IMG/VR virus record: IMGVR_UViG_3300031576_000001
Span: 1 to 64,000 of that record
DNA length: 64,000 bases
Strand: one strand, 5' to 3'
Made by a program: the position numbers and the translations under genes
Notes under the pieces: generated by a model
Database searches by the model: none
What the model saw: only the letters and a program-made list of their open reading frames with translations
What the model was told of the DNA's origin: nothing
Shown here: positions 1 to 64,000 of the stretch, piece by piece
How the letters are laid out: each line of letters opens with the position of its first letter
How positions within the stretch are numbered: position 1 is the stretch's first letter

Positions 1-529
1 CTTTCTGACCTGGAGGATCTCTGGGTTCTGGCGTTGCAGGCTGAGAGGGGCGTGAGGGCAAGTCTTGACGCGCTGGACCCCAAGGTGAACCGGGCGATAA
101 CGGTCATGACCCCGGCGCTACCTAGAGGGGGTGGGGCTCGGCTCGCAAAGGCTTGGACGGGGCTTACTAAGGCACCCAAGAAGCTAGACGCTCCTTACCC
201 CTTGTTTCTACGGTCCTTTCGCGACGCCAAGAGTAAGGCGTGGGGCAACCTGGGGAGCACGGACCAGAACTTCCTGAATAAAATAGAGCACGAGATATAC
301 CAAGACCTCGGGGGGGCTCTCGGCGCGGCATCTAACCATTGGGGTACGCCAGCCCCTCCCCGAGGAACTTACCCGAGGGTCGCTGCCTGAGCCTTGGGGC
401 ACAATACGCGCTCGGTTCGTCGCCAGCTTGAAGACGCTGAAAACCACGGAGCCAGGCAAGCCTGACTTTACCACGGTCTTTCAGCGGGTCATCGAAGAGG
501 CTACGGAAAGCTACCTCTCCGTCCGATAA
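1..529 (+). CDS. Hypothetical protein, 5'-truncated by the window, with an apparent frameshift at a G7 run (310-316)
   Basis: Frame 1 is open from 1 to 390. Removing one G from the G7 run gives a protein-like continuation (GLSARHLTIGVRQPLPEELTRG...EEATESYLSVR*) ending near 529. Confidence 0.45.
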
Positions 530-1043
530 GTGTTGATAAATATCTTTTGGCTACTGTCATAAGTTCGCCCGCGCCCCTCCCCAACATGCCGGTCCCCGTG
601 GCTCAGTCCGGGCTAGGGACGTGCCCCGCTTGCTTCCGCCAGCGCAAGCTCCTGCCGGTAGACGGCGATGAGCTTGCCAGTGTAAATCATCGTTACGGTG
701 CGAACGATGACACTCCTGCCCACCATGTGGGAGTACGGTCCCTTGTGCTTCGTTTTCATGTGTACCTCACCTTCTGGACTCTCTTACCCCAGGAGAGCCC
801 AATAGTTCACGGATTTCTTTGTGTTTAGGCGCCAGGGTAATCCAGCGCCCGTGCCAGAACTTTCCAGCGACGATGGGCGTGCCAGCACCCCAAGAGACAC
901 CCCAGCGCCAACACTCCCATGTGAGGGGCGCTTGCACCTACGCCAGCGGCGGCGCACCCCCAGAAACCAGCGAAACAGAAGGCTCTTTGAAGAGCCGCTA
1001 CCCCAAAGTCCCACTGCAAGGTGTGCTTGTTCGGGGGCATGGC

Positions 1044-1553
1044 TCAAAAACCGTGGTGATGGTGCTGAGCCATCCTGGGGAGCCCCTTGGGGGAGGGGAG
1101 GCGAGTGCCCAAGTACTCCCAACCTAGCTTACTCCCTGGGCGGTAACCTATTGTGCTTGTCTTGTCTGCCCCGGAGACAAACAGCAATTGTAGGGCGGTG
1201 TCAGGCATAGCTTCCTCGGGGAGGTCTACCTCTACGGAGAGGTTTCGTTCCTGAAGCGCCTTGACCAGCGACTCCAGGTCAGACGCCTCTTGGGGGGCTT
1301 CGTCCTTGATGGCGGCAATAAGGGCGACCCTGCCGGCGCCTGCCTTGACCAGCTTCAGACGAGCCATGACGGTACCCGAGGTAAAGCGCCAGCCCCCTTT
1401 GGGTGTGTTCTCCCCGGCGAGCTTCAAGACCATCCTGGCTAGCCCCACGGGCGAGCGCACCGAGGAGACTTCCGGCTTGGAGCCAGGGTAAATGCGTAGA
1501 ACCTCTGCGCAGAGGTCCGAAGGGGTAACCGGGGGGTGCTTTCTCGTTGTCAT
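1044..1553 (-). CDS. Hypothetical protein
   Basis: 169-aa ORF; the GGTGTA promoter-like motif lies 11 nt upstream of the ATG. Confidence 0.65.
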   Translation of the reverse strand: MTTRKHPPVTPSDLCAEVLRIYPGSKPEVSSVRSPVGLARMVLKLAGENTPKGGWRFTSGTVMARLKLVKAGAGRVALIAAIKDEAPQEASDLESLVKALQERNLSVEVDLPEEAMPDTALQLLFVSGADKTSTIGYRPGSKLGWEYLGTRLPSPKGLPRMAQHHHHGF

Positions 1554-1600
1554 CCCCCCTAGTGTACACCGCTGGCTAGGCTAGCTGCCAGCCCCCTCCC

Positions 1601-2101
1601 TCACTCCGAGCAGTCCTCCAGGGAGTCGAGCCAACGCCCCCTCACGTCGTCGAGGAAACTCTTGTCATCGTTGAGCACCTGGAGAGTGTCCGCCAACAAT
1701 TCCACGTCGTCCCCCGACTCGTGAAAGGTCACCCACCCCCGGGTAACCCAGACGTGCTCGTCCGGGGTAGGACCGTCATCGCGAGGGTACTCTTGGGTAA
1801 CTTCAGCCTCGACCGTGAGGTCGAAGCCGTCGTAGTTGAACGTGAACTCGTGCTGGCTCTTGTAGGGCATGATGACTCCTCTTACGCTGAGAGGTCGCGG
1901 GGGTTCACGTAAAAAGCAGCAGTGACCCGCCACGTCCGCGACGAGCGCCCGGTCAGCGTTGAGCCGGGCGATCTCGTCGTCGCTCAGCTCTGTCTCGTCG
2001 TCGCGCCAGGCGTTGACAATCACGGTCTCCTCCACGGTGGGCGACGAGACCACCAGATAGAGACCGTTGTGCTTGAACGTGTACGTGAATGCGTGGGACA
2101 T
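1601..2101 (-). CDS. Two small acidic paralogous proteins joined in frame (second start about 1870)
   Basis: Both halves share a F.F...G..L.V ... EL..D....LN.D....DV.G pattern, and each has its own GTGAAC-N16-CGTAA promoter. Confidence 0.6.
   Translation of the reverse strand: MSHAFTYTFKHNGLYLVVSSPTVEETVIVNAWRDDETELSDDEIARLNADRALVADVAGHCCFLREPPRPLSVRGVIMPYKSQHEFTFNYDGFDLTVEAEVTQEYPRDDGPTPDEHVWVTRGWVTFHESGDDVELLADTLQVLNDDKSFLDDVRGRWLDSLEDCSE
1882..1908 (-). promoter_or_regulatory. ECF-sigma-type promoter, copy 1
   Basis: Minus strand reads GTGAAC-cccgcgacctctcag-type 16-nt spacer-CGTAAGAGG; the pattern is conserved in 4 copies. Confidence 0.7.
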
Positions 2102-2109
2102 AACCCCTC

Positions 2110-2136
2110 TTACGCTGAGAGGTTGGCAGGGTTCAC
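2110..2136 (-). promoter_or_regulatory. ECF-sigma-type promoter, copy 2
   Basis: GTGAAC-N16-CGTAAGAGGGGTT followed directly by ATG 2101. Confidence 0.7.
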
Positions 2137-2317
2137 GGTTTTCTGTCAGGGTCTCTTTGTACCCACTGAGCTTCCATACACTTTCACGGTTTCCGTGTTC
2201 TGCTCACCTGAGTCCCCCTCCAGGGGCTCAGTGATAAAAACATCGTAAATAGTGGCAGGGTCATCTTTGACCTGTATGGAAACGCTGTATAGGTTAGGTA
2301 GGACTACCAACCCCCCT

Positions 2318-2650
2318 CTAGGGGTCGAGGGTTACCTTCCAAGAGGTAGGACCGAGGGTGCGGGGCAGCGGGTTCTTGATGTTCCGCCAAGAGGGGGCAG
2401 CACCGACAGAGGCAATCTTGACCACCTGTGACCATACGCGACCATCGCATTGTACGGTGACCTCTTCGGCGCGGTAGACGCCCGCGACTTGCAAAGCCTC
2501 GGTTCTGCCCTTGCGCTTCCTTGTGAAGACCGCCGGGGGGAGGATGACACGCTCGCCTAGCCGTAGGCGCCCACAGACCCCGCTACGTGCGGTAAAGGGT
2601 TCCTTGAGGTCCGCGAACACAAAGAGGGTGAGAATGTCAACCATCGGCAA
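2318..2650 (-). CDS. Hypothetical protein
   Basis: 110-aa ORF overlapping the stop of the upstream gene. Confidence 0.5.
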   Translation of the reverse strand: MPMVDILTLFVFADLKEPFTARSGVCGRLRLGERVILPPAVFTRKRKGRTEALQVAGVYRAEEVTVQCDGRVWSQVVKIASVGAAPSWRNIKNPLPRTLGPTSWKVTLDP

Positions 2651-3230
2651 GCCAAGCCCCCCTCGTTAGCTCGGGCACTTCCACGGCGCGTGCCCAGGGG
2701 GCAGACTTGATCACGATGACCCCCTGTTGGTCTAGCCCCGTGAGTACCAGGGAGACCGCTGCCATGAAGTCGTCGGAGCACACCGTGGCTACCGTGACCG
2801 CTGGTGTCGTGCTCAGGCGTACACTCTTGGTGCGCCCCCCCAGGCAGACCGCCGACCTGTCTACCCCCAGGGCAGCCGCAACCACCTCAGTCGTGGTGCT
2901 AGTGAAAGGTAGGGAAGCCACCCACACGTAGGTAGGTATATCCTTCAAGGTGAAGCACGGTAGCCCCTCGGTTACTCGCTCGTCCCCAACGAGAACCTTT
3001 ATGTGTGCCACCAGCGACAGACAAGCCAGGGCCGCCAAGAGGTTCACCGCGTCTAGGTTGGCTGCCTCGGTCACGACTTCACAGGGTCCAAGCTGTACCC
3101 TGACCGTGTAGAACCAGTCCCCATTCGTGAGGTACTTACCGTAGAGGGACGCCCCCGTAACTTCGGGCACAAAGGGCTTTATTAGGTCGAGTGTGTCTCT
3201 AGGCATGTGGTCTTTTCCGTGGTGGGTCAT
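2637..3230 (-). CDS. Hypothetical protein, paralog family member 3
   Basis: Contains VVAAALGVDRSAV..G...VL..L...G.I, shared with the two upstream genes; ATG 3230 overlaps the upstream stop. Confidence 0.7.
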   Translation of the reverse strand: MTHHGKDHMPRDTLDLIKPFVPEVTGASLYGKYLTNGDWFYTVRVQLGPCEVVTEAANLDAVNLLAALACLSLVAHIKVLVGDERVTEGLPCFTLKDIPTYVWVASLPFTSTTTEVVAAALGVDRSAVCLGGRTKSVRLSTTPAVTVATVCSDDFMAAVSLVLTGLDQQGVIVIKSAPWARAVEVPELTRGAWLADG

Positions 3231-3808
3231 ATCCACCCCTGCTTGTATTTGAGGTTGAGGCTCAGAATACCCTGGGCCTCTAGCGCTTGTAGGACAGCGC
3301 AAGTCCCCGCGACGCGCTCACTGGCGTAGTAGTCCCCGACACCAAAAACTCGTACAGGGCTCGCTAGCGTCGGTAGGCTGACCATGGCAACCCTCCCCGG
3401 GAACACCGCAGAGCGATGCACCCCGCAAGCCGCCGCCATGACCCCCCCGTGGTCTGCCTCTCTTGGTACAGCCCTCACCCAAGACACGGTGGGTAGCAAA
3501 GAACCCCGGTTGACTGCCTCCTCGGGGGTCATGTCCCGCAAAGGCTTGCGCAAGCGCGCCTCGACCCGGTGGGTGCTCTCCAAGAGGTCTAGCAGCACCA
3601 GCAGCGCCGCTGCCTCCAGGTTGAGCGCCTCTTGCCCCCAGAACATCGAGCAAAGGCGCACGCCCACAATGTAACCCGGTTGCCCGTGCAAGTAGGTGTG
3701 AGTCTCGGTTACCTCTGTTACCGCAGGCTCAAAGAACCGGAAGAACGTGAGGAGCGACGAGGGCTCTCCTGCGGCAGCCCGACGAGCCAGGTATTCCGCC
3801 CGGGTCAC
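3227..3808 (-). CDS. Hypothetical protein, paralog family member 2
   Basis: Contains VMAAACGVHRSAVFPG...VLQALEAQGIL. Confidence 0.7.
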   Translation of the reverse strand: MTRAEYLARRAAAGEPSSLLTFFRFFEPAVTEVTETHTYLHGQPGYIVGVRLCSMFWGQEALNLEAAALLVLLDLLESTHRVEARLRKPLRDMTPEEAVNRGSLLPTVSWVRAVPREADHGGVMAAACGVHRSAVFPGRVAMVSLPTLASPVRVFGVGDYYASERVAGTCAVLQALEAQGILSLNLKYKQGWI

Positions 3809-4386
3809 CCCAAACCCCCAAGGGTGATGATGCCCCGCGAGGCGAGAACGCTGAGCACCGCGTAAATGGCGGACTCTGCCACGGTGCCTTCATTGCAAGG
3901 CACCCGGACCTCCAGGGAATTGCTGAGCATCACGCTCACAGAAGAACGTGAGCCGGGCAGCCCGCCCACCACAACCCCGCACAAGGGCACCCCCAGCGCC
4001 GCCGCGACCACCCCGCGCCACCCCTCCTCCGGGGTCACGTCCACTACCCAGTCGTGGGTCGGAATCAATCCACTGTTGCTGCCACCTTGACCTTCGCACC
4101 AAGAGGGGACGGGTGCTTTCGGACCCGTAATCTCTAGTAGCCCCGTGTACTCCATGACCCCCAGCGTGGCGAGCAGAAGCAAGCCCTCGGGGCTACGCGC
4201 CCTTGTACGCGACGAGAACTGCCCGCCCGACCGCGGGTTCATCCCGATGGCAACGGACTCCAACACGCCCCCTTCTAGCGCGGCCTGGCGGTAGCTCGCG
4301 ATGGTGGGGGCGAACCGCTGGACCACGGAGAGGTAGGTGGGGTCGGGCTCGGGGGCAGGGGACTCGGTAGCTGAGGGCGTTGTCAT
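3805..4386 (-). CDS. Hypothetical protein, paralog family member 1
   Basis: Contains VVAAALGVPLCGVVVGG...VLSVLASRGII. Start moved to ATG 4386 because GGTGTA lies 11 nt upstream. Confidence 0.7.
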   Translation of the reverse strand: MTTPSATESPAPEPDPTYLSVVQRFAPTIASYRQAALEGGVLESVAIGMNPRSGGQFSSRTRARSPEGLLLLATLGVMEYTGLLEITGPKAPVPSWCEGQGGSNSGLIPTHDWVVDVTPEEGWRGVVAAALGVPLCGVVVGGLPGSRSSVSVMLSNSLEVRVPCNEGTVAESAIYAVLSVLASRGIITLGGLG

Positions 4387-4935
4387 AGACCCCACTGTAC
4401 ACCACCCCCTCGCTTCTCGCCAAACACGCCTTGCGCAACTGGCACAGAGGGTGTACAACCCCCGAGCCGGTTGTGTTTCATCCGGTACGCCCCCGCTAAT
4501 CACGGGGTCACCGTGCTCCCCCAGGCTAGTCCTGGGAACCCCCTCTCGGTCTGTCGGGGGTAGGCTCTTTGACAAGATGGGTAAGCTAAGCTCGGCGGCA
4601 GAAGCCCCTGCCAGTCTCTACCAAGAGGCTGGGGCAGGGCTAACCGATGGGTCTACGGGGGACTTCGACCCCCGGTGACCTACGCCGAGAATCCAGCCCT
4701 CCACGCACCTCCCCGTGCTCTACGCCTTCGGGCACCTAGAGCTACGGGGTTGAAACGTAGCCTCTCAGGAGAGGCTACTGGCATCACGGTGGAGGTCTCC
4801 CCGGTCAGCACAGGGTTGCAGTTGGCACAACCGCTGCAAGTGCTTCGATCCGGGGTCTAGGAAGTCAGGGAAGGTACGGTGTAGGACGCATACTACACTT
4901 ACCTACACCCTCCATATCACCTCCTCGGTTTCGTA

Positions 4936-5293
4936 GGGGGGTAGGGGGGTTAACCTTAAACGGTCTGTACTAACAGTACAGACCTAATTTCCTAGAGGAT
5001 CTCTCTTCATAGAAACACAAACCCTTGTGTTTCTAAGTCTGAAGAGGATCTTAGAGCCCCAAACACTAAAGAAAACAGCAATGATAACGCAAATAGTCCA
5101 ACAATAAGTCCAAATAGTCCAGCAAAAGATACAGAAACAGAAACAAATACCGCAAATAGTCCAACAGAAACCGCAAATACAGCAAGTCCAAGTAGTTCAG
5201 CAAACCGTTCAAGTACCTCAGCAAGTGCAAACGCAGATACAGACGATACGAGCGATGATAGTAGAGCGAGTAAAGTTAACCCCCCTACCCCCC
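4936..5293. repeat. 19-bp perfect inverted repeat (GGGGGGTAGGGGGGTTAAC / GTTAACCCCCCTACCCCCC) enclosing an A-rich tract with CAAATAGTCCA repeats; candidate replication origin
   Basis: Arms at 4936-4954 and 5275-5293, internal hairpins, strong strand bias, located between divergent gene blocks. Confidence 0.6.
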
Positions 5294-5664
5294 ACGGTCA
5301 AAAAACACCCAGGGTCACTTGAGACCCACCCGGAGTAGGCTACGCCCTCTAGGTAAGAAGATACTCCCCCTACCCCCTCTTAGGTAAGAAGATACCCAGA
5401 GGAGGTTCTCAGAGAAAAACTGAGAAAAGCCCTTGCAAGTATCTCTTAGTTGAAGTAGAGAAGTACCGACAATTGCAGACTCCTTCTAAGTGAGAGATCA
5501 CCACGGGGCCGATCTGCGTCTAAAATACGGAAACCACGGAGAGAGACCGTGGAAAAGCGGGTCAGAGAGAGACTGACCACAAGTTAAAGCCCCAGTAAAC
5601 CCCCATATAAGGCTCCTACACGCTGTCTCACTAGAGAAGACGGGGCACAAGCTCGGATGGGGAA

Positions 5665-5701
5665 GCCAGCAGCGAAATTGATGCCTTCGGGCGTTGAGCA
5701 C
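5665..5701 (+). CRISPR. Solitary CRISPR repeat-like unit (I-B/Myxan-like)
   Basis: TGATGCCTTCGGGCGTTGAGCAC matches the repeat core at 52796-52831; flanked by near-identical ~20-nt direct repeats (5660-5680 and 5702-5721). Confidence 0.6.
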
Positions 5702-6352
5702 GGGAAGCCTCAGCGAAATTGCAGTAAAGAAGCACAGCAGCAAGGCAGAGAGAGACTGCCGTAGAAAAGCTCGAAAAGAGCACCCAGACCTCAGAGCGAG
5801 ACTGAGGACCAGCGAAGCTACTACAGAGCACACCTACCTACCTCTTAGGTGGAGGGCTCAAACACGTCTTGGAGCGAGACCAAGAAGCCAAAGCAGTAAA
5901 GGTTATCGCGGACTACCCTCTAAGCCGACCCCACTATGGGGGTCCACCGTGGGTAGGAGTACTCTCAAGTGTTCTCAGGTAAGAGTGTAAGCCTTGCCCT
6001 GAGAGTGCGAGAGAAAGACGGGATAGTAGTGTGAAGAGAGGGCTTCGCCCTCTAAGTAGAGAAGACTCCCCTGGTCAGGTGGAAATGTGGTCTAGTGTCA
6101 TCTACACTCTAGGTGAAGATGGCGAAACTAGACGCATGGTTCTACGCGATTCTCCTGGCGGTATTTCTGGCTTGGAGGGTCAAGGAGCACCTGAGACGGT
6201 AGTATTGCCTTCATGTGGGGTGGTAGCGCACTTCTGGTTATTCAGGGTGACATTGCCCTATCAAAGTGATTGAATTTCTTGCCAAGCTACGAAGAAGCGT
6301 GCAAGGTGGCGCACAGTCGATCTGGATCAGGGGTTCGACTGAGGAGGCGCAC

Positions 6353-7192
6353 ATGGCGAAGCAGTTGCGGGAGACGGCGATACCTAAAAACGACACGGAG
6401 CTAGTCAAGCTCTACGGGGAGGCTCTGGCATGTTTTGTGGGGCGCCTGGACAAGGGGCGCAAAGGGGGTGATGATCTTCTTCAGCACGTCTACCTCCAGG
6501 TCGTTCACCAGAAGGTGCTGGAGAAGTACCGGGCGAAGATCGCCTCTTTGCAAGAGGTGGTGACGATCCGCCGGTTCAAGCAAGAGATCACGGGGGCTGA
6601 GGCGGCAGCCTACCTGGGGGTCAAGTTCGTGGTCCTGCGGATCTGCTTCTGGCGTAGGGTCAACGGTGACCGTAGGTTCAAGAAGGGCGTCCCCCAGAGC
6701 TTCAAGGATGGGGTCAACGGCGTGCTCCCCATTGAGGAGTTCTGGCGCCAGCCCCCCCGGTGGATTCCTCCCCCTCTTCGCGGTATGCCCTGCTCCCCCA
6801 AGGCGGTCTACCGCACGGCAGACGTACTCACCTTCGACTCCCTCAAACCCTTTCGCACCCAAACCGACCGCGCCCCCCTCCCCGAAGAAGTCGTGACCGA
6901 CGTGAACGTGTCCCCCGAAGGTAAAGTGACCATGAGTTTCTGGTCCTACCTGGCGCGCGCCGTGCATAACATCTTCGCTAACTGGTGCCGGACGGCGTAC
7001 CGTAAGAACAAGGAGCGTTTTCTGGGGGAGTCGTGGGAGGAGACGTTCACGGGGGACGATGAGACCTTCTCTTGGTCGGAGCGGTTGTCGGACCCGTTCT
7101 CAGTTTCCCGAATTGAGGCTGGGGTGGAGCTACGCCAGGCGGGCCTTGAGGCGGTCAACGACGCAGCCAAGCGTGTCTTATCCCGCGTGTAG
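6353..7192 (+). CDS. ECF-sigma region-2-like protein with a large internal insertion
   Basis: LVKLYGEALACFV...DDLLQHVYL (regions 2.1-2.2) and SFWSYLARAVHNIFANWCR (2.3-2.4); RBS GAGGAGG before ATG 6353. Confidence 0.55.
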   Translation: MAKQLRETAIPKNDTELVKLYGEALACFVGRLDKGRKGGDDLLQHVYLQVVHQKVLEKYRAKIASLQEVVTIRRFKQEITGAEAAAYLGVKFVVLRICFWRRVNGDRRFKKGVPQSFKDGVNGVLPIEEFWRQPPRWIPPPLRGMPCSPKAVYRTADVLTFDSLKPFRTQTDRAPLPEEVVTDVNVSPEGKVTMSFWSYLARAVHNIFANWCRTAYRKNKERFLGESWEETFTGDDETFSWSERLSDPFSVSRIEAGVELRQAGLEAVNDAAKRVLSRV

Positions 7193-7200
7193 TGGGAAAG

Positions 7201-8319
7201 ATGACTCTAGCTCCGCTACGTCAAAAGTTTGCTGCGCTCTGCCGTGACCTGTACAGAGCGCGTCCCGTGGTTCAACGGTACGCCTCACTCATGACCCGGC
7301 TAGCGTTCAACACGGACTCTGCGAAGTCCTTGGGTCATGGAGTCTACCGCGTCCTTGTGGACATTGGAATCCAGGGGATGCCCGAGGTCCACGGCAAAGC
7401 CCCGACCCCGAGGCAAGCGTTGCCCTCCTCTTACGGAGCAGACTGGGGGCAGAAGGCGTTTCGCACTGTGCTGAAGTACACACGCAGCGAGGACGCCGCC
7501 GAGAACGTCTGCATGGACTTCTTGGTAGACTTCCTGTCCCATGGCAAGCAAAAGGTGGACCGTGACAAGACCGCTCCCCAGGTTTTGCAATGGGTGATGA
7601 CCTCTTTGGTGAGGGCGGCGATTGACGCTGGGCGTAGGAAGAATCGTGCGCCAGGGGAAGAGTCGATGACGGTGGAGGACGAGGGGGGTGGAGGCTTTAG
7701 TCAACGGGACGTGGTGATGCAGACGGACCTTGAGGGTGTGCTGGGCACGCTAGAGACGTTCAGCGAGGCGTGGCTCAATGCGCTCCTTGAGCGGGAGAAG
7801 CCAGCGCTGGACAAGATTCATCCGGACGCCTACGACTACCTGACCCTTCTCTTGGAGAGTGACATGACGGACCAAGAGATTCTTGGTTTTCGTCAGGGTA
7901 AGCCGGTGGGACCGCCCAAGACCCCGTACCTACGCAAGATATACCCGGGGGGCGCGCTCCCCTCCATGTGGTCCGCCTACAAGAAGAAGATTTTCCAGCA
8001 CTTGAAGAAGGTCATCGAGTCTGGGGCAGTACCCATGGGCGGTATGCTTGGCCTTGGCGCCGTCAACCGCCTCTTTGATCAGTATGAGAAGACCGAGAGG
8101 GAGGGTGGTGACGTGACCTTCCTCTTGGGTCGGCTAGAGAGTCTCTTGTCAGCCTCACCGCAAGCAACGGCGCCCCTGTCCCTGGTAAGGGACGCTCTTG
8201 ACGCAGCGCGTAACGCCCCGTCTGAACCGGACGAGCGTGAGTTTTATATGAGCCAGGCGCGTCAAGAGCTAAGCAAGATGCAAAGAACCTCTCCGTGGTT
8301 AGTGTACCTTCGCACATGA
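7201..8319 (+). CDS. Sigma-factor-like protein (region-2-like segment)
   Basis: AFRTVLKYTRSEDAAENVCMDFL...LQWVMTSLVRAAIDAGRRKNR resembles ECF sigma region 2. Confidence 0.5.
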   Translation: MTLAPLRQKFAALCRDLYRARPVVQRYASLMTRLAFNTDSAKSLGHGVYRVLVDIGIQGMPEVHGKAPTPRQALPSSYGADWGQKAFRTVLKYTRSEDAAENVCMDFLVDFLSHGKQKVDRDKTAPQVLQWVMTSLVRAAIDAGRRKNRAPGEESMTVEDEGGGGFSQRDVVMQTDLEGVLGTLETFSEAWLNALLEREKPALDKIHPDAYDYLTLLLESDMTDQEILGFRQGKPVGPPKTPYLRKIYPGGALPSMWSAYKKKIFQHLKKVIESGAVPMGGMLGLGAVNRLFDQYEKTEREGGDVTFLLGRLESLLSASPQATAPLSLVRDALDAARNAPSEPDEREFYMSQARQELSKMQRTSPWLVYLRT

Positions 8320-8582
8320 CGGACGTTGAGTTTACCGTGTTGGCGCGTGGCGTCCCTTACTGGGTCAAGGTCAGACTGGACATCACCCCGGAGAGGGGCG
8401 TGCCTCAACCTACGCTGGCGGGACCGAAGGTAAGGGAGACGTGCAAGGTGAGCGTGACCAGCATTGTTTGTGAGGGGGGTATCTTGTCGGAGAATGCCGC
8501 GCAGCTTTGGTTGCACCAGCACGGGGGTACCATGCTACGCCGGCTGGACGAGGTACGCCTGGCCAAGTGCAAGCCCAACTGA
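8316..8582 (+). CDS. Hypothetical protein
   Basis: Coupled to the upstream gene by an ATGA overlap. Confidence 0.5.
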   Translation: MTDVEFTVLARGVPYWVKVRLDITPERGVPQPTLAGPKVRETCKVSVTSIVCEGGILSENAAQLWLHQHGGTMLRRLDEVRLAKCKPN

Positions 8583-8685
8583 GAGGGGGGTGCCCCGTGG
8601 AAGACAACACTTGATGCAAGACGGCAGCTAGCCTGTAAATCACCGTGGACAGGACGAGCCTCTTGGGTGTATACCTCCCCGCAAG

Positions 8686-11600
8686 ATGCTGGTTCTCGAC
8701 GACACACGGGCGAAGGTCTATCAGGGCGACAGTGAGTTTGAGCTAGGAGAGCTAGCCAGCGAGTCTATAGACAGCATGGTGACCGACCCTCCCGCGGGAA
8801 TCGCTTTCATGCACGGTAAGACTTCCGGCTGGGATGCTCCCTCTACGTGGAAGTACCCTATCACCAGCCACGGCTTCAAGGATGACCCTGGTAAGTTCAG
8901 AAACCCGGCACCCTCGATAGGGCAGAGCACTCGAAACCCGGTGTGCCAGGTCTGTCACAAGCACAAGCGGGGTAAGAAGCGCTGTCAGTGTGAAGAGCCG
9001 GAGTTTGACGAGCGCGAACACGCCCGAAGCGACCGTGACATATTTATTGCCAAGATGACGGCAATCTTCAAGGAGTGCCTTCGAGTGCTCAAGCCAGGGG
9101 GTCACGCTGCGGTCTGGGCTATCCCTCGTACTGCACACTGGACCGCCATGGCGCTAGAGGAGGCGGGCTTTGAGGTGCGCGACTGTATATCGCACCTCAA
9201 AGACAACTCAGCCGAGCTAGCTAGCTTCTTTGAATCACTCTCGCCCTCTCAGCGTGAAATGTGGATGCGCGCCGAGCCTACCAACGGCTTGATGCTACAC
9301 GTCAACGGGAGCGGGTTTCCCAAGGGAAGAAATATCAGTAAAGAGATTGACGCGCAGTACGGGCGCATTCGATCCTCCGTGAAGCAAGTCAAGCAATCCC
9401 TGCGTGAGAAGTTTGACGCCAGTGGGAAGACCCGTACACAGATTGACAAGGAGTGCGGGTTTCGAGCCAGTAATTACCTCTCCGTAGAAGACGACACCAA
9501 GAGGGATGACCCTTGGTTTAACGTACTGCCCTCTCCTGAAAAATGGCTTGTCCTAAAAAAAGTGCTCGGGCTAGAGGACGAGACAGTCAGTGCCCAGCTA
9601 GACCAGTGGTTCAAGCAAGCCGAGCGTGAGCTTGTGGGTTGGAAAAAGACCGGTCCAGGGATACCCTTCTCTACAGCGGGTGGGCCTACGGAGCTACCTA
9701 TTACAGAGAGTCAGACGCCAGAAGGTAAGCAGTGGAAAGGGTGGAACGTAGCACTCAAGCCCTCTGTAGAGCACTGGCTACTCGTCCGTAAGCCTCTTTG
9801 TGAGGGTACCATTGTGGCTCAGGTTCTTGCCACCGGGACGGGGGCTCTCAACATTGACGCTTGCCGTGTCAAGGGTGGTGCGGGCTACGAAGAGGAAGTA
9901 GCCAAGAACATGGCTTCCTTCAAGAAGCTACATGAGAAGACTCCGGGCTGGAAAAACTCATCTGAGTTTGCCCCTGACGTGGACGGAGCCATGCTGGGTA
10001 GGTGGCCGTCTAACCTCCTCCTCAGTCACACGCAGAGGGTCATGTGTCAGCCCCGCCCTGACCTCTCCGCTGACGTGAAGGCTACGCTGTGGGCTTACTT
10101 TGAGTCGGAGCCCACCGAGGAGCTAGAGGTACGCCAGGAGGCAATCCCTCTTGGGTGGCGCCAGCTTTTCCTCCCTGTGCGTATCGAGGGTTGTAAGCAC
10201 GTAGGGACCAAGATTGTCCGTGCCCCGGTCATCAACCGGTTCGTGGACGGCATGAGGCCCTTCGGTGAGGGTGCGGGTCACAAGTACACTCAGACCGGGG
10301 GTGGTGTAGAGTCCCAAGCTGTTACAGACTGCAAACCCCCCTGCCCCGTGCCCGTGCTGGACAACCAAAGCGGTGACCGTAAGTCTCACGACACGGCTGA
10401 CACGGGTGGTTTTCGAGAGTCTATGCGAGACCCTTCCTGGCTAAAGAGTGGTACCCAACCCTCTTTGCCTCCCGGTCGGGGTGACACGGGCGGGGCTAGT
10501 CGGTTCTTTCCTGTGCTCTGTGCCCCTGAAACTCTAGACAACCAAAGCGGTGAGACCCGTAGTGCTTACCCTGGTAACCCCCAAGTGGCTTCAGCCTACA
10601 ACGCCAGGGACAAGTCAGACCAGAAGTCCCCCAAAGATGTCATCTTTGGGGGTAAAACCCCGGGGAAGGTCTACGGGGACACAGGGAGCGTCTCTCGGTA
10701 CTTCCCTGTCTTCTCTTGCGCGGCTGGCAGCCTGGATGACCAAAGCGGGGAGCGTCGTGGGGGTGGACCTGTTTACACAGCCAACCAAGGTAAGGGTTAC
10801 TGGGCAGGGGGTATGACTGGCGTGGCTACGCCTTTTAGCAGAGAGGCTGACGATGGGGGCGCCTCAAGGTTCTTTCCCACGTTTACTTGCGCGCCCGACA
10901 CCTTGGACAAGCAAACTGGGGAGAGAACCTCGACCCTCACCGGTAAAGCTGACCCCTCTCGCGCCCACACCAACCCAGGTCAAACGTCCAAGGAGTACCT
11001 CTGGGGTAACATCGGTCACGAAGCCTCAACCCATGTTTACGCTGACTCTGGTGGGGGCTCCCGGTTCTTCCCCACGTTTAGCCCGGATTGCGCTTTGCAT
11101 ATCCTCGATATGCAAAGCGGTGACCTCACACCCCACGCGCACAGAGAGGGTTACACTCCGAGGCTGGACACTGGCGTGTACAACCCTGGGCGCAAGGGTT
11201 CTCAAAGCGTGTGGGGTGGGGTTGCCCGGGGGGGCGCCTCTCAGTTTTACCCGTCATTTAGTCCCGAGTGTGCTTTGGAGGTTCAGAACCTCCAAAGCGG
11301 TGACTTGCGCGGAAACACTGGTGGTTCCGGGGGGGTAAGCTCAATCTTTGGTGGGCTCGACGCTTCAAAGACAACCTACAAGGCTTACGGCGACCACGGG
11401 GGTGCTGCTAGGTTCTTCCCCTCCTTTGAGCCCGAGTGCGTCCCGAGTCTCATTGATGCACAGAGCGGGGAGACGGTCTCTTCGCCTCGTACCGGTGACG
11501 ACGCGGGCACCGCCATGGATAAGACCCGTGAGGGCTGGCGGTTCAAGCGAGCTAACGGGGGGTTCTCCGACTCAGGGGGTGGCTCACGGTTCTTCCCCTC

Positions 11601-12114
11601 CTTTGAGCCCGATTGTCCTCTGAACGTCAATGACGTTCAGAGCGGGGTGTCTGTGTCTAGGGCGGGTGGCGTCGCAGGTGGTGAAATCTTCGGTAGTGCC
11701 ACAGGGTTTGTACCACGGAAGGGTCAGAATGACTCTGGTGGGGGGGGTCGCTTCTTCCCCTCGTTTGAGCCTGACCCTACCTTGCCTCCCTTCTACTACA
11801 CGCCCAAGGCGTCTACCGCGGATCGCATCTTGCCTGACGGGTCGAAATCACCTCACCCAACGGTCAAATCGCACGCCCTCATGTCGTGGCTCATCAAATT
11901 GGTCACACCGCCGGGTGGGGTAGTTCTTGACCCCTTCTCAGGTTCCGGGTCCACGCTAGTCTCGGCTGTCAAGCTGGGCTTTCGAGCCGTGGGTATAGAG
12001 CAGGACGAGACCTACATTGGGGTCATCCGTCAACGCCTGGCGGCAGCGCTGGCAGAGAGCACCGACAATGTAGCCAGTCGTGCTGCAATGGACCTAATGC
12101 ACGACATCGAGTGA
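8686..12114 (+). CDS. Beta-class N4/N6 DNA methyltransferase with 8 tandem variable cassettes
   Basis: N-terminal VTDPPAG (motif IV variant) and LRVLKPGG; C-terminal HPTVK...VLDPFSGSGST...GIEQD (motif I); eight LDxQSG...GGxSRFFP repeats. Confidence 0.9.
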   Translation: MLVLDDTRAKVYQGDSEFELGELASESIDSMVTDPPAGIAFMHGKTSGWDAPSTWKYPITSHGFKDDPGKFRNPAPSIGQSTRNPVCQVCHKHKRGKKRCQCEEPEFDEREHARSDRDIFIAKMTAIFKECLRVLKPGGHAAVWAIPRTAHWTAMALEEAGFEVRDCISHLKDNSAELASFFESLSPSQREMWMRAEPTNGLMLHVNGSGFPKGRNISKEIDAQYGRIRSSVKQVKQSLREKFDASGKTRTQIDKECGFRASNYLSVEDDTKRDDPWFNVLPSPEKWLVLKKVLGLEDETVSAQLDQWFKQAERELVGWKKTGPGIPFSTAGGPTELPITESQTPEGKQWKGWNVALKPSVEHWLLVRKPLCEGTIVAQVLATGTGALNIDACRVKGGAGYEEEVAKNMASFKKLHEKTPGWKNSSEFAPDVDGAMLGRWPSNLLLSHTQRVMCQPRPDLSADVKATLWAYFESEPTEELEVRQEAIPLGWRQLFLPVRIEGCKHVGTKIVRAPVINRFVDGMRPFGEGAGHKYTQTGGGVESQAVTDCKPPCPVPVLDNQSGDRKSHDTADTGGFRESMRDPSWLKSGTQPSLPPGRGDTGGASRFFPVLCAPETLDNQSGETRSAYPGNPQVASAYNARDKSDQKSPKDVIFGGKTPGKVYGDTGSVSRYFPVFSCAAGSLDDQSGERRGGGPVYTANQGKGYWAGGMTGVATPFSREADDGGASRFFPTFTCAPDTLDKQTGERTSTLTGKADPSRAHTNPGQTSKEYLWGNIGHEASTHVYADSGGGSRFFPTFSPDCALHILDMQSGDLTPHAHREGYTPRLDTGVYNPGRKGSQSVWGGVARGGASQFYPSFSPECALEVQNLQSGDLRGNTGGSGGVSSIFGGLDASKTTYKAYGDHGGAARFFPSFEPECVPSLIDAQSGETVSSPRTGDDAGTAMDKTREGWRFKRANGGFSDSGGGSRFFPSFEPDCPLNVNDVQSGVSVSRAGGVAGGEIFGSATGFVPRKGQNDSGGGGRFFPSFEPDPTLPPFYYTPKASTADRILPDGSKSPHPTVKSHALMSWLIKLVTPPGGVVLDPFSGSGSTLVSAVKLGFRAVGIEQDETYIGVIRQRLAAALAESTDNVASRAAMDLMHDIE
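10351..11775 (+). repeat. Eight coding tandem repeats (about 55-67 aa each) with conserved borders and variable cores
   Basis: Units start LDNQSG, LDNQSG, LDDQSG, LDKQTG, LDMQSG, QNLQSG, IDAQSG, NDVQSG and end in (D)xGxx(S/A/G)(R/Q)(F/Y)(F/Y)P. Confidence 0.9.
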
Positions 12115-12351
12115 CCCCAGGGACAGGGAACCACCTCTCAGTTCCAGAGGATGGGTGCCCCCTTCCGCGAGGCTACGGTTTCCCTTATGGTCACGTCGGA
12201 CACTGTGCATATCGCGTTGCAAAGACGCCCCACGCTACCAAAATGACACAGCCCCTTCATTTTGGTAACTGTGGTGTCATGCAGTGTATTTCAGGGTGTG
12301 GTAATAACATTTAGTAGGGTAATGAGGTGAAAGGTAGGTGTGATCTTTCTT

Positions 12352-12378
12352 GTGAAGCCCTTCAGCCTCTCAGCGTAA
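12352..12378 (+). promoter_or_regulatory. ECF-sigma-type promoter, copy 3
   Basis: GTGAAG-N16-CGTAAGAGGGATT followed by ATG 12387. Confidence 0.7.
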
Positions 12379-12386
12379 GAGGGATT

Positions 12387-12821
12387 ATGAACAAGCTGAG
12401 TAAGACGCAGTGCGGGGAGTTTGAGGCGGTCAACGTGGCGTTTCAGGGCGCCTGGCAGGACGCCTCTGAGGCGGTCGAGACGTACAACCTCAAGGAGACG
12501 ACCTGGAAAGAGCTGAAGGTCACCCTGGACGACCTGGAGTCCGCCAAGGACGCCGCGCACACCCTCATCACTGCTACCGTGGAGGCCATGCAGGAATACT
12601 ACGACTCGAAGAGCGAGAAGTGGCAGGAGGGGGACAAGGGTACGGCGTACTACGGCTGGATCGAGTCCTGGCAGGATATGGCAGACCGTTTGCAGGACAC
12701 CATGGTCAAGATGACGTGCGTTGCCGAGGTTGAGCAAGGCAACGTGCTCTTGGAAGACCTCATCACGGACACTCTGGAGGAAGACTGCCTCAACGAGTTG
12801 ACCACGGAGCCCGATGGTTGA
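12387..12821 (+). CDS. Acidic hypothetical protein
   Basis: Host-like GC3 codon bias; YYDSKSEKWQEGDKG segment; follows the ECF-type promoter. Confidence 0.75.
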   Translation: MNKLSKTQCGEFEAVNVAFQGAWQDASEAVETYNLKETTWKELKVTLDDLESAKDAAHTLITATVEAMQEYYDSKSEKWQEGDKGTAYYGWIESWQDMADRLQDTMVKMTCVAEVEQGNVLLEDLITDTLEEDCLNELTTEPDG

Positions 12822-12920
12822 CCGAGGACTGAGCCCCCCCAACGGAGCACGAAGCCCTGGTACGGGCGGGTACCAGGGCTTTCCTCTTTTACACCCCGCC
12901 TAGAGGTAGGAGCCCCTGTC

Positions 12921-13595
12921 ATGCACCCCGAGTATAAAATGCGCCTGGACATGGTTGCCAAGCTAGAAGACCTGGACCGGCAAGTTGAAATGACGGACCA
13001 CAACAACCGCGACTTGCAGCGTAAAGCCGCCATCCTGGCGCTACGGAAGGTCAAGGACGCCCGCAGCAAGCTGGTCTTCTCGGGCAACCGCCCCCCGGCG
13101 GGCATGAGCGGTGCCACGGTGGCGCTGGATAACACGGAGACCTTTATCGAGCGCTTTCTGGACCCTAAGTCGGGCTTGTCCTGGGCGGGCTACAAGGGGC
13201 AGCTAGACACGGTAACCAAGGCGCTAAAGGGCATGAAGCGTAGCCAGCCCGAGATTTACGCCTCTTGCGTGTCAGCGCTGGCGGGCTCGGAAATGCTGGC
13301 AACGCAGGGAGGGGTCAACGTCTACAAGTTCTCTTCGGAAATGTTGGAGCTACTGGACGACCTGCTTTTCCGAGCCCCCGGCACGGTGCCTTCCGAAGAG
13401 AAAGTCAAGGCGGGCTACAAGCCGCTTGACCCCGAGGTTGAGGGTGCCTTTGACGGTTTCCTTGTGGACCTTGAGGAAAGCCTAGAGCGTAACCCCGCCG
13501 ACGAGATCGACGAGCGCAAGTTCATCTACGGTCAGATGAAAAGCCTACTTCACCGTGCCCCCAAAGAGCAAATGAAGCTCGATTGGAATGCCTGA
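12921..13595 (+). CDS. Hypothetical protein
   Basis: 224-aa ORF with an upstream AGGAG. Confidence 0.7.
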   Translation: MHPEYKMRLDMVAKLEDLDRQVEMTDHNNRDLQRKAAILALRKVKDARSKLVFSGNRPPAGMSGATVALDNTETFIERFLDPKSGLSWAGYKGQLDTVTKALKGMKRSQPEIYASCVSALAGSEMLATQGGVNVYKFSSEMLELLDDLLFRAPGTVPSEEKVKAGYKPLDPEVEGAFDGFLVDLEESLERNPADEIDERKFIYGQMKSLLHRAPKEQMKLDWNA

Positions 13596-13653
13596 TCCTA
13601 TGGACCTACACCCAGGGTACTGACCTGAGCCCGCTCGGTGTACCCTCTCTGGC

Positions 13654-14004
13654 ATGATACGAGACGTTACGGGCTACAAGGGTCTGGTAGTTACCACCTG
13701 GGGTAGAGACCTCGACGGGAGCCTCTGGGTAGGCGAGAGTCGCCCTGTGACCACCACGATAACCTGCGGGTGCAACACGACCCTTACGCAGAGGGGGTTC
13801 TTCTCGGCGCTGGACCTGGCGAAGTCTGGGTGGGTAGAGGTAGGCGACACCAAGCCCCCTCGGTGGTGGTGTTCTTTCCGGTGTCTGGCGACTCTTGACC
13901 CTGACGGATGGTCCGCCCTAGTCAGAGAGGTACAAGGCAAACGAGACCGGCTAGACCGGCAGCTAGTCGGGCTGCTCGGTACTGCCAGGGTAAACGCAAC
14001 ATGA
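13654..14004 (+). CDS. Hypothetical Cys-containing protein
   Basis: GGTGTA motif 11 nt upstream; CGC...CSFRC. Confidence 0.6.
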   Translation: MIRDVTGYKGLVVTTWGRDLDGSLWVGESRPVTTTITCGCNTTLTQRGFFSALDLAKSGWVEVGDTKPPRWWCSFRCLATLDPDGWSALVREVQGKRDRLDRQLVGLLGTARVNAT

Positions 14005-14258
14005 ACCGACCTAAAACGATCCACGGAAGCGAGGGTGTCTACAAGGGGGAGCACTGCGGCATGTGTTACCGTAACGGTAATCTAGAGGACGCCACCCACA
14101 AGGTAGGCGAAGAGAGTACCCACACCAGACCGATAACCGGGCACAACCTGACCCAGTACCTCTGTTGTTCATGTTTCCGAGAGGTCATGGGTCTACGGTG
14201 CCCCGCACCAGGAGAGGACGACGATGGCACAGCAGACGAAGACAGTTTACGAGTGTGA
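14001..14258 (+). CDS. Small zinc-finger-like protein
   Basis: CGMC...CCSC; ATGA overlap with the upstream gene. Confidence 0.55.
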   Translation: MNRPKTIHGSEGVYKGEHCGMCYRNGNLEDATHKVGEESTHTRPITGHNLTQYLCCSCFREVMGLRCPAPGEDDDGTADEDSLRV

Positions 14259-14565
14259 CCTTTGCTGCACGGAGCTACCTCGGAAGCAACTGGTCACGCT
14301 CCCCCCCGGCGCGTTTATCGGAGAAGTCGAGCTACCCGAGGGACTCGAACCCACCATGCTTTGCGGTCACTGCCTGGCAGAGCGCCTGGGTACCCCTCTG
14401 AGGGTCAAGGTTGAGACGAGGGTGGATGAGCGTGTTGTCTACCGGGATACGTCATCTTCGTCCCGTTCGAGCTACGGAGGGTACAAGGGTCCAAGCGGGC
14501 GCCCTTTCGTGGTGGGGGGCTCTGCGAGAACAGCGCCCCTCTTCACCAACACGTCCTGGGTCTAA
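14224..14565 (+). CDS. Small zinc-finger-like protein
   Basis: YECDLC...LCGHC. Confidence 0.55.
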   Translation: MAQQTKTVYECDLCCTELPRKQLVTLPPGAFIGEVELPEGLEPTMLCGHCLAERLGTPLRVKVETRVDERVVYRDTSSSSRSSYGGYKGPSGRPFVVGGSARTAPLFTNTSWV

Positions 14566-14618
14566 AAGAACACCTCCAACCCTGGGCGCGCTGGCTAGCC
14601 CTTCGATTTGGTCGTCCT

Positions 14619-14981
14619 GTGTACCTTGTAGGGTCCGCCCTTACCTTGTCTCACCCAAGGGACGTTGACGTGCGGGTCGTGCTCACGGATGTTGAGTTTT
14701 CCGCACGGTACGGCGACCCTTCTAACTGGGCAGAGAGGCTCTGGACAGACCGGACCACCTTGGTGAGGTACGGGGCGGATCTATACAACCTCTCCCGCGA
14801 GGCGTCGCTGGCACTGTCGCTCAACCTGGACGTGATGGTGCAACCTGTCAGTGAAACCACGCCCCTCTTGGCAGAACCGAGGCTGCGCCTGGATGACCTC
14901 CCTGCCATCCTCTCTGTCCCTGGGCTAGAGCAAGATGAGTCTAGCCCGAAAGGTAGCCCAGAGGTACAAGAGAGCGTGTGA
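14619..14981 (+). CDS. Minimal nucleotidyltransferase-fold protein (start uncertain)
   Basis: VYLVGSAL...PRDVDVRVVL matches the hG[GS]x-DxD motif of the Pol-beta superfamily. Confidence 0.6.
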   Translation: MYLVGSALTLSHPRDVDVRVVLTDVEFSARYGDPSNWAERLWTDRTTLVRYGADLYNLSREASLALSLNLDVMVQPVSETTPLLAEPRLRLDDLPAILSVPGLEQDESSPKGSPEVQESV

Positions 14982-15399
14982 CGTTTGCGTGGCTTCTCGG
15001 GCGCTAGACGCAGGCGAGAAGGGCATACGTTCGCTGTGGGACTACTCCGATAACACAGTGTCTAACCTGGCGAACCTTGTACCGGGCAATGTGCGAACCA
15101 CTAACCTCCCTGTCATCTGGGTGCGAGTGCAAGGGACCAGCGCTGAGTTTTCTCCCGCCGTGTATCAAGTACGGAGAGAGGGTGAAGCCTGGCCGGAACG
15201 GTGGAACTTCTCGGCGGACTTGGCTGGCACCATGTCAGCTCTAGGCTTGGACTCTAAGTGGCAATATGTTTCTGATGCAGCAAAGACTTACGCTTACGGG
15301 GAGTCGGATACGGTACCCGTCAGGGATTTTGACCTTTCTAACTTTATCTGGCCAGAGGGCTACGTACCAAACACATGGTTAGTTCATCTGATGTGCTAA
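14935..15399 (+). CDS. Hypothetical protein
   Basis: 154-aa ORF with N-terminus MSLARKVAQRYKRA. Confidence 0.6.
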   Translation: MSLARKVAQRYKRACDVCVASRALDAGEKGIRSLWDYSDNTVSNLANLVPGNVRTTNLPVIWVRVQGTSAEFSPAVYQVRREGEAWPERWNFSADLAGTMSALGLDSKWQYVSDAAKTYAYGESDTVPVRDFDLSNFIWPEGYVPNTWLVHLMC

Positions 15400-15586
15400 G
15401 CCCCAACCGCTTGGGTGAGGAGGCGCCGTTGCCCATTCCTTCTGACTGTACGCCACCACCCAGAGGCACGTTGCGATGGACACTGTGCCTTGCACCCAGG
15501 AGCACCAGTGGTGGTACCAACAGTAGAGGACCAACGCTACCAGGGCATAAGCACAACCCCCTAGCAGAGACCACGCTAGTTTTGTC

Positions 15587-15865
15587 ATGCCCGCCACCGT
15601 AGCACCACCCTCTAAGCCTTGGTATCTATACATCCTGGGCAACGCGAAGGGGCTTCTCTACGTGGGGATCACGGTGGACCTTGCTCGGCGCATCGCTCAG
15701 CACAACGGGAAGACCAAGAAGGGCGCTCGGTTTACCCGGGGTCGTGGTCCATGGTATATCCTCTACGTGGAGCACATTGGACCGGGTGTTTCTCAGGCTT
15801 TGCGGAGAGAGCGCCAGGTCAAACGCTTTCACAAGCCACAGAAGCTAAGGCTTTGTGGGTACTGA
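15587..15865 (+). CDS. GIY-YIG nuclease (small, YhbQ/Slx1-like)
   Basis: WYLYIL...LYVGITVDLARRIAQHN...GARFTRGRGPW...ALRRERQVK. Confidence 0.9.
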   Translation: MPATVAPPSKPWYLYILGNAKGLLYVGITVDLARRIAQHNGKTKKGARFTRGRGPWYILYVEHIGPGVSQALRRERQVKRFHKPQKLRLCGY

Positions 15866-16817
15866 GGTAGCGCTCAACCACGGCTGCTGTCCTGGTCGCT
15901 GGGGTCATTACGTAGCTTTCTCCGTACTCTACATAGAGGGGCAACCCTTTCAGGTTGGGCTCTCGCGAGGTCAGGTTTTTCTGAGCAATGAGGTTAGCAA
16001 GTAGCTTCTTTCCCAGAGCAAGAGCTTCGACCTCATTACGCGCCACGGTGGCTCGGATGGCCCAGGCTTGCTTGCCGCGGTAGTAATTGAACTTCTGGCT
16101 CACCAGAGGGAGTACGGCTGGCTTGAGTACCTTCTCTGAGGCAATAAGCATGGGCGTCTCCCCTAGCTTCGCAGCTAGATTATTACTCTTGCTGACCTCT
16201 GGTGTGGGGGGGGTGACTGGCGTGTCAAAGAGGTCAAAACCGCCAGCTTTGTTCAGAGCTTCCTCGGCTTGGCTCGAAAAGAATAGAACCTCGTCGTAGT
16301 CATGGGTCGCTAGAGCCTCCTTGGCGTCGTCAAGCAAGCCTAGTGCCTTATGGTTGGGCTCTGTGCTCATGCCCTTCACGAAGTCTCTCCTGGCCTCGCC
16401 AGTCATTTCGTCTAGCGCGTACTCCGTGTTTACCATGGGTGCTACCACCATGACCACCTCAGCTTTCACCTCTTCGAGGGTCTTGGTAGCGAGGTTGATG
16501 GTACCTTGCACAACCTTACCTTGGTCAGGTGTAAACTTTGCACCATGCTTGAGGAGTGCCGCTTGAAGTGACCTGATTGCCAGGCTCACCGGGGCAGAGC
16601 CAGAGACGTGCCAGTAGTCGAAAGCCTCAAAACTGAGGGACACCTCACGTAGCGCCCGCCCTACAGGACTCTTGGCTACCGCGGGGTCCGCCTTCAAGCG
16701 GGACGCAATCAGCCTAACCAGGGTGTCTACCTGATTGTCTTTCAAGTCATCCAGCTTGTCTTTGATCCGTGGCAACACTTGCATATTTAGCTTTACAGTC
16801 TGAAATGCTTTGCTCAT
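15819..16817 (-). CDS. Hypothetical protein
   Basis: 332-aa ORF, adjacent to and co-oriented with the upstream gene. Confidence 0.7.
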   Translation of the reverse strand: MSKAFQTVKLNMQVLPRIKDKLDDLKDNQVDTLVRLIASRLKADPAVAKSPVGRALREVSLSFEAFDYWHVSGSAPVSLAIRSLQAALLKHGAKFTPDQGKVVQGTINLATKTLEEVKAEVVMVVAPMVNTEYALDEMTGEARRDFVKGMSTEPNHKALGLLDDAKEALATHDYDEVLFFSSQAEEALNKAGGFDLFDTPVTPPTPEVSKSNNLAAKLGETPMLIASEKVLKPAVLPLVSQKFNYYRGKQAWAIRATVARNEVEALALGKKLLANLIAQKNLTSREPNLKGLPLYVEYGESYVMTPATRTAAVVERYLSTHKALASVACESV

Positions 16818-16818
16818 G

Positions 16819-17463
16819 CTATGTTCCGCCTAACCAAGTAAAGTCACCCTCGGCTTTACGCATACGCAAACGAGCCAAGAGCATGGGTCCGTGGACCATC
16901 GTGGCGTACACCCCCCCTGCCCACCGTTTGCGGTCGTAGTCCGACAACCCCTGGTACGCCCTCTCCCTACGTACCGCTATGTTGTACGACGCCTCGCGCA
17001 GCATAGCCTCTTGGTGCTCACCCCAGAACGGAGCGTGACTCATCAACCACACAGAGGTATCAACGACCCCCTCGTCATAAAATGCGTCGCCCTGGGGGAA
17101 CCTGGCTACGGCGCCGTGCGTCATCTCGTGCGTCATTTTCTCCAGCAACCTCCCTGGGTTACCTTCGCACGACCGGCAAATCTCAATTTGCCCGGTGTCG
17201 AGGTCAAAGGAGGCGTTGGCCCCGCTCAGGTGCATAGCGTCCCCCAACGGCAGGATGAGGGGCAACGGCTCCTTCCCATAGGGTCCAAGGCAGGCTTGAA
17301 CGAACCGGTACGCCTTGGGAGCCCACCCCTCGATAAACCGGTCCCACTCAGAGCCACCCCCAAAGACCTTGCTCATGAACGTGGGCGCCAGCGATGCGGT
17401 ACGGCTCGACGCACGCTCACCGGCTTCTTTGAGGTAGCGCTGGGCTCTAAGGGGGAGGGTCAT
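16819..17463 (-). CDS. Putative zincin metallopeptidase
   Basis: THEMTHG (HExxH) followed by YDEG. Confidence 0.7.
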   Translation of the reverse strand: MTLPLRAQRYLKEAGERASSRTASLAPTFMSKVFGGGSEWDRFIEGWAPKAYRFVQACLGPYGKEPLPLILPLGDAMHLSGANASFDLDTGQIEICRSCEGNPGRLLEKMTHEMTHGAVARFPQGDAFYDEGVVDTSVWLMSHAPFWGEHQEAMLREASYNIAVRRERAYQGLSDYDRKRWAGGVYATMVHGPMLLARLRMRKAEGDFTWLGGT

Positions 17464-17465
17464 GC

Positions 17466-17903
17466 TTACCCCCTAGCTTGAGCACTAAGAGAAATGCGCA
17501 AGGCGTTCAGCCGCTCGTAAGCCTCACGATCAGCTTTCAGGGAGGTCATCCGACACCTACGCACTTCACTCATTCCCTCTTGGTGACGACGGTAGGACAC
17601 GAACCCCCAGAGAAGCCTCTTCGCGTCGTCGCTGGGTTGTAGCCACCCGGTCTCACCCTGTACCCAAGCCCAAGCCTCGCCAGGCTCAACGACCTTGATC
17701 TCCGGGGTTAGCACCCTCCCGTAGCGTGTCCAAAGGTACCACCGGCTGTCCTCCTCGTCCTCGGGTACGCCCCGGCGGTAAACTATCGTGCCGTAGCACC
17801 CCCTCTCGTGGTCACTGCAAGGGATGCCGTACCAACCCTCGCCTAGTTCGGCTATCTTCTGCCCAGCTTCTTCTTCGCTCGCTACCAGGGTCTCTTGGTG
17901 CAT
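17466..17903 (-). CDS. Hypothetical protein
   Basis: 145-aa ORF, first gene of a minus-strand unit. Confidence 0.6.
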   Translation of the reverse strand: MHQETLVASEEEAGQKIAELGEGWYGIPCSDHERGCYGTIVYRRGVPEDEEDSRWYLWTRYGRVLTPEIKVVEPGEAWAWVQGETGWLQPSDDAKRLLWGFVSYRRHQEGMSEVRRCRMTSLKADREAYERLNALRISLSAQARG

Positions 17904-17929
17904 GGTGACCTACCCTTACCATGTTTTCC

Positions 17930-17956
17930 GTGAACACTACAACCCGTCCAGCGTAA
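17930..17956 (+). promoter_or_regulatory. ECF-sigma-type promoter, copy 4
   Basis: GTGAAC-N16-CGTAAGAGGGTTT followed by ATG 17965. Confidence 0.7.
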
Positions 17957-17964
17957 GAGGGTTT

Positions 17965-18387
17965 ATGACCCCCACCGAAGTCAAGCCTGTTAACGTCATC
18001 CACCTCTACAAGGGTACTTACATCGAGTGCTTCCTCGTCCGCGAGGCTTACGCCCGCAGCGGCAACGCTCACAACCCCACCAAGGTTTACAGCTACGCTG
18101 TAAAGGACTGGGAGGGTGGCACGGTGTACATCACCAGCACGTTGCGTGCCGCTAAGGCTTTCATCGACGACGTTGTTTTACACATGACTCGACCTTACGT
18201 TGTCTTCTACGACCTGTTTTTTTCAGGTCCGTACAGCCTGACCGTCGAGGCTGACTCCAAAGAGCACGCCCTAGAGGTAGCCCGCGCTGAGGTAGCTCGG
18301 TCAGGCGTAGGCTACGGCGGGAACCTCAAAGAGGACTCTTTCAGGGTAGGTAAAAAGCTGCCCCCCAGGAAGCTCAAGAAACCATGA
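17965..18387 (+). CDS. Hypothetical protein
   Basis: Start reassigned to the ATG directly after the ECF-type promoter. Confidence 0.65.
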   Translation: MTPTEVKPVNVIHLYKGTYIECFLVREAYARSGNAHNPTKVYSYAVKDWEGGTVYITSTLRAAKAFIDDVVLHMTRPYVVFYDLFFSGPYSLTVEADSKEHALEVARAEVARSGVGYGGNLKEDSFRVGKKLPPRKLKKP

Positions 18388-18992
18388 CGCCCAAGACGAG
18401 AACCCTAGTCAAGCGGGCGCTCATCCGTGACGCCCTTACCCGTGCTCCCCCCGGGGAGCACTTCACCCTAGCCTCTGGGGTACAAACAGACACCTACTGC
18501 GACGTGAAGAAAGCCGCACTTCACAGCGAGACCATGCTGCACCTGGCAGCCCTCCTCGTTAAAGAGTTCCTCCCCGTGGTACCCGACTGTACGGCGCTGG
18601 CGGGCGTATCTCTAGGGGGGTGTCACCTGGCAAGCAGTACGGCAATGTATGCCAAGGTTCACTACGTGGGTGCCTTTGAAGTACTCTACATGCGCAAGGA
18701 AACTAAGGGCTACGGTACCAAGAGCCGGGTCGAGGCGCCGTGCTCCCTTCTTAAAGGAGGGAGGGTGGTTCTCCTAGAGGACGTGGTGACCACGGGGGAC
18801 TCTGTCCTGTCCGCGGCTGACGCCCTTACCCAAGAGGGCTTCAGCGTAAAACTCGTTCTCTCCGTGGTGGACCGGCGCCCCTGGTTTGAGCACTACCTCG
18901 GGGGTGGAAAGTACCCCTACCGGGCTCTTTTCGCGCTGGACGAGCTACTTGCGGACGATTTGTCAGGCAACGCCCCTCAAGAGGGTGTATAG
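18384..18992 (+). CDS. pyrE: Orotate phosphoribosyltransferase
   Basis: FTLASG...YCD, RKETKGYG, PRPP-binding loop VVLLEDVVTTGDS, VVDR. Confidence 0.9.
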   Translation: MTPKTRTLVKRALIRDALTRAPPGEHFTLASGVQTDTYCDVKKAALHSETMLHLAALLVKEFLPVVPDCTALAGVSLGGCHLASSTAMYAKVHYVGAFEVLYMRKETKGYGTKSRVEAPCSLLKGGRVVLLEDVVTTGDSVLSAADALTQEGFSVKLVLSVVDRRPWFEHYLGGGKYPYRALFALDELLADDLSGNAPQEGV

Positions 18993-19037
18993 GTCCGCAG
19001 TCGCCTTGGTGTTGCGGTCAGCGCCAGTGTGACCCAT

Positions 19038-19180
19038 GGGAAGGTAGCTCAGGTCAGAAGAGCACCGGAACGAAAGCACTCTCAAAAAAACATCCTCCCG
19101 GCTCGCGCTGGGACGGTCAAACTGAGGGTTACTTCACCATAAACCGTTGGTCGGTGGTGCAAATCCACCCCTTCCCACCC
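19038..19180 (+). ncRNA. tRNA(CAT)-Y-RNA hybrid 1 (bulged-helix module inserted in the anticodon loop)
   Basis: Acceptor GGGAAGG/CCTTCCC, D arm, T arm GGTGG-TGCAAAT-CCACC; insert CACTCTC..CATCCTCCC-loop-GGGACGGTCA..GAGGGTTACTTC placed before CATAA. Confidence 0.75.
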
Positions 19181-19207
19181 AACTTGACTTTCTCATCAGT
19201 ACACACG

Positions 19208-19285
19208 GGTTCCTTCATCTAAACGGACTAGGAGACCCTTGCTAACGCGAGGAGGATGTACGTTCAAATCGTACAGGAACCACTA
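19208..19285 (+). ncRNA. tRNA-like RNA with an extended anticodon stem closed by a TAAC tetraloop
   Basis: Acceptor GGTTCCT/AGGAACC, T arm GTACG-TTCAAAT-CGTAC; CTTGC-TAAC-GCGAG replaces the 7-nt loop. Confidence 0.65.
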
Positions 19286-19286
19286 A

Positions 19287-19356
19287 GGCGGGCAGTCAAC
19301 CGGCAAGGGTTACTTCACCACTAACGAAAAACACCTTTGCCACCACACCTCCCGCC
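19287..19356 (+). ncRNA. Minimal Y-RNA-like RNA
   Basis: GGCGGG-C-AG-TCA..GGCAAGGGTTACTTC..GAA..CCTTTGCC..CT-CCCGCC. Confidence 0.75.
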
Positions 19357-19363
19357 TACTTAT

Positions 19364-19494
19364 TGCAGTGTAGCTCGACGGTAGAGCACGCATGACGCCC
19401 TGAGCGTCAACCTCCCCAGCTAACGCCGGGGCAGTCATTGCATAGGGTTACTCCCATAAGCAGGACGAGGCGGGGCGTAGTCCCTCCACTGCAA
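19364..19494 (+). ncRNA. tRNA(CAT)-Y-RNA hybrid 2
   Basis: Acceptor TGCAGTG/CACTGCA, D arm TAGCTCGACGGTAGAGC; insert AACCTCCCC-loop-GGGGCAGTCA..TAGGGTTACTCC placed before CATAA; degenerate T loop. Confidence 0.7.
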
Positions 19495-19515
19495 CTTCTA
19501 CGACTTTCAGCCGCG

Positions 19516-19541
19516 AACCTCTCTCAACCAGGAGCAGTCAC
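19516..19541 (+). promoter_or_regulatory. Y-motif-like bulged hairpin covering the Shine-Dalgarno of the Ro60 gene
   Basis: AAC-CT-CTCT-caacca-GGAG-C-AG-TCA-C-ATG has the same geometry as the ncRNA motif. Confidence 0.5.
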
Positions 19542-21101
19542 ATGGGCCAATCCAAGTCGCACAAGAACTTCATGGCGGGCACGAGCTACACAGTCTCGCC
19601 CCTACTCACCCTTCGTATCGCAGCGGCGTCGTGCTTCTTCGGGGAGCCCACGTTCTACGGAGCCAAGGACAGCAAGCCGGTCGCGCCCTCCCAGCAACCC
19701 CAAGCGGTACAGAAGCACCTGAGTGTAACCCTCGGGGGTCTGGGGCAACCTGACTTCTCGGGGCTCACGCCCTCTCAGCGCATGGAGAAGGTCATTGACA
19801 ACGCGCTCGACGCGGACCCCGAGGCTACCCTCCAAGAGGCGGTTCTGCTCCGTAAGCAGGGTCACATTCGTACCACGCCCCAGGTCATCATGGTCCGGGC
19901 GGCGCGTCACCCCAAGGTGAGGGGCACGGGGCTCATCCGGCAGTACGCACCCAACATCCTGTCCAGGGGGGATGAGTCAGCGGTACAACTCAAGTACCTC
20001 AGCAACCTAACGGGCAAGGGGCCCATCCCCAACGCCCTCAAGAAGGCGTGGGCTGCTCACCTCTCGGGCATGAATGAGTACACGCTGGCCAAATACGCCA
20101 AGGACGGGCTGACCGACGTGGCGAACGTGTGTCACCCCGCAGGCAACCCTCTCTTGGAGAAGCTGGTCAAGGGCAAGCTCTCTCAGGGGGGCTCGACTTG
20201 GGAAGCCATCGTGAGCAAGGATGGCTCGACCAAGGAGGCATGGTCCAAGGCGGTCTCCGTCATGGGGCACATGGCGCTCCTACGCAACCTGCGCAACTTC
20301 CACGAGAAGGGCGTAGACCCCGCCGTCTACCTGGACAAGCTGGTGAACACCGCCAAGGACGGCAAGCAATTGCCGTTCCGCTACTGGTCCGCTTACAACG
20401 CCCTATCCGAGGGGAGCGCTACCACGCGGCAAGCCATCGAGGAGTGCTTGAAGAACTCGCTGGGTTTCCTGCCCTTCTTCAAGGGTAAGGTCGCGTCCCT
20501 CTGCGACAACTCAGGTTCCGCGGTGTCTGCCCGGGTGTCGTGCATGAGCGACGTGAACGTGGCGACCATTGCCAACCTCTCGGCGCTTCTCACGGGCTAC
20601 CAGTCGGACGAGGGCTGGGTCGGGCTCTTTGGGGACCGGCTTACGATGCGCCAGGTGGACCGCAGCAAGGCGCCCCTGGCTCAGCTTGCCGCTCTGAACG
20701 TGCTGGGTAAGCAGGTAGGCGGCTACACGGAGAACGGGATTTGGCTCTTCTGGGACGAGGCGATCCGCACCAAGAAGCACTGGGATCACGTTTTTGTCTA
20801 CAGCGACATGCAAGCCGGTCACGGTGACTTGTACGGCTCAGACCCGAGCCAATACAAGGCTTTCCAGTGGGTTCAGAACCCCAGCCACATTGACGTGGCT
20901 CGTCTCATCGGAGCCTACCGCGCCAGCGTGAACCCGAAGGTCAACGTGTTCCTGGTTCAGTGCGCGGGCTACGCAGACGCGATCCTGCCCGAGGAGTACT
21001 ACCGCACCAGCATCCTCGGCGGCTGGGGTGACGGTATCTTCCACTACGCGGACCAGATGACCCGTCTCTTTGACGGTCTGGACGCTTCGCAAGCAACTTG
21101 A
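19542..21101 (+). CDS. Ro60/Rsr-like TROVE-domain RNA-binding protein with a C-terminal vWA domain
   Basis: FFGEPTFY, YTLAKY, TWEAIVS, MGHMALLRNLRN, KQLPFRYWSAY, MIDAS-like DNSGS, VYSDMQ. Confidence 0.93.
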   Translation: MGQSKSHKNFMAGTSYTVSPLLTLRIAAASCFFGEPTFYGAKDSKPVAPSQQPQAVQKHLSVTLGGLGQPDFSGLTPSQRMEKVIDNALDADPEATLQEAVLLRKQGHIRTTPQVIMVRAARHPKVRGTGLIRQYAPNILSRGDESAVQLKYLSNLTGKGPIPNALKKAWAAHLSGMNEYTLAKYAKDGLTDVANVCHPAGNPLLEKLVKGKLSQGGSTWEAIVSKDGSTKEAWSKAVSVMGHMALLRNLRNFHEKGVDPAVYLDKLVNTAKDGKQLPFRYWSAYNALSEGSATTRQAIEECLKNSLGFLPFFKGKVASLCDNSGSAVSARVSCMSDVNVATIANLSALLTGYQSDEGWVGLFGDRLTMRQVDRSKAPLAQLAALNVLGKQVGGYTENGIWLFWDEAIRTKKHWDHVFVYSDMQAGHGDLYGSDPSQYKAFQWVQNPSHIDVARLIGAYRASVNPKVNVFLVQCAGYADAILPEEYYRTSILGGWGDGIFHYADQMTRLFDGLDASQAT

Positions 21102-21163
21102 CGCTTGCGTGTAGCTGCAACGACGGTCTGGACGCCCAGACCCCGTTACAAGATATCCCTCCC

Positions 21164-21209
21164 GTGCTACGTGTACCTCGCAGTCAGTTCAGGGTACACG
21201 TAGCACTTT
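21164..21209 (+). terminator. 14-bp perfect hairpin followed by TTT (terminator or processing stem)
   Basis: GTGCTACGTGTACC / GGTACACGTAGCAC. Confidence 0.5.
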
Positions 21210-21279
21210 CCCGGTTCGTTCAGTGGTAGGACAGGATGTTTTGGTTATCCTTACCGTGGTTCGATTCCACGACCGGGGG
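21209..21279 (+). tRNA. tRNA-Gln(TTG)
   Basis: Cloverleaf; anticodon loop TTTTGGT; TTCGATT T loop. Confidence 0.8.
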
Positions 21280-21280
21280 C

Positions 21281-21949
21281 TCATACAAACTGAGGCGTAG
21301 CAGACAGGGCTGAGGCTAACTTGCTCAGCCGCTTGTCGATGGCCTCGTATTCGCGCACCACGTTGCGTTCTGCGTAGGAGAGGTCAGACGAGGGGATCTG
21401 TTTCAGAACCTCCATGATGCCGGCCCTGTTACGCATAACGTCCCGGTTGGCGAAGAACTCTAGCTCGTCCGCCAGACCCTCAAACTTGCGTAGCGTGACC
21501 GCCAGACCGAGAAGGGTAGCCTTGACCGCTGCGATCTCCTTCTCAGCCGATCCGCCCAGCTTGTAGGTTATGTCGTCGAAAGCCTTCTGGGGAAAGTAGT
21601 TCCGAGGGTCTCTCAGTTGATCCAGGGTTTGGTTCTGAAAAGTTCCCCAGTAGACGCCTCCCGTGCCCTGCTCGACCTTGGCTGTGCCTCCAAAGGTACC
21701 AGGGACCGTCTGACCGCGAGACTGCACGTCCAACGCAAAGAAAAAGTTGGGTGTGTACTCACCCGGGGTGTCTAGCCACCAAGAGAAGTTAACCCCCATG
21801 ACGGTTTTGTGTCCACCTCGATACTCGCAGGCTAGCCCGCTCTTTTGCGTGAAGTAGGCAGCGTAAGCCTTACCAGCCCGCCCCATCAGGCGCCCCACGT
21901 CAGCGAGAGGGTTGGCGCCAGCCGCGCCACGGTCGTAATTGTAGGTCAT
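21281..21949 (-). CDS. Hypothetical protein
   Basis: Long ORF; likely start MTYNYDR at 21949. Confidence 0.7.
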   Translation of the reverse strand: MTYNYDRGAAGANPLADVGRLMGRAGKAYAAYFTQKSGLACEYRGGHKTVMGVNFSWWLDTPGEYTPNFFFALDVQSRGQTVPGTFGGTAKVEQGTGGVYWGTFQNQTLDQLRDPRNYFPQKAFDDITYKLGGSAEKEIAAVKATLLGLAVTLRKFEGLADELEFFANRDVMRNRAGIMEVLKQIPSSDLSYAERNVVREYEAIDKRLSKLASALSATPQFV

Positions 21950-22139
21950 GGTTTCCAAGAGCGACGGGGACAAGACCCTTACAGGGGCACGCGACACCCT
22001 CTCAGAGGTTTGCGAAGCATTGTGCGTCATCCATGGTGACGCGATGCGTCAAAGACCCGAAGGTGGGTGGGTGTGCTACCCATGTGAGGCAGAAGAAAAA
22101 CAAACCCGTCAGGAAGCCTGTACAAAACTTGTCTATCCC

Positions 22140-22248
22140 GGTGTAGCAAGATACAGTAGCCGAGAACCCGCCGGCAGTTGAGGTAGGGTCGGAGCTACAG
22201 ACCGAGCGAGGTTCCCTTAGATGGGAGCGTGGTTCCTTGACAACTGAA
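22140..22248 (+). promoter_or_regulatory. tRNA-array leader: GGTGTA promoter motif, hairpin, and boxA-like GTTCCTTGACAACTGAA
   Basis: 22232-22248 resembles the rrn-leader boxA (GTTCTTTGAAAACTGAA) and lies immediately before the first tRNA. Confidence 0.55.
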
Positions 22249-22255
22249 ACCTTTT

Positions 22256-22335
22256 CTAGCTCACGTAGCTGGTGCTACAGGCGGTCTGTAAAACCGCTGT
22301 CCATGACATGCGGGGTTCGATTCCCCGGGGCTAGG
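22256..22335 (+). tRNA. tRNA-Tyr(GTA)
   Basis: GCGGT-CTGTAAA-ACCGC; variable arm present. Confidence 0.8.
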
Positions 22336-22339
22336 CTGA

Positions 22340-22412
22340 CAAGCTGTAGGCGCAAGGAGTGCTACCAGCATGGAATGCTGGGGGTGTGTAGGTCATATCT
22401 ACACCGGCTTGT
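22340..22412 (+). tRNA. Atypical tRNA, anticodon GGA (Ser?), short variable arm
   Basis: CCAGC-ATGGAAT-GCTGG; degenerate T loop. Confidence 0.5.
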
Positions 22413-22415
22413 CAA

Positions 22416-22515
22416 TCGAGGAAGCCACAGGCGTGGCCTTTGGGGGTGATACCCTGAAGCGGGGTGTGCAGTGTGCATAACTGGGCACCAGCGGGTCCGA
22501 TTCCCACTCCTCGGG
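22416..22515 (+). ncRNA. Atypical tRNA-like RNA with a long extra arm
   Basis: CGAGGA/TCCTCG acceptor; GGG-TCCGATT-CCC T arm. Confidence 0.45.
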
Positions 22516-22555
22516 CTTGTACCGTGCTCACCGGGGCTATACGGTGAGGTTTTAT

Positions 22556-22628
22556 CCGCGCAAATCCTTGGTGGTCTAGGTACCTGTCTGATATACAGGC
22601 GATGGGAGTTCGACTCTTCCTGCGCGGA
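22556..22628 (+). tRNA. tRNA-Ile(GAT)
   Basis: CCTGT-CTGATAT-ACAGG. Confidence 0.8.
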
Positions 22629-22630
22629 CT

Positions 22631-22703
22631 GTGGCCGGTGGTTGCATGGTGCGACCGTCTAACTGTGAATTAGACTTCAGAGGGTTCGATTCCCTTCGGT
22701 CAC
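22631..22703 (+). tRNA. tRNA-His(GTG)
   Basis: TCTAA-CTGTGAA-TTAGA. Confidence 0.8.
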
Positions 22704-22929
22704 TCTGGCGTGCCTAGGGCACGTCTTACGCTTTCCGTTCCGGCTTGAAAGTCTTGGGCTGCGCGCGTACACCCAAGAGGAGTAGAGAGAGGGAGACTCT
22801 AACCAGATTGATCCTCTGGTGTACATCTGAAAAGAGGGGAGACCTGTGTGCGAGTCACAGGGAGGGCACTAGTCGAGAGCAGTGTTGAATGGTTCAGCGA
22901 GGGAGAGGATGCCCGACTGCCCGACGAAT

Positions 22930-23001
22930 TCCGAGGTTGTCAACGGTAGGGCGACCACACTGTTACTGTGGTGTTTGCAGGTCCGACTCCTGCCCTCGGA
23001 G
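22930..23001 (+). tRNA. tRNA-Asn(GTT)
   Basis: CCACA-CTGTTAC-TGTGG. Confidence 0.75.
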
Positions 23002-23303
23002 CCCGGTACGCGGAAGGGGTAAGCGATGCCTCTTCGTGCGTGCCTGAGATTACGTGCTCTAGTTCAACGCTAGAACAACGTCACTGGCTCGTCGTGGGCC
23101 GGCGTGTAGATGCAACGCACGGTGTGCTCCGCGCTAGCCTTTGGTTAGTTGCACAGACTACCCTTTGGTTTGACACCCAAAGGTGGCCCGTCTTGGACAA
23201 GACAGGGGTATCTCACCCCTCGGAGTCCCATGAGGATGACGAAATCAGAACCGGCGGAGGCTGTGTTTACACGGTCGAAGAAACCGGGGACGGAGAGAAC
23301 TAT

Positions 23304-23376
23304 GCCACCCAAGCACATCTGGTGATTGCAGTCCCCTGAAGAGGGAAACGGCCCGGTTCGATCCCGGGGGGTGGCA
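23304..23376 (+). tRNA. tRNA-Phe(GAA)
   Basis: TCCC-CTGAAGA-GGGA. Confidence 0.8.
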
Positions 23377-23449
23377 CTACGGGCGACAAGACTTGTGGTT
23401 CGAGTCCACACTGATTCTTCTGAGAGACGAAGGGTCGGGTAACGGATAA

Positions 23450-23523
23450 CAGCGTGAAGTCTTATGGCGAGACGCCAGTTCGGGGAACTGGAGATCGGAG
23501 GTTCAATTCCTCTCACGCTGACC
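23450..23523 (+). tRNA. tRNA-Pro(GGG)
   Basis: CCAGT-TCGGGGA-ACTGG. Confidence 0.75.
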
Positions 23524-23597
23524 GCGGAAGAGTGGCACGGTTCCATAGCTGGCTCATACCCAGAATACATTCAGTTCAACTCTGATTTCCGCCACCA
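23523..23597 (+). tRNA. tRNA-Met(CAT)
   Basis: CTGG-CTCATAC-CCAG; encoded CCA end. Confidence 0.75.
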
Positions 23598-23607
23598 GTG
23601 AAGACAT

Positions 23608-23684
23608 TGCGGCGTGGAGCAGCCTGGAAGCTCGCAAGGCTCATAACCTTGAGGTCGTCGGTTCAAATCCGACCGCTCGCGACA
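23608..23684 (+). tRNA. tRNA-fMet-like (CAT)
   Basis: GTGGAGCAGCCTGGAAGCTCG...CTCATAA...GGTCGTCGGTTCAAATCCG is close to bacterial initiator tRNA. Confidence 0.85.
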
Positions 23685-23685
23685 A

Positions 23686-23790
23686 AGAGTGTAGTCAAAG
23701 AAGAGGGTTACTTCCTCTAGTAAGAGAAACCTGACGGTTCGATTCCGTCCCGGCGTGGTCGCCATACACTCTCTTCGTTCATCTCACTCT
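23686..23790 (+). ncRNA. YrlA-like Y RNA with an internal T arm
   Basis: AGAGTG-T-AG-TCA..GAAGAGGGTTACTTC..GACGG-TTCGATT-CCGTC..CTCTCTTC..CT-CACTCT. Confidence 0.8.
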
Positions 23791-23793
23791 CTA

Positions 23794-23867
23794 TCCTCGG
23801 TAGCTCAAGTGAAGAGCACCTCCTGTTTACAGGGGTTGATGCTAGGTTCGATGCCTAGCCCTTGGGC
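23794..23867 (+). ncRNA. tRNA-like RNA with an expanded anticodon arm (CTG-TTTA-CAG)
   Basis: Canonical D and T arms; imperfect acceptor stem. Confidence 0.55.
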
Positions 23868-23917
23868 AATCCGTGATGGGGCAACTCGGGCAACAGGGTA
23901 CCCAGCACGGTCGTATT

Positions 23918-23986
23918 GTGCAAGAGTCAAGGCGACAACGTGGTTTCCAAATCCACGGAAGGTGGGTTCGATTCCTCCCTTGCACG
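23918..23986 (+). tRNA. tRNA-Trp(CCA)
   Basis: CGTGG(T)-TTCCAAA-(T)CCACG. Confidence 0.65.
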
Positions 23987-23988
23987 CT

Positions 23989-24088
23989 AGGTGTAGTCAA
24001 GCCCAGAGGTTCATCATACAATAGATGCTGGCTCCCTTGCGAGAGCCAGCACCCCGTACCAAACCACCTCTTGGTAACAATCTCACCT
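23989..24088 (+). ncRNA. Y-RNA-like RNA
   Basis: AGGTG-T-AG-TCA..AGAGGTTCATC..internal hairpin..ACCTCT..CT-CACCT. Confidence 0.7.
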
Positions 24089-24093
24089 TTTCT

Positions 24094-24113
24094 GGCGTCG
24101 TGGCTCAGTGGTT
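24094..24113 (+). pseudogene. 5' fragment of a tRNA disrupted by the HNH insertion
   Basis: GGCGTCGTGGCTCAGTGGTT ends at the HNH promoter. Confidence 0.55.
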
Positions 24114-24134
24114 GGGCCGGTGTATGCACATCTT

Positions 24135-24500
24135 ATGGCTGAATCAGAGCTTGTGACTTGTTGTGGTAAGACAATACAAAAGAGGCACCTCAAGACGCAC
24201 TTGAGGCTCAAGCACAAAGACTTCTCTCTCATACGTAGGGACTCAACACGGAGAGAGCGCCTTATTGTTGAGAGGGGGCATCGTTGTCAGGTGTGTGGCA
24301 TGTCTGAATGGATGGGCGTCAACATACCCATTGAGCTTGACCATACTGATGGCAATTGTGAAAACAATACGAGGGAGAACTTGAGGCTAATATGCCCCAA
24401 TTGCCATGCCCAAACTCCGACCTATCGGGGTAAGAATATGGGTAAAAGTGGGCATACCAAGCGAGCGACTATACTGAAGAAGTATGGTAGTTATCGTTGA
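24135..24500 (+). CDS. HNH homing endonuclease
   Basis: CQVC...ELDHTDGNCENNTRENLRLICPNCHAQT; lower GC; GGTGTA 10 nt upstream. Confidence 0.9.
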   Translation: MAESELVTCCGKTIQKRHLKTHLRLKHKDFSLIRRDSTRRERLIVERGHRCQVCGMSEWMGVNIPIELDHTDGNCENNTRENLRLICPNCHAQTPTYRGKNMGKSGHTKRATILKKYGSYR

Positions 24501-24503
24501 TTC

Positions 24504-24574
24504 GGTGCCGTAGCTTGAAGGTCAAGCCAGGAGCTTTTAACTCTTAGTTGAGGGTTCGATTCCCTCCGGCGCCA
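24504..24574 (+). tRNA. tRNA-Lys(TTT)
   Basis: AGGAG-CTTTTAA-CTCTT. Confidence 0.8.
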
Positions 24575-24632
24575 CGAGGCTCGGGATACTTTTTGCAGCC
24601 TGCAATAGTGTTCACAACCTGAGCCTTACTAG

Positions 24633-24706
24633 GGGAGTCTAGTTGGTCTGGTGACCGCGCTTGCTTCATAAGCAAGTTTAGAAGGGTTCGATCCCCTTGG
24701 CTCCTA
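24633..24706 (+). tRNA. tRNA-Met/Ile2(CAT)
   Basis: CTTGC-TTCATAA-GCAAG. Confidence 0.7.
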
Positions 24707-24834
24707 CGAGCTGAACCTGCGAGGGTCCGGCTAATTTGCCCTGGCGACGGGGTAGGGGTTGCCCCGAGAGTGTCTTGGTACACAACGGCGGCGTTGATGG
24801 TTCAGCCTCAGACTCGACCCATGGGGCATTACAA

Positions 24835-24905
24835 GGGGTTATCGTCCAAAGGCAGGACGGCAGATTTGCATTCTGCAAATTTCGGTTCGAGTCCGAATTA
24901 CTCCA
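24835..24905 (+). tRNA. tRNA-Cys(GCA)
   Basis: GCAGA-TTTGCAT-TCTGC arm. The loop can also be read with TGC central, so the anticodon call is tentative. Confidence 0.6.
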
Positions 24906-24913
24906 CGACAGAT

Positions 24914-24986
24914 CAGGGAGAAGCCCTATGGTGGGGCGCCAGTTTCGGGAACTGGAACTTCGCGAGTTCAATTCTCGCCTCCCTGA
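24914..24986 (+). tRNA. tRNA-Pro(CGG)
   Basis: CCAGT-TTCGGGA-ACTGG. Confidence 0.8.
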
Positions 24987-25063
24987 CTATGGGTGCGTCT
25001 CTTAGGACGCCAGGGTCGCCTGGTACCTTGACACACCCGTTACGTGACTTACCGTCACGTTTC

Positions 25064-25153
25064 GCCCTGGTAGCTCAACTACGAGAGCGCCCCTGTAGTG
25101 TCCCCAGGGACCAACAGGGGAGGTTGGAGGTGCAAATCCTTCCCCGGGCCCCA
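25064..25153 (+). ncRNA. tRNA-like RNA whose anticodon arm is replaced by a long hairpin; CCA end
   Basis: CCCCTGT..GTCCC-CA-GGGAC..ACAGGGG lies between normal D and T arms. Confidence 0.65.
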
Positions 25154-25158
25154 TGTTT

Positions 25159-25233
25159 GCCAACGTAGCCCAACTAGGTAGAGGCAACTGCCCGAGGCGC
25201 AGTACAGTGAGAGTCCGAATCTCTTCGTTGGTA
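25159..25233 (+). tRNA. tRNA-Leu(GAG), short variable arm
   Basis: ACTGC-CCGAGGC-GCAGT. Confidence 0.7.
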
Positions 25234-25243
25234 CTTGATAAAG

Positions 25244-25314
25244 CGTGCTGTTTCCCTTGGAGGGTGGGCGGTCTTCTAAACCGCTACGTGTGTGTTCAAT
25301 TCTCACCAGCACGA
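25244..25314 (+). tRNA. tRNA-Arg(TCT)
   Basis: GCGGT-CTTCTAA-ACCGC. Confidence 0.7.
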
Positions 25315-25317
25315 CAA

Positions 25318-25389
25318 TGCGTGGGCGTCCCGGGGACAACAGAGGCTTTGACCCTCTGGAAAAAGGTTCGACTCCTTTCTCGCGTACCA
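25318..25389 (+). tRNA. tRNA-Gln(TTG)
   Basis: AGAGG-CTTTGAC-CCTCT; CCA end. Confidence 0.75.
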
Positions 25390-25452
25390 AGGTGTAGTCA
25401 CTCAGAGGGTTACTTCGGCAAGAACAGGCACCCTCTAAACTCTATCTCACCT
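25390..25452 (+). ncRNA. Minimal Y-RNA-like RNA
   Basis: AGGTG-T-AG-TCA..AGAGGGTTACTTC-GGCAA-GAA..ACCCTCT..CT-CACCT. Confidence 0.75.
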
Positions 25453-25458
25453 TCCAAT

Positions 25459-25529
25459 GGAACCGTAGCTCTAAGGCAGAGCACGACGCTCTTAACGTCA
25501 GGGTCAGGGTTCGATTCCCTGTGGTTCCA
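25459..25529 (+). tRNA. tRNA-Lys(CTT)
   Basis: GACG-CTCTTAA-CGTC. Confidence 0.8.
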
Positions 25530-25612
25530 CGATAGGAGCAGTCACTTGAGTAGGCAGGTGAGAGCAGACGTGCTTAGGGTCGCCAGACGCAACCCTCTGT
25601 TTTTGCTTACAA

Positions 25613-25688
25613 CGCGCAAACGTCTCTGGTGGGGCAAACAGCCTGACGTGCTGTTCTTGGACGGGTTCGATTCCCTCTTGCGTGACCA
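25613..25688 (+). tRNA. tRNA-Val(GAC)
   Basis: ACAGC-CTGACGT-GCTGT; CCA end. Confidence 0.7.
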
Positions 25689-25724
25689 GCGTAAAGCCCT
25701 ATGGTGGGGCGCTTGCTTTGGGTA
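25687..25724 (+). pseudogene. 5' half of tRNA-Pro(TGG) truncated at the anticodon loop by the HNH insertion
   Basis: CAGCGTAAAGCCCTATGGTGGGGCGCTTGCTTTGGGT has the same D arm as tRNA-Pro(CGG) at 24914. Confidence 0.7.
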
Positions 25725-25761
25725 CGTGGCACGCTCCTGTGCGTTCAGTCATACTAACTGC

Positions 25762-26208
25762 GTGAGTACCAGCAAGTGCTTCAAGTGTAAGTTGACCCTA
25801 CCTACAAGCGAGTTTTCCATTCGCCCCAACGGGAAGCCTACGAGCTACTGTAAAACTTGCCAACGGAGTGCATCTAAAGCCCACTACCAAGCAAACAAGA
25901 CAGCGCACAATCAACGGCGTTGGGCAAGTATTATAAAGTATCGTGATAACGTGACTTCTCACGTTATAAAGATCAAAGAAGGTAGTCCGTGTGTGGACTG
26001 CCACGAGTACCACCCGTACTGGGCTATGGACTTTGACCACCGCGACCCCGCAAACAAAGAGTTCTGTATAGGGCAAGCGGTAAACTTTGGCTACTCACTT
26101 AGTCGTGTGGACGCAGAGATCGCAAAGTGCGACCTTGTTTGCGCGCTGTGCCACAGGTACAGAACTTACGGTCAGCGCAGAAACTTCCGGGTTGTAGCCA
26201 AAAGGTGA
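25762..26208 (+). CDS. HNH-family homing endonuclease
   Basis: CFKC..CKTC zinc finger; CVDC...MDFDHRDP..K...EIAKCDLVCALCHR. Confidence 0.85.
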   Translation: MSTSKCFKCKLTLPTSEFSIRPNGKPTSYCKTCQRSASKAHYQANKTAHNQRRWASIIKYRDNVTSHVIKIKEGSPCVDCHEYHPYWAMDFDHRDPANKEFCIGQAVNFGYSLSRVDAEIAKCDLVCALCHRYRTYGQRRNFRVVAKR

Positions 26209-26259
26209 GGCACCTGTTTTGGGAACAGGTTAATGGCAGTTCGAGTCTGCTCAACCCGA
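26188..26259 (+). tRNA. tRNA-Pro(TGG)
   Basis: CCTGT-TTTGGGA-ACAGG; overlaps the HNH stop codon. Confidence 0.8.
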
Positions 26260-26271
26260 CTTACTATAGTA

Positions 26272-26335
26272 CAGCGTGTGCTCATGGTTACGGGAGTACA
26301 GGAACCAGGGGGTCCGATTCCCTCTACGCTGACCA
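26272..26335 (+). ncRNA. 64-nt truncated tRNA-like RNA (acceptor and T arm, CCA end, single middle hairpin)
   Basis: CAGCGTG/TACGCTG-ACCA; GGGGG-TCCGATT-CCCTC. Confidence 0.55.
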
Positions 26336-26447
26336 GGGTGCCTTTGCTAGTGGAGTGACCTCCCCCAACTCCAACCTCTGCTAGTGACTGCGCGCCCTAT
26401 TCTATACACATTAGGCTGGAACCCATCATTTCAGTCTAATGAGCTAA

Positions 26448-26520
26448 CCCGTTGAAGTCCTCTGGTGGGGACACCACATTGTCAATGTGGCCTTGGCGAG
26501 TTCAATTCTCGTCAGCGGGA
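26448..26520 (+). tRNA. tRNA-Asp(GTC)
   Basis: CCACA-TTGTCAA-TGTGG. Confidence 0.75.
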
Positions 26521-26676
26521 CTACCTGTACCCAACAGTCTCTTCCTACACGCTACTCTACTTCCTGGTTCGATTCCAGGGCACTGCACCTCACGGACAGC
26601 AGAGCTAGCCTAACGGTAAAGGCATTCGTTTTACCAACGGACACTCAACGGAGAGGCAACTCGGGCACGGTAACAT

Positions 26677-26756
26677 GCAGACGTGGTGTAACGGTAGCCA
26701 CGGTGGTCTTAGAAGCCACTGCCTAAAGCGTAGGGGTTCGACTCCCCTCGTCTGCA
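26677..26756 (+). tRNA. tRNA-Leu(TAG)
   Basis: GTGGT-CTTAGAA-GCCAC; variable arm present. Confidence 0.85.
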
Positions 26757-26781
26757 CAAGCCATCGGTGTAAGGTATTCAC

Positions 26782-27210
26782 ATGCAAGCTCTAGCGCTCA
26801 TCGTTTCCGTAGTGGCAGCCTTGGTTGTCATGGCGTTCGTTTCTGAGTCGGGTTCGAGGCTCCGCACGTTTAGTTTGGGGTGCCTCATGGCTCTCGGGGG
26901 CGTTCTCTTCTACGCCCTGCTCACGGTGTACCCCTTCATGGTGGGGTGGAACTGGCTCATGCCGGGGGTCTTTGGGTTGAAGACTCTGGACTTCTGGCAA
27001 GCCTTGGTGCTCATCCTCCTGGCGGGTGTGTTGTTCCACTCTGGGGCTGTTAGCACCAAGAGCGACTTAGGGTTTGTTAGACACAACCCCCTCTTTGCAA
27101 AGAGGGAACACGCTAACGTATTCCAACGGCAGAGAAAGCGGCCTCAGATACCGCAAAGTGTGGGTTCGAGTCCCACCGTTAGCACTGTGAGTCTGTTGGA
27201 AGACTACTAG
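26782..27210 (+). CDS. Small membrane protein
   Basis: Three hydrophobic segments; WNWLMPGVFGLKTLDFWQAL; GGTGTA 10 nt upstream; 3' end runs over a tRNA. Confidence 0.65.
   Translation: MQALALIVSVVAALVVMAFVSESGSRLRTFSLGCLMALGGVLFYALLTVYPFMVGWNWLMPGVFGLKTLDFWQALVLILLAGVLFHSGAVSTKSDLGFVRHNPLFAKREHANVFQRQRKRPQIPQSVGSSPTVSTVSLLEDY
27112..27184 (+). tRNA. tRNA-Leu(CAG), short variable arm
   Basis: GCGG(C)-CTCAGAT-(A)CCGC. Confidence 0.75.
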
Positions 27211-27302
27211 AAAGCAAGACCATTTGGGGGCGTGTATCCCGCATGCTCCCCCCCTCAGATCAAAACCAAAGCAAGGTGGTCCCCGGATAGAGTTTTCCTT
27301 CT

Positions 27303-27378
27303 GCTCCCGTCGTCTAAAGGTAGGTACACTGGGTTCTCAACCCAGAAATGGCGAGTTCAATTCTCCCCGGGAGTACCA
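27303..27378 (+). tRNA. tRNA-Glu(CTC)
   Basis: CTGGG-TTCTCAA-CCCAG; CCA end. Confidence 0.85.
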
Positions 27379-27388
27379 CACACAACTT

Positions 27389-27463
27389 GTCTCCGATGCT
27401 CAATGGAAGGGCGCGTGTCTACGGAACACGTATTTGAGAGTTCGAGTCTCTCCGGGGATGCCA
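27389..27463 (+). tRNA. tRNA-Arg(ACG)
   Basis: CGTGT-CTACGGA-ACACG; CCA end. Confidence 0.85.
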
Positions 27464-27470
27464 GACACAA

Positions 27471-27542
27471 GCCCTTACGGTGCGATGGACGCACACGACC
27501 CTCCGAAGGTCGTCCGTGTCGGTTCGATTCCGACTAGGGGCT
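27471..27542 (+). tRNA. tRNA-Arg(CCG)
   Basis: CGACC-CTCCGAA-GGTCG. Confidence 0.8.
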
Positions 27543-27588
27543 CTCTGCGGTGTATGTCAGCATTGGTTGGCAATACTCTTTCAGTCTT

Positions 27589-27675
27589 GGAACTTGACGG
27601 CTCAATGGTGAGGCCACTAGTCTTGAAAACTAGCTACACCCGAGAGGGTGAGGGGTTCGATTCCTCCTGGTTCCT
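27589..27675 (+). tRNA. tRNA-Ser(TGA)
   Basis: CTAGT-CTTGAAA-ACTAG; long variable arm. Confidence 0.85.
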
Positions 27676-27684
27676 CTGTGTGTT

Positions 27685-27770
27685 GGAAGGCAGAGCCTCA
27701 TGGTGAGGCGCGAGCGTGCTAAGCTCGGTCTAGTCCTCTTGGGACTGTGGTTCGATTCCACTACCTTCCG
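27685..27770 (+). tRNA. tRNA-Ser(GCT)
   Basis: CGAGC-GTGCTAA-GCTCG; long variable arm. Confidence 0.8.
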
Positions 27771-27773
27771 CAA

Positions 27774-27857
27774 GTGCGTAGTCACGAGAGACGGTTACTT
27801 CAACAAAACTGGTGAAATTACCCCCGCAAGGGGGACCGTAGCTCAACAATCTCGCAT
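27774..27857 (+). ncRNA. Y-RNA-like RNA
   Basis: GTGCG-T-AG-TCA..GACGGTTACTTC..GAA..CCCC-GCAA-GGGG..ACCGT..CT-CGCAT. Confidence 0.75.
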
Positions 27858-27865
27858 GATTCTAC

Positions 27866-27941
27866 GCTAGCGTAGCCCAACTAGGCAGAGGCAGCGCACT
27901 CAAAACGCGCAAAGGTGAGGGTCCGAGTCCCTCGGCTAGCA
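27866..27941 (+). tRNA. tRNA-Leu(CAA), short variable arm
   Basis: GCGC(A)-CTCAAAA-(C)GCGC. Confidence 0.75.
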
Positions 27942-27989
27942 CTCAAGACCACAGAGAGGGTGTCTTGTAGACGTACTCGCTCTGGTTTA

Positions 27990-28061
27990 GCTCCCATCGA
28001 CTACTGGCTAGGTTATCGGTTTTTCACACCGAGGGACGGAGATCGATACTCCGTGGGAGCA
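27990..28061 (+). tRNA. tRNA-Glu(TTC)
   Basis: TCGGT-TTTTCAC-ACCGA. Confidence 0.8.
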
Positions 28062-28066
28062 CTTTT

Positions 28067-28139
28067 GCCACGCTAGTCCTCTGGGGAGGGCGCTTGCTTT
28101 ACACGCAAGATTAGCAGGGTTCGATCCCCTGGCGTGGTA
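28067..28139 (+). tRNA. tRNA-Val(TAC)
   Basis: CTTGC-TTTACAC-GCAAG. Confidence 0.8.
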
Positions 28140-28182
28140 CCGAGAGGGGGGCACGGTGTTCCTGTGTAACTCTCTCGACTCT

Positions 28183-28255
28183 GGGTTCTGAGCCGCAAAG
28201 TGTGGCAGTGTGACTGTTAATCCACCGAAGCTGGGCGCGATTCCCAGAGAGCCCT
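28183..28255 (+). tRNA. tRNA-Asn(GTT), divergent
   Basis: Anticodon loop CTGTTAA; GGGTTCT/AGAGCCC acceptor. Confidence 0.6.
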
Positions 28256-28264
28256 CTGGTTACT

Positions 28265-28359
28265 GGTCCTTAAGTTGTACCCCCCTTGGTAACCCAAGCG
28301 TGGGGAGGGGACGCTTGCTGTAGTAGGCAAGGCAGGTTCGACCCCTGCGGGACCAACCA
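28265..28359 (+). ncRNA. Atypical tRNA-like RNA with an elongated D region; CCA end
   Basis: TGGTCCT/GGGACCA-ACCA; GCAGG-TTCGACC-CCTGC. Confidence 0.55.
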
Positions 28360-28366
28360 CTTTCAA

Positions 28367-28431
28367 TCCCAGGTCGTCTAAGGGTAAGGCGATTGACTTT
28401 GACTCGATGTCCCTGTGGGTTCGAGTCCCTC
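28367..28431 (+). pseudogene. tRNA-Gln(TTG) lacking the 3' acceptor strand
   Basis: ATTGA-CTTTGAC-TCGAT and the T arm are present, but there is no CCTGGGA; it abuts the HNH. Confidence 0.6.
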
Positions 28432-29122
28432 TACTCCTACTCGTTCCCGGTTTGCTTCGTAAGTGCGAACCCATTGGCGTATACAGTTATCAGAGACGCC
28501 GTACTTGACCCCGACTGCCACGAAAGAGGACTCCTCTATGTCTTTTTTCAGTGTATCAAAAGTAGGTCTAACCACCTTGCGTCTATGGAATTGTGGCTCT
28601 CTATTAGTGAAGAAGCATTTTCTACCACAGTACTTCTTCCCTAGTGGTGCTTGGTTGAAACATCTTTTGCTGGCGCACTTGGACCTCCTACGTTTACCGC
28701 AATGGGTGGGGAGCGTAGCGTTACAATTTGGGCATACAATGCGTAGGTTCTCCAACCTGTGGTCATTACGCACCCCATTGATCTGATCCAAGATTAGGGC
28801 CATTTTACATCCATTCCAAATCTCGCCTTGACCACAAAGCTCACACTCTCGTCTTTAGGCCCTCCTTGTACAACCTCTCCTTAATGTGTGTTGTGGTGTA
28901 CTTGCTCCCTTCTACAAGTATTTGTTCTATGGGGGCCGCAACAGGAATACAATTTCTCGTCCCGAAGTGAGACGTGTCTGCTCCTAGAGATTCGTAGTGT
29001 TCACGGACTTTCACTCTTGTCTTCATGCAACCCCTAGCAAATCCTAGCCGGTACATAACGTCTGAGAGAGACGAAGCAGCAGCTACTACTTTCAACAAGT
29101 CCTCGTCTGTGTATCGTGCCAT
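28378..29122 (-). pseudogene. Degenerate HNH homing endonuclease (frameshift near 28845; catalytic His apparently replaced by Gln)
   Basis: LKTRV* continues in another frame as ECELCGQGEIWNG...LILDQING..NDHRLENLRIVCPNC. Confidence 0.75.
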
Positions 29123-29136
29123 GTGTGCAGTATTAG

Positions 29137-29207
29137 TCCCGGTTCGTCTAACGGCAAGACAATTCGCTCTGAACGAAAGAACAGTGGTTCGATTCCATTA
29201 CCGGGAA
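29137..29207 (+). tRNA. tRNA-Gln(CTG)
   Basis: TTCG-CTCTGAA-CGAA. Confidence 0.85.
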
Positions 29208-29284
29208 CCGAGACCAGACCTCTCCTTCTACGAGGGGTCGGTGAGCTTTGGTGGCGCGTCACAGTGGCTTGCCAGGTCTCTCTT

Positions 29285-29355
29285 GGGGTTGTAAGTCAAC
29301 GGGAGACTGGTGCCCTTGCAAGGCACAAATGAGGGTTCGATTCCCTCCGACTCCA
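29285..29355 (+). tRNA. tRNA-Ala(TGC)
   Basis: GTGCC-CTTGCAA-GGCAC; G3-U70 pair. Confidence 0.85.
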
Positions 29356-29362
29356 CTAGTGC

Positions 29363-29433
29363 GCTGTGCTCGTCTAACGGTAAGCCGCCACATTGGTATT
29401 GTGGGAATTCGGGTTCAACTCCCGGGCACAGCT
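29363..29433 (+). tRNA. tRNA-Thr(GGT)
   Basis: CCACA-TTGGTAT-TGTGG. Confidence 0.85.
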
Positions 29434-29439
29434 CTCTTT

Positions 29440-29511
29440 GCGACATTGAGCCAAAGGCTGGTTACGACCTTGCCAAGGTCGGTTATGGGGGTTCGAGTCC
29501 CCCATGTCGCT
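29440..29511 (+). tRNA. tRNA-Gly(GCC)
   Basis: CGACC-TTGCCAA-GGTCG. Confidence 0.8.
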
Positions 29512-29512
29512 C

Positions 29513-29629
29513 AGGTCTCTGGCAGAAGCCAAGACACGCCAGGATTCTAGACACTTCTGGCGTGTCTCCGGTGGAAATTGCGCCCCCGTAGCTACGGGGT
29601 GTATACTGGTTCAAATCCAGTGGGGCCTA
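29513..29629 (+). ncRNA. tRNA-like RNA with two long non-canonical arms
   Basis: GGTCTC/GGGGCC acceptor; AGACACGCCAG/CTGGCGTGTCT stem; ACTGG-TTCAAAT-CCAGT T arm. Confidence 0.6.
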
Positions 29630-29634
29630 CTAAT

Positions 29635-29705
29635 GCGGCTCTCGTTCAAAGGCAGGATGAGAGTTTTCCAAACTCATGATCAGGGTTCGATTCCCTGGAG
29701 CCGCA
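29635..29705 (+). tRNA. tRNA-Gly(TCC)
   Basis: GAGT-TTTCCAA-ACTC. Confidence 0.8.
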
Positions 29706-29841
29706 CTCCATGAAACGTGCTCTCTTTTCATCGTGCAAAGGCCCTGCAAACCACAGCAACAAGGCTTGTGTCTGTGGGGCGCACTCTCGCAAGGCGCGTG
29801 ATAAGCGTCTACGGTGGTCCAGGGCGCGGGTTGTATCTGAA

Positions 29842-29913
29842 GGGGTTGTAGTCCAACGGAAAGACGCAGCGTCGGCAACGCTGAAATAGCGGGTTCGATT
29901 CCCCTCTACTCCA
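29842..29913 (+). tRNA. tRNA-Ala(GGC)
   Basis: CAGCG-TCGGCAA-CGCTG; G3-U70 pair. Confidence 0.75.
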
Positions 29914-30099
29914 CAACACAGGCGCACCAAAGTACACGGGGCGTGTGTGCAGTCCGTAAAGGCAGTAGGTAGGAGACTACTCATGTTCCTGCCCTGACGC
30001 GTTGGTACTCCGTACCTAACCAGGGTGTTGGCCCGTTCAATTCGGGTCTAGGGGGAGCGTGGACGTGTGGTGTAGGGCAGCACAGTACGGGCGAGTTTT

Positions 30100-30172
30100 T
30101 GACGTGGCGTCAAGGCTGACACAGCCGTCTGCAAAACGGCTTGACTATGGGGTTCGAGTCCCCTCTACGTCT
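30100..30172 (+). tRNA. tRNA-Cys(GCA)
   Basis: GCCGT-CTGCAAA-ACGGC. Confidence 0.75.
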
Positions 30173-30176
30173 CTCT

Positions 30177-30254
30177 GGGCATGGTCAGCGATTACTCAAA
30201 GTAAGGGAAGTCCTAAATCGCGTGGAGAGGGTGCGACTCCCTCCTTGTCCACCA
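30177..30254 (+). ncRNA. Atypical tRNA-like RNA with a CCA end
   Basis: GAGGG-TGCGACT-CCCTC T arm; ACCA end; no canonical anticodon arm. Confidence 0.5.
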
Positions 30255-30255
30255 C

Positions 30256-30633
30256 GGGGATGAATTGGCTTCGATCAGGGCTAAGCATTCTCACTCGCAG
30301 GCGCGCTTTTCCTGGCCGTAGCGCTAAAAGAAGCTGGGGACCGACAACTGCCAACGACAACGTTGAAGCTGCTCCTCTCGCCCTCGCGGCGTTAGGTGGT
30401 TGGGGTGGGCTAGATACCCTTAGTAACCCCCTCGACTCAAAAGTGACCAAGGGTGCGCTGCCCGACGACGCGCTGTAAGAGTAGGGTGGCTAAGAGCGAG
30501 TTTACAGACATGGCCAGGCGTGACCTTGGAAACCCACCTCTCAGGGGAGACTGTAGAGAGGAAAGCCTGTAAACATAGAGAGTGGGCGATCTTTACTCTG
30601 AGACCGCGGGATCGAACCCGCGCATCTCCACCA
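30256..30633 (+). ncRNA. ssrA: tmRNA
   Basis: GGGGATG..GGCTTCGA 5' end, CATCTCC-ACCA 3' end with G3-U70, T arm, and tag frame ANDNVEAAPLALAA from 30350. Confidence 0.95.
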
Positions 30634-30729
30634 ACTGTTTCGTAATTATGCGAAACGCCCCGTCACCTAGAGACCTTGTTTGGCAGTCGGTACCCGCGTT
30701 CCGACTCTCTTGGTGGCGGGTACCCTTTT

Positions 30730-30800
30730 GCCCCTGTAGCTCAATAGAAGAGCAGTAGCCTTGTAACCTACCGACGACGGTGCAATCCCGTCCTGGGGCT
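30730..30800 (+). tRNA. tRNA-Thr(TGT)
   Basis: GTAG(C)-CTTGTAA-(C)CTAC. Confidence 0.8.
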
Positions 30801-30808
30801 CTCAGAAT

Positions 30809-30880
30809 GGACTGCGACGGTCTGGTTGACCTGCGACAGCTTATATCTGTTTTGTCAGGGTTCAATTCCCTGGCAGTCCA
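30809..30880 (+). tRNA. tRNA-Ile(TAT)
   Basis: ACAG-CTTATAT-CTGT. Confidence 0.75.
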
Positions 30881-31182
30881 CTGTGCTCGTTTGGTTGTGA
30901 GGTCACGGTTGAAAGCACCGGAGTAGCTACCGGTTGAGTAAGCCGTGCCAGTAACAACCTGACTGTCGTGAACGTGACGATGGTTTAGTTGCCCCTCTTC
31001 GATGGGAGGTGTGCGGATCGAAGACGAGCACTTTTCTCGCTGTGCTAGTTCAAAAAGAAGAACTGCGGTCCCGTACCCCGCTAATGACAGTGCAAGTCTG
31101 TCGCACAGCTCCAAGGGTGAGCGTATCGACAATCACCTACAGGTACACCCCGCGAAGATCGCGTAGTGTGTGCGGTAAAGAA

Positions 31183-31255
31183 GCCCCTGTAGTCTAGTGG
31201 AACAGGCTACCGTTTCCTATACGGTCTTACGTAGGTTCGATTCCTACCAGGGGCG
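31183..31255 (+). tRNA. tRNA-Arg(CCT)
   Basis: ACCGT-TTCCTAT-ACGGT. Confidence 0.8.
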
Positions 31256-31476
31256 CACCAAAAAAGGTTTCAGTTGTTAAGTAGAGGTAGGAGGGTCATT
31301 GTGTTTATTCGGCGCGTTGAGTGGTTCTTGCAAACGGTTGACCCTGACGACCGCCTCAAATGGGTCTGCACGCTTGCTTACGTTAGCGTGTGGGTCATTG
31401 TGCTTGTGGCCCTATCCGCAGTACGTCTCATTGCGGACGCTTCTGACCGTCTCTCTGTCTGTCCCCGTGACTAGGG

Positions 31477-31719
31477 GTGATGCCTCGTCGCGCACGTACA
31501 CGACAGCCTGGGTCAAAGACCCTCAAGACAAGCAAGCTAGACGCGAAAACAGAGAGGTTGTCCGACAAGACAGCCCGATCCACCGAGGTAGCTAGGGTGC
31601 GTACCTTTCATCACAAGCTGGCAGACCTCTGGACTGAGATTGACCCGGATCTCATGCAGGCAACTTACGGACCTGACTGGCAATCCATTGTCCAAGAGGC
31701 TTTTCGCGCCGCTGAGTAG
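31477..31719 (+). CDS. Hypothetical protein
   Basis: 80-aa ORF. Confidence 0.45.
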   Translation: MMPRRARTRQPGSKTLKTSKLDAKTERLSDKTARSTEVARVRTFHHKLADLWTEIDPDLMQATYGPDWQSIVQEAFRAAE

Positions 31720-31751
31720 TGCGCCCGACCGTTCAGGTGTACCCTCTTTGC

Positions 31752-32051
31752 ATGGCTGAATACAAGTACAATAAACTCCACAGGCTTGAAAAGGTGCGTC
31801 GTGAGGCGAACCTGCCTCATGAGGGTAACCTGGGAAACAATGTGGCGCGTGCAGTGCTCTCGTGGGAGCGCCAAGATCGAAAGGGTCTAGGGCGCAAAGT
31901 CGTCTTCGTAGCCACCCTGGAGTGCGGTCATTTCGCCTTTCGGTCGAATGTACCTACAGAGGCACAACGTCTGGCTATGTGGTGCAGTAAGTGTCCCCCA
32001 TGCTCACCGCCAGTCGAGGGTGCTCTCAACCCGGACGTGGGTGATAAATGA
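31752..32051 (+). CDS. Hypothetical protein (LECGH..WCSKC zinc ribbon)
   Basis: GGTGTA 10 nt upstream of ATG 31752. Confidence 0.6.
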   Translation: MAEYKYNKLHRLEKVRREANLPHEGNLGNNVARAVLSWERQDRKGLGRKVVFVATLECGHFAFRSNVPTEAQRLAMWCSKCPPCSPPVEGALNPDVGDK

Positions 32052-32624
32052 GGGCACCTTGACCTTGTTGACGAGATTGATACCCATAGCCTCTTGGGAG
32101 GTAAGGAACCAATCGGAGCGCCCCCGTAGTTGGCTCTCATTCCACAGAAATCCCCGCTGGCAGCCTATGTTGCGCTCCATGATGCCCCACAGCTTTCTGT
32201 TGAGGCGTAGCACCTCGCGGGTAGCCAGACCCATCTCTTCAGCCTTACCCTCGGTAAAGCTGGCCACGTCGTGTAGCATGAGGGTGGCGTTGGGCGCTGC
32301 AAACCGGTAGCCCTCGCTACCGCACGAGAAGAGCACTGCCCCGCACGACATTGCCTTGCCCTCGACCACGGTGGCTATCTTCACCTTGGTTGACTTCAAG
32401 GCGTCAAGCATGGTCAGCAAGGCGTACACGTCCCCCCCGAAGGAGTTGATGACCACGGGGATGAGGGTTTGCTTTGCGGCTAGCGCCAGGTTCAAGTCCT
32501 CGATAAACCTCTTGGCGGCAAGCTCAGAGAAGCGCCTGACGTGGATAACCCTGGGGCGATTCAGGAAAAGCTCATTGGGGTCGCGAATGCGTATCTGTCT
32601 GTCTACCTGAAAGCGCTCAATCAT
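32004..32624 (-). CDS. clpP: ClpP-like protease
   Basis: INSFGG, AMSCG (Ser), LMLHD (His), SDWFLTSQEA (Asp). Confidence 0.9.
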   Translation of the reverse strand: MIERFQVDRQIRIRDPNELFLNRPRVIHVRRFSELAAKRFIEDLNLALAAKQTLIPVVINSFGGDVYALLTMLDALKSTKVKIATVVEGKAMSCGAVLFSCGSEGYRFAAPNATLMLHDVASFTEGKAEEMGLATREVLRLNRKLWGIMERNIGCQRGFLWNESQLRGRSDWFLTSQEAMGINLVNKVKVPSFITHVRVESTLDWR

Positions 32625-33799
32625 CGGGCCATTCCCTGGTAGACTGCTCTAGACCCCCCACGGAAGCCATCCTCGATGCGTGAGGGTTGCTCAACCTCAA
32701 AGTAGCTGCGGTACTTGAGGTTGAAGTCTCGCATGGTGCCGTCCTCCGTGAGCCCCCAGGAGAGCACAAGCCCACCGATGGCGGGCGCTCCTCCGAGAGA
32801 CTTAGAGAAGGCACTGCCGCCCCCTTGGAAGGTGGGGCAGGCGATACCGTGGACTCCCCGCTCCATGACGTGACAGAAGACGTGCCAGTGCCCGCAGAGT
32901 AGAACGTGGGGCTTCTCCCCAGACGAGTAAGTCTCAATGATGCGCTGGACCTTGTAACTCTTGGCATACCCATTGCCAGACCGAGGGTGCCACAGGTGAA
33001 AGACCGCGCCCCTGAGACGGACGAAAGCCGAGCGGTCCCCGTAGAACTTGAGGTCCGTGCGACCATTTTCCACGAAGAATCGCGAGAGATACGCCCCCAC
33101 GTCAATCCCGGCGCTGTCCGTGAACGTGTAGTCGTGGTTGCCCGTGATCCCGTGGTACGTGAGCCCTGGTAGCTGGGGGAGGGTCTCTAGCAAGTCGCGG
33201 GCTTGCTCTTCCAACCCCATGTGGGTCATCTCAAACTTGGCGTGCCGGTAGTCCCCGTCTACCACGTCGCCAGGGTGAAGGATCTCCCTCACCCCCTCTG
33301 CGTAGGCATGGTGAATGAAGTCCTTTAGCTGCGCCCGTAGACAGAACCGGCTTCCCAGGTGGGTGTCCGATATAACCCCCACCTTGTGCTCCCCGCCGAC
33401 GACAGGTTTGACTCCGGCGTCCTGCACCCGGTCCTCGACCGTATTGTTCTTGCGCCCGACCGAGCCACCCTCGTCCATCTGGACGCTCATTCCGCGGGCC
33501 TGAGCCTCCTCGATGAGTTTCTCTAGCTTCCTGGGGGAAATGTCGAGGGTGTTGCACAGGTCCACGGAGCTATGTGGCTTGCGGGTCAGGGTGGCTAGGC
33601 GCTGGACGAGGGGGGCGGGGCTCCCCTGGCAGAAGTCCTTGGGGCTGCCCTGCCCTCTGTGCGAGAATGCACGCCTTACGCTGTCCGTGGTGGTGCCCAG
33701 CTCCTCCGCGCACTTCTTCAGGGCGTCGCCGTAAGCCTCGGGGCGGTATCTTTTCAGGATTTTCTCGGCTTGTGCGTAGACTTCCGGTGTCCAATTCAT
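32621..33799 (-). CDS. Calcineurin-like metallophosphoesterase with an N-terminal HTH-like region
   Basis: ISDTHLG, GDVVDG, TGNHD, CGHWH. Confidence 0.9.
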   Translation of the reverse strand: MNWTPEVYAQAEKILKRYRPEAYGDALKKCAEELGTTTDSVRRAFSHRGQGSPKDFCQGSPAPLVQRLATLTRKPHSSVDLCNTLDISPRKLEKLIEEAQARGMSVQMDEGGSVGRKNNTVEDRVQDAGVKPVVGGEHKVGVISDTHLGSRFCLRAQLKDFIHHAYAEGVREILHPGDVVDGDYRHAKFEMTHMGLEEQARDLLETLPQLPGLTYHGITGNHDYTFTDSAGIDVGAYLSRFFVENGRTDLKFYGDRSAFVRLRGAVFHLWHPRSGNGYAKSYKVQRIIETYSSGEKPHVLLCGHWHVFCHVMERGVHGIACPTFQGGGSAFSKSLGGAPAIGGLVLSWGLTEDGTMRDFNLKYRSYFEVEQPSRIEDGFRGGSRAVYQGMAR

Positions 33800-34324
33800 G
33801 GGTGCCTCACCTTTTCGCTCAGGAAAACAAGGTGTCCCTGAGAGGGTAAAAAATGACCGACGCTCTAGATAAGCTCAGAACCCTGGTACTTACCCCGGCA
33901 TACACCCCGCAAAGGGTGGTAGCGTGGCAAGAGGCGGTGTGTCTCTTGGTGACTGAGAAGGTCGAGGTGGTTGAGTCGTACCCTGCCACGATTTCGTCGC
34001 CTTCGATCACTCTACAGGTACCCGCGGTGGTGCGCCACACCAAGGGGTTTCACATTCCCAGGCGCGCTCAGCGGTTTTCCCGTAGGGGGGTGCTGGTTCG
34101 CGACCGGTACCGCTGTCAATACTGCGGGTGTCAGGGGACCAGCGCCACGCTGAACTATGACCACGTAATCCCGCGCAAACTTGGGGGGCGTACTGTATGG
34201 GAGAACATCGTGACGTGCTGTTACCCTTGCAACAGCCGGAAGGGCGGGCGCACCCCGGCGCAAGCTGGGATGGCTCTACTCAGTATGCCCACTCGACCCA
34301 CAGTCTACGCCCACCTCTTCGTGC

Positions 34325-36306
<1,982 letters not shown>

Positions 36307-36323
36307 TCCCCCTGGGTTAGGGT

Positions 36324-36716
36324 ATGGACGCCAGGATGAACCTCGTCGGGGGGCGTAGGTTCTCCCCGCTCACTGCGGTAGACCTCCCCCGTGTAGCAGA
36401 AGCCTTGACCGGGTTTCTACACGGGGCGGTCAACCTCTTGGTGACCTACCATGGAAACCTCTCAGGGGTGACCCTCTGGCGAGGCCAGTTCACGGTCACG
36501 GTGCGTCAGGACGATTGGGCTAAGATAGCGCCTCACACCATGGGGGAGTGGTCTCGTCTCAATAACCCTTACGCACGTCCCTTCCTGAGCCCACCCAGAG
36601 GCACGCTGAGCTTTCGCGACCTTGACCCTACGCTCTACCAGCGTATCCTTACCACGCTACAGGGTCTTTTACCGTTACCAAGGTGTCATCGTGAACGAAC
36701 AGCAACCGCCCCCTGA
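36324..36716 (+). CDS. Hypothetical protein
   Basis: 130-aa ORF within the operon. Confidence 0.55.
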   Translation: MDARMNLVGGRRFSPLTAVDLPRVAEALTGFLHGAVNLLVTYHGNLSGVTLWRGQFTVTVRQDDWAKIAPHTMGEWSRLNNPYARPFLSPPRGTLSFRDLDPTLYQRILTTLQGLLPLPRCHRERTATAP

Positions 36717-37290
36717 CGAGTCCGCCCCCCCGCCCCCCCGCGCCCCTAACTACAAGGTGGTCGCCGTGCGTTGTCGCAAAGAGGGTTGCGGGTCCAACAA
36801 GGCGCGAAACATTGCCATCCCCAGCAACACCCCAGGGTCATACATTTACCAGTGTGAGGGGTGCGGGCACACCTGGACCGTCCAACTGGGCGGTCATATC
36901 AACCTCTTAGCGGAGACCCCTGTGCCAGGCGACTGCCCCCTATGCAATGGTCAGACCGGACGCGCCGGGGTGGCGGCGAACGTAGTGGAGTGCATCGCCT
37001 GCGGTGAGCGTTTCCAGATCAAGGTAACGGTGTACATGGAACACCTACCCCGGCATGACGCTCTCCCGCCTCCTCGGTCAACCCAGAGCCCCCCCCTACT
37101 TGAGGGCGTGGGCTCTGGGGAGCCTAGTACGACCCCTCCTCCTTTACGGTCCCGAGGGTGTAGGCAAGCGAAGCGCCACCTTCTTCGCGACCCAAGAGGC
37201 TTTCTGCGGCAAAGCCCCACCTTGTGCGTGCTTTCACTGCCAGACATTGGCGGTCATGTCTCACCCGGACGTGACGTACCTCCCGCCTGA
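36622..37290 (+). CDS. Zinc-ribbon protein(s); boundaries uncertain
   Basis: CRKEGC..CEGC and CPLC..CIAC. Confidence 0.5.
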   Translation: MTLRSTSVSLPRYRVFYRYQGVIVNEQQPPPDESAPPPPRAPNYKVVAVRCRKEGCGSNKARNIAIPSNTPGSYIYQCEGCGHTWTVQLGGHINLLAETPVPGDCPLCNGQTGRAGVAANVVECIACGERFQIKVTVYMEHLPRHDALPPPRSTQSPPLLEGVGSGEPSTTPPPLRSRGCRQAKRHLLRDPRGFLRQSPTLCVLSLPDIGGHVSPGRDVPPA

Positions 37291-37933
37291 GACCAAGGTT
37301 GAGGACGTGCGAGAGGCGCTGGCCATGGCGCACACCCCGCCTGGGTACGCACCTTTCCGTCTCTTGGTTATCGACGGGGCAGAGGGGCTACACGGGGCGT
37401 CCGCCAACGCCCTCCTTAAGAGGGTAGAGGAACCGCCCGATGACTGGCGCGTGGTTCTACTCGCTACCTGTAAGAAGCGGGTCATACCTGCCCTACAGGG
37501 TCGCTGCATACCCGTGCCCTTCCTACCCCTCTCTGTAGACACCCTGTCTACACTGCTCGCCCCCCTGGAGAAGAGCACGCCCCGTGTCAAGGAAATTGCT
37601 GCGCAAGCGGGTGGGTCCATGGCAACGGCGATCCGACTCTGGAAAGAAGCCTCGCAGGGGCATAAGCAAGCGCTGGCGCTACTGGAGGCGGTGAGCAAAG
37701 GGGACGTGTCCTTGACCTTGGCGCTCGCTCAAGATGCACAAGAGAAAGGATGGGTGTCACAACTCACCTACGCCCTACGCGATCTGCTTATGGTGCCATC
37801 TAAGGTCCATGTTGGCTCTCGGTCGCAAGAACAGTGGCGCGCTCTCTTGGTGTCGGTGTCTCGTCTGTCAACATTGCCAGAGACGAGTCGCGGTGTAGGT
37901 CTCAAGGCTGCACTTTTGGACGCCATGCTATGA
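37055..37933 (+). CDS. holB: DNA polymerase III delta' subunit-like
   Basis: LLLYGPEGVGK, zinc module, HPD, ANALLKRVEEPP, LQGRC. Confidence 0.85.
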   Translation: MTLSRLLGQPRAPPYLRAWALGSLVRPLLLYGPEGVGKRSATFFATQEAFCGKAPPCACFHCQTLAVMSHPDVTYLPPETKVEDVREALAMAHTPPGYAPFRLLVIDGAEGLHGASANALLKRVEEPPDDWRVVLLATCKKRVIPALQGRCIPVPFLPLSVDTLSTLLAPLEKSTPRVKEIAAQAGGSMATAIRLWKEASQGHKQALALLEAVSKGDVSLTLALAQDAQEKGWVSQLTYALRDLLMVPSKVHVGSRSQEQWRALLVSVSRLSTLPETSRGVGLKAALLDAML

Positions 37934-39003
37934 GCACCACTACGCCAGAGTCGGGGCACCTTCTTATCGCCTTTGGGGGCGAAGCGTACCTCTTGGACGA
38001 GGTAGCTTCTCGGTCAGCCCAGCCTAGCAAGGCGCACCGTGTTGTGACGCTCTCTGGGGAGGGTGGCGTCGAGCCCGTGCTTGCTGCGTTGGAGCAACGG
38101 GGTGTAGACGACCTCCCCGTGGTGGTCGTGGTGGACGACGCTCAGATTATCAAGGCGTCCCCCGACCTGAAGGCATGGTCAGACCGCACGCAGACACGCG
38201 CCTCTTTGGTGGCGGTCTGTCGCTCAGAGACCCTCCCTGCGTTCTGGGCGTCACTCAAGACCGCCAAGCGCATCGAGCGCCCCAAGTTCAAGCCGTTCTC
38301 AAAAGACTTGCCAAGGTGGGTCGCTGAGCAAGCCAAGAAACGCAAGGTCAAGCTCTCTGAGAAGCAAGTCGCCGCTCTGGTAGAGAACCTGGGGCACGAC
38401 CTACGCATCCTCTCCGGTGAGCTAACCAAGCTGGCGCTCGTGGTCTCCCCGGACTGCGAAGTGTCCCCAGAGAATTTTGCCCGGTACGTGGTGGGCTGCA
38501 ACGAGGTCACGCCGTACAACGTGGCAGAGAACGTAGCGGAACGTAGCCCCGCGCCCGCGCTCAAGGCACTCTCCCGGCTGGTGGATCGAGAGGGTGAGGC
38601 TTGCCTTGTCCCCGTGGTTGTCAGCACCACCAAGCTCCTTGAGAAGCTCTTGCTGGCGTCCGCCTTGCAGAGCAAGAAGACACCCCCAGATGAAATCGCT
38701 GCCAGGGTGGACGTTCACCCTTGGCGGTACAAGACCTGGCTAGTACCCTTGGCGTTGAAAAGAAGCGCTGGCGAGTATCGCAGCGCGTTCCGGGTGCTAG
38801 CTGACCTAGATGTAGACGTGAAGACCCTTCCGAGGTCCAGACTGTCCAGGGTGGAATCCGCTCTGGTTGAACTGTCTCTCTTAGAGGGGTGCTCCGTGAC
38901 TGTTTTCGTTAGCAGTCAGACCGCCATGCCTTTTCTGGAAAACCACAACCCTCTTACGGAACCGAAACACCCATGGTCTCGTCCTCTACCTCTTTGCGCC
39001 TGA
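37930..39003 (+). CDS. holA: DNA polymerase III delta subunit-like
   Basis: GGEAYLLDE, LPRWVAEQAK, LVENLGHDLRILSGELTKLAL. Confidence 0.8.
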   Translation: MSTTTPESGHLLIAFGGEAYLLDEVASRSAQPSKAHRVVTLSGEGGVEPVLAALEQRGVDDLPVVVVVDDAQIIKASPDLKAWSDRTQTRASLVAVCRSETLPAFWASLKTAKRIERPKFKPFSKDLPRWVAEQAKKRKVKLSEKQVAALVENLGHDLRILSGELTKLALVVSPDCEVSPENFARYVVGCNEVTPYNVAENVAERSPAPALKALSRLVDREGEACLVPVVVSTTKLLEKLLLASALQSKKTPPDEIAARVDVHPWRYKTWLVPLALKRSAGEYRSAFRVLADLDVDVKTLPRSRLSRVESALVELSLLEGCSVTVFVSSQTAMPFLENHNPLTEPKHPWSRPLPLCA

Positions 39004-41855
39004 GCCCTGATTTCCTACGCCCCTACCGTATCAAGGGAGACTGCTTTGAGAGTCTCTTGGCAAGGTCCACGTATCTCACGAAATACTGCCGTGGTACTGA
39101 GACGTGGACTGATACAATTCGCCGTGTTGTCGAGGGCAATTGCTCTATGGTCCCTGGGGTTAGCATGGGGGAGGCTGAGGCTCTGTTTGAACTGTTCTGG
39201 ACGATGCGGTGCCTTCCTCCAGGTCGTGCTCTTTGGATTGGTGGTGTCTCTGGGGTTCCGGGTGATTCTGTATTCAACTGCTACAGCACAACGATCCGTA
39301 CACCCGAGGACTGGTGCTGGGGTATGAATCAGCTCATGCTAGGAGGGGGTGTTGGTTTTTCCCTCTTGGCTGTTGACGGTCTGCCCTTTGTGAAGAAATC
39401 AGACTCGGCGGCACTACGAATACTCTGCGACCCCGGGCACGCTAATGCTGAAGAAGTGCAACCCGACAAGGTACGAGGGCAAGGGGTCTTTTATGAGGTA
39501 GCTGACAGCCGGGAGGGTTGGGTAGAGGCACTCAGGCGTGTTCTACTAGCGGCGTACAACGGGTTCAACCTCAACTTGGACCTTACTAAGGTGCGGAGCC
39601 GTGGTTCCCCTCTGAAGACCTTTGGTGGGGCGGCTTGTGGGCCTGGACCTTTGGCTAGCTTGTTGCGAATGGTTTGGGGTGTTGTGCGTGGTGCCTCGGG
39701 GCGCCGGCTGTCCAGTGTCGAATGCCTGGATATCGTGAACTTGATTGCTTTTTGCATCAAGAGTGGGAATATCCGCAGGTCTGCAACGTGCGTGCTGGGT
39801 AATCCTTATGATCGTGAGTTCCGCGACGCTAAGAAAGATTGGGAGAAGGTTGCAGCCTACAGGCACACAAGCAACAATTCAATTGTATTTCGCACCAGGG
39901 AGGAAATCGCTAGCTTTGATTGGAAACAGCTTGTTATGGACAACGTGAAGTATGGCGAACCTGGCGTCCTCAATCTCTATAAAGTGTGGCAAACTGACCC
40001 AGGTGCTACCGGCATAAATCCTTGTCAACCAGCATGGGCTCCCGTACTGACGCCTGACGGGATACGCAGGCTAGGCGAGATCCAAGTGGGTGACACCGTT
40101 TGGGGTGGCAAGGCGTGGACCAAAGTGGTGAGCAAGTGGAGTACAGGTGTCAAGCCTATTTTCCGTTACCGTACCACGGCTGGCACCTTTGTAGGGACGG
40201 CTAACCACAAGGTCTTTCAACAGGGAGAGCGTGTAGAGGTCAAGGACGCAGGAGCTATTGACCTGAGCCTCGGTGCCCCGGACGTTGACGTGCCGCATGA
40301 CCCTCAGACTGTGATGGATGGTCTGCTTGTGGGTGATGGTTACGTCAAGCCCTGCAAAGCCGTGGAGTACCCTTTGCTCATTGTGGGAGCTAAAGATCAA
40401 GATTACTTCACAAGCGAGGTGAGTCACCTCTTGAATCGTGTAGCGTTCGACAGACTACAGCACCGTGCGGTCACCAGCCTGCGGCGCGTTGACCTGGCAA
40501 AGCTACCTGAGAGGGTGGTGCCTGCGCAGTATTACCACGGCAGCACCAATACCGTGCGGTCTTTCCTCCGGGGTTTGTACTCGGCTAATGGTTCCGTGGT
40601 GGCGAACCGTGTCATGCTCAAGTCTACCTCAAAGAGACTGGTGGAGCAGGTACAGCACATGCTGTCCGCTCTAGGAATACCGTCTTACGTCACCACGAAC
40701 AAGGCTACTCAGGTGACATTCGCAAACGGAGCCTATATCTGCAAAGAGAGTTACGACATAAACATCACCACGGGGCGTCGTGAGTTTCAGCGCCAGATTG
40801 GCTTTCTACAAGGCTACAAGCAAGACAAGCTCAAGCAAGCCTGTACTGTAGCTGCCACCACCAAGCCCATTAAAACCACCTACGACGTGGTAGCTGTGGA
40901 ACCTCTTGGTGAAGAGGAAGTTTTTGACATCACAGTAGAGTCAGACGAACATGCTTACTGGACAGGGGGTTTGCTGGTTTCTAACTGTTTTGAGATCCCG
41001 CTGCACGACCGAGAGGCTTGCAACCTGTCAGAGGCTTTTCCTTCCAGGTTCACAACGCCTGCTAGTCAAGTCTTCAACTTGCTAGCCAGGTACACCTTGC
41101 GGCAAAAGCTGCATGTTCTCACGGACACTGAGAGCGATATGGTAAATCGCAATAACATGCGAATCGGTGTAGGTCTTGGGGGTCTGTGCGACTTCGATTG
41201 GACCTCCGACACCTTGCAATCTTGGTACTCTGTAGTGCGAATCGAGTCTACACGTTATGCTAAAGAGCTAGGGGTGCCAGACCCGATCACTGTATCGTGC
41301 ATCAAACCCAGTGGGACAATCAGTCTTCTCTGTGGGTCGTCGCCTGGCATACACGCGCCCTACGCCCCGTATTACCTGCGGCGCACCCGTATCGCCAAGA
41401 ACGACCGGATGGCTTCTGCTATGATGCGTGCAGGCGTGCCCTTTGCGGACTGCATTTACGACAAGACCGGGCACACCTGGGTCTTCTCGTTTCCCACCAA
41501 AGCCAAGCACACCCGGCTCACGGTACAAACGGAGAGCATCCGTGACCAGTTTGAACGCCAGGTCGCCGTCCAAGAGAACTGGGCAGACAACGCGGTTTCG
41601 GCTACGCTCACGTTCAACCAAGACACAGAGAGGGGTGAGCTAGAGCGCTGCCTCAAAGAGTACGTGCCCAGGCTCAAGGCAACCTCCTTCCTACCCAAGG
41701 CGCACGGTTACGCTCAGCCCCCCTACGAAGAGATTACCGAGTCCGTCTACAACGACCTCATGAAACAGATCGACCACACGTCTACCCTCCAAGAGGGCTG
41801 GGGCGGTGACATGGAAGTCGAGGAATGTCAGGGTGGCGCGTGCCCCGTCCGTTGA
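38973..41855 (+). CDS. nrdJ: Class II (B12-dependent) ribonucleotide reductase with an intein
   Basis: PPGRALW, NCY, GNIRRSA, SNNS, GEPG, GINP|C.EI, IKPSGTISLL, C-terminal CQGGACPVR. Confidence 0.93.
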   Translation: MVSSSTSLRLSPDFLRPYRIKGDCFESLLARSTYLTKYCRGTETWTDTIRRVVEGNCSMVPGVSMGEAEALFELFWTMRCLPPGRALWIGGVSGVPGDSVFNCYSTTIRTPEDWCWGMNQLMLGGGVGFSLLAVDGLPFVKKSDSAALRILCDPGHANAEEVQPDKVRGQGVFYEVADSREGWVEALRRVLLAAYNGFNLNLDLTKVRSRGSPLKTFGGAACGPGPLASLLRMVWGVVRGASGRRLSSVECLDIVNLIAFCIKSGNIRRSATCVLGNPYDREFRDAKKDWEKVAAYRHTSNNSIVFRTREEIASFDWKQLVMDNVKYGEPGVLNLYKVWQTDPGATGINPCQPAWAPVLTPDGIRRLGEIQVGDTVWGGKAWTKVVSKWSTGVKPIFRYRTTAGTFVGTANHKVFQQGERVEVKDAGAIDLSLGAPDVDVPHDPQTVMDGLLVGDGYVKPCKAVEYPLLIVGAKDQDYFTSEVSHLLNRVAFDRLQHRAVTSLRRVDLAKLPERVVPAQYYHGSTNTVRSFLRGLYSANGSVVANRVMLKSTSKRLVEQVQHMLSALGIPSYVTTNKATQVTFANGAYICKESYDINITTGRREFQRQIGFLQGYKQDKLKQACTVAATTKPIKTTYDVVAVEPLGEEEVFDITVESDEHAYWTGGLLVSNCFEIPLHDREACNLSEAFPSRFTTPASQVFNLLARYTLRQKLHVLTDTESDMVNRNNMRIGVGLGGLCDFDWTSDTLQSWYSVVRIESTRYAKELGVPDPITVSCIKPSGTISLLCGSSPGIHAPYAPYYLRRTRIAKNDRMASAMMRAGVPFADCIYDKTGHTWVFSFPTKAKHTRLTVQTESIRDQFERQVAVQENWADNAVSATLTFNQDTERGELERCLKEYVPRLKATSFLPKAHGYAQPPYEEITESVYNDLMKQIDHTSTLQEGWGGDMEVEECQGGACPVR
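40023..40985 (+). mobile_element. Intein with a LAGLIDADG homing endonuclease (321 aa)
   Basis: Begins CQPAWAPVLTPDG; GTANHKV block B; GLLVGDG and FLRGLYSANGS; ends VFDITV...LVSN before Cys. Confidence 0.9.
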
Positions 41856-41936
41856 AGTGCTCACTGCCCTGTGCGCCAAACCATTCTCTCTCGCCGGTAG
41901 CCTCTGCCCTCTCCCGGTGTTACCCTGACCGTCAAC

Positions 41937-42158
41937 ATGAGCGAGCAAGACTACGGCTACCTCGTTGAGGGTACAGTGGAAGAGAACCCAGCCACGGGGG
42001 CGCTGACCATCCGTACCGAAAAGGATGGGTGCGCCTTCAACTTCAACCCGTTGGACGCCCTACGGGCTTACCAGGGGCAAGAGGTCCGGCTGACGCTGGT
42101 GTCTCACGCCACCATGGCTCACTTGCAGAAGCTACTAGAGGAAGCACAGCGCAAGTGA
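41937..42158 (+). CDS. Hypothetical protein
   Basis: 73-aa ORF coupled to the recD-like gene. Confidence 0.65.
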   Translation: MSEQDYGYLVEGTVEENPATGALTIRTEKDGCAFNFNPLDALRAYQGQEVRLTLVSHATMAHLQKLLEEAQRK

Positions 42159-44341
42159 GTCATGAGACCCTCCGGGGCTTTGTTGGGCGCATCATCTTCA
42201 ACTCGGGGGACTTCTTCGTCTTCCTGTTTGAGCTTGATAGGGACAGCCGTACCGTGGTCGAGACGGTGCTAGCGCGCTCCGTAGCGCACTACAAGGTACG
42301 GGGGGACTTTCCAGGGCTGGACCGGCTCAAGGAGGGCGTGCCCCTAGAGCTAACCGGGGTCATAGACGATACCTTTCACTGCGCGTACTGGGCTCCCTGG
42401 GTAGACAGCGCTAACCGCCTCTACGCCTTTCTCACCCTGGCGGTGCCCTCGTTCTATGAGCGTGACTGGACGAGACTGATGGTCAACGCCTTCCCGGCGG
42501 ACCTCCCTCAAAGGCTGTCCAACAATGACCACGAGCTAGCCGAGTGGGCAGCTTCCCGGTACCCTTGCCCCCTCCCTGACGTAGAGACCCGAGGGACGCG
42601 GCATCTTGCGAAGTGTATAGCCTCTTGGAAGGCATTGTGTGCTCGGGCTGAGATGACAGAGATTCTCACCCGTCTAGGGCAGAAGACTACCCTGACTGCA
42701 AAGGTCTTTGAGACCCTCGGGGAGTCCGCTGCCGCCGTCATAAGAGAAGACCCCTACCAGCTAGCCAGACTGGGGTTGCCCCTCGGCACGCTTGATCAAG
42801 TCGCCCAACGGTACGGCGTCGCACCTGATGACGCCAGGCGCTACAGGGGGCTCTGTCTCGCCGTGCTCTACCAGAGACTTCATGAGGGGCACACCGTAAC
42901 CCCCCGCGCAAACCTCCCCCGTCTCTTGGGAGACCTCAAGGGCGTCAAGCTAGGCGTCGTGGTCCCTTCAGCGCTGGCACAAGCCGTGGATACCATGGCC
43001 AAAGAGGGTTGGGTACACATTGACCCTGTAACTCAGCAAGTGTCCTTGCCTGACCCTCACCTGTGGGAGTCTGAGAGCGCCGCTCTGCTTCACAAGCTAC
43101 TCGCCTCCCCGGTACAAGACCCCTCGCCGGTCAACTTTGAGGCTTTTGAGCAAGAGTCTGGGCTCACCTTGACCAAGGACCAACGCCAGGCTGTAACGCT
43201 GGCGCAAACCCAGCGTGCCTTTGTGCTGACTGGGTACCCAGGGACGGGCAAGACCAGTACGGTTCGCGCGATTGTCCGGCTGTGGCAGCTACAAGGCAAG
43301 CGCTTGGCGCTCTTGGCGCCCACGGGAATTGCAGCCAAGAGGCTAGAGACCCTCACGGGGCACATGGCGAGCACGATTCACCGGGCGCTAGGTTATGACG
43401 GTACCGAGTGGCAGCGCTCCCTGGGTAACGTGGACGCCGTGGTCGTGGACGAGGTAGGGATGCTGGACGCGGAAGTCTTCTACCGTGTCCTAGACGCCCT
43501 CCCTGCTCGGGCACAGGTGGTTTTTGTGGGCGACCCGGACCAACTGTACCCCGTGGGCGTGGGCGCAGGCGCCGTGCTGGTAGACCTCTTGGAGAGCAAC
43601 GCTGTCCCTGTAGTCAGGCTTACCAAGGTCTTCCGTGCCTCCGAGCAAGGCGCCGTGGTCAAGTACGCTAACGACCTCCGGGCTGGCGTCCCTGTAAAAC
43701 CCTCTTCGCTGAACCGGGGTAAAGAGTTTCGGTTTGTTGCAGCCCTGGATGGGATGGGTCTGGACCTCATCGTAAAGCTAGCCAAAGCCCTTGAGGCTCA
43801 GGGGCGGCAGCAACAGGTTCTTGCCGCTCACCACAAGGGCACGCTGGGCTGTACCAACCTCAACGCTCACCTACAGGAAGTACTCAACCCCCCCTCTGAG
43901 AGCAAGACCGAGGTACAGCCCAAGGAGACCCTCTACCGCCAAGGGGACCGGGTTATCGTGGTCGAGAATGACTACAAGCTCAAGGTCTTCAATGGCGACC
44001 GGGGTACCTTGGTCTTCATTGGTCCCTCTTACGACGTGCTTCTTGAGGACGGGCGCAAGGTGGGCGTGCCCGCCAAGATCGCCCACGAGATCCTGGCTTT
44101 GGGCTACTGCGTCACGGTGCATCGAAGCCAAGGGCAAGAGTGGAACACGGTCATCCTGGCCATGCCCCCCAGCAAGTTTCTCACCAAGCCCCTCGTCTAC
44201 ACGGCGGTCACGCGCGCTAAGCAGGCAGTCTGGATCGTGGGCGCAGAGTCCGCTTGGACCTATGCCACCCAGACCGAGCAACCTCTTCGCCAAACCGGAC
44301 TGAGAGAGCTTCTCTCACGCGGGGTACGGAGTAAGGCATGA
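42155..44341 (+). CDS. RecD2-like SF1B helicase
   Basis: GYPGTGKT, LAPTGIAAKRL, VVDE, VGDPDQL, VHRSQGQE, YTAVTRAK. Confidence 0.92.
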   Translation: MSHETLRGFVGRIIFNSGDFFVFLFELDRDSRTVVETVLARSVAHYKVRGDFPGLDRLKEGVPLELTGVIDDTFHCAYWAPWVDSANRLYAFLTLAVPSFYERDWTRLMVNAFPADLPQRLSNNDHELAEWAASRYPCPLPDVETRGTRHLAKCIASWKALCARAEMTEILTRLGQKTTLTAKVFETLGESAAAVIREDPYQLARLGLPLGTLDQVAQRYGVAPDDARRYRGLCLAVLYQRLHEGHTVTPRANLPRLLGDLKGVKLGVVVPSALAQAVDTMAKEGWVHIDPVTQQVSLPDPHLWESESAALLHKLLASPVQDPSPVNFEAFEQESGLTLTKDQRQAVTLAQTQRAFVLTGYPGTGKTSTVRAIVRLWQLQGKRLALLAPTGIAAKRLETLTGHMASTIHRALGYDGTEWQRSLGNVDAVVVDEVGMLDAEVFYRVLDALPARAQVVFVGDPDQLYPVGVGAGAVLVDLLESNAVPVVRLTKVFRASEQGAVVKYANDLRAGVPVKPSSLNRGKEFRFVAALDGMGLDLIVKLAKALEAQGRQQQVLAAHHKGTLGCTNLNAHLQEVLNPPSESKTEVQPKETLYRQGDRVIVVENDYKLKVFNGDRGTLVFIGPSYDVLLEDGRKVGVPAKIAHEILALGYCVTVHRSQGQEWNTVILAMPPSKFLTKPLVYTAVTRAKQAVWIVGAESAWTYATQTEQPLRQTGLRELLSRGVRSKA

Positions 44342-44922
44342 CGCCGGAACGCTCTGCGATCATCTTTGACCTCCTACCCACCTTGGTGCTGTCACTCCCC
44401 CAGCGGAGCGCCGACCTTGGCCCTGCTTTTCTGTTGGAACTGATTGGCAAGTGCCGTGCCAACCTCAACCACGTCACCTTGTTGCTCCACGAGATTCAAG
44501 AGGAACGCACCGGGCTAGAGTCTGACCTCCACGGCAAAGAGGCTGACTTCGAGATGCAACACGACACCCTCTTGGCGGAAGACCCCGCGATACGCCTCTT
44601 GCCCAACATCGCAGACCGTGAGGCTACCGTGAGGGTCTTCCTGCGCGTTGCGAAGGGGGCTATCTCGACCCTCAAGAAAACCCTGCAAACCCTCTCCGGG
44701 GTCGAGAAGGCGGTCAAGCTCGCCTACACGGAGTTGAAGGGTACCATGCAGGACATTCGCCGTCAGCAACAACTCCTCCACGATGACATCAAACTCAAGA
44801 CCTTCTACGGGTCAGAGGAGACCCCCCACCCCACGGGCGACGTGCCCCCTGTTAACGGAGAGGGGGGGCTTTTTGAGCAGCTTGAGAGGGACTTGAGCGA
44901 CCTTGACAGTTCCGGTGTATAG
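44338..44922 (+). CDS. Coiled-coil protein (possible recombination mediator)
   Basis: Helical 194-aa ORF between recD and the putative SSB; function inferred from context only. Confidence 0.6.
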   Translation: MTPERSAIIFDLLPTLVLSLPQRSADLGPAFLLELIGKCRANLNHVTLLLHEIQEERTGLESDLHGKEADFEMQHDTLLAEDPAIRLLPNIADREATVRVFLRVAKGAISTLKKTLQTLSGVEKAVKLAYTELKGTMQDIRRQQQLLHDDIKLKTFYGSEETPHPTGDVPPVNGEGGLFEQLERDLSDLDSSGV

Positions 44923-45062
44923 TCCTGCCAGGTCAAACAAAGACCTAGCGCTATCGCCGGCATCATGCTTAGATAGGCGAGCGAACCAGTGACCTGACCC
45001 GCGGCTCTACCCCAGTCAACTCAACGTATCCGCGGGTTGTCCCAATTGTTCGGAGAAAAACC

Positions 45063-45932
45063 ATGGGCTTGCTAGAAGACATCGAGAGTGACATTGACCT
45101 GGGTGGTGAGGACGCTTCGCGCGTCATGTCCAACAAGGTGGACAATTTCAAGGGCGAGAAGGGGGTCACACACCGTGTGGCCATCGTGAGCTTCCGCTCG
45201 GTCATCAACGAGACGATCCGCCAGGAGAAGGTGAAGAACCCCGCCTTGACCGAGGAGGAGGCGGGGCGGCTGGCGGCGAAGGTGCGCGCTGCGGTGGCGC
45301 GCAAGAACGGGGTGAAGGAGTCCGATCTGTGCGACGAGGACTTGCTGGACCAGACGCGGCTCTCGTTCAAGCTGGCGGACGTTCACTACGACGAGCGCCC
45401 CGGGATCGGGTTCGTGCAGTCGCGGGTGGGCAAGGACGGTCCCGAGGCAGATCGTGTGTGGGCGCACCTCCCCCCCGCCGAGCAGACGATCTCGTGCCTC
45501 CTCCTCCTCTACCCCACCGACCGCAACGGGGAGATCCTTGAGGGGCGGCTCTCCAAGGGGTGGAAGATCCAGCCGTGGAAGTTCAAGGAGGGCAAGTACC
45601 GCGATCTGATGAAGATGGCGGGCGGGCTGACCAAGAACCGGCTGAGCCTGGCTTCTCAGGATTTCACCATCGAATGCACGGACGGCACGTACCAGAACTT
45701 CAAGTTCGAGGCGGCGGGTCCGTGTCGGTGGAAGGATGACCCTGCGGTCATCAAGGCGGTTCTCAAGCGCGCCGTCACCCTCGCGGACAAGATGGTGATC
45801 GGCAAGACGCTGAGCACGGACGAGCTACGCCAGAAGCTCGGGCTGCCCGCGACCAAGGCGCCGTGCTCGGCCACCAGCGCCACGATCAACACGCCCACCG
45901 ACGCCGACGACTTGATCAACCAGGGCGTCTGA
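45063..45932 (+). CDS. Putative phage single-stranded DNA-binding protein
   Basis: Strong GC3 bias, acidic tail, position in the recombination block, followed by a terminator. Confidence 0.55.
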   Translation: MGLLEDIESDIDLGGEDASRVMSNKVDNFKGEKGVTHRVAIVSFRSVINETIRQEKVKNPALTEEEAGRLAAKVRAAVARKNGVKESDLCDEDLLDQTRLSFKLADVHYDERPGIGFVQSRVGKDGPEADRVWAHLPPAEQTISCLLLLYPTDRNGEILEGRLSKGWKIQPWKFKEGKYRDLMKMAGGLTKNRLSLASQDFTIECTDGTYQNFKFEAAGPCRWKDDPAVIKAVLKRAVTLADKMVIGKTLSTDELRQKLGLPATKAPCSATSATINTPTDADDLINQGV

Positions 45933-45953
45933 CCCGTCACGGTGTAAAGCCTA

Positions 45954-46006
45954 CGCACGAGCGCTCCTTGAGCCTCGGTTTACAAAGGAGCGCTCGTGCG
46001 CGTTTT
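45954..46006 (+). terminator. Intrinsic terminator
   Basis: GCACGAGCGCTCCTT/AAGGAGCGCTCGTGC followed by TTTT. Confidence 0.7.
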
Positions 46007-46038
46007 GGGCTTTGATCCCAGTTTGTGTGGGTACACGT

Positions 46039-46440
46039 ATGTGTGATTGGCCCACCATTGCAGGGCTTTATCGGCTCTGGCTCTCTCCTACCCACTATTA
46101 CATAGGGAGAACTTGTAACTGTAGGGTGCGATGGTTGAGGCACCTGGCTAGTCTCCGTCGAGGAAATCACCCCAACTCACACATGCAGAGAGTATATAAC
46201 ATATATGGTACTTTCACCGCGGAAGTCCTTGTTGAGTTTACCGCCGAAACAAATATAACAAAAGCGGGGCTTGAAAATCCTTCAGGTGGGGTGCGGAAGC
46301 ACTCGGAAGAGACCCGCAAGAAAATATCAAAGGCCCTAACTGGAAAGCCTCAGTCTGAAGAGGTAGTAGCGCGAAGGTCTGTGGCACTCAAAGCAGCGTG
46401 GGCTAAACGCAAGCTCTCTAACTCGAAGGTGCCTGTATGA
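46039..46440 (+). CDS. GIY-YIG/NUMOD3 homing endonuclease
   Basis: GLYRL..YYIG..RVRW..H...HPNSHMQ; KHSEETRKKIS (NUMOD3); lower GC. Confidence 0.85.
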   Translation: MCDWPTIAGLYRLWLSPTHYYIGRTCNCRVRWLRHLASLRRGNHPNSHMQRVYNIYGTFTAEVLVEFTAETNITKAGLENPSGGVRKHSEETRKKISKALTGKPQSEEVVARRSVALKAAWAKRKLSNSKVPV

Positions 46441-47078
46441 TAACTCTTGGCTGCGATCCGAGTTTGCGTGGGTTTGGATGGTGTCTACACGACAGCGAGG
46501 GTACCACCCCTGCAACCCGTGTTCTTGCGCGGGGCAAGTGGAAGACCACGCCGCGTGAGCCCTTCGTCTCTCGGTACATGACGATGCGAGCCAACGTGGC
46601 GGGTCTCCTTACCCCCGAGGTTGAGGCGGTGGGCGTAGAGTCCCCTCCCTTCGGAGAGCTGTGGTCAGAGGGCTTGTACGGCTTGTTTCTCTACGTCAAC
46701 GAGGCGTTGTACCTTGCCAAGAAGGACGTGGTGTTCTTTGACCCGTTGACAGTCAAGATGCTGGTCAAAGTCGACCCCTCTGTGCGCAAGGGTACCCTGG
46801 GTAAATCTGATATGGTTGAGGCTGCCAAGCAGGACTCAGGGGTCAAGAAGTGGGATCACAATGGGGCGGACGCTTATCACATTGCGCGGTTCGCGGCGCG
46901 GTTCTGGCAGCTAGAGAAGGGCGTGCTCACCAAGGAAGACCTGACCCCCTCGGAAAATAAGGCTTTCTTGGGTGAGCACACCTACCTTCGGGGTAAGAAG
47001 GCAGGCACGACCGAGCACACCGGGGCGCTTTTTAAAGAAGACGCTCGCTTCATCCGTTACAGCGAAAGGCTAGGCTAG
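46437..47078 (+). CDS. RuvC-like Holliday junction resolvase
   Basis: ITLGCDPSLRGFGW, GVESP, HNGADAYHIA. Confidence 0.8.
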   Translation: MITLGCDPSLRGFGWCLHDSEGTTPATRVLARGKWKTTPREPFVSRYMTMRANVAGLLTPEVEAVGVESPPFGELWSEGLYGLFLYVNEALYLAKKDVVFFDPLTVKMLVKVDPSVRKGTLGKSDMVEAAKQDSGVKKWDHNGADAYHIARFAARFWQLEKGVLTKEDLTPSENKAFLGEHTYLRGKKAGTTEHTGALFKEDARFIRYSERLG

Positions 47079-47081
47079 TAG

Positions 47082-48359
47082 ATGGCACAACGACGTAAAA
47101 AAGACGAGTCTGTCGCAAGCGCAGTAGGGGGCGGCGGGGCAGCTACGCCCTCCCCGCTCATGTCGAAGTTCAGCAACGCCGTGGAGAAGATCGTCAAGGT
47201 CAAGGCGGTCTCCAAGTTTCAGAAGCACTTTGACGCTGTGTCTACGGGCTCCTTCATCGTGGACCAGACCATCGGGGGGGTTCACGCGAGCGATGGACAC
47301 CCTGCGTGCCTGGGCTTCCCCCGGAGGCGTATCTCAGAGGTTGCGGGCGCCGAGGGTTCCGGCAAGACGACCCTCCTCTTGGCAGCGCTAGCCAAGCTGG
47401 CACGCGAGGGTGGCACGGGGGTCTTCCTCGACTTCGAGCAAGCCATGTCGCATGAGTACGCCTATTCATGCGGTGCGGACTTCAGCTTGCCCAGCATCAA
47501 GCTCTACCAGCCGGCGAACCTGGAGGAGGGTCTCAAGATTCTGGGGCTGGCGATCAAGCTCGGGGTGGACCTTGTGGCGGTGGACAGCCTCTCTGCCATG
47601 GTCCCGCAGAAGGAAATGGAGAAGCAGCTAGACGCCCCTGCCAAGGTGGGCGCGCTAGCGGCGAGCATGAGCACGCAAATGCCCAAGCTGGCTACCTTCC
47701 TGAACCAGTGGAACCCAGAGGGGCGGGGTACCGCCTTGGTATTCCTCAACCAAAAGCGCGCACTGATCTCCACCACCCCCTCTTACGGTGGACCCTCGGA
47801 GACAACCTCGGGCGGCAAGGCTCCGAAGTTCTACTTCAGCCTACGCCTCGACCTGGCGCGTATCCAAACCGAGTCGGTCGAGGTTGTGGACCCCCTCTCT
47901 GGCAAGAAGAAGAAGCGCTCGGTGGGGAACGTGGTGGGAGCGCGCCTGGTCAAGACCAAGCTGGCGGCGAACCTCAACACGTCGGGCAACTTCTTCATCC
48001 GGTACGGTCAGGGTGTAGACGACGCCTTCTCCCTCATGGCAACGGCTGAGGTTCACGGTATCGTTGAGCGCAAGGGGGCGACCTACACGTACAACGGAGA
48101 GAGTGTGGCGGGTAAGGAGAGCTTTCGCAAGCACCTCTGCGAGCACCCCGAGTTGATGAACACCCTGCGCGAGGCGGTCACCAAAGCCATTCTGGAAACG
48201 GCTCCCCGCGCCATGACCGAGGAGGATGCTGAGCTTGAAGACCTGACCTCTTCGGTGTCTATCTTCTCGGGCGGTGAGGACGGTGAGGAGGCTGACCCCG
48301 ACGCCCCGGCGGATCTGGACCTAGAGGACGAGGCTACCCCAGGGGATGATGCAGAGTGA
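47082..48359 (+). CDS. recA: RecA recombinase
   Basis: STGS..D, GFPRRRISEVAGAEGSGKTT, VAVDSLSAM, FLNQ, TTSGGKA.KFY.S.RL. Confidence 0.95.
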   Translation: MAQRRKKDESVASAVGGGGAATPSPLMSKFSNAVEKIVKVKAVSKFQKHFDAVSTGSFIVDQTIGGVHASDGHPACLGFPRRRISEVAGAEGSGKTTLLLAALAKLAREGGTGVFLDFEQAMSHEYAYSCGADFSLPSIKLYQPANLEEGLKILGLAIKLGVDLVAVDSLSAMVPQKEMEKQLDAPAKVGALAASMSTQMPKLATFLNQWNPEGRGTALVFLNQKRALISTTPSYGGPSETTSGGKAPKFYFSLRLDLARIQTESVEVVDPLSGKKKKRSVGNVVGARLVKTKLAANLNTSGNFFIRYGQGVDDAFSLMATAEVHGIVERKGATYTYNGESVAGKESFRKHLCEHPELMNTLREAVTKAILETAPRAMTEEDAELEDLTSSVSIFSGGEDGEEADPDAPADLDLEDEATPGDDAE

Positions 48360-49492
48360 GCGTCGAGGTTGAGGTCAAGGGCTTTCAAAGCATAGAGCAC
48401 GTCAAGGTCACCCTTGACGGTCTGACGGTGCTTGTGGGTCGCTCGAATCTTGGCAAGAGTGCTTTGGTGAGAGCGGTCTCCGCTCTCCTCACCAATCCTA
48501 CGGGCTCTGACTTCGTAAGGCACACCCCCGCGTGTCACAGGGCGACCGGGGGTAAGACGTGCAAGTGCTTCGCTCAGGTCACCCTACGCCTCTCAGGTCA
48601 CGAGATCACTTGGCAGAAGGGTGACAGTACCCACCGGTACACGGTAGACGGTGGTCTGTACGACAAGGTGGAGCGAGGCGCACCCTCCTTCCTACAGCCT
48701 CTCGGCTTGCACCCTTTTGCCTTTGGGGACGATGAGGCACACCTACAGGTAGCAGACCAGTGGCAGCCCTTGTGCCTTCTGGACCGTAAAGGAAGCGAGG
48801 TCGCTGAGGCTGTCTCAGGCTTGGGCAACCTGGACCGTATCCATGACGCGCTGCGTCGCTCCGAGTCAGACAAGAAACAAGCTGCGTCAACGCGCAAGGT
48901 AAGGGAGTCTGACCTTATTGCCTCGACCCAGGCGCTTACCCTCTTTGATGGGTTTGACGCTGCGCTGTCCCTGGTAAGCCAAGCAGAGCAAGCCCGGCGC
49001 GCTTACCAGACCACGCAAAAGAAGCTAGAACAGGTACAAGCCTACCTGGCACGCCAGGAGGTCTTGCAAGGCGTCGTAGACAGAACCCGCGAGCTAGCGA
49101 GCCTAACCCTGCCCGTGCCACCCCCCCCTTCGCTGGCTCAACTGCGAGGTTACTCCGGGCGCTATCAGAGCACGCTGACAGCGCAAGACGCTACCGCCCG
49201 GCTTACCCGTGCGTTGACGGTTGACCCCCCCGCCGCCCCTGGCGCCTTGGTCTTGGTTCGCAAGCTAAGGCGTGCTGGGTTGGACAGACCTGTCCCTCCT
49301 AGCTTTACTTTGGAACCCCCTTCCTCTCCTCGGTTGCTACCCGCTGGGTGGGCTGCCCAGGTCGCTCGACTGGTCAAGCAAGCCAGGGAGCGCAAAGAAG
49401 CCCTGACCCGGCTAGAGTCGGAGAGTACCACCTTGGAAAGTACGCTTGCCACGTTTGCGTTGTGTCAAGAGTGCGGGAGACCGGTACCGTGA
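48356..49492 (+). CDS. SbcC/Rad50 N-terminal half (Walker A, coiled coil, zinc hook)
   Basis: KGFQS..LTVLVGRSNLGKSA; ends LCQECGRP. Confidence 0.85.
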   Translation: MSVEVEVKGFQSIEHVKVTLDGLTVLVGRSNLGKSALVRAVSALLTNPTGSDFVRHTPACHRATGGKTCKCFAQVTLRLSGHEITWQKGDSTHRYTVDGGLYDKVERGAPSFLQPLGLHPFAFGDDEAHLQVADQWQPLCLLDRKGSEVAEAVSGLGNLDRIHDALRRSESDKKQAASTRKVRESDLIASTQALTLFDGFDAALSLVSQAEQARRAYQTTQKKLEQVQAYLARQEVLQGVVDRTRELASLTLPVPPPPSLAQLRGYSGRYQSTLTAQDATARLTRALTVDPPAAPGALVLVRKLRRAGLDRPVPPSFTLEPPSSPRLLPAGWAAQVARLVKQARERKEALTRLESESTTLESTLATFALCQECGRPVP

Positions 49493-50481
49493 GAGGGGAG
49501 CTACGTTTCCTGTTTCGCACGGACGTGCATAGCGCGGACAAGAACCCTGCCTCTTGGAAAGCCAACTACGCCCAAGAGATTGACAGCAGCTTGCGCCAGG
49601 TGGGTCGGTGGGCGATAGAGCGCTCTGTTCACGCGGTTCTTGACGGGGGAGACTTCTTTCACGTCAAGAACCCAGCGCGCAATAGCCACGGGCTGGTGCG
49701 CAGGATGGTGGACCTTCACCGGGAAGCCTACCGAAGTACGCCCGTCTACATCGTGGAGGGTAACCACGACATTACCAACCAAAACCTGGGCTCGGTACAG
49801 GATCAACCTCTAGGGGTCATGTTGGCGTCGGGCACCTTTCGCCCGCTACGCGAAGAGGTGTTCAGGGCGGGCGCGCTACAGGTTCGCGTGGTTGGCTTGC
49901 CTTACGTGCCCGACCGTACCAGGGAGAGCATCCAAGTACGAAAGCAGCCCGGGGACACACACCTCATTCTGATCGTTCACGCCCTCGCGGGAGAGAAGCC
50001 CCCTGCGACCGTGGAAGACTTCTTTGGTGAGCCTGTCTTTCAGTACGACGAGTTCGCCCAGGTCTTCGATGGCCCAGATGCCATATTTTTCGGGCACTGG
50101 CACAAGGACCAAGGCATTACCACCCTCGACACGCCCTCTGGGGTGTGTCACTTTGTAAACCTCGGGGCGCTATCGCGTGGCAGCTTGGTTCACGAGAACC
50201 TGACCAGAACCCCCAAGGCGGCCTTCTTCACGGTAACGGAGAGGGGCATCACCATAGAAGAACTACCCCTCTCCGTAGCCCCCCCGTCCGACGTGTTTGA
50301 CCTGGAAAAGAAAGAGCAGAGAGATAAAGAGCGTGAGGAGATCACGGCTTTTGTGGAGCGGTTGCAGTCAGATTTGCAAAGCCTACAGGCTCCTGACCTC
50401 GTTGCTGCCCTGAGAGGCGTAGGGGGCTTTGCGGTGGACGTGGTGAACGAAGCGGTCAGGTACCTAGAGGAGGTTGGCTAG
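49489..50481 (+). CDS. SbcD/Mre11-like nuclease
   Basis: TDVH, GGDFFH, EGNHD, FGHWH, NLGALSR. Confidence 0.9.
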   Translation: MRGELRFLFRTDVHSADKNPASWKANYAQEIDSSLRQVGRWAIERSVHAVLDGGDFFHVKNPARNSHGLVRRMVDLHREAYRSTPVYIVEGNHDITNQNLGSVQDQPLGVMLASGTFRPLREEVFRAGALQVRVVGLPYVPDRTRESIQVRKQPGDTHLILIVHALAGEKPPATVEDFFGEPVFQYDEFAQVFDGPDAIFFGHWHKDQGITTLDTPSGVCHFVNLGALSRGSLVHENLTRTPKAAFFTVTERGITIEELPLSVAPPSDVFDLEKKEQRDKEREEITAFVERLQSDLQSLQAPDLVAALRGVGGFAVDVVNEAVRYLEEVG

Positions 50482-51305
50482 TGGACCTATCCTATACAGC
50501 CTTTGCTCAACTTTTGGAGTGTCCGCGCGCATACGCTCACCGGTACGTGACCCCCAGGGAGCACGGTAAGCGCAACGCTCCCATACCCCCCCAAGCCGCT
50601 GTGGGTGTCCTTGTCGAGCGCCTGGTGCAACGCTTCTACCGTGACAAGCTCTGGCTAGAGACAACCTGGGAAGCCCACCTCACCTTGCAGGGCGCACTCC
50701 CCGAGGTAGCGCGCGAAGTGTACCAGGAGTCCTCGGGGGTACTCTCAGGCGCGCTAGAGGAGGACGTGTCGGATCTCCTACCCAGGGTCGTCTTGCTCAT
50801 CCACCGAGAGGGTCTGGGGCAGGAAGGCAAAACCGAGGTCACGTACCGCCACCCTCCCCTCATGGGTCGAGCTGACATAGTGCTGGCAGACACGACCCTC
50901 TTGGACGGCAAGGTCGTGAGAGACCCCTCCCGGGTCAGTCCGTTGCAGCTTCACTGGTACCGGATGGTCGCCGGTCTCTGTGGTGTACCCGTCTTGCGCA
51001 CTGGCTTTGCTTTCTGGCGCCAGTCCAAGGTGGTGTGGCACGAGCCAGAGGAGGCGAGCGTAAAACAGCTAGAACGACAAGCCTCTCTCGTGGTAAAGTC
51101 ACTTACAGGTCGGGCACCTACCGCGGGCTACCTCCCCAACCCTGGGGGGCATTGTCAGAAGTGCCCTTGGCTCGCAGGGTGCCCGGAAGGGAAAGCAGAG
51201 AATGCAGCACACACACAACGAAGACCCAATTTTGCGCTACCAGGACTACAAGTCACGGTACGAGAAGGTTCAACAGCACAAGGCGGAAGCCAAGGGTGCC
51301 TTTGA
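50481..51305 (+). CDS. PD-(D/E)XK nuclease, RecB/Cas4-like
   Basis: LSYT..CP, GRADIV..LDGK..QLHWY, HCQKCPWLAGC. Confidence 0.8.
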   Translation: MDLSYTAFAQLLECPRAYAHRYVTPREHGKRNAPIPPQAAVGVLVERLVQRFYRDKLWLETTWEAHLTLQGALPEVAREVYQESSGVLSGALEEDVSDLLPRVVLLIHREGLGQEGKTEVTYRHPPLMGRADIVLADTTLLDGKVVRDPSRVSPLQLHWYRMVAGLCGVPVLRTGFAFWRQSKVVWHEPEEASVKQLERQASLVVKSLTGRAPTAGYLPNPGGHCQKCPWLAGCPEGKAENAAHTQRRPNFALPGLQVTVREGSTAQGGSQGCL

Positions 51306-51504
51306 GTCCTCCCGCGTACAGCTTGCGGAGCTAGCCGAGGAAATCCGTAACGCGGGGTTTGACCCTAGTAAGCTCAAGGAAGAAGAGGCTCGTCTGGTCA
51401 AAGAGGCGCACGAGAAGCTCGACGCTTACGAGAAGCTACTTGTAGAAGCCGAGACCGCTATCGCGGTGTACTCACAGAAAACGGCTGTCACCGTGAAACG
51501 ATAA
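51202..51504 (+). CDS. Small coiled-coil protein
   Basis: 99-100-aa heptad-rich ORF. Confidence 0.7.
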   Translation: MQHTHNEDPILRYQDYKSRYEKVQQHKAEAKGAFESSRVQLAELAEEIRNAGFDPSKLKEEEARLVKEAHEKLDAYEKLLVEAETAIAVYSQKTAVTVKR

Positions 51505-51509
51505 AACCC

Positions 51510-52718
51510 ATGAAGATCAAATTTACCACGTCTGCCTTGCAGTCAGCGCTGGCACTAGCCGGCGTAGTCCCTCCGAAGTCTGCCATACCGACCCAGCCCG
51601 CGGCGTACCTTTTCATGCCCACGGGGTCGGGGACCGGGGTGCAGATACACTCGCGCGACGGGTTGCAAGAGGCTCGGGCTGAAGTGCCTTGTGAAGCAGA
51701 GGACTTTGACGCCCCGTTCCTCTTTGCGGCGACCTACGCTGACGCGCTGTCTTTTTCGGGGGAGTACGTCACCTTCGAGACCAAAGAGGAACAAGGGACA
51801 ACCCTGCTTGGTTACGTGGGGGAGCGTGGTAACCGTAGTGACCGCCCCCTCTTGGACGCGGCCTTGGTGCTCCCCATAACCACGCCGCTCGACGATGACG
51901 CTCAGGTTTTCAACGTGAGCACGTTGTTGGACGCCCTCAACCAAGCAAAAGCCTTCCTCCCCAAGCTCAACGACCCCACGGTGGAAGAACCCTACAAGAC
52001 GGTCATGCTGGTGGACAGCGCTAGCACGGGCAAGAAGATTGGTACGGGGCACCTCTACGTGAGCGACAGTTACCGCGCGTTTTACTGCCACACCCCGGAC
52101 TTTGAGGGTAAGGCGTTCAACCTTCACGGCACGTACCTCCCCACCGTGACCAGCTTCCTAGCCAAGCTGGGCGACTCCACGGTCAAGGTACTCTCCACCC
52201 CTCGCAAACTGTGGCTCATGGGGAGTACCGCCGTCCTTGCCGTGCCTGGCGCTACCAAAGTTCACGAGCGGGTCACTTTGTACACCAAGGACACCGTGAC
52301 GCTGCAAGTCCCCCGTGAGCTTTTGGTGGCAGCGTTGAAGTACCTGCGGGGTGACATGGAGAGCAAGCTGGTCAAGGTCAAGGTGCTGTATGAGCCTGAC
52401 CCTGGCACGTTGGCTTTTGTGGCAGTCAACGGTTCTACCAAGAGCCAGAGCTTCCCGGTACCTGCCAAAATCAAAGAGGGCACCGAGGCATCCACGGACA
52501 GTAAGACCTTCCAGGTCAACATTGACCACCTCTTGTCACTGGTAGCGTCGTGCCGGGGTCAAGTGGTCGAGGTACGGTTCAACTACCAGAGCCGGGACGG
52601 TCAAGACATGGTGCTCCTACGTACCGTGGACGAGTACCACCTCTCCGAAGAGGGTAAGGTGGTCGCCACAGGCGGTGCGCTTTGCAAAGCCACACGTTAC
52701 GTGGGGTCCATGGGCTAA
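51510..52718 (+). CDS. Putative DNA polymerase III beta sliding clamp
   Basis: MKIKFTTSALQSALALA, SDSYRA, FQVNIDHLLSLV; ~400 aa; clamp-loader genes nearby. Confidence 0.7.
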   Translation: MKIKFTTSALQSALALAGVVPPKSAIPTQPAAYLFMPTGSGTGVQIHSRDGLQEARAEVPCEAEDFDAPFLFAATYADALSFSGEYVTFETKEEQGTTLLGYVGERGNRSDRPLLDAALVLPITTPLDDDAQVFNVSTLLDALNQAKAFLPKLNDPTVEEPYKTVMLVDSASTGKKIGTGHLYVSDSYRAFYCHTPDFEGKAFNLHGTYLPTVTSFLAKLGDSTVKVLSTPRKLWLMGSTAVLAVPGATKVHERVTLYTKDTVTLQVPRELLVAALKYLRGDMESKLVKVKVLYEPDPGTLAFVAVNGSTKSQSFPVPAKIKEGTEASTDSKTFQVNIDHLLSLVASCRGQVVEVRFNYQSRDGQDMVLLRTVDEYHLSEEGKVVATGGALCKATRYVGSMG

Positions 52719-52723
52719 GCATG

Positions 52724-52831
52724 GTGTACCCCTCTGTGTAAGCCTTCGGGCGTTGAGCACACGCCAAGGGTCAGCAGATCGCCGTGGCCTGGGACGTGAT
52801 CTCGACAGTGATGCCTTCGGGCGTTGAGCAG
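52724..52831 (+). CRISPR. Mini CRISPR array: 2 repeats (37 and 36 nt) and 1 spacer (35 nt); no cas genes in the window
   Basis: R1 GTGTACCCCTCTGTGTAAGCCTTCGGGCGTTGAGCAC; spacer 52761-52795; R2 GTGATCTCGACAGTGATGCCTTCGGGCGTTGAGCAG. Confidence 0.75.
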
Positions 52832-52845
52832 AGTAGGTACCCACC

Positions 52846-53472
52846 TTGACTTACGACCGGATGACACAGCTAAAGCAAGCGAGTCTTCTCCTACAAGCCA
52901 GGCGAGACGCCCTGACCGAGGAGAAGGCTCGCTTGACCGCTGAGCTTTCGCGCCTAGATGTCCGGGTCATGCTGCTAGCCAAGGTGGGGGAACTGTACCG
53001 TCACCTTCTGGACTCCTTGGTACTCCACCAAGCCCAGGGCATGAGTCAGATTGCCACGGAGGGTCTAAAGGCAGTACTACACGACCAAGACCTTGCCGTG
53101 GTGCCTGACATGGGGCAACGGGCGGGGCGCGTGACCTTGCAGTTTCTCTTGCAACAAGGCGGTGAGGGTGGACCGAAGGGGCTACCGCAGTCCTCTTTCG
53201 GGGGTGGTCCTACGTCGCTTACCTCGCTCATCTTGCGTGTGCTTTTGCTGCTACGCACCGGTAGAGCCAAGTTCTTGATTCTGGACGAGACCCTTGGACC
53301 TTTGAGTGACCAGTACATCGAGCCGGCGGGTAAGTTTCTGGCTCAACTGTCCAGGTCAACGGGGGTGCCCATCCTCTTGGTGACTCACAAGAGCCAGTTT
53401 CTCGAAGAGGCTACCCAGAGGCTCCTGGCTACCGAGGGCGCTGGACCCCAGTTGGTGCTAAAGCGCGTCTAA
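52846..53472 (+). CDS. SbcC/Rad50 C-terminal ATPase half
   Basis: Signature SFGGG, Walker B FLILDE, H-loop LVTH. Confidence 0.85.
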   Translation: MTYDRMTQLKQASLLLQARRDALTEEKARLTAELSRLDVRVMLLAKVGELYRHLLDSLVLHQAQGMSQIATEGLKAVLHDQDLAVVPDMGQRAGRVTLQFLLQQGGEGGPKGLPQSSFGGGPTSLTSLILRVLLLLRTGRAKFLILDETLGPLSDQYIEPAGKFLAQLSRSTGVPILLVTHKSQFLEEATQRLLATEGAGPQLVLKRV

Positions 53473-53476
53473 CCGG

Positions 53477-54265
53477 ATGCAACCCACGGACGAGATCAAA
53501 GCCCGACTAAGGCGAGCCCTGGTCAACGAGATAGAGGCTCGCTGGCAGCACTCCGAGTCTCGCCTCCCTCAGCATTGCCTGCATAACCACAGGGAACGGC
53601 TCGACACACGCAAGGCACTCCCTGACGGCGAGCCTAACCCCCAGTGGAACACAAGAGCCCCCGACGAGACGTACCACCTTCCGGTCATTGGGCTCTGCCT
53701 CTACGGCGTAGACGACCCCGAAAACTGGCAAGGTACGATCTGTGATGAGCCCGCCACGAGCGCCGCGTGCCCCCTCTTCAAGACCACGCAAAGCAAGGCT
53801 GACCTTCTAGCTCGCTTTCAAGCCGACCTGACTAACCCCCTCTGGGTAGAAAAGAACCTACCTGAAGTAGCCGCGCTGGCTTGGGTTCTAGGTAACCCGC
53901 CTCTGGCGCTGCCGTGGTGGTGTAGGCTCTTCAACAAGCTGCGCCCCTGGCACGTCGCACCTGTAACCCCTTCGGAGTATTATGGACTGGACGAGCTTGT
54001 TCCCCGTCTCCCCGCTGCCTCAGCCGTCGCCGGTCATGATGGAGCTATTCGCGCCCCAGGCGCCACCGAGCAAGCCGATCCGTTACCTCGTCACCTCGTC
54101 CCTCTCAGGGTGGCTCTGCCCGAAGAAGGTTCAGCCTGGGATTGTCACCTTCGGGGTACAAAGAGACCCCACCTTGCCGGTTCTCCTGTCCGCGCTGGCG
54201 AACAAGCTGCGCGAAGAGCCGGATCTGGGTCAAACCGCACCCACGCTAACCAAGGCCCCCCTTAA
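53477..54265 (+). CDS. Hypothetical protein (3' end uncertain)
   Basis: Cys/His-containing N-terminal part; C-terminal part overlaps the next ORF. Confidence 0.55.
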   Translation: MQPTDEIKARLRRALVNEIEARWQHSESRLPQHCLHNHRERLDTRKALPDGEPNPQWNTRAPDETYHLPVIGLCLYGVDDPENWQGTICDEPATSAACPLFKTTQSKADLLARFQADLTNPLWVEKNLPEVAALAWVLGNPPLALPWWCRLFNKLRPWHVAPVTPSEYYGLDELVPRLPAASAVAGHDGAIRAPGATEQADPLPRHLVPLRVALPEEGSAWDCHLRGTKRPHLAGSPVRAGEQAARRAGSGSNRTHANQGPP

Positions 54266-54497
54266 TAAGGAGTACACGGTGGGTACGTTCCCCCTAGACA
54301 CTGCGGAGGCGTACACTGGGGCAGAGTATACCCCAGAGGGTATCAAGGTAGGTTCCCTCTTGGTGTACGGGGTACCCGGGCTGACGGGGATGCTTCTTTG
54401 GAAGCCCGCCAAGCGTCGGGGGGTATGGCTAGGGGGCGGTCATGTGGGGGCGATGCTGGACCTAACCGAGGTTTTGCATGTCAACAGATTGGGTTGA
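53982..54497 (+). CDS. Hypothetical protein
   Basis: 171-aa ORF preceded by GGAG. Confidence 0.55.
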   Translation: MDWTSLFPVSPLPQPSPVMMELFAPQAPPSKPIRYLVTSSLSGWLCPKKVQPGIVTFGVQRDPTLPVLLSALANKLREEPDLGQTAPTLTKAPLNKEYTVGTFPLDTAEAYTGAEYTPEGIKVGSLLVYGVPGLTGMLLWKPAKRRGVWLGGGHVGAMLDLTEVLHVNRLG

Positions 54498-55161
54498 GGC
54501 GTTCTGTGCGTTCTGCCAGGGCAACTTGACGGATGAGGTAAAGGAGACCTACCATGGGCGAGGTGTCTCTGAGGCTCAGCTAACCAGCTACCGACTGGGG
54601 TACCTGTCTGCCCCCCCGCCAGACTTTCCGGTTGTGTATCAGTGGGCGACGGAGAAGAGGTTGTCAGACGCCTTGGTACTCCCGCTCACCACGTTTGGTG
54701 GGCGTATCAGGGGGTTTCAGTTTCGCACCCGAGAGTACAAGCGCTATCTGGACCTCAAGGTTATACCCTGGGGACCGGACCTCTTTGGTGCTCACCAAGC
54801 GGCGCCGTTGGCTTATGACACGGCTACCCTTTTTTTGGTCGAGGGTGTCTTTGACCTGTTCCCGCTTGCCAGGCTCTACCCCAACGCAGTAGCTACGCTG
54901 ACCGCCCGCGTCTCTCAGAACCTTGTTCGCACCGTGTCTCGGTTCTGCACACGTATTGTCATCCTGTATGACAAGGACGAGACAGGGCAACGCGCTACCC
55001 AAGAGGCGGTACGGCGCTGGGGGCGCACCTTGACAGTGGACAGTGTAACGCTGCCACAGGTAGCTTATGAGGGCGCGCGGTGGGTCAAAGACCTTGGGGA
55101 GCTATGGGAGGTCTGGGGTGACACCAGGCTCCACGAGTACCTACAGCCCCGGTGTACTTAG
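54478..55161 (+). CDS. DNA primase catalytic/TOPRIM domain protein
   Basis: RGV...LGY, GFQFR, LVEGVFD, LYDKDETG, KDLGE. Confidence 0.88.
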   Translation: MSTDWVEAFCAFCQGNLTDEVKETYHGRGVSEAQLTSYRLGYLSAPPPDFPVVYQWATEKRLSDALVLPLTTFGGRIRGFQFRTREYKRYLDLKVIPWGPDLFGAHQAAPLAYDTATLFLVEGVFDLFPLARLYPNAVATLTARVSQNLVRTVSRFCTRIVILYDKDETGQRATQEAVRRWGRTLTVDSVTLPQVAYEGARWVKDLGELWEVWGDTRLHEYLQPRCT

Positions 55162-55195
55162 TAGGACGGTAACGTAGCAACCAGAGACAGAAAAC

Positions 55196-55669
55196 ATGCC
55201 AAACACATTCAGTGGGGCGGAAGCGGTACAGCTTCTCGCCAACTCCCTCATCGCTCAGTTTCACCCTCACCTGGCCACGGCTCGTGTCCGGTACGTCTAC
55301 CGTGAGAAGGCAGCCAAGCGGGGCTCTCGGCTCGTCCCCGGTGCCGTTCGCAAGCTGGGGGGTGCGCTGGAGTACCTCCTTGAGGCGGACTTCCTGGTTG
55401 AGGTTGCCCTGGACGTGTGGAACACGCAGGACGAGAACCAGCGCCGCGCCATCATCGACCACCTCCTCTCTCAGTGCAAGGGCGAAGAGGACGAGAAGAC
55501 CGGCGATATGAAGTGGGGCAAGCGGCACCCCGACGTGCAAGAGTACGCCGAGGTTCTTCACCGCAACGGAGCCTGGCACCCGGACCTCGCCAACTTTGTC
55601 GAGGTTGCCAAGGGGGTAGATGCCCCCGCCCCGACAGCCCCGGACGTGGGCACCCAGGACTTCAACTAA
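55196..55669 (+). CDS. Putative phage metallopeptidase-like protein
   Basis: DFLVEV...AIIDHLLSQC..HPDVQEYAEVLHRNG (degenerate HExxH). Confidence 0.7.
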   Translation: MPNTFSGAEAVQLLANSLIAQFHPHLATARVRYVYREKAAKRGSRLVPGAVRKLGGALEYLLEADFLVEVALDVWNTQDENQRRAIIDHLLSQCKGEEDEKTGDMKWGKRHPDVQEYAEVLHRNGAWHPDLANFVEVAKGVDAPAPTAPDVGTQDFN

Positions 55670-55684
55670 GGTACCCTAACAGGT

Positions 55685-57082
55685 ATGACCTCTTCGTGGG
55701 CAACCAAGTACCGACCTCACACGTTTGCTGAGGTTCTCGGGCAAAGCCACGTCAGCGACGTACTCAAGGCACGCCTACGGGGGGGTACCGGACTACAGAC
55801 CTCCTACCTCCTTGCTGGACCCTCGGGGCATGGCAAGACCACGCTGGGTAGGATCTTCGGGCGAGCCTTGATCTGCCAGAGTCTCTCACCCGACACCCTT
55901 GAGCCTTGCAATCAGTGTGAGAACTGTTTGGCGTCGCTAGCTGACCAACCGTGCGCCCTGGTAGAGATTGACGCGGCTACCGGGGGCACGGTGGACGCCA
56001 TACGCTCCATTCTGGAGTCCATCCAGTACCCCCCACTAGGCGCTAAGAAGTGGGTCTACCTCATCGACGAGACGCACCGGCTGAGCAAGGCGGGTCAAGA
56101 CGCCCTGCTCAAGCCTATCGAAGAGGGTTACCTTGTTTGCCTGTTCTGCACCACGGAGCCCGAAGCCGTAAGGGACGCCATCCAAGGACGGTGCGAGCGC
56201 CACCACCTACGCAAGGTCAACCAAGAGGCCCTGGTTGCCTACCTCTCAGGGATTCTCACCCGAGAGAACGTGACCTTTGATGCTGACGCGGTGCGTCAAG
56301 TTATCGGTCACCATCGGGGTCAAGTCCGGGATATTCTGACTACACTGGAAACCCTGGCCACGCTGTCCGGGGGGGTTTCTCTTGCGGCGACTGCCGAAGT
56401 TTTGCACCTTGGTTTGCGCTCCAAGGTGCTCCCGGTGTGGCTTGCGTTGGCTCAGGGTCCAAGCGCGCTCTGTACTTCGCTGGCGCCCCTGGTGGAGGAG
56501 GCTACCCCCGAGGATATTCTTGAGGCGTTGACCGAGGCAGCCATGACCGCCTACAAGGTCACGCTGGGTGTAGCTACGCCTTCTTTGCTGGAGAGGGACA
56601 AGCCTGTAGCGGTAAAGGTAGGGAGCCTCTTCAAGGACCACCTACCACGGTGGACCAAGGAAATGAGCAAGGCGAGCGTGTCTACGCTTTCTGACCTGGA
56701 GGCTTTGCTGTTGTCTCTCACGGTCAGCGCTGCCACACAGGAAAGACCGTGCGTTGTCACCCCTGCGTCCTCTCAGGTGGACACCCCCCCACCCTCCAAG
56801 CCGGGAACCCTACCGGCGTATGACCCTTACGTGGCGGCAAAGCCAGCCCCCCCAAGAGTACCCCTGGCTAAACCTACCCCGGTTAGGCTAGACTCCCCCA
56901 CGAATGGCAACACGGGAGAGAAATCCAAGGAATCCGACCTTTCTTACCGGGGGAAGGGCAGGACGCCAATACCCCCCGAAGCCTGGCGCGAAGCCCTCAA
57001 AAGTGCGGCGCGTGACACTTCCGTCCAATCTTTCCTACTCCGATTTGGACTTGGGGGGGTCGAAGGGGTGGGTCGTTCTTGA
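55685..57082 (+). CDS. dnaX: DNA polymerase III gamma/tau subunit
   Basis: KYRPHTFAEVLGQ, GPSGHGKTT, PCNQCENC, EIDAA, IDETHRLS..ALLKPIEE. Confidence 0.93.
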   Translation: MTSSWATKYRPHTFAEVLGQSHVSDVLKARLRGGTGLQTSYLLAGPSGHGKTTLGRIFGRALICQSLSPDTLEPCNQCENCLASLADQPCALVEIDAATGGTVDAIRSILESIQYPPLGAKKWVYLIDETHRLSKAGQDALLKPIEEGYLVCLFCTTEPEAVRDAIQGRCERHHLRKVNQEALVAYLSGILTRENVTFDADAVRQVIGHHRGQVRDILTTLETLATLSGGVSLAATAEVLHLGLRSKVLPVWLALAQGPSALCTSLAPLVEEATPEDILEALTEAAMTAYKVTLGVATPSLLERDKPVAVKVGSLFKDHLPRWTKEMSKASVSTLSDLEALLLSLTVSAATQERPCVVTPASSQVDTPPPSKPGTLPAYDPYVAAKPAPPRVPLAKPTPVRLDSPTNGNTGEKSKESDLSYRGKGRTPIPPEAWREALKSAARDTSVQSFLLRFGLGGVEGVGRS

Positions 57083-58751
57083 GCTAACCCCCAAGAGTGA
57101 AGACCTCTCCCCTGGTGACCTTGAGCGAGCGCTCAAGGGGGCTTTGCGTTCGCAAACCGCTGTAGTCTTCCTCCCCGTCAAGGTCACGGTGCAAAACGGG
57201 GTGTACACCACGCACAGCTTGGTAGGGGGTTACGCCTTTGTGCGCCAGGACAACCACAGGGCGTCATTCTACACTCGCCTCTCAGGGACGAAGTACGTAG
57301 AGTCCGTTCTCACGCGCCACGTCAACACAAACCGTGTCCTGGCTACCGTGAGCGGAGAGGAAGTTCGCCGTCTGCACACCCTGGTTAAACTAGAGTCAGA
57401 CCCGTCCATCCGTGAGGGTGACAAGGTGAAGATAATCTCTGGTACCTACCGGGACGTAGACGCTGAGGTCATGTGTGACCTCCCTGAGACCCATGAGGTA
57501 CAGGTCCGGGTCAAGATGAGGTCACTGGACACCCTTGTCGTGCTACCTAGAGGCTTCCTGACGTTGCTCTCTCGGGGGGAAGAGGATACCACGGTCTCGT
57601 TTGCTATTTTCGACCGGCTCGATGAGAGCCTGTCGTGGGTACGCACCTGGCTCAAGGGGTGGCGTGGGGCACAATCGCTGCCCGACCCTCAGCTTTCCGT
57701 GAACTCTGACGCACAAAATGCGAAAGAGTGTATGATAACCACGCTTGCCAAGGTGCGGACCCTTCGCCAAGAGGGCGCCGCGCTCTGGGGCTACCTGAGC
57801 ACGACTACACTACCCGCACCCCCACCGCCACCCCCTCAGCTCCCTCTCGTACAGGGGTGGCTTACCAAACTGCACAAAGCACTAGACACCATGGGTAAAC
57901 AGATCGCCCTCTTTGAGACCCCCCCGCAACACTTGGTTCTGGACGGTCACTACTTTGCGCACAGGGCACACCACGCCCTACCTGACCTCCGTTCCGCCAA
58001 AGGGGAGCCTACCGGGATCTTGGTGGGTTTTTTGAAAACCCTTGCCAGCTACCACCGTGAGTACCCTGACCACCAAATCACCGTGGTCTTTGACGGTAAG
58101 CCGGTCTGGCGCCTTGCCCTGTGTCCAACCTACAAGGCAAACCGCCCCCAGCGCGAAGAGGGCGTGCGGCACACTCAGATTGACACCCTGAAAGAGCTAC
58201 TCCCCCTCTTGGGGGTCAGGGTGTGTTTCAACCCAGAGGAAGAGGCGGACGATGTTATCGCTACCCTGACCAGGGAGCACGACAAGAGAGGGGAGAGCAC
58301 ACTTGTCTTTACGTCTGACCAGGATCTCCTACAGCTATGCTCCGTTTACACCCGAGTCCACCTTGTTAACAACAAGACCACCTTCAGCCCCGACGACGTG
58401 GTGAAGGAGTACGGCGTTACACCCTCTATGCTACCCACCCTCCGCGCGCTACTGGGCGATACGTCTGACAACCTCCCCGGGGTTGAGCGTGTAGCCACGG
58501 CTTTCCTTACCCGAGTGCTCCTGGCGCACAAGGGCGACCTACGCAGCCTCTACAATAGCAACTTCTCAGGGTTCACCAAGATACAGCACCGCAAGCTCCT
58601 AGAGGCTCAGGACCGCGTGTACCTCAACGAAAAGCTCATGCCTCTCCGTGACGTGAGTTATCAGACGCTTAGCTCAGAGATAGACATGCCAGCCGTGGAA
58701 CGTCTCTTGGCTGAGTACACCATTCAACCCCAAATTGTGAAAGGTTGGTGA
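57012..58751 (+). CDS. Fusion of NusG-like (NGN + KOW) and 5'-3' exonuclease/flap endonuclease domains
   Basis: WVVLEL..VFLP..LVGGYAFV; IREGDKVKIISGTY (KOW); LVLDG..AHRAHHA, VVFDG, YKANR, EADDVIATL, SDQDLLQL, LGDTSDNLPGV. Confidence 0.88.
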   Translation: MTLPSNLSYSDLDLGGSKGWVVLELTPKSEDLSPGDLERALKGALRSQTAVVFLPVKVTVQNGVYTTHSLVGGYAFVRQDNHRASFYTRLSGTKYVESVLTRHVNTNRVLATVSGEEVRRLHTLVKLESDPSIREGDKVKIISGTYRDVDAEVMCDLPETHEVQVRVKMRSLDTLVVLPRGFLTLLSRGEEDTTVSFAIFDRLDESLSWVRTWLKGWRGAQSLPDPQLSVNSDAQNAKECMITTLAKVRTLRQEGAALWGYLSTTTLPAPPPPPPQLPLVQGWLTKLHKALDTMGKQIALFETPPQHLVLDGHYFAHRAHHALPDLRSAKGEPTGILVGFLKTLASYHREYPDHQITVVFDGKPVWRLALCPTYKANRPQREEGVRHTQIDTLKELLPLLGVRVCFNPEEEADDVIATLTREHDKRGESTLVFTSDQDLLQLCSVYTRVHLVNNKTTFSPDDVVKEYGVTPSMLPTLRALLGDTSDNLPGVERVATAFLTRVLLAHKGDLRSLYNSNFSGFTKIQHRKLLEAQDRVYLNEKLMPLRDVSYQTLSSEIDMPAVERLLAEYTIQPQIVKGW

Positions 58752-58755
58752 CGCA

Positions 58756-59403
58756 TTGTCTGCTTATGTCTTCCCTGTGAATCCCCTGGACCTGGCGAAT
58801 AAGCTAGTTTTTGACCCCAACGAAGAGGAACTAGCGGACCTCAGTACAGAGGATGCTCTTACGCCCACGATCTCACCGGATGACCTTGAGCCTTACTTGC
58901 AGCATCTTCCTGACAGGGAGGCTGACATTATTGAGCTTTACTTTTGCCGCAGGAAACGACAGTCTGACATTGCCGATATGTTTGGGATTACGCAAGCCGC
59001 GGTGAGCTACCGGATTGACCGTAGCTGCAAGCGTTTGAAGTTCATTCTCTCATTGCCGCAGATTTCAGACGACGAAATGCTGAGAGACTTGGCGAGACAC
59101 TTTGACGCTGTGGATACACAGGTTCTCTTTCAAATGTGGAAAACTACCTGCCAGAGCAAGGTGAGTAAGATACTCAAGATGTCCTCTGGACGTGTGCGTA
59201 ATCGGTTCTTCCGCTCGGTAGAACGGCTGTCCACGCTCGCTGAATCTGATCCGACCATGGCGCCGTACAACAAGATATTCCAAGAAGTGAGTACCGCGGG
59301 CAGCATTCGCATCGCCGTGGAATTGCCGCAGTGGGCCGATAGGGGTATGTCTAAGTGCTTACCTTCGCTTACCTTTTACCACCTATTAGCGAGCAAAGAT
59401 TAG
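58756..59403 (+). CDS. Sigma-70 region-4 HTH protein (two HTH-like units)
   Basis: LQHLPDREADIIELYF..KRQSDIADMFGITQAAVSYRI; second unit CQSKVSKILKMSSGRVRNRF. Confidence 0.8.
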   Translation: MSAYVFPVNPLDLANKLVFDPNEEELADLSTEDALTPTISPDDLEPYLQHLPDREADIIELYFCRRKRQSDIADMFGITQAAVSYRIDRSCKRLKFILSLPQISDDEMLRDLARHFDAVDTQVLFQMWKTTCQSKVSKILKMSSGRVRNRFFRSVERLSTLAESDPTMAPYNKIFQEVSTAGSIRIAVELPQWADRGMSKCLPSLTFYHLLASKD

Positions 59404-59452
59404 CGCCCGGTGTAAGCTACGCCTGACGCAGCCCGGAAAGGTTCAACGCAAC

Positions 59453-60499
59453 ATGGTTAGTCCTGGTATTTACAAGCTCAGGTGGGAGGTCATCTCGACC
59501 TTTGGCGGGCGCTCCTACGGTTCAGAGTCAACCTGCGTGGTGGTGCTCGACGAACCCACCCCTGAGCCTGGTAAGGTCTCGGTGGTGGTTCTTGTGGACA
59601 AGACTTGCGGGGACGCGAGCGCCCGCTTCGACATGGTACCCGAGGCTACCATTGCCCGAGATTGGGTGCTCTCCCTCGGGGGTAGCCTCAGCCGCGTCTT
59701 GAGCGACGCCTTCGACGGGCTTCTTGCTGATCGCAAGGCGAAAGCAGCAGCCCTGGCGGCTCTGCCTATCACTCCCTCGCCTGGTACCGCCCACCTGAAG
59801 GCGTCGGGCGTCCCGCTGACGGCTGCTTTGGTTCCGTTCGCTACCCCCTACGGTCTACGCCCGGGTCAATCCTTGAGGTCGAAGCCTCTGATTGGGGGCA
59901 CGTTCACCTTCGTTGACAGTGCTACACGGTTTGTGATCCTCAGTGAGAGCCGTACCGAGATTCGGTTCATGAGGCTCTACCTGCAACCCGGGGGCGTAGG
60001 GGCGTACAAGGTGTGTATCGTGGATGCCCAGAGGTTCTACGAGGCTTGTGCGCCTGCCAAGGAGCCTCTGTCCGTCGAGAGCCGAAACCTCTTGGTGAAG
60101 CACCTCGAAAGTGCCTCCGTCCGCCCGTCACCCCAAGAGGTGCCCCCCGCTCCTACCGTCGAGCTACCCCCCGCGCCCCCCGCCACGACCGAAAGGTGGG
60201 TCACGGTGGAATACGTGGGTGCTCATGACCGCATCACCGATACGTACCGGCTCAACTACCACAACCACCACCAAAAGACGGTGATGCTCAAGACGGGGCT
60301 AACCAGGCTGGACCACAAGATACGACGCGAATTTACGGACCTCAGAAGCGCAGACTACAACCTCTTGGCGTCGGAGGGGCTCTGCGTGGGTACCACCCTC
60401 GTGCTGACTCTGGAGGTAAGCGAGCCTCTAGCACCCCCTCGACTCGTTGCCTGGGCTGCGTGGGACGGGGCTAATCCTTTCCAGGGTGCGGAGTCTTAG
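59453..60499 (+). CDS. Hypothetical protein
   Basis: 348-aa ORF with GGTGTA upstream. Confidence 0.7.
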   Translation: MVSPGIYKLRWEVISTFGGRSYGSESTCVVVLDEPTPEPGKVSVVVLVDKTCGDASARFDMVPEATIARDWVLSLGGSLSRVLSDAFDGLLADRKAKAAALAALPITPSPGTAHLKASGVPLTAALVPFATPYGLRPGQSLRSKPLIGGTFTFVDSATRFVILSESRTEIRFMRLYLQPGGVGAYKVCIVDAQRFYEACAPAKEPLSVESRNLLVKHLESASVRPSPQEVPPAPTVELPPAPPATTERWVTVEYVGAHDRITDTYRLNYHNHHQKTVMLKTGLTRLDHKIRREFTDLRSADYNLLASEGLCVGTTLVLTLEVSEPLAPPRLVAWAAWDGANPFQGAES

Positions 60500-60522
60500 C
60501 CTTTCTGGTGTACTCTCCTGGC

Positions 60523-61104
60523 ATGAGGATCGTGACAGCCAAGAAGTTTTTCGCCGTAAGCAAGGCAAACGTGGTGGTTCTGAGGGGGCTACCGGGCTCA
60601 GGCAAGAGCACAGCGGTGCAAGCGTTGACCGTGGCGGTCAACGAGGGGGGTTGCCGTGAGGTCAAGACTTTCTCGTCGGACAAGTTCTTTACGGACCCTG
60701 CAACGGGGGAGTACAAGTTTGACCCGCTGAAGCTCAACATGGCTCACGGTCGGTGCCTCCGTGACTACGACAGTACACTTTTCAACGGGCAGTCAAGCTC
60801 CCTGCTCATCGTGGACAACACCAACCTCTCCGCGGTAGAGGCTGCTCCGTACCTGGCGCTGGCAAACGCCTTTGGGCGGTGCCCCGCGGTGCTGACCTTG
60901 AGGGTCAACCCTTACGAAGCGTTCAAGCGGTGCGTGCATGGGGTGCCTGGCGACAAGTTTGCTGGGATGGTCGAGGTCTTTCGAGAGGCTATGCTCCCCC
61001 CGTGGTGGAAGCACTACAGCGTGGACGAGCGCGACGACTCGCTCTGGGACGAGCGCACGTTCAAGGAAGTGCTGGGCAGTGCCCCGGAACCCAAAGAGGG
61101 TTAG
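60523..61104 (+). CDS. P-loop kinase (polynucleotide kinase/N4BP2-like)
   Basis: LRGLPGSGKST, SSDKFF, IVDNTN, RCVHGVP. Confidence 0.85.
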   Translation: MRIVTAKKFFAVSKANVVVLRGLPGSGKSTAVQALTVAVNEGGCREVKTFSSDKFFTDPATGEYKFDPLKLNMAHGRCLRDYDSTLFNGQSSSLLIVDNTNLSAVEAAPYLALANAFGRCPAVLTLRVNPYEAFKRCVHGVPGDKFAGMVEVFREAMLPPWWKHYSVDERDDSLWDERTFKEVLGSAPEPKEG

Positions 61105-61152
61105 CCTGACGCTGCCTTGGGTGGGTGTTCTCACTAATCCCCCCTCTCCGGT

Positions 61153-62052
61153 GTGACTGTCGGGCGCCTCCAACACAATGACTACACGTTTCAGCACGTA
61201 ACCCCCCGGGGGGAGTGGCGCTGGACAACCCGGCTCGACGTATCGGGCTCCGTGCCGTCGTTTTCAATAAGGGACATTTTCAGCCCCTACGGCTTGCTAA
61301 GAGACTCCATCCCCCTACCGGGCGAAGTCGTGGAGTCCATGGCGGGGTCAATAACAACCCTCATGACAGCATTTGCTCCGGCGATGCTGATTGGACCCCC
61401 TGTTACATTGACCTTCACGGTAGACGAGGGGGCGGGGTACAGCGCCAGTCAGGATCTTGTGCTGACGAACACGGGGGCGTTTGGTTCGCTGCTACAGGCG
61501 ACACTAACGCCCTCTGCGGCTTTCATCCGGGTAGCCCCGAGCACGGTGGGGGGCTTGCTACAAGGGGAGACAAGCACGGCGGGCATACAAGTGAACGCCA
61601 CCACGCTAACGGCGGCGCTCTCCCCTTACGCTGGGGCTGTCACGGCAGTATCCCCCAGTGCAACCAACACTCCCCAGGTGTTGCCCCTGGTTATCATTGT
61701 GCGACCCAAGGCGACGATTGCCGTGTTGCCCCTCACGCTGACCTTCTCTGTAGTGAAGCCTATAACGGGACCGTTTCCAGCAATAGCGCCCCAGGGATTT
61801 GCTTTGCAAAACACGGGACCGATAGCCTCTCTGCTAGCCTACGGCATACAGAAGATTACCGGGCTGTCCCCTTGGCTCACGTCAATCCTACCCTCTTCGG
61901 GTAGCGTACCTGGGGGTACGTTTCAGTCGGTCACGGTCACGGTGGTGCCCCCGGATACACTTCTCCCCGGCACGTACACAGAAACCCTGCGTATTTCGGG
62001 GTACTCAACCAACTTCTTCGTGGACTTGCCCGTAACCTTGGTGGTAACATGA
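61153..62052 (+). CDS. Ig-like/BACON-type beta-sandwich protein (possibly structural)
   Basis: Two P.TLTF...Q..L.NTG...W/F...P..G repeats; Thr/Val-rich. Confidence 0.65.
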   Translation: MTVGRLQHNDYTFQHVTPRGEWRWTTRLDVSGSVPSFSIRDIFSPYGLLRDSIPLPGEVVESMAGSITTLMTAFAPAMLIGPPVTLTFTVDEGAGYSASQDLVLTNTGAFGSLLQATLTPSAAFIRVAPSTVGGLLQGETSTAGIQVNATTLTAALSPYAGAVTAVSPSATNTPQVLPLVIIVRPKATIAVLPLTLTFSVVKPITGPFPAIAPQGFALQNTGPIASLLAYGIQKITGLSPWLTSILPSSGSVPGGTFQSVTVTVVPPDTLLPGTYTETLRISGYSTNFFVDLPVTLVVT

Positions 62053-62399
62053 CAACCAACACCTTCAGCATTGATTACGCCGCGCTAGAAAAGTCTGTGG
62101 CCGGTTCTCCCTCTGACTTTGACCTGTCCACCATGGAGGTTGCCTCCTCCTCGGGTACGGATGCTTTTCTGGGGCGCCGTACCCCCAAGACTGCCTCGTC
62201 GCACAGGCTACGTGTTGCTTCTATAGATCAACTCAAGGGGTTTATGCGGCTGTCACAGGAGTCTTTGGTACACATGAGCACGCAAGACCTTTGGTTTGCT
62301 CGCCGCGAGGGTGACGAGCTTGTACTAGAGCGCCTCTTTGATGACAACGGTAGCCCCTTGAAGGTTTTACCCCGTGAGACAGCGAACCGCCAGAGCTGA
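62049..62399 (+). CDS. Hypothetical protein
   Basis: 116-aa ORF; LVHMSTQDLW...LERLFDDNGSPLK. Confidence 0.7.
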   Translation: MTTNTFSIDYAALEKSVAGSPSDFDLSTMEVASSSGTDAFLGRRTPKTASSHRLRVASIDQLKGFMRLSQESLVHMSTQDLWFARREGDELVLERLFDDNGSPLKVLPRETANRQS

Positions 62400-64000
62400 G
62401 AGCTTTCTACCCGCCCCGCCCCAAGAGGAGGGGGCAGGTTTTGGTGCGCCCGTCTCTGCGGGTGAGCGCAAGATACCGAAGAACTTCCCGTTTGACCCCA
62501 AGGCATTGCAGCCTCTAGCCAGGACCGTGTGGGCGTCGTCGGTAGCCTTGGGTCATGCTCTCACGGCGTACCGCAACTTCAACAGGGTAAAATCCTCTTC
62601 GGTGTCCCCGGACGGCTTGCTAGGCGGGCGTGGTTACGTGCTCAAGGTCACGGACCTACGCACTCGACTCTTTCGAGCCTGTGAGGAGCTATCGTCGGTG
62701 ATTGACACGTTGCACGACGAGATAAATGCGCCTCACTGGCAGCCCAAGCTAGCGGACCTGGACGCTAACTCGGCTGAGGACATCCTTCATCTTCTCGACG
62801 AAGCCGATTCAACCATGAAAGACCCCGAGGAGGAAGCCGATGAGAAGATCGACGACCTGGAGTCTGAAAATGACGGTCCTGGGGGCACGTCTACCAAGGA
62901 GCGCTTTGGTGATAAGGAGACCCCTGGCTCGGATCTGCCCAAGGGGGGCAACGCTGACGAGCTAACCAAGACGCCGGGTAGCTCACGCAACAAGCTAGCC
63001 TCTTGGGACTATCAGCCCGCGACCAACCCCAAGGACACCTGGACGAACATCCCCGGTGGACCCCGTGTGCCTTCTCTGGACAGGAATCTGATTGAAAACT
63101 CCCCTGGGGGCTCGGCTAACGTGGGCGAACCCTCTTCGGAGCGCAACAGGGAGCGCACCCGCGAAGAGACCGACGAGAACAAAGGTATCAAGTTTTACGC
63201 TGCCGTAGCCTACTCGGTACTACCAGACGGCTCCCTTGAGCCCCAAAACACGGTAGACGACTTCGGGCTTGGGTACGGCGCCAAGGGTCCAAACTACAAC
63301 CCCCCTCAGTCTGACGGCAAGGGTATTACCGGACCCACAAGCGGTCTACCCGCTGGACCCCCGGCAAGCAAGGTCAGTCCTTGGGATTCGGACTCGACCC
63401 TGGTAACGGAGCGCCAGGTAAATGACACCACGCGCCACGGACAGTCCAAGCTGCCCCAGCCCCCGCTGAACGTGTCCCCTGTCGCCAGGTCTGACTATTA
63501 CGAGGACAAGGGGCTCCAACCCCTTACCGCAGAGAGCACCCTACCCCAACCCCAGGACGCCATGACGCCAACCGATACCGATCTTCCTGGGGCGAGTGCC
63601 ATGTTTGACCCGCGCGATACCGGCTACCGTAGGTGGGACGTTATACCCGTGGTCAAGCCCGACCCCCTTACCAGTCGAAAGTTACCCATGGGTGATCTAG
63701 GAAATCTTGCAGACTTTTTCGAGGAAACCGCTGGACCCGTGGATCATGAGTGGCTTGCGGTAGACCCCTCCGAGTACGGAGCGTCAGAGGCGCTCCCCCA
63801 GCAAAACCTGGACATGGTTCCTGACCTGAAGGCGCTGTGGAGTCATGCCGACCGTGACCCTTCGGTCTACGCGGTGCCTAACCGGGGGATGCTAGAGAAC
63901 TTCGGGGACGCCAGCCTACGCCATGCAGAGCCCCCTGCGTCACTTACCAAGGAGGCGATGACTCGCGCGGCTCGCCAGATTCTCTTGGTGAACCAGGAAC
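62374..64000 (+). CDS. Large hypothetical protein running off the window end (absent from the ORF track)
   Basis: Read manually; the frame is stop-free from GTG 62374 to 64000. Confidence 0.75.
   Translation, partial: MRQRTARAESFLPAPPQEEGAGFGAPVSAGERKIPKNFPFDPKALQPLARTVWASSVALGHALTAYRNFNRVKSSSVSPDGLLGGRGYVLKVTDLRTRLFRACEELSSVIDTLHDEINAPHWQPKLADLDANSAEDILHLLDEADSTMKDPEEEADEKIDDLESENDGPGGTSTKERFGDKETPGSDLPKGGNADELTKTPGSSRNKLASWDYQPATNPKDTWTNIPGGPRVPSLDRNLIENSPGGSANVGEPSSERNRERTREETDENKGIKFYAAVAYSVLPDGSLEPQNTVDDFGLGYGAKGPNYNPPQSDGKGITGPTSGLPAGPPASKVSPWDSDSTLVTERQVNDTTRHGQSKLPQPPLNVSPVARSDYYEDKGLQPLTAESTLPQPQDAMTPTDTDLPGASAMFDPRDTGYRRWDVIPVVKPDPLTSRKLPMGDLGNLADFFEETAGPVDHEWLAVDPSEYGASEALPQQNLDMVPDLKALWSHADRDPSVYAVPNRGMLENFGDASLRHAEPPASLTKEAMTRAARQILLVNQE

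Follow-up and report, generated by a model that had tools for sequence, protein, structure and literature searches.

The analysed stretch of DNA (the window) comprises 64,000 nucleotides and is part of IMGVR_UViG_3300031576_000001, a 322-kb uncultivated phage contig. It carries 38 tRNA genes and a tmRNA, all on the + strand. The ORF 19542-21101 encodes a Ro60 homologue of 519 aa, as indicated by a Pfam TROVE match (E 2e-10), a match to the Ro60 structures 9KOP/9L5Y of Thermus phage phiLo (E 1e-10), and 41.5% identity to the TROVE protein of Bacillus phage G. A Pfam search of nine neighbouring ORFs identified a methylase, ClpP, a phosphoesterase and a chaperonin, none of which bears on RNA function. 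The roughly 500 bases directly upstream of the Ro60 gene contain two elements, named E1 and E3, and an intervening unit (E2a, E2b). Y RNAs are the RNA partners of Ro60. The relevant features are as follows.

19038-19177, + strand: E1, Y RNA in tRNA order. Acceptor GGGAAGG 19038-19044 pairs with CCTTCCC 19170-19176 (7/7), followed by A 19177; U8 A9; D arm GCTC/GAGC 19047-19063; weak anticodon-stem remnant 19064-19068 / 19143-19147; CGAAAG 19071-19076; outer Y helix ACTCTCA 19078-19084 / TGAGGGT 19123-19129; hairpin CCTCCCGGC-TCGC-GCTGGGA(C)GG 19094-19116 with a bulged C at 19114, then TCA; GGGTTACTTC 19126-19135; CATAA 19138-19142; variable loop TGGTC 19148-19152; T arm GGTGG-TGCAAAT-CCACC 19153-19169.
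19208-19282, + strand: E2a, tRNA-like element with a 7-bp acceptor GGTTCCT/AGGAACC, a T arm GTACG-TTCAAAT-CGTAC 19258-19274 and a tetraloop-capped "anticodon" arm (fold z = -2.5); called neither by ARAGORN nor by the Rfam tRNA model; probably a processing handle for the Y RNA that follows 4 nt later.
19287-19356, + strand: E2b, small Y RNA in the usual order, with end stem GGCGGG(C)AG / CTCCCGCC, helix GGCAAGGGT / ACCTTTGCC and apical loop TACTTCACCACTAACGAAAAAC; the 3' strand lies 55 nt downstream of the 5' strand.
19364-19494, + strand: E3, second and more diverged Y RNA in tRNA order. Acceptor TGCAGTG 19364-19370 pairs with CACTGCA 19487-19493 (7/7); D arm 19373-19387; possible outer Y helix GCCCTG 19397-19402 / TAGGGT 19443-19448; hairpin CTCCCCAGC-TAAC-GCCGGGG(C)AG 19412-19434; GGGTTACTCC 19445-19454; CATAA 19455-19459; degenerate T arm 19470-19486 with one C-U mismatch and a non-canonical loop GCGTAGT.
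19542-21101, + strand: Ro60 (TROVE) gene, beginning 48 nt after E3 and 365 nt after E1.
23687-23789, + strand: usual-order Y RNA with a T arm, inside the tRNA array.
25390-25452, + strand: small usual-order Y RNA that starts the base after tRNA-Gln and ends 6 nt before tRNA-Lys.
27774-27857, + strand: usual-order Y RNA between tRNA-Ser and tRNA-Leu.

In the original prediction, E1 and E3 were described as tRNA-Y RNA hybrids with an open acceptor stem, a D arm and a T arm, which carry an insert of about 60-70 nt with the strands of a Y-like motif in permuted order, just 5' of a retained CATAA. This description is confirmed. Whether the insert folds into a bulged helix had been set as a test beforehand. 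The unconstrained minimum-energy fold of E1 consists of exactly the acceptor, the D arm, the bulged hairpin inside the 7-bp outer helix, and the T arm (-51 kcal/mol, z = -3.2). For E3, the fold of the model (-35.6 kcal/mol) is 18 kcal/mol weaker than the minimum-energy fold (-53.3 kcal/mol), which keeps the acceptor, D arm and hairpin but not the outer Y helix. Compared to E1, the bulged helix of E3 shows two pairs changed on both sides (G-C to A-U and A-U to G-C). ARAGORN in intron mode calls E1 a tRNA with a 68-nt insert at position 32/33, whereas default ARAGORN and Rfam scans at gathering and E-value thresholds call nothing at either element. The only trace is a partial 17-bit match of the Rfam tRNA model in E1 (19110-19177); there is none in E3, and E3 is never called by ARAGORN. 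A promoter and terminator scan found no consensus.

In order to characterize the Y motif, Ro60 loci were retrieved with the Ro60 protein. The module occurs six times in the window around the Ro60 gene, namely in E1, E3 and the four usual-order Y RNAs, and it is shared with Y RNAs in about 50 Ro60 loci, where it lies on the strand of the gene and usually upstream. In every such locus except the window, the strand pairing with the 5' stem lies downstream, at a distance of 50-70 nt in small Y RNAs and of 85-135 nt in those that enclose a T arm, a closed acceptor-like stem-loop and a D arm. The latter kind is YrlA (Rfam RF02553). In Zavarzinella formosa, the Rfam YrlA model matches such copies with 38.8 and 31.1 bits and aligns GGGTTACTT to its 5' Ro-side motif region. 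In contrast, no YrlA hit was obtained at E <= 10 in 18900-19650. At the aligned model positions, this clade contains GGGTTACTT rather than the YrlA motif GNCGAAN0-1G; E1 lacks the exact motif but carries a CGAAAG stretch that can be paired by hand with the ACTTC part of GGGTTACTT.

YrlA is described as a tRNA circularly permuted at the anticodon, with the RNA ends in the Ro-side stem and a closed acceptor-type stem (Chen et al. 2014, PMC4201824; Wang et al. 2018). In E1 and E3, the pairing strand lies about 20 nt upstream of the 5' strand across a tetraloop (TCGC or TAAC), and the acceptor strands are 132 and 123 nt apart without any closing loop, which is the opposite topology. To test the permutation directly, E1 and E3 were cut in the tetraloop, rejoined at the acceptor, and aligned globally to three usual-order YrlAs from a related phage, Zavarzinella and Bacillus phage G. 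The permuted E1 scores 29 / 16.5 / 14 and the permuted E3 scores 12 / 10.5 / 0.5, which is 3.4-7.2 standard deviations above shuffles. In native order, E1 scores -2 / -3 / -15.5, and both elements score no better than shuffles.

The search for the permuted topology in other phages was successful. A pattern requiring a D arm, 45-75 nt and GGTTACT was applied to IMG/VR, followed by stricter patterns in IMG/VR, GTDB genomes and JGI metagenomes. An initial hairpin filter was too permissive and was replaced by acceptor pairing plus inspection. Clear members, given here by the numbers of the retrieved contigs, are in at least 12 other viral contigs (L066, L073 with four copies, L079, L082, L087, L127, L175, L180, L183, L184, L185 and L058) and in L177, a Nannocystaceae MAG contig. 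About 15 further distinct metagenome sequences each have 7/7 acceptor pairing. Many members sit inside tRNA arrays. A TROVE gene lies within the fetched DNA of L073, L175, L177, L180, L186 and L058; no Ro60 gene lay within the fetched pieces of L066, L079 and L127. In L177 and L180 the element is located directly upstream, as it is here, and the Ro60 fragment of L177 is 49% identical to that of the window.

Pair counts were determined for 19 members, all from outside the window. Of the cells, 86% are paired, compared to 36-48% when the partners are slid, and 25 of 33 pairs have changes on both sides; another count gave similar values. The acceptor is 97% paired with all seven pairs covarying, the T arm is 100% paired, the outer Y helix 80% and the bulged helix 78%; the acceptor, the T arm and both Y-arm helices show compensatory changes. 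Folded alone, the Y arms give the same outer helix plus capped bulged hairpin in nearly all members. A covariance model (R2) was built from these 19 sequences only. It finds E1 (51.9 bits, E 4e-12) and E3 (40.4 bits, E 5e-9) as the two best hits of the 64-kb window, at full length and with the Y arm aligned; all 38 tRNAs score 31 bits or less. E1 and E3 therefore belong to this class, which we define by an open 7-bp acceptor, a D arm, a capped Y arm with GGGTTAC and a T arm, in that order. As the hits of R2 and of another model, R1, included ordinary tRNAs and usual-order tandems (L041, L133/L176), they were checked one by one.

Two subtypes can be distinguished. In E1, L184 and L073 7954-8087, an anticodon-type stem made by the flanks closes a loop that holds the Y arm. 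In L073 10379-10507, L180, L175, L079 and others, the Y arm emerges right after the D arm and is followed by a separate 5-bp hairpin with a 7-nt loop of anticodon form (CTGTTAA, CTGCTAA, TTTGTAA and so on) and a standard 5-nt variable loop. A reading of this hairpin as a variable arm was rejected, because it is 17 nt long and followed by a standard 5-nt NGGTC loop.

The interpretation offered in the original prediction is only partly supported. The circular permutation of the YrlA layout is confirmed, whereas the identity as tRNA(CAT) is not established. ARAGORN reads the loop of E1 differently (ATA), and trial excisions of the insert give Trp, Met and Tyr calls in turn; E3 gives none. The anticodon stem is weak in either register, with four pairs plus a mismatch as drawn by ARAGORN or three of five pairs in our hand pairing. 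In alignments, CATAA of E1 and E3 falls on the 3' part of the anticodon-like loops of relatives, and the tRNA-less Y RNA E2 contains CACTAA at the same place. CATAA is therefore best read as a remnant. Furthermore, in many relatives the Y arm is not inside the anticodon loop at all. Among the proposed roles, an evolutionary intermediate between tRNA and YrlA is compatible with the data, a chargeable Ro-tethered decoy remains a conjecture, and an intron-like segment is the weakest idea.

We consider it likely that E1 and E3 are phage Y RNAs of the tRNA-mimicking (YrlA) kind, encoded in the order of a real tRNA, in which a Y arm replaces the anticodon loop and is followed by a remnant of that loop. 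The Y arm consists of an outer helix, the conserved GGGTTACTT/CGAAAG internal loop, and a short bulged helix capped by a tetraloop. What the sequences themselves demonstrate is the anatomy, the permutation relative to usual-order YrlA, the membership of a recurrent class with covarying helices, and the position next to Ro60 and beside a tRNA array. Transcription, processing, Ro60 binding, the effector role and any charging are inferred from uncultivated sequence alone. In this view, the locus would be transcribed with the tRNA array and the Ro60 gene. The usual-order Y RNAs of this phage are wedged between tRNAs, and their ends are thus presumably made by processing of the neighbouring tRNAs. 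E1 and E3, however, carry signals of their own, namely a 7-bp acceptor with T and D arms, which is the RNase P determinant. RNase P would cut at the first base of the acceptor, and 3' trimming plus the CCA-adding enzyme would finish the other end; few, if any, of the phage's tRNA genes encode CCA, so that it would be added after transcription. The RNAs would thereby receive defined, protected ends from the host's tRNA machinery rather than from a promoter and terminator of their own. This is in line with the finding that the one YrlA with a 7-bp acceptor, that of M. smegmatis, is cut by RNase P and receives CCA in vivo (PMC4201824). Mature RNAs of about 140 and 131 nt plus CCA are expected, which would bind the phage Ro60 through the Y arm, although the capped bulged helix is only 5-9 bp long and closed at that end. 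By analogy with complexes from Deinococcus, Salmonella and phage phiLo (PMC12135203), the tRNA-shaped half would act as the effector module and tether Ro60 to a partner such as PNPase or another tRNA-recognising or RNA-degrading protein.

Alternative explanations appear unlikely, but differ in their merits. E1 and E3 might be decoding tRNAs from which the Y arm is cut out, with ligation of the halves giving a normal tRNA plus a free Y RNA. The ARAGORN call of E1 is in agreement with this idea, the Rfam tRNA model passes its gathering score on L073 7954-8087 and 7647-7785 with the arm treated as an insert, and after trial excision many relatives give clean calls (Asn GTT, Cys GCA, Thr TGT/GGT, Ser GCT, Gly TCC). 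Several relatives keep a 5-bp / 7-nt anticodon-like hairpin followed by a 5-nt variable loop. However, E1 gives no stable anticodon call, the anticodon-like loops of relatives are often 5, 6 or 8 nt long, the insertion point differs between members, and the phages already carry ordinary tRNAs with the same anticodons. No splicing endonuclease for such short inserts is known in bacteria or their phages, whose tRNA introns are group I, and the inserted arm is the same conserved module as in free-standing Y RNAs rather than a generic intron. This reading is therefore weak for E1 and E3 and remains open only for relatives with intact anticodon-like arms.

It is even less likely that the layout results from misparsing a tandem array of usual-order YrlAs, each starting at the Y 5' strand of one unit and ending at the Y 3' strand of the next, such that GGGACGG of E1 would pair with CCTCCCG of E2 at 19348. 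Unit borders in tandem arrays are inherently ambiguous, the E1 5' strand could also pair with sites 56 and 233 nt downstream, and the first search pattern also picked up usual-order tandems (L133/L176, L041 and Zavarzinella). On the other hand, no closed acceptor-like stem-loop exists: CCTTCCC has its only partner upstream at 19038, and nothing upstream of 19038 supplies a T arm. The two Y strands of E1 and E3 are separated by just 4 nt and differ between the elements by compensatory changes, the flanking acceptor covaries across the class, and E3 has no downstream partner for its 5' strand. A third possibility is that the elements are decaying relics of tRNA or Y RNA genes, scrambled by recombination among the repeated modules of this locus. 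E1 has non-standard loops, as its D loop lacks the usual GG and its T loop has G at position 55, and E3 has a degenerate T loop, a poor anticodon-stem remnant and an ambiguous fold. Yet the layout is conserved with covariation in many divergent contigs, and the acceptor stems of E1 and E3 are perfect although their sequences differ. Moreover, the D/T loop pair of E1 (no GG; TGCAAAT) recurs in other tRNA-like genes of the phage at 25064-25150 and 30730-30800, which suggests a maintained variant. Decay is doubtful for the pair but remains plausible for E3 alone.

No description of a Y RNA with this topology was found in Chen et al. 2014, Wang et al. 2018, the 2025 phiLo paper, full-text searches or Rfam 15, although this survey did not extend to three reviews on Ro60 and Y RNAs. 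Chen et al. removed candidates overlapping annotated tRNAs and used a model with the permuted order, so these RNAs would have been missed. A blastn search of the locus against GenBank phages gave no match, and searches with two relatives gave only tRNA-like fragments, so no cultured phage with this layout was found. YrlA resembles E1 and E3 in being encoded next to Ro60 on the same strand, in its tRNA-like D arm, T arm and acceptor-type stem, and in a Ro-side module that joins the tRNA-like part where the anticodon stem would be. A processed Y RNA reported in 2014 ends up with an opened 7-bp acceptor and a CCA end, but there the opening is made by processing and gives a nicked, two-piece RNA with the Ro-side ends still free, whereas here a one-piece RNA with that end state is written in the gene order itself. 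The phage-encoded Yrl1/Yrl2 of phiLo and the Y RNAs of mycobacteriophages and Bacillus phage G likewise lie upstream of a phage Ro60, and the phiLo RNAs bind the phage Ro60 and host PNPase (PMC12135203). All of these have a 5'-3' end stem; phage G, whose Ro60 is the closest from a cultured phage, carries five small Y RNAs and one YrlA in the usual order. Intron-containing tRNA genes also have a long insert in or next to the anticodon arm, but here the insert is a conserved Ro-associated module, its position varies and the anticodon arm is often defective. The circularly permuted tRNA genes of red algae and an archaeon (Soma 2007 and others, as cited in Wang et al. 2018) show the same kind of relation between two gene orders of one tRNA fold. 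Those are precursors processed back into ordinary decoding tRNAs through a circular intermediate, whereas here the tRNA order is the unusual one for the family and no decoding role is evident.

The finding bears on two open questions, namely what the tRNA-like half of bacterial and phage Y RNAs does and how the permuted YrlA layout arose. It provides a natural, one-piece molecule on which RNase P cleavage, CCA addition, charging and Ro60 binding can all be tested. It further shows that homology searches built on the YrlA order and standard tRNA finders both miss, or mislabel as intron-containing tRNAs, a whole set of Ro-associated RNAs in large phages. A more speculative and rather unlikely possibility, which would be of considerable interest, is that the tRNA-order form works as a tRNA with a Ro handle, whose free CCA end can be charged or bound by tRNA-handling proteins while it carries Ro60. 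In relatives with intact anticodon-like loops, it could serve as a Ro-tethered bait for tRNA-targeting enzymes. Equally tentatively, it could be the missing partner form that explains how YrlA arose. Tandem duplication of a unit in either order contains the other order in its middle, which fits the dimeric-tRNA origin proposed by Wang et al. 2018 without indicating a direction. The two layouts coexist in single phage genomes, as expected if they interconvert by tandem duplication, and tandem pairs of both kinds exist, in tRNA order in L073 and L087 and in the usual order in the retrieved contig L003 and in Zavarzinella.

Besides the elements directly upstream of the Ro60 gene, three further Y RNAs in the usual order were found inside the tRNA array of the window, each of them flanked within a few bases by tRNA genes. 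The phage therefore encodes at least six Y modules. The array also contains a phage-encoded tmRNA, which was detected by Rfam with 52.8 bits, and the window has three tRNA-like genes that are not called by ARAGORN. The corresponding features of the window are:

23687-23789, usual-order Y RNA that also carries a T arm
25390-25452, usual-order Y RNA
27774-27857, usual-order Y RNA
23794-23867, tRNA-like gene not called by ARAGORN
25064-25150, tRNA-like gene not called by ARAGORN, with a long hairpin instead of an anticodon arm
30730-30800, tRNA-like gene not called by ARAGORN, but found by the Rfam tRNA model (54 bits)
30256-30633, tmRNA
19208-19282, tRNA-like element preceding a small Y RNA
18384-18992, ORF just upstream of E1

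The gene at 25064-25150 resembles E1, the first of the Y RNAs in tRNA order, in that it has the T loop TGCAAAT and a D loop without GG. The gene at 30730-30800 has the T loop TGCAATC and also lacks GG. This looks like a phage-specific, co-varying pair of D and T loops. The element at 19208-19282 has a perfect acceptor and a canonical T arm; however, its "anticodon" stem comprises 6 bp and is capped by a tetraloop. It is placed 4 nt before a small Y RNA and looks like a processing handle. The ORF at 18384-18992 has a phosphoribosyltransferase domain (Pfam E 8e-7).

Related RNAs were also observed outside the window. In the viral contig L073, two Y RNAs in tRNA order (7647-7785 and 7954-8087, both on the minus strand) are scored by the Rfam tRNA model above its gathering threshold, with 43.5 and 48 bits, respectively, because the Y arm is treated as an insert. 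Such elements may be annotated as intron-containing tRNAs in public records. In Bacillus phage G (NC_023719; 1690-1870 and 3190-3860), there is one usual-order YrlA, whose 7-bp acceptor-like stem is followed by ACCA at the start of a 25-nt loop. This arrangement hints at an opening by RNase P as in M. smegmatis. In addition, five small Y RNAs lie upstream of the TROVE gene of phage G; none of these RNAs is annotated in the record. In Zavarzinella formosa DSM 19928 (NZ_JH636454; 3070-3500, minus strand), four usual-order Y RNAs lie upstream of rsr. One of them holds an anticodon-like hairpin with a 5-bp stem and a 7-nt loop (CTGTTAA), and ARAGORN calls a tRNA-Asn inside this Y RNA, which is probably a false tRNA annotation.

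Follow-up and report, generated by a model that had tools for sequence, protein, structure and literature searches.

The tRNA array and its Ro60 gene

The virus described here is a giant (jumbo) phage with a 322-kb genome, and its sequence is present only in DNA runs of one cave metagenome. The window, meaning the whole stretch of 64,000 nucleotides analysed, carries a tRNA gene cluster with about 40 normal tRNAs. ARAGORN recognizes 38 tRNAs in this array. Thr(tgt) at 30730 and a tmRNA come from Rfam, and Cys at 30099 from a relaxed ARAGORN run. Three HNH endonuclease genes, one of them split, and a Ro60 gene are also located inside the array. Homologues of Ro60 at E <= 1e-30 number 2742, every one with a TROVE domain; the closest relative by this protein shares 55% identity, and none is nearer. 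Landmarks of the array include the following:

19542–21101, + strand: Ro60/Rsr orthologue with a TROVE domain, 519 aa (Pfam PF05731, E = 2.3e-10)
25687–25729: 5' half of a tRNA-Pro, which keeps the 5' half only
30256–30633, + strand: tmRNA gene (Rfam RF00023, 52.8 bits)
22340, 23524, 23918 and 28371: further low-scoring elements
22844, 23058, 23394, 26563 and 30031: orphan T arms

Decay does occur in the array, because clear debris is present there, comprising orphan T arms, the 5' tRNA-Pro fragment, the split HNH gene and low-scoring tRNAs. Genes for RtcB, a CCA-adding enzyme and PNPase are absent from the phage; therefore, all processing steps would rest on the host.

Eight tRNA-like elements without a decoding middle

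Eight odd tRNA-like RNAs had been reported by a sequence-only reading, and they are found where it placed them, all on the + strand and inside the array. Their anatomy was established by a scan for an acceptor stem plus T arm, combined with folds:

19208–19283, + strand: element 1, 76 nt; acceptor 7/7, T stem 5/5, tail A-CUA; full cloverleaf with D arm, the anticodon arm having 6 bp and the loop UAAC, which can equally be drawn as a 6-nt loop; fold z = -3.2; located between the Y-RNA modules Y1 and Y2 (below)
22416–22516, + strand: element 2, 101 nt; acceptor 7/7 (one G-U), T stem 4/5, no 3' tail; an extra hairpin and an over-long arm of ~10 bp (9/10 pairs) with the 7-nt loop GUGCAUA; fold z = -1.8
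23794–23869, + strand: element 3, 76 nt; acceptor 5/7, good 6-bp T stem, no 3' tail; intact D arm and a 6-bp arm with the tetraloop UUUA; z = -1.75; begins at the end of module Y4
25064–25153, + strand: element 4, 90 nt; acceptor 6/7, T stem 5/5, tail C-CCA; D arm, 7-bp arm with a 17-nt loop, T loop UGCAAAU; z = -2.3
26272–26335, + strand: element 5, 64 nt; acceptor 7/7, T stem 5/5, tail A-CCA; anticodon arm absent; acceptor stem almost the same as in tRNA-Pro(ggg), which is the best paralogue (0.76); an HNH gene and the 5' tRNA-Pro fragment lie directly upstream
28264–28359, + strand: element 6, 96 nt; acceptor 7/7, T stem 5/5, tail A-CCA; 41-nt D region with a UAAC-capped hairpin, 6-bp arm with a 6-nt loop; z = -1.7
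29513–29632, + strand: element 7, 120 nt; acceptor 7/7 (two G-U), T stem 5/5, tail A-CUA; short D hairpin, perfect 12-bp arm with a 10-nt loop, long variable hairpin; z = -4.0; flanked flush by two tRNA-Gly genes
30177–30254, + strand: element 8, 78 nt; acceptor 6/7, T stem 5/5, tail A-CCA; minihelix-like, adjoining the tmRNA

The claim that acceptor and T arms are kept stands for six of the eight (19208, 25064, 26272, 28264, 29513 and 30177), which combine a tRNA-type acceptor and T arm with a middle unable to decode; the other two are weaker, as the acceptor is broken in 23794 and 22416 has a T-stem mismatch. A canonical 5-bp anticodon stem with a 7-nt loop, correctly spaced from the elbow, occurs in none of them, and this anatomy agrees with the proposal that they are non-decoding tRNA mimics. 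The remodelled arms differ across all eight, and no common one exists. Gaps to neighbouring genes measure 0–11 nt. "At least eight" also proved correct as a count, as more such RNAs exist, for example at 19037–19181 and 19362–19497, together with low-scoring ones and orphan T arms. Across the non-canonical parts of the array, 16 T-arm-like hairpins lie on the + strand against 2.3 expected (Poisson 4e-9).

None of the eight gives an Rfam tRNA match at E <= 10, and none is called by ARAGORN under default settings; in a relaxed run, 19208 is reported as a tRNA with a 2-nt anticodon, and 25064 is called too. Such proposals of anticodons, made with introns allowed or at low thresholds, would fit the idea that some elements are unusual real decoders. 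These might have small introns or anticodon loops of 6 or 8 nt, as frameshift or suppressor tRNAs, or might serve a missing isotype such as Trp. ARAGORN found no tRNA-Trp in the array, the 29513 loop contains CUA, the 22416 loop reads GUGCAUA, and one drawing of 28264 gives an 8-nt loop. However, the arm stems have 6–12 bp instead of 5 bp, and therefore any anticodon would be wrongly distanced from the elbow. Moreover, Rfam detects no group I intron, no RtcB-type ligase is encoded by the phage, and ORFs in the window are long under table 11, so recoding is not indicated there. A decoding role is thus very improbable.

A CCA end is encoded in 4 of the 7–8 odd elements, compared with 5 of 40 canonical tRNAs (Fisher p = 0.02–0.03, from small numbers). 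Retention of the acceptor stem, the T arm and, in four elements, this CCA could also point to a decoy or sponge role against host factors, either defences or sensors, that read the tRNA acceptor end, CCA or elbow and not the anticodon, such as toxins modifying the 3' CCA end, whereby real phage and host tRNAs would be protected. Jumbo phages are rich in counter-measures against tRNA-directed attack (PMC7824862). On the other hand, encoded CCA is missing in four of the eight, and decoys for anticodon nucleases, which had been suggested, are implausible because the anticodon loops are precisely the missing part. A decoy function in general is considered unlikely.

Y-RNA modules interleaved with the elements

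The Ro60/Y-RNA context of the array was missed by the sequence-only reading. Y RNAs were searched for with a covariance model, R1, whose sole source was 21 RNAs lying next to Ro60 in unrelated metagenome loci. Covariation is strong in this family: 84% of cells are paired, compared with 66% in shuffles and 36–54% in slid controls, and both-side changes occur in 14 of 18 pairs. R1 matches 19283–19361, 23682–23795 and 25385–25458, and weakly 27769–27863, which gives 3–4 copies in the window; no match occurs elsewhere in the 322-kb genome. At E <= 10, the Rfam model of YrlA (RF02553) finds nothing in the window. A relaxed Y motif has 16 matches genome-wide, seven of them on the + strand of the array, including one at 30183, within element 30177. 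Together with RNAs recognized by fold and reading, the previously unannotated modules are as follows:

19037–19181, + strand: Y1, a tRNA-shaped RNA with a Y module, absent from the earlier list
19283–19361, + strand: Y2, minimal Y-RNA module (R1 32.6 bits, E = 1.6e-6; best match in the 322-kb genome)
19362–19497, + strand: Y3, a second tRNA-shaped RNA with a permuted Y module (fold, motif and sequence reading)
23682–23795, + strand: Y4, Y-RNA module (R1 21.3 bits, E = 1.8e-3, with a 38-nt insertion)
23988–24092, + strand: Y5, degenerate Y-like hairpin read from sequence, with GUAGUCAA...GGUUCAUCA...AAUCUCACCUU; R1 fails to detect it
25385–25458, + strand: Y6, minimal Y-RNA module (R1 23.3 bits, E = 5e-4)
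27769–27863, + strand: Y7, weak Y-like module (R1 13.3 bits, E = 0.26), with GUAGUCA...GGUUACUUC

The modules are interleaved with the odd elements; each has a tRNA or tRNA-like gene on either side, only 0–3 nt away, and fills the space between the two. Y6 fills exactly the spacer between tRNA-Gln and tRNA-Lys, and Y7 lies between tRNA-Ser and tRNA-Leu. Y2 consists of an outer stem, a bulge, an AG:CU pair step, an internal loop and an inner stem, with UUACUUC...ACGAAAAACAC in its loop. The large loop of Y4 contains a T arm (23733–23749).

Y1 and Y3 join both kinds of RNA in one molecule. Y1 has an open 7-bp acceptor stem (7/7 in the scan), a D arm, a T arm and an ACC tail, and its anticodon arm is swapped for a complete module of the Y-RNA type, predicted to bind Ro60, in circularly permuted order; with introns allowed, ARAGORN reports it as a tRNA with a 68-nt "intron". 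Its unconstrained MFE fold (z = -3.0) shows a 7-bp helix that a bulged C separates from 2 further bp; next come an internal loop and an inner stem of 7 bp, bordered by UUACUUC and AACGAAAGCAC. These features match the family in alignment A1. Y3 has a 7-bp acceptor, a canonical D arm and a GC-rich hairpin in place of the T arm. It carries the motif CAGUCA...GGGUUACUCC, and the helix CU-CCCC / GGGG-C-AG with an inner stem of 7/8 pairs can be read from its sequence.

Among the functions proposed earlier, that of Ro60 substrates is the sole one to gain evidence, from the Ro60 gene in the array and the interleaved modules. The link reaches the reported elements in part: Y motifs occur in 30177 and in the two neighbouring tRNA-shaped RNAs, seven of the eight elements have none, and R1 matches none of the eight. 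The middle of 30177 contains GGUCA-GCGA-UUACUC, closed by AAUCGC; it is barely structured, with stability no better than shuffled sequences (fold z = +0.4). Processing punctuation, another of the proposals, is consistent with 19208 and 23794, which adjoin Y modules.

Relation to known RNAs

YrlA (Rfam RF02553) is a tRNA-mimicking Y RNA of bacteria and phages that is bound by Ro60/Rsr (PMC4201824; bioRxiv 10.1101/312249). In M. smegmatis, RNase P cleaves this RNA, to which CCA is also added (Chen et al. 2014, PMC4201824). The phage RNAs resemble it as same-strand neighbours of Ro60 in which a T arm, a D arm and an acceptor-like stem are joined with a Ro60-binding helix, and YrlA motifs (YAGUGA-type 5' strand, UUACUUC, CGAA) are found in Y1–Y4, Y6 and Y7. 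Classical YrlA ends in the Ro60 helix and has a closed acceptor hairpin, whereas in Y1 and Y3 the acceptor ends are open and the Ro60 helix is closed; therefore, Y1 and Y3 are circular permutations of YrlA. The motif in this phage also differs, being AGUCA in place of AGUGA, and the Ro60 helix is wholly absent from seven of the eight reported elements.

The minimal modules share the stem-bulge-stem form and the CGAA-containing loop of YrlB and of Yrl1/Yrl2 from Thermus phage phiLo. In phiLo, Ro60 binds the Y-like RNAs encoded by the phage, and both Ro60 and these RNAs bind PNPase of the host (PMC12135203). Minimal Y RNAs lie upstream of phage Ro60, as here, but in this phage they are also dispersed within the tRNA array at distances from Ro60 of up to 8 kb, and every one has tRNA or tRNA-like genes on its two sides.

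Element 30177 resembles the tRNA-like domain of tmRNA and alanine minihelices in having G1-C72, G2-C71, G3:U70, A73, CCA and a T arm and in lacking an anticodon arm, and in this it matches the phage's tmRNA, which starts one base beyond it. By these alanine identity elements, it is a candidate AlaRS substrate. The Rfam permuted-tmRNA model gives 38 bits on it, under the threshold. Unlike tmRNA, 30177 has no mRNA-like part and no pseudoknots, and contains a Y-type motif instead.

Two further systems are comparable. The stable RNAs C and D of phage T4 (species 1 and 2) are non-decoding, have tRNA-like ends, and are co-transcribed and co-processed with phage tRNAs. T4 is not known to have Ro60 or Y RNA. 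The engineered "tRNA scaffold", used for foreign RNA hairpins in bacteria, carries a payload hairpin in place of the anticodon arm, with processing and stability supplied by the tRNA body. The phage case differs in being natural, and the only payload identified is the Ro60 helix.

Recurrence in other phages and the question of decay

The same mix of tRNA-like and Y RNAs occurs in two further Ro60-encoding jumbo phages, an IMG/VR contig (L004) and Bacillus phage G. L004 has four Y modules interleaved with five tRNAs and five tRNA-like RNAs; no model recognises the latter, whose acceptor is 7/7 in four and 6/7 in one, with an ACCA end in all five. In Bacillus phage G, Ro60 lies in an array of tRNAs and tmRNA with five Y modules and a classical YrlA.

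A serious rival explanation, which we regard as possible though doubtful, is that tRNA pseudogenes make up the set. On this view, duplication, insertion of homing endonucleases and loss shape the array, and the eight are duplicates that 1–2 indels in or near the anticodon arm have disabled. Such relics would look well paired because the lesions are indels with few point changes and because the search was keyed on the acceptor and T arm, an ascertainment bias illustrated by the relic that has the 5' half only (25687–25729). The earlier argument that well-paired stems speak against random decay is weak by itself, since 1–2 indels could give rise to most forms and the array holds clear tRNA fragments. 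The HNH genes, the tRNA-Pro half and the acceptor stem that 26272 has in common with tRNA-Pro(ggg) favour the pseudogene explanation, as do the two acceptor mismatches of 23794, the form of 19208, which differs from a normal tRNA essentially just by a loop that is too short, and a continuum of quality from low-scoring tRNAs through the eight elements to orphan T arms.

However, the 40 canonical tRNAs include no recent parent of any odd element: best identities are 0.61–0.76 (the median best-partner value of canonical tRNAs is 0.73). Far from being eroded, the substituted arms have grown longer and pair perfectly over as many as 12 bp; the junctions with neighbours are preserved, and encoded CCA is commoner than among canonical tRNAs. 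A functional-looking Y module is present in two sister elements and in 30177. Finally, in L004, odd genes equal normal tRNA genes in number and keep the acceptors (7/7 in four, 6/7 in one) and CCA ends described above.

A proposed scaffold role for the tRNA shape

The explanation we consider most likely, with moderate confidence, is that the eight elements are processed, non-decoding tRNA-scaffold RNAs tied to the Ro60/Y-RNA system. It builds on the anatomy of the elements, the Ro60 gene, the Y modules with their covariation in loci elsewhere, the permuted hybrids, the adjacency of the two kinds of RNA, and the recurrence in two phages. Counting against it are the broken acceptor of 23794, the unstable middle of 30177, the small CCA numbers, the absence of the Y motif from seven of the eight, the lack of a shared remodelled arm, the debris in the array, and the dependence on the host for each step of processing. 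Overall, the earlier observation is largely real and partly confirmed, and its interpretation is partly supported.

Under the scaffold explanation, the kept part, a stacked acceptor stem and T arm, would be read by the processing machinery of the cell. After transcription, RNase P would cut the elements out at the 5' end, the 3' end would be trimmed, with CCA already encoded in four, and the products would accumulate as stable small RNAs. In Y1 and Y3, a helix predicted to bind Ro60 replaces the anticodon arm, and 30177, with the same Y motif, may act likewise. Elements 19208 and 23794 directly flank Y RNAs, and their cleavage would set the Y RNA ends. The remaining five (22416, 25064, 26272, 28264 and 29513) carry other hairpins, as putative payloads, where the anticodon arm would be.

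These findings suggest that RNAs without a decoding function are built on a reused tRNA shape in this phage. By analogy with particles of Ro60, Y RNA and PNPase, the whole island would act on structured RNA of the host or the phage.

Setting of the tRNA Array

The strongest new result of this analysis is not the eight tRNA-like elements themselves. It is that the array which holds them is a Ro60/Y-RNA island, with dispersed Y modules and apparently circularly permuted, tRNA-bodied forms of YrlA, the tRNA-mimicking Y RNA (RF02553) that Ro60/Rsr binds in bacteria and phages. The source contig, Ga0247727_10000022, measures 322,633 bp, comes from a cave metagenome and has a G+C content of about 59%, with the window as its first 64 kb. 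Between 19.0 and 31.3 kb nearly everything is carried on the + strand, including 38 tRNAs called by ARAGORN in the array, with three HNH homing-endonuclease genes interspersed, one of them split.

Principal genes of the array (window coordinates)
19542-21101, +: Ro60/Rsr orthologue, ORF with TROVE domain
24108-24500, +: HNH gene
25690-26208, +: HNH gene
28378-28803 and 28841-29122, -: split HNH gene, N- and C-terminal ORFs of one PHROG family
30099-30175: tRNA-Cys(gca), relaxed ARAGORN
30256-30633: tmRNA, Rfam, 52.8 bits
30730-30800: tRNA-Thr(tgt), Rfam

The Ro60 protein has thousands of homologues, with a top identity of 55%, and an ORF with a phosphoribosyltransferase domain (18384-18992, +) lies immediately upstream of the Y-RNA/Ro60 block. 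The tmRNA is not called by ARAGORN. Its tag frame (30350-30499) reads ANDNVEAAPLALAA, with UUA at the stop position and the frame open for 28 further codons, so it may be a stop-loss variant or carry an unusually long tag. The HNH ORF at 25690 starts within a 5' tRNA-Pro(UGG)-like fragment (25687-25729) and ends within an intact tRNA-Pro(tgg). An initiator-like tRNA-Met (23609-23681) has a bulged T in the acceptor 3' strand (GCGGCG versus CGC-T-CGC) and still scores 50 bits with Rfam. Far from the array and outside the window, ARAGORN reports a lone tRNA with the amber-reading anticodon CUA, labelled 'Pyl', at 307803-307877 (-) of the whole genome. An alternative genetic code was considered and rejected, as the ORFs of the window give no sign of recoding.

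Architecture of the Eight Elements

A scan of both strands sought 5-bp hairpins whose 7-nt loop resembles a T loop and whose next 7 nt can pair with a segment 55-170 nt upstream; each claimed element was also folded individually. On the + strand, 16 T-arm-like hairpins lie outside canonical genes, where the rest of the window would predict 2.3 (Poisson 4e-9); they are therefore tRNA-derived sequences and not chance hairpins.

The eight elements, all on the + strand, and the fold of their anticodon-arm region
19208-19283: 6-bp stem, 4-nt loop
22416-22516: about 10 bp
23794-23869: 6-bp stem, 4-nt loop
25064-25153: 7-bp stem, 17-nt loop
26272-26335: arm absent
28264-28359: 6-bp stem, 6-nt loop, beside a 41-nt D region
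29513-29632: 12-bp stem, 10-nt loop
30177-30254: arm absent

Scan and folds agree on the tRNA arrangement, in which a 7-bp acceptor is stacked on a T stem of 5 bp and the T loop follows U-U/G/C-C-R-A. Five elements have a fully paired acceptor (7/7), two reach 6/7 and one 5/7, and the T stem is paired 5/5 in seven and 4/5 in one. The sequence-only reading had held that all eight keep both arms. This stands for six (19208, 25064, 26272, 28264, 29513 and 30177), in which the acceptor is paired 7/7 or 6/7 and the T stem 5/5. It is weakened for 22416, where a full acceptor (7/7) accompanies a C-A mismatch in the T stem, and for 23794, whose D, T and capped arms are good and whose acceptor has two central mismatches.

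The further claim that the anticodon arms are remodelled or missing is borne out throughout, since this region is unfit for decoding in all eight. None has the 5-bp anticodon stem with 7-nt loop of a canonical tRNA; neither RF00005 nor any other model of the Rfam tRNA clan matches over any of them at E <= 10, and ARAGORN, which had been named as a check, calls none (0/8) by default.

The initial list was incomplete and non-uniform. Two larger tRNA-shaped RNAs lie upstream of Ro60, and the array additionally holds four low-scoring near-tRNAs, several orphan T arms and one 5' tRNA-Pro fragment. Orphan T-arm hairpins whose acceptor partner is absent occur on the + strand at 22844, 23058, 23394, 26563 and 30031. 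The hairpin at 26563 has CUACUCUACUUC before it and GCACCUCAC after it, and may be another degenerate Y module.

A Y-RNA Family Defined from Other Loci

A repeat consisting of GUAGUCA, about 10 nt and GGGUUACUUC occurs in five copies on the + strand of the whole genome, all five within the array. It was first considered as a promoter, a reading rejected on its spacing, which is unlike that of sigma-70 promoters, and on its near confinement to the array; a consensus scan found fewer promoter-like sites than in shuffles. The repeat instead belongs to Y RNAs, of which it forms the 5' strand and the loop. Scanning IMG/VR for the exact pattern returned single, chance-level matches only.

The upstream regions of Ro60 genes in unrelated loci from IMG/VR and JGI metagenomes (Ro60 43-53% identical) were inspected for comparison. 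Nearly every one carries a Y signature on the Ro60 strand, mostly less than 700 nt from the gene, composed of YAGUGA, about 8 nt, GGUUACUUC and a later UUCUCC. Twenty-one such RNAs can be aligned on one structure, in which the outer stem leads through a bulged C or U to two invariant AG:CU pairs and then across an internal loop to the inner stem, whose loop starts with UUACUUC and ends in an A-rich ...ACAC. In their alignment 84% of cells are paired, against 66% in shuffles and 36-54% when partners are slid, and both sides change in 14 of 18 pairs; the structure is supported by covariation. Ro60 is known to recognise a bulged helix, chiefly by the conserved 5' strand of the latter, and CGAA lies in the loop (PMC4201824; bioRxiv 10.1101/312249; PMC12135203). 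The common structure is predicted to be the Ro60-binding stem of bacterial Y RNAs. The Rfam YrlA model overlaps matches of this type in Bacillus phage G (L155:5760-5846, 36 bits) and in the jumbo-phage contig L004 (17397-17475, 21 bits), which ties the Y module to the YrlA family.

Y Modules in the Array

A covariance model, R1, was built solely from the 21 foreign sequences and run on the window without filters. Across the whole 322 kb its matches are confined to the array.

Y modules matched by R1 in the window
19283-19361 (Y2): 32.6 bits, E = 1.6e-6; element 19208 before, the RNA at 19362 after
23682-23795 (Y4): 21.3 bits, E = 1.8e-3; T arm inserted in loop; tRNA-Met before, element 23794 after
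25385-25458 (Y6): 23.3 bits, E = 5e-4; tRNA-Gln before, tRNA-Lys after
27769-27863 (Y7): 13.3 bits, E = 0.26; tRNA-Ser before, tRNA-Leu after

The Ro60-type bulged helix, with its conserved 5' strand and the UUACUUC and CGAA loop motifs, is present in Y2, Y4 and Y6 (R1, E <= 2e-3). The Y modules fit the spacers between tRNA and tRNA-like genes with a margin of 0-3 nt, so that RNase P cleavage and 3' maturation of the adjacent genes would set the ends of the Y RNAs. The eight elements lie on the same strand as Ro60, with 19208 located 260 nt upstream of the gene and the others 1.3-9 kb downstream.

R1 matches none of the eight elements (0/8). A relaxed Y motif, with 16 matches genome-wide and 7 of these on the + strand of the array, occurs among them only in 30177, which contains GGUCA-GCGA-UUACUC closed by AAUCGC. 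This element has the features of an alanine acceptor, as read from its sequence: G3:U70, A73, CCA and a T arm, with the anticodon arm absent. AlaRS charges G3:U70 minihelices. The tmRNA, which begins one base downstream, likewise has G3:U70, A73 and CCA, and the Rfam permuted-tmRNA model gives element 30177 38 bits, below its threshold of 47. At 78 nt the element is devoid of an mRNA-like tag region and of pseudoknots, and a complete tmRNA is the next gene. In element 25064, the 5' strand of the arm (25090-25097) reads UGUAGUGU, near the Ro60-contacting consensus GGYAGUGA, with the 3' strand motif missing; this resemblance may be due to chance.

tRNA/Y Hybrids

Y1 (19037-19181) combines an acceptor paired 7/7 with a canonical D arm and a T arm, ends in ACC, and is taken by ARAGORN for a tRNA carrying a 68-nt intron. 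Group I and other introns were rejected, with no Rfam matches; the unconstrained minimum-energy fold (z = -3.0) resolves the supposed intron as a Y module whose parts are permuted. Behind the D arm, AACGAAAGCAC leads into the inner stem's 3' strand and an A-rich internal loop. The next part is a hairpin in which a bulged C separates 7 bp from 2 bp; UCAA, the inner stem's 5' strand and UUACUUC then lead to the T arm. The invariant AG:CU step is GG:CC here, changed on both sides. Y3 (19362-19497) repeats the design with CU-CCCC / GGGG-C-AG, an inner stem with 7 of 8 pairs, UUACUCC and a non-canonical T arm. Direct reading finds the Ro60-type helix, in permuted order, in both RNAs.

A classical YrlA begins and ends within the Ro60 helix, and its acceptor is closed by a loop, whereas Y1 has an open acceptor and a closed Ro60 helix. 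Acceptor ends are open in all elements, including Y1 and Y3, which thus depart from the end topology of YrlA. Y1 is best modelled as a circular permutation of classical YrlA. Between 18500 and 32000, RF02553 has no match at E <= 10, the same model giving 36 bits in phage G and 21 bits in L004. Sequence-only half-profiles for the permuted Y1 and Y3 were uninformative, their motifs being too short; the proposed permutation therefore rests on the unconstrained fold and direct reading.

U55 is universal in the T loop. T loops of the type UGCAA/UGCGA, with G in its place, occur at 19158, 25131, 30232, 30777 and 31086, that is, in Y1, in elements 25064 and 30177 and in the canonical tRNA-Thr(tgt) and tRNA-Thr(cgt). 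They are also seen in Y-associated T arms of locus L128 and in odd elements of L004.

Other Ro60-Encoding Jumbo Phages

The window sequence is present only in two DNA runs of one cave metagenome. INPHARED holds no similar phage, and no Ro60 relative in IMG/VR, JGI metagenomes or a 5.8-billion-protein set is more than 55% identical. In L004 (IMGVR_UViG_3300037110_000087, a 307-kb IMG/VR contig), four Y modules and an HNH gene are interleaved, downstream of Ro60, with five tRNA-likes that the models do not see; five recognised tRNAs are also present. The acceptor of these tRNA-likes is paired 7/7 in four and 6/7 in one, all five end in ACCA, and two of the five directly adjoin Y modules.

Bacillus phage G (L155, JN638751) encodes Ro60 (gp540) within an array of tRNAs and a tmRNA, with four tandem Y modules in the unannotated ~1 kb upstream of the gene and one more within the array. 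A classical YrlA at about 5713-5875 has a 7-bp acceptor hairpin whose loop begins with ACCA. An odd element with a T arm is located at about 11640-11756.

tRNA-likes of L004 and RNAs in unannotated gaps of phage G
L004, 14989-15100: tRNA-like
L004, 15847-15925: tRNA-like
L004, 16079-16152: tRNA-like
L004, 16754-16924: tRNA-like
L004, 17506-17577: tRNA-like
Phage G, 5713-5875: RNA in a gap around gp540
Phage G, 7193-7704: RNA in a gap around gp540
Phage G, 13298-13371: RNA in a gap around gp540

Function versus Decay

The chances are even that the eight elements serve the Ro60/Y-RNA system as processed RNAs with a function other than decoding. That most of them are tRNA pseudogenes is a serious though less probable explanation. 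Evident debris lies in the array, where homing endonucleases are active or broken; 26272 resembles a tRNA-Pro minus its middle, shortening of a loop alone would suffice to produce 19208, and 23794 has lost acceptor pairing. Furthermore, the detection criteria used here and in the sequence-only reading both favour relics in which the acceptor stem and the T arm survive. However, none of the 40 canonical tRNAs is a close parent, as the best identities over acceptor plus D and T plus acceptor (0.61-0.76) are those seen between isoacceptor families. Instead of showing erosion, the novel arms are longer and pair well, the elements sit tightly against neighbouring genes, and CCA is encoded in 4 of 7-8 of them, compared with 5 of 40 among the canonical genes (p = 0.02-0.03). 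Decay also fits poorly with the recurrence of the same mixture of Y modules, tRNAs and unrecognised tRNA-likes in L004, and of Ro60 in a tRNA and tmRNA array with Y modules in phage G. A direct comparison with the canonical tRNAs finds disabling lesions, mostly intact stems and only a loose link of 26272 to tRNA-Pro(ggg) (0.76). The observation behind the sequence-only reading is partly confirmed, and its interpretation as non-decoding mimics partly supported.

Proposed Mechanism

A functional role would build on what is observed, namely the anatomy of the elements, the Ro60 gene, the Y modules and the covariation of their counterparts elsewhere, the permuted hybrids, the adjacency of these parts and their recurrence in two other phages. 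An acceptor/T-arm minihelix suffices for RNase P and the CCA-adding enzyme. In M. smegmatis, YrlA is an RNase P substrate and gains CCA (PMC4201824). On this basis the elements would be cut out and gain stability in the way tRNAs do, the tRNA body serving as a scaffold. Two would act at least as punctuation for Y RNAs, one element and two neighbours would present the Ro60-binding module, and the remaining elements would present other hairpins. Across the 322 kb, no RtcB, CCA-adding enzyme or RNase PH/PNPase domain was found, and the single RNA-ligase-family gene is distant from the array; the system would therefore depend on host enzymes, as in Thermus phage phiLo (PMC12135203).

The complete model is tentative and, taken as a whole, unlikely. 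It holds that this and at least two other Ro60-encoding jumbo phages keep a multi-component RNA system in their tRNA arrays, with the tRNA body as a natural modular scaffold. Its components would be a circularly permuted YrlA with a free CCA end, Y modules freed by tRNA-type punctuation and anticodon-less, CCA-bearing mimics, one of them alanine-chargeable; together with Ro60 and host exonucleases they would remodel or police the tRNA and RNA pool during infection.

Significance

Conservation of Ro60 and Y RNAs extends from bacteria to humans, and the island bears on what the tRNA-like half of bacterial Y RNAs does. Several forms occur together in it: minimal Y modules, others with a T arm only, full tRNA bodies with a Ro60 helix and tRNA bodies with other hairpins. 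This natural series suggests a route by which a tRNA is converted into a Y RNA, and it offers simple constructs for asking which factors the mimic engages, such as RNase P, the CCA-adding enzyme, AlaRS or PNPase. Phage tRNA arrays are under-annotated, because tRNA finders and Rfam miss all these RNAs; a cultured example is Bacillus phage G, in which the 1-kb gap upstream of Ro60 holds four Y modules.

What the first reader, a model, noticed from the sequence alone, without database searches (positions are those of the whole stretch)
19516..19544. The Ro60 ribosome-binding site is folded into a copy of the Y-RNA helix: possible autogenous translational control
Seen: directly before the ATG, AAC-CT-CTCT-caacca-GGAG-C-AG-TCA-C-ATG reproduces the permuted motif (compare AAC-CT-CCCC-loop-GGGG-C-AG-TCA in hybrid 2). 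The Shine-Dalgarno GGAG forms one strand of the helix. Inference: free Ro60 could bind its own mRNA and block initiation, with the Y RNAs titrating it. The stem is only about 6 bp, so chance is not excluded.
Basis: inference. Interest (0 to 1): 0.7.

Follow-up and report, generated by a model that had tools for sequence, protein, structure and literature searches.

The report
Y-RNA look-alike hairpin at Ro60 start
The ribosome-binding site of this jumbo phage's Ro60 gene sits in a small bulged hairpin that copies the most conserved helix of the neighbouring Y RNAs. The same hairpin recurs in front of distantly related Ro60 genes of phages and myxobacteria, so it is probably a feedback switch, though no binding has been tested.

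Summary
The leader at 19516-19541 reads AAC-CT-CTCT-caacca-GGAG-C-AG-TCA-C, followed by the ATG. It repeats the capped bulged helix of the tRNA/Y hybrid at 19409-19437, and the Shine-Dalgarno GGAG is one strand of the stem.

The hairpin is weak on its own (-2.1 kcal/mol; no more stable than shuffles). Comparative data show it is not chance:
- The motif CT-stem-loop-stem'-N-AG-T(G/C)A ends 4-25 nt before the start codon in 18 of 75 clusters (70% identity) of this TROVE subfamily. About 2.4 are expected.
- It occurs in at least 15 deep lineages whose proteins are only about 50% identical.
- The stems covary (CTCT/GGAG, CCTT/AAGG, CTGC/GCAG, CTGGCA/TGCCAG, CGCCCGC/GCGGGCG), and a compensatory CC/GG variant replaces CT/AG.
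- A covariance model built from relatives alone places its best hit in the whole 64-kb window exactly on the leader.
- N-AG-UGA is also the most conserved 5' motif of the family's Y RNAs.

The protein model matches only Ro60 structures.

The most likely reading is an operator that mimics the Y RNA and is bound by Ro60, with Y RNAs as competitors. That Ro60 binds this helix is inferred, not shown. The motif Chen et al. proposed as the contact in YrlA maps to a different part of these Y RNAs.

The parts
19516..19518 (+). 5' flank AAC of the leader hairpin. It corresponds to the 3'-side internal-loop nucleotides of the Y-RNA lower helix.
   Evidence: Sequence. Same AAC at 19409-19411 in hybrid 2. 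Y RNAs of relatives have (A/G/T)TT before CT.
19519..19524 (+). 5' strand of the leader helix: CT + CTCT.
19525..19530 (+). Loop caacca.
   Evidence: The loop of the sister locus L141 also starts CAACC.
19531..19537 (+). 3' strand GGAG-C-AG. GGAG is the Shine-Dalgarno; C 19535 is the single bulged base; AG pairs with CT.
   Evidence: N-AG-T(G/C)A is the top conserved 5' motif of the family's Y RNAs.
19538..19541 (+). 3' flank TCA (internal-loop equivalent) plus one base before the start codon.
   Evidence: All three Y modules of the window have TCA after the bulged helix. The sister locus L141 has TCA in both its hybrid and its leader. Most other lineages have TGA in both.
19542..21101 (+). 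Ro60-type gene (TROVE plus vWA ring protein, 519 aa; P0001).
   Evidence: Pfam TROVE 2e-10. PDB sequence hit to the phiLo Ro60, 1e-10. AF2 model with pLDDT 84 matches only Ro60 structures over the full length.
19409..19437 (+). Capped ('permuted') lower helix of Y module C, inside the tRNA-like scaffold 19367-19494. This is the template the leader copies.
   Evidence: Second-best hit of model R1 in the window.
19094..19119 (+). Capped lower helix of Y module A, inside the tRNA-like scaffold 19039-19180: CC-TCCCGGC-tcgc-GCTGGGA-C-GG-TCA. It is the compensatory CC/GG form of the CT/AG step.
   Evidence: The same CC/GG variant is enriched in relatives' leaders.
19287..19356 (+). Linear Y RNA module B: GGCGGG-C-AG-TCA, upper stem GGCAAGGG/CCTTTGCC, loop TTACTTC..., then CAC-CT-CCCGCC.
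19208..19284 (+). tRNA-like element (T arm GTACG-TTCAAAT-CGTAC; acceptor GGGTTCC/GGAACC) that precedes module B.
   Evidence: Not called by ARAGORN.

Best explanation
The leader of the Ro60 mRNA carries a translational operator that mimics the lower helix of the phage's own Y RNAs. That helix is a stem, a one-base bulge, an A-U/G-C step (AG/CU), and UCA/AAC flanks. In this phage the Shine-Dalgarno GGAG is one strand of the helix and the start codon lies 5 nt after it.

Proposed mechanism:
- Ro60 that is not occupied by Y RNA binds this weak hairpin, stabilises it, and blocks 30S binding.
- The three Y modules encoded immediately upstream carry the same helix. No terminator-like site is found between them and the gene, so they are probably on the same transcript. 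They compete for Ro60.
- Ro60 synthesis would therefore track the Y-RNA pool.

Shown: the element, its conservation and covariation across the subfamily, its identity with the Y-RNA helix, its position at the RBS, and the Ro60 fold of the protein.
Inferred: that Ro60 is the ligand, that binding represses rather than activates or stabilises, and that the Y RNAs and the gene are co-transcribed.
For: (1) Element and match to hybrid 2 are as described.

(2) Conservation. The motif ends 30 nt or less before the start, with a stem of 4 or more, in 25 of 169 non-redundant homologous leaders. Dinucleotide shuffles give 2.7+-1.7, and 1.3% of background windows have it. With the T[GC]A flank, 18 of 170 have it against 0.6 expected. 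It is present in 18 of 75 70%-identity clusters (binomial 2e-11), spread over at least 15 deep lineages (tree).

(3) Covariation. The 5' strand matches its own 3' strand far better than those of other leaders: 34 against 14.9+-2.6, 0 of 2000 swaps. On alignment A4, 97.8% of cells are paired and the covariation score is 0.522 against 0.205+-0.041, 0 of 500 shuffles; slid controls give 48-69% paired. The compensatory CC/GG form of the CT/AG step is found 8 times against 1.4 expected, while control dinucleotides give 0.

(4) Same motif as the Y RNAs. Anchoring only on UAC(U/C)UC, AGUGA is the top upstream 5-mer (169 of 293) at a fixed 15-nt spacing, and the preceding bulge base is C>U>A>G. 241 candidate Y RNAs were found in 129 of 170 loci. 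Model R2 hits: 40 of the 41 with E<0.1 lie on the TROVE strand upstream of the gene. Those inspected are either leaders or capped lower helices of tRNA-like/Y hybrids.

(5) R2, trained without the window, ranks 19516-19540 first in the window.

(6) Lineage-specific flank. The flank is TCA in both the Y modules and the leader in the window and its sister L141, and TGA in both elsewhere.

(7) The hairpin alone is too weak to act (-2.1 kcal/mol), which fits dependence on a protein.

(8) In leaders with a separate downstream SD the hairpin still lies next to it.

(9) The protein has a Ro60 fold. A phage Ro60 binding upstream-encoded Y-like RNAs has been shown for phiLo (PMC12135203).
Against: - No binding or expression data exist. 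Only the source DNA metagenome holds this sequence, and the complex prediction was not run for protein plus RNA.
- The Rfam YrlA model aligns its helix 1 and GNCGAA region, proposed as the Rsr contact (PMC4201824), to the upper stem and GGUUACUUC element of these Y RNAs, not to the lower helix. The leader never contains GGUUACUUC. Ro60 may therefore recognise the other element, and a different factor may bind the lower helix.
- Only about a quarter of the subfamily's clusters have the motif. The Bacillota-type clade and the cultured phages G and SRB7757 lack it.
- N-AG-UGA resembles the extended SD GGAGGUGA.
- Leader stems sometimes resemble the stems of Y RNAs in the same locus (for example L105). 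Part of the apparent covariation may therefore come from local duplication or gene conversion rather than compensatory mutation.
- The leader alignments were selected with a pairing filter, which biases the pair counts.
Confidence: 0.5

Rival explanations
1. The conserved leader hairpin is recognised by a factor other than Ro60, one that also acts on the lower helix of the Y RNAs. Candidates are a processing or end-trimming nuclease, or another partner of the RNP. It would control cleavage or stability of the Ro60 mRNA, for example by separating it from the upstream Y-RNA/tRNA-like precursor, rather than acting through direct autorepression by Ro60.
For: The lower helix lies outside the Rfam YrlA model, and the proposed Rsr-contact motif maps to the other conserved element. 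The Y modules sit directly upstream with no terminator-like or sigma-70-like site between them and the gene. In many loci the last Y RNA ends 25-45 nt before the start. M. smegmatis YrlA is processed by RNase P (PMC4201824).
Against: No candidate factor is identified. The architecture (terminal helix, single bulged base that is mostly C, two further pairs, internal loop) is that of the vertebrate and Deinococcus Ro-binding helix (PMC4201824, plus my own recollection of the GGUC-C-GA/UU-GACU site). Placement over or next to the SD of the Ro60 gene itself is what an autogenous operator predicts.
Confidence: 0.25
2. The hairpin is an evolutionary by-product: a leftover junction between the 3' strand of the last Y unit and the 5' strand of a decayed duplicate in a tandem array. 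It has no regulatory role.
For: Junction hairpins of this kind form between adjacent Y units (L105 332-363). Leader stems can resemble the stems of Y RNAs in the same locus (L105; the window itself).
Against: The motif is retained at the same place, 4-25 nt before the start, in at least 15 lineages whose proteins have diverged to about 50% identity. In most loci the leader stem differs from the local Y stems (L028, L078). Neutral non-coding sequence would be randomised at this depth.
Confidence: 0.08
3. It is simply an extended Shine-Dalgarno (GGAGGUGA-like) with a nearby pyrimidine tract, or an SD-masking hairpin that acts by itself (for example as a thermosensor). The likeness to the Y helix would be coincidental.
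For: GG-N-AG-UGA differs from GGAGGUGA mainly at one position. In class I leaders the motif sits at SD spacing, 4-8 nt before the start. The CC/GG variants read as a perfect AGGUGA.
Against: The A of AG is kept where the SD consensus has G, and N varies freely. About 13 leaders have a separate canonical SD downstream of the hairpin (L064, L075, L078, L105, L148). The 5' strand covaries with the 3' strand. The same model hits Y modules that are not ribosome-binding sites. Among 195 other SD-bearing starts of this phage, none has the motif. The hairpin is only -2.1 kcal/mol.
Confidence: 0.07
4. Chance resemblance in this one phage.
For: Short stem. No thermodynamic signal (z = +0.97). The generic pattern occurs 33 times in the genome.
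Against: All the comparative results above. A model trained only on relatives ranks this site first in the window.
Confidence: 0.02

Closest known systems
Autogenous translational operators that mimic the protein's RNA ligand. Examples from established knowledge: the E. coli thrS operator mimicking the tRNA-Thr anticodon arm, and ribosomal-protein operators (L1, S8, L20, S15) mimicking rRNA sites.
   Same: A small structured element at or next to the RBS of the gene for an RNA-binding protein that reproduces a helix of that protein's presumed natural RNA partner. The natural partner can compete.
   Different: No such operator has been reported for Ro60/TROVE genes in the library searched. Here binding and repression are untested, and the ligand identity is inferred.
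CsrA/RsmA with CsrB-type decoy sRNAs (established knowledge).
   Same: A protein would bind a motif overlapping the SD, and highly expressed small RNAs carrying the same motif would titrate it. The protein's own leader would be among its targets.
   Different: CsrA recognises GGA in hairpin loops. Here the motif is a bulged helix. Only the protein's own gene carries it in this genome, so there is no sign of a regulon.
Phage operator hairpins at start sites: the MS2/Qbeta coat-protein operator on the replicase gene, and T4 RegA, gp32 and gp43 autoregulation (established knowledge).
   Same: A weak bulged hairpin at an initiation region that needs the protein to be stabilised.
   Different: Those operators are not copies of a separate non-coding RNA partner.
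Y RNA / YrlA (Rfam RF02553; Chen et al. 2014, PMC4201824) and the phiLo Yrl1/Yrl2-Ro60 complex (PMC12135203).
   Same: The template of the mimic is a Y-RNA module encoded next to a Ro60 gene. Some relatives' Y RNAs give sub-threshold YrlA hits of 34-36 bits. tRNA-like T and D arms are present.
   Different: The leader itself is not a Y RNA: it has no upper stem, no GGUUACUUC and no tRNA-like domain. The family's Y RNAs carry an extra conserved lower helix (N-AG-UGA / AUU-CU) that is not part of the Rfam model. They often occur in a form where the tRNA-like acceptor end is open and the Y stem is capped.

Membership tests
Autogenous translational operator by molecular mimicry | Lies within the ribosome-binding region of the gene that encodes the RNA-binding protein. 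| tested here: met
   The hairpin's 3' end is 5 nt from the ATG and the SD is inside the stem. In relatives it lies 4-25 nt before the start.
Autogenous translational operator by molecular mimicry | Reproduces the sequence and structure of the protein's cognate RNA site. | tested here: inconclusive
   It reproduces the conserved lower helix of the adjacent Y RNAs. Whether that helix is the Ro60 contact is unknown, because the YrlA GNCGAA region maps elsewhere.
Autogenous translational operator by molecular mimicry | Conserved, with compensatory changes, among homologous leaders. | tested here: met
Autogenous translational operator by molecular mimicry | The protein binds the operator and represses its own translation; the partner RNA relieves the repression. 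| not testable with these tools
   Complex prediction does not fold protein plus RNA. No RNA data are available.
Y RNA / YrlA (RF02553, RF00019) | Match to the Rfam covariance model. | tested here: not met
   No Y_RNA or YrlA hit at E of 10 or less in 18900-19650. Only some relatives' long Y RNAs reach 34-36 bits against a gathering score of 69.
Y RNA / YrlA (RF02553, RF00019) | Terminal stem plus large loop or tRNA-like domain, encoded next to a TROVE gene. | tested here: not met
   The leader has only the lower helix. The neighbouring modules at 19039-19494 do have these features.
Ro60 protein family (for the gene product) | TROVE HEAT-repeat ring plus vWA domain with a MIDAS DxSxS motif. 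| tested here: met
   Pfam TROVE. D322-N-S-G-S326 is invariant. The AF2 model matches 9KOP, 1YVP, 2NVO and 9NEN over the full length, and no other fold matches at E<1e-3.
SD-sequestering hairpin acting alone / RNA thermometer | The SD is paired in a hairpin stable enough to block initiation, and this is conserved. | tested here: not met
   dG is -2.1 kcal/mol. In about a third of the carriers the SD lies outside the hairpin.
Intrinsic terminator / attenuator | GC-rich stem followed by a U run. | tested here: not met
   No terminator-like site in 18900-19650.

The most novel reading that the evidence does not exclude
A large, previously uncharacterised Ro60 (TROVE) subfamily, found in jumbo phages and in myxobacterial and other bacterial chromosomes, carries a dedicated cis-regulatory RNA class in its 5' leaders. 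This is a capped copy of the bulged Y-RNA helix through which Ro60 would sense its own free concentration, with the co-encoded Y RNAs acting as decoys. That would be the first feedback circuit described for any Ro60. It would also define, by natural minimisation, the minimal Ro60-binding helix of this subfamily.
Probability: 0.45. Interest if true: 0.8.

Novelty: new member of a known kind. Interest (0 to 1): 0.72.

Why it matters
How Ro60 levels are matched to Y RNA levels is not known in any organism. No autoregulation of Ro60 turned up in the papers searched. If this reading is right, a conserved Y-helix mimic at the RBS gives three things:
- A directly testable feedback model.
- A natural minimal binding site of about 20 nt for structural and biochemical work on bacterial and phage Ro60.
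- A sequence signature (CU-stem-loop-stem'-N-AG-UGA before the start codon) that could be curated as a new cis-regulatory RNA family and used to annotate Ro60 loci.

It also shows that phage and bacterial members share the regulatory element as well as the gene.

Tried and rejected
- Thermodynamic significance of the leader fold: none.
- Rfam at gathering and at E of 10 or less: no family on the leader or on the window's Y modules.
- ARAGORN: no tRNA called in 18900-19650.
- Near-identical or close relatives: none in the phage collection, and nothing above 55% identity among 5.8 billion proteins. Fine-scale covariation of this exact hairpin could therefore not be studied. The sister L141 is 55% identical.
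- RNA-seq: only the source cave-metagenome DNA run holds the sequence.
- Complex prediction (Ro60 plus leader RNA): the job was counted but not folded. It is no evidence either way.
- Unpermuted mini-helices (stem-N-AG-loop-CT-stem') in leaders: not enriched as a class, 9 against 9.1 expected. L003 and the clade L005/L006/L118 do have clean examples just 5' of the SD.
- Cultured phages as test systems: Bacillus phage G and Nitratidesulfovibrio phage SRB7757 have plain SD leaders.
- The pattern hit at 46736-46755 is inside a CDS, so it is chance.
- My first pairing idea for the Y modules (AGTCAACC with GGTTACT) was dropped. The lower-helix/upper-stem model fits the MFE fold and the relatives.
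- An RNA-level reading of AACTTCATG in codons 9-11 was dropped, because relatives conserve the peptide and not the bases.
- Two review articles could not be opened.

Full report
**What the window is.** The window is the first 64 kb of a 322,633-bp IMG/VR virus record assembled from a cave metagenome. It carries 23 tRNA matches and a tmRNA gene. The ORF at 19542-21101 encodes a 519-aa protein with a partial Pfam TROVE match. Its only PDB sequence hit is the Ro60 of Thermus phage phiLo (1e-10). It has an invariant DNSGS MIDAS motif. An AlphaFold model (pLDDT 84) matches only Ro60 structures over its full length: 9KOP, 1YVP, 2I91, 2NVO and 9NEN. Calling it Ro60 is therefore justified at the fold level. 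It belongs to a divergent subfamily whose nearest members are at most 55% identical.

**The observation.** The bases are exactly as described: AAC(19516-18)-CT-CTCT-caacca-GGAG-C-AG-TCA(19538-40)-C-ATG(19542). The stem has six pairs and one bulged C. GGAG is at ideal Shine-Dalgarno spacing.

The 549-nt intergenic region upstream holds three Y-RNA modules:
- A linear module at 19287-19356, with lower helix GGCGGG-C-AG / CT-CCCGCC, internal loop TCA.../...CAC, upper stem GGCAAGGG/CCTTTGCC, and a loop starting TTACTTC.
- Two modules inside tRNA-like scaffolds (19039-19180 and 19367-19494), in which the lower helix is capped by a loop. These read CC-TCCCGGC-tcgc-GCTGGGA-C-GG-TCA at 19094-19119, and AAC-CT-CCCC-agctaacgcc-GGGG-C-AG-TCA at 19409-19437.

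The leader is a copy of this capped lower helix without the upper stem and without TTACTTC.

**Is it more than chance in this genome?** Energetically it is not (z = +0.97; -2.1 kcal/mol). By pattern it is. The generic form occurs 33 times in 645 kb of both strands, but with a C bulge and the AAC flank it occurs only at hybrid 2 and at the leader. None of 194 other crude SD-bearing gene starts has it.

**Homologous leaders.** I fetched 220 loci from IMG/VR, metagenomes and GTDB genomes, which gave 169-170 non-redundant leaders. Many end in CT-stem-loop-stem'-N-AG-TGA followed by 1-25 nt and the start codon. Examples are L028 (CT-CCTT-cgagccga-AAGG-a-AG-TGA-aac-ATG), L078 (CT-CTGC-atttcc-GCAG-a-AG-TGA), L105 (CT-CTGGCA-tgg-TGCCAG-c-AG-TGA), L148 (CT-CGCCCGC-cgtc-GCGGGCG-c-AG-TG) and L141 (CT-CC-(19 nt)-GG-c-AG-TCA).

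Enrichment:
- Stem of 4 or more: 25 of 169, against 2.7+-1.7 in shuffles and 1.3% of background windows.
- With the T[GC]A flank: 18 of 170, against 0.6 expected.
- AGTGA within 31 nt of the start: 17 of 139, against 1.6 expected (7e-13).
- 18 of 75 70%-identity clusters carry the motif (2e-11), in at least 15 deep lineages of the tree. The Bacillota-type clade lacks it.

Covariation:
- The swap test gives 34 against 14.9+-2.6.
- On A4, 97.8% of cells are paired. Three of the six pairs change on both sides. The covariation score is 0.522 against 0.205 (0 of 500 shuffles), and slid controls are 48-69% paired.
- These alignments were chosen with a pairing filter, so the percentage paired is biased. 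The swap test and the model search are less so.
- The AG/CT step has a compensatory GG/CC form in eight leaders (1.4 expected). Control dinucleotides show nothing.

A covariance model built from 15 relatives, without the window, ranks 19516-19540 first in the whole window.

**Identity with the Y-RNA helix.** Anchoring only on UAC(U/C)UC upstream of TROVE genes, AGUGA is the top 5-mer (169 of 293) at a fixed 15-nt distance. The preceding base is C 117, U 34, A 14, G 3. The dinucleotide before UGA is AG in 166 cases. A structural scan finds 241 candidate Y RNAs in 129 of 170 loci, with the form stem-N-AG-UGA ... (A/G/U)UU-CU-stem'.

Model R2 run on 98 loci gives 41 hits at E<0.1, and 40 of them are on the TROVE strand upstream of the gene. 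Those inspected are either leaders or capped lower helices inside tRNA-like/Y hybrids, for example L064 ATT-CT-CCCC-gtga-GGGG-c-AG-CGA followed by an upper stem, GGTTACTTCC and a T arm. The capped ('permuted') form is therefore a normal form of the Y module in this family, not a peculiarity of this phage. The window and its sister L141 share the rarer TCA flank in both hybrid and leader.

**Mechanism.** The hairpin is too weak to mask the SD by itself. In about a third of the carriers a separate canonical SD follows the hairpin. The conserved property is a Y-like bulged helix placed within the 30S footprint, which is what a protein-bound operator predicts.

The obvious ligand is Ro60, for three reasons:
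- The helix is the element shared by all Y modules next to these genes.
- Its architecture (terminal helix, single bulged base that is mostly C, two more pairs, internal loop) parallels the vertebrate and Deinococcus Ro site (PMC4201824; partly my own recollection).
- The element sits on Ro60's own mRNA.

The Y modules upstream would compete. No terminator-like or sigma-70-like site separates them from the gene.

The main uncertainty is this. Rfam YrlA aligns, at sub-threshold score, so that its helix 1 and GNCGAA region correspond to the upper stem and GGUUACUUC element rather than to the lower helix. Ro60 might therefore contact that element, and another factor might read the lower helix. 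The direction of control (repression, stabilisation, or assembly in cis) is also only inferred.

**Known and new.** Y RNAs next to bacterial and phage Ro60 genes are known (PMC4201824), and a phage Ro60 binding upstream Y-like RNAs has been shown (PMC12135203). I found no report of Ro60 autoregulation or of a structured rsr leader; the library searched is incomplete. In concept the element belongs with the ThrRS and ribosomal-protein mimicry operators and with CsrA/CsrB-type titration. It would be a new member of that kind.

Noticed in passing
window 19039-19494: Three Y-RNA modules precede the Ro60 gene. Two are built into tRNA-like scaffolds in which the Y stem (upper stem, internal loop, bulged lower helix) replaces the anticodon arm and is capped by a loop, while the acceptor end is open. 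This is a circular permutation of the published YrlA layout. The same architecture recurs in relatives (for example L064 676-760, L141 840-935, L146, L149, L153).
   Followed up: partly
relatives L002-L220, upstream of the TROVE genes: The Y RNAs of this TROVE subfamily share a consensus not covered by Rfam: stem-N-AG-UGA, then about 10 nt, then (G)GUUACUUC ... (A/G)UU-CU-stem', with fixed 15-nt spacing. Only the long tRNA-like members give sub-threshold YrlA hits (34-36 bits against 69). This looks like an uncurated Y-RNA subfamily with an extra conserved lower helix.
   Followed up: partly
window 19296-19301, 19406-19411, 19523-19528: The hexamer TCAACC occurs three times within 230 nt: in module B after C-AG, before the helix of hybrid 2, and across the stem-loop boundary of the leader. 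The leader loop of the sister L141 also begins CAACC. AACC could pair with the GGUU of the GGGUUAC motif. Unexplained.
   Followed up: no
window 22557-31255: A dense array of 23 tRNA matches and a tmRNA gene (30256-30633) lies a few kb downstream of the Ro60 locus. tRNA genes also flank the Ro60/Y-RNA loci of relatives (L010, L028, L105).
   Followed up: no
L141-L201 (GTDB genomes): The same TROVE subfamily (49-55% identical) sits in chromosomes of cultured myxobacteria (Sorangium, Polyangium, Nannocystis, Paraliomyxa) and in Deinococcus xinjiangensis, so it is not confined to phages. Sorangium and Polyangium leaders carry other conserved hairpins before a strong SD that lack the AG/CU step.
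   Followed up: partly
L109 720-760; L006/L050: In L109 the same hairpin plus SD plus ATG that precedes the TROVE gene in its sister L105 lies 216 nt upstream of the TROVE match, so something seems to be inserted after the start. In L006/L050 the TROVE match (1645 nt) is not one open frame of 300 aa or more.
   Followed up: no
L003 2377-2401; L005, L006, L118 leaders: A few leaders carry the lower helix in the unpermuted order, closed on the internal-loop side, just 5' of the SD: GGCAG-c-AG-tgaacg-CT-CTGCC, and TTGA-N-AG-loop-CT-TCAA. As a class such hairpins are not enriched.
   Followed up: partly
window 18384-18992: The gene immediately upstream of the Y-RNA cluster encodes a phosphoribosyltransferase-domain protein (Pfam PF00156, 8e-07).
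   Followed up: no
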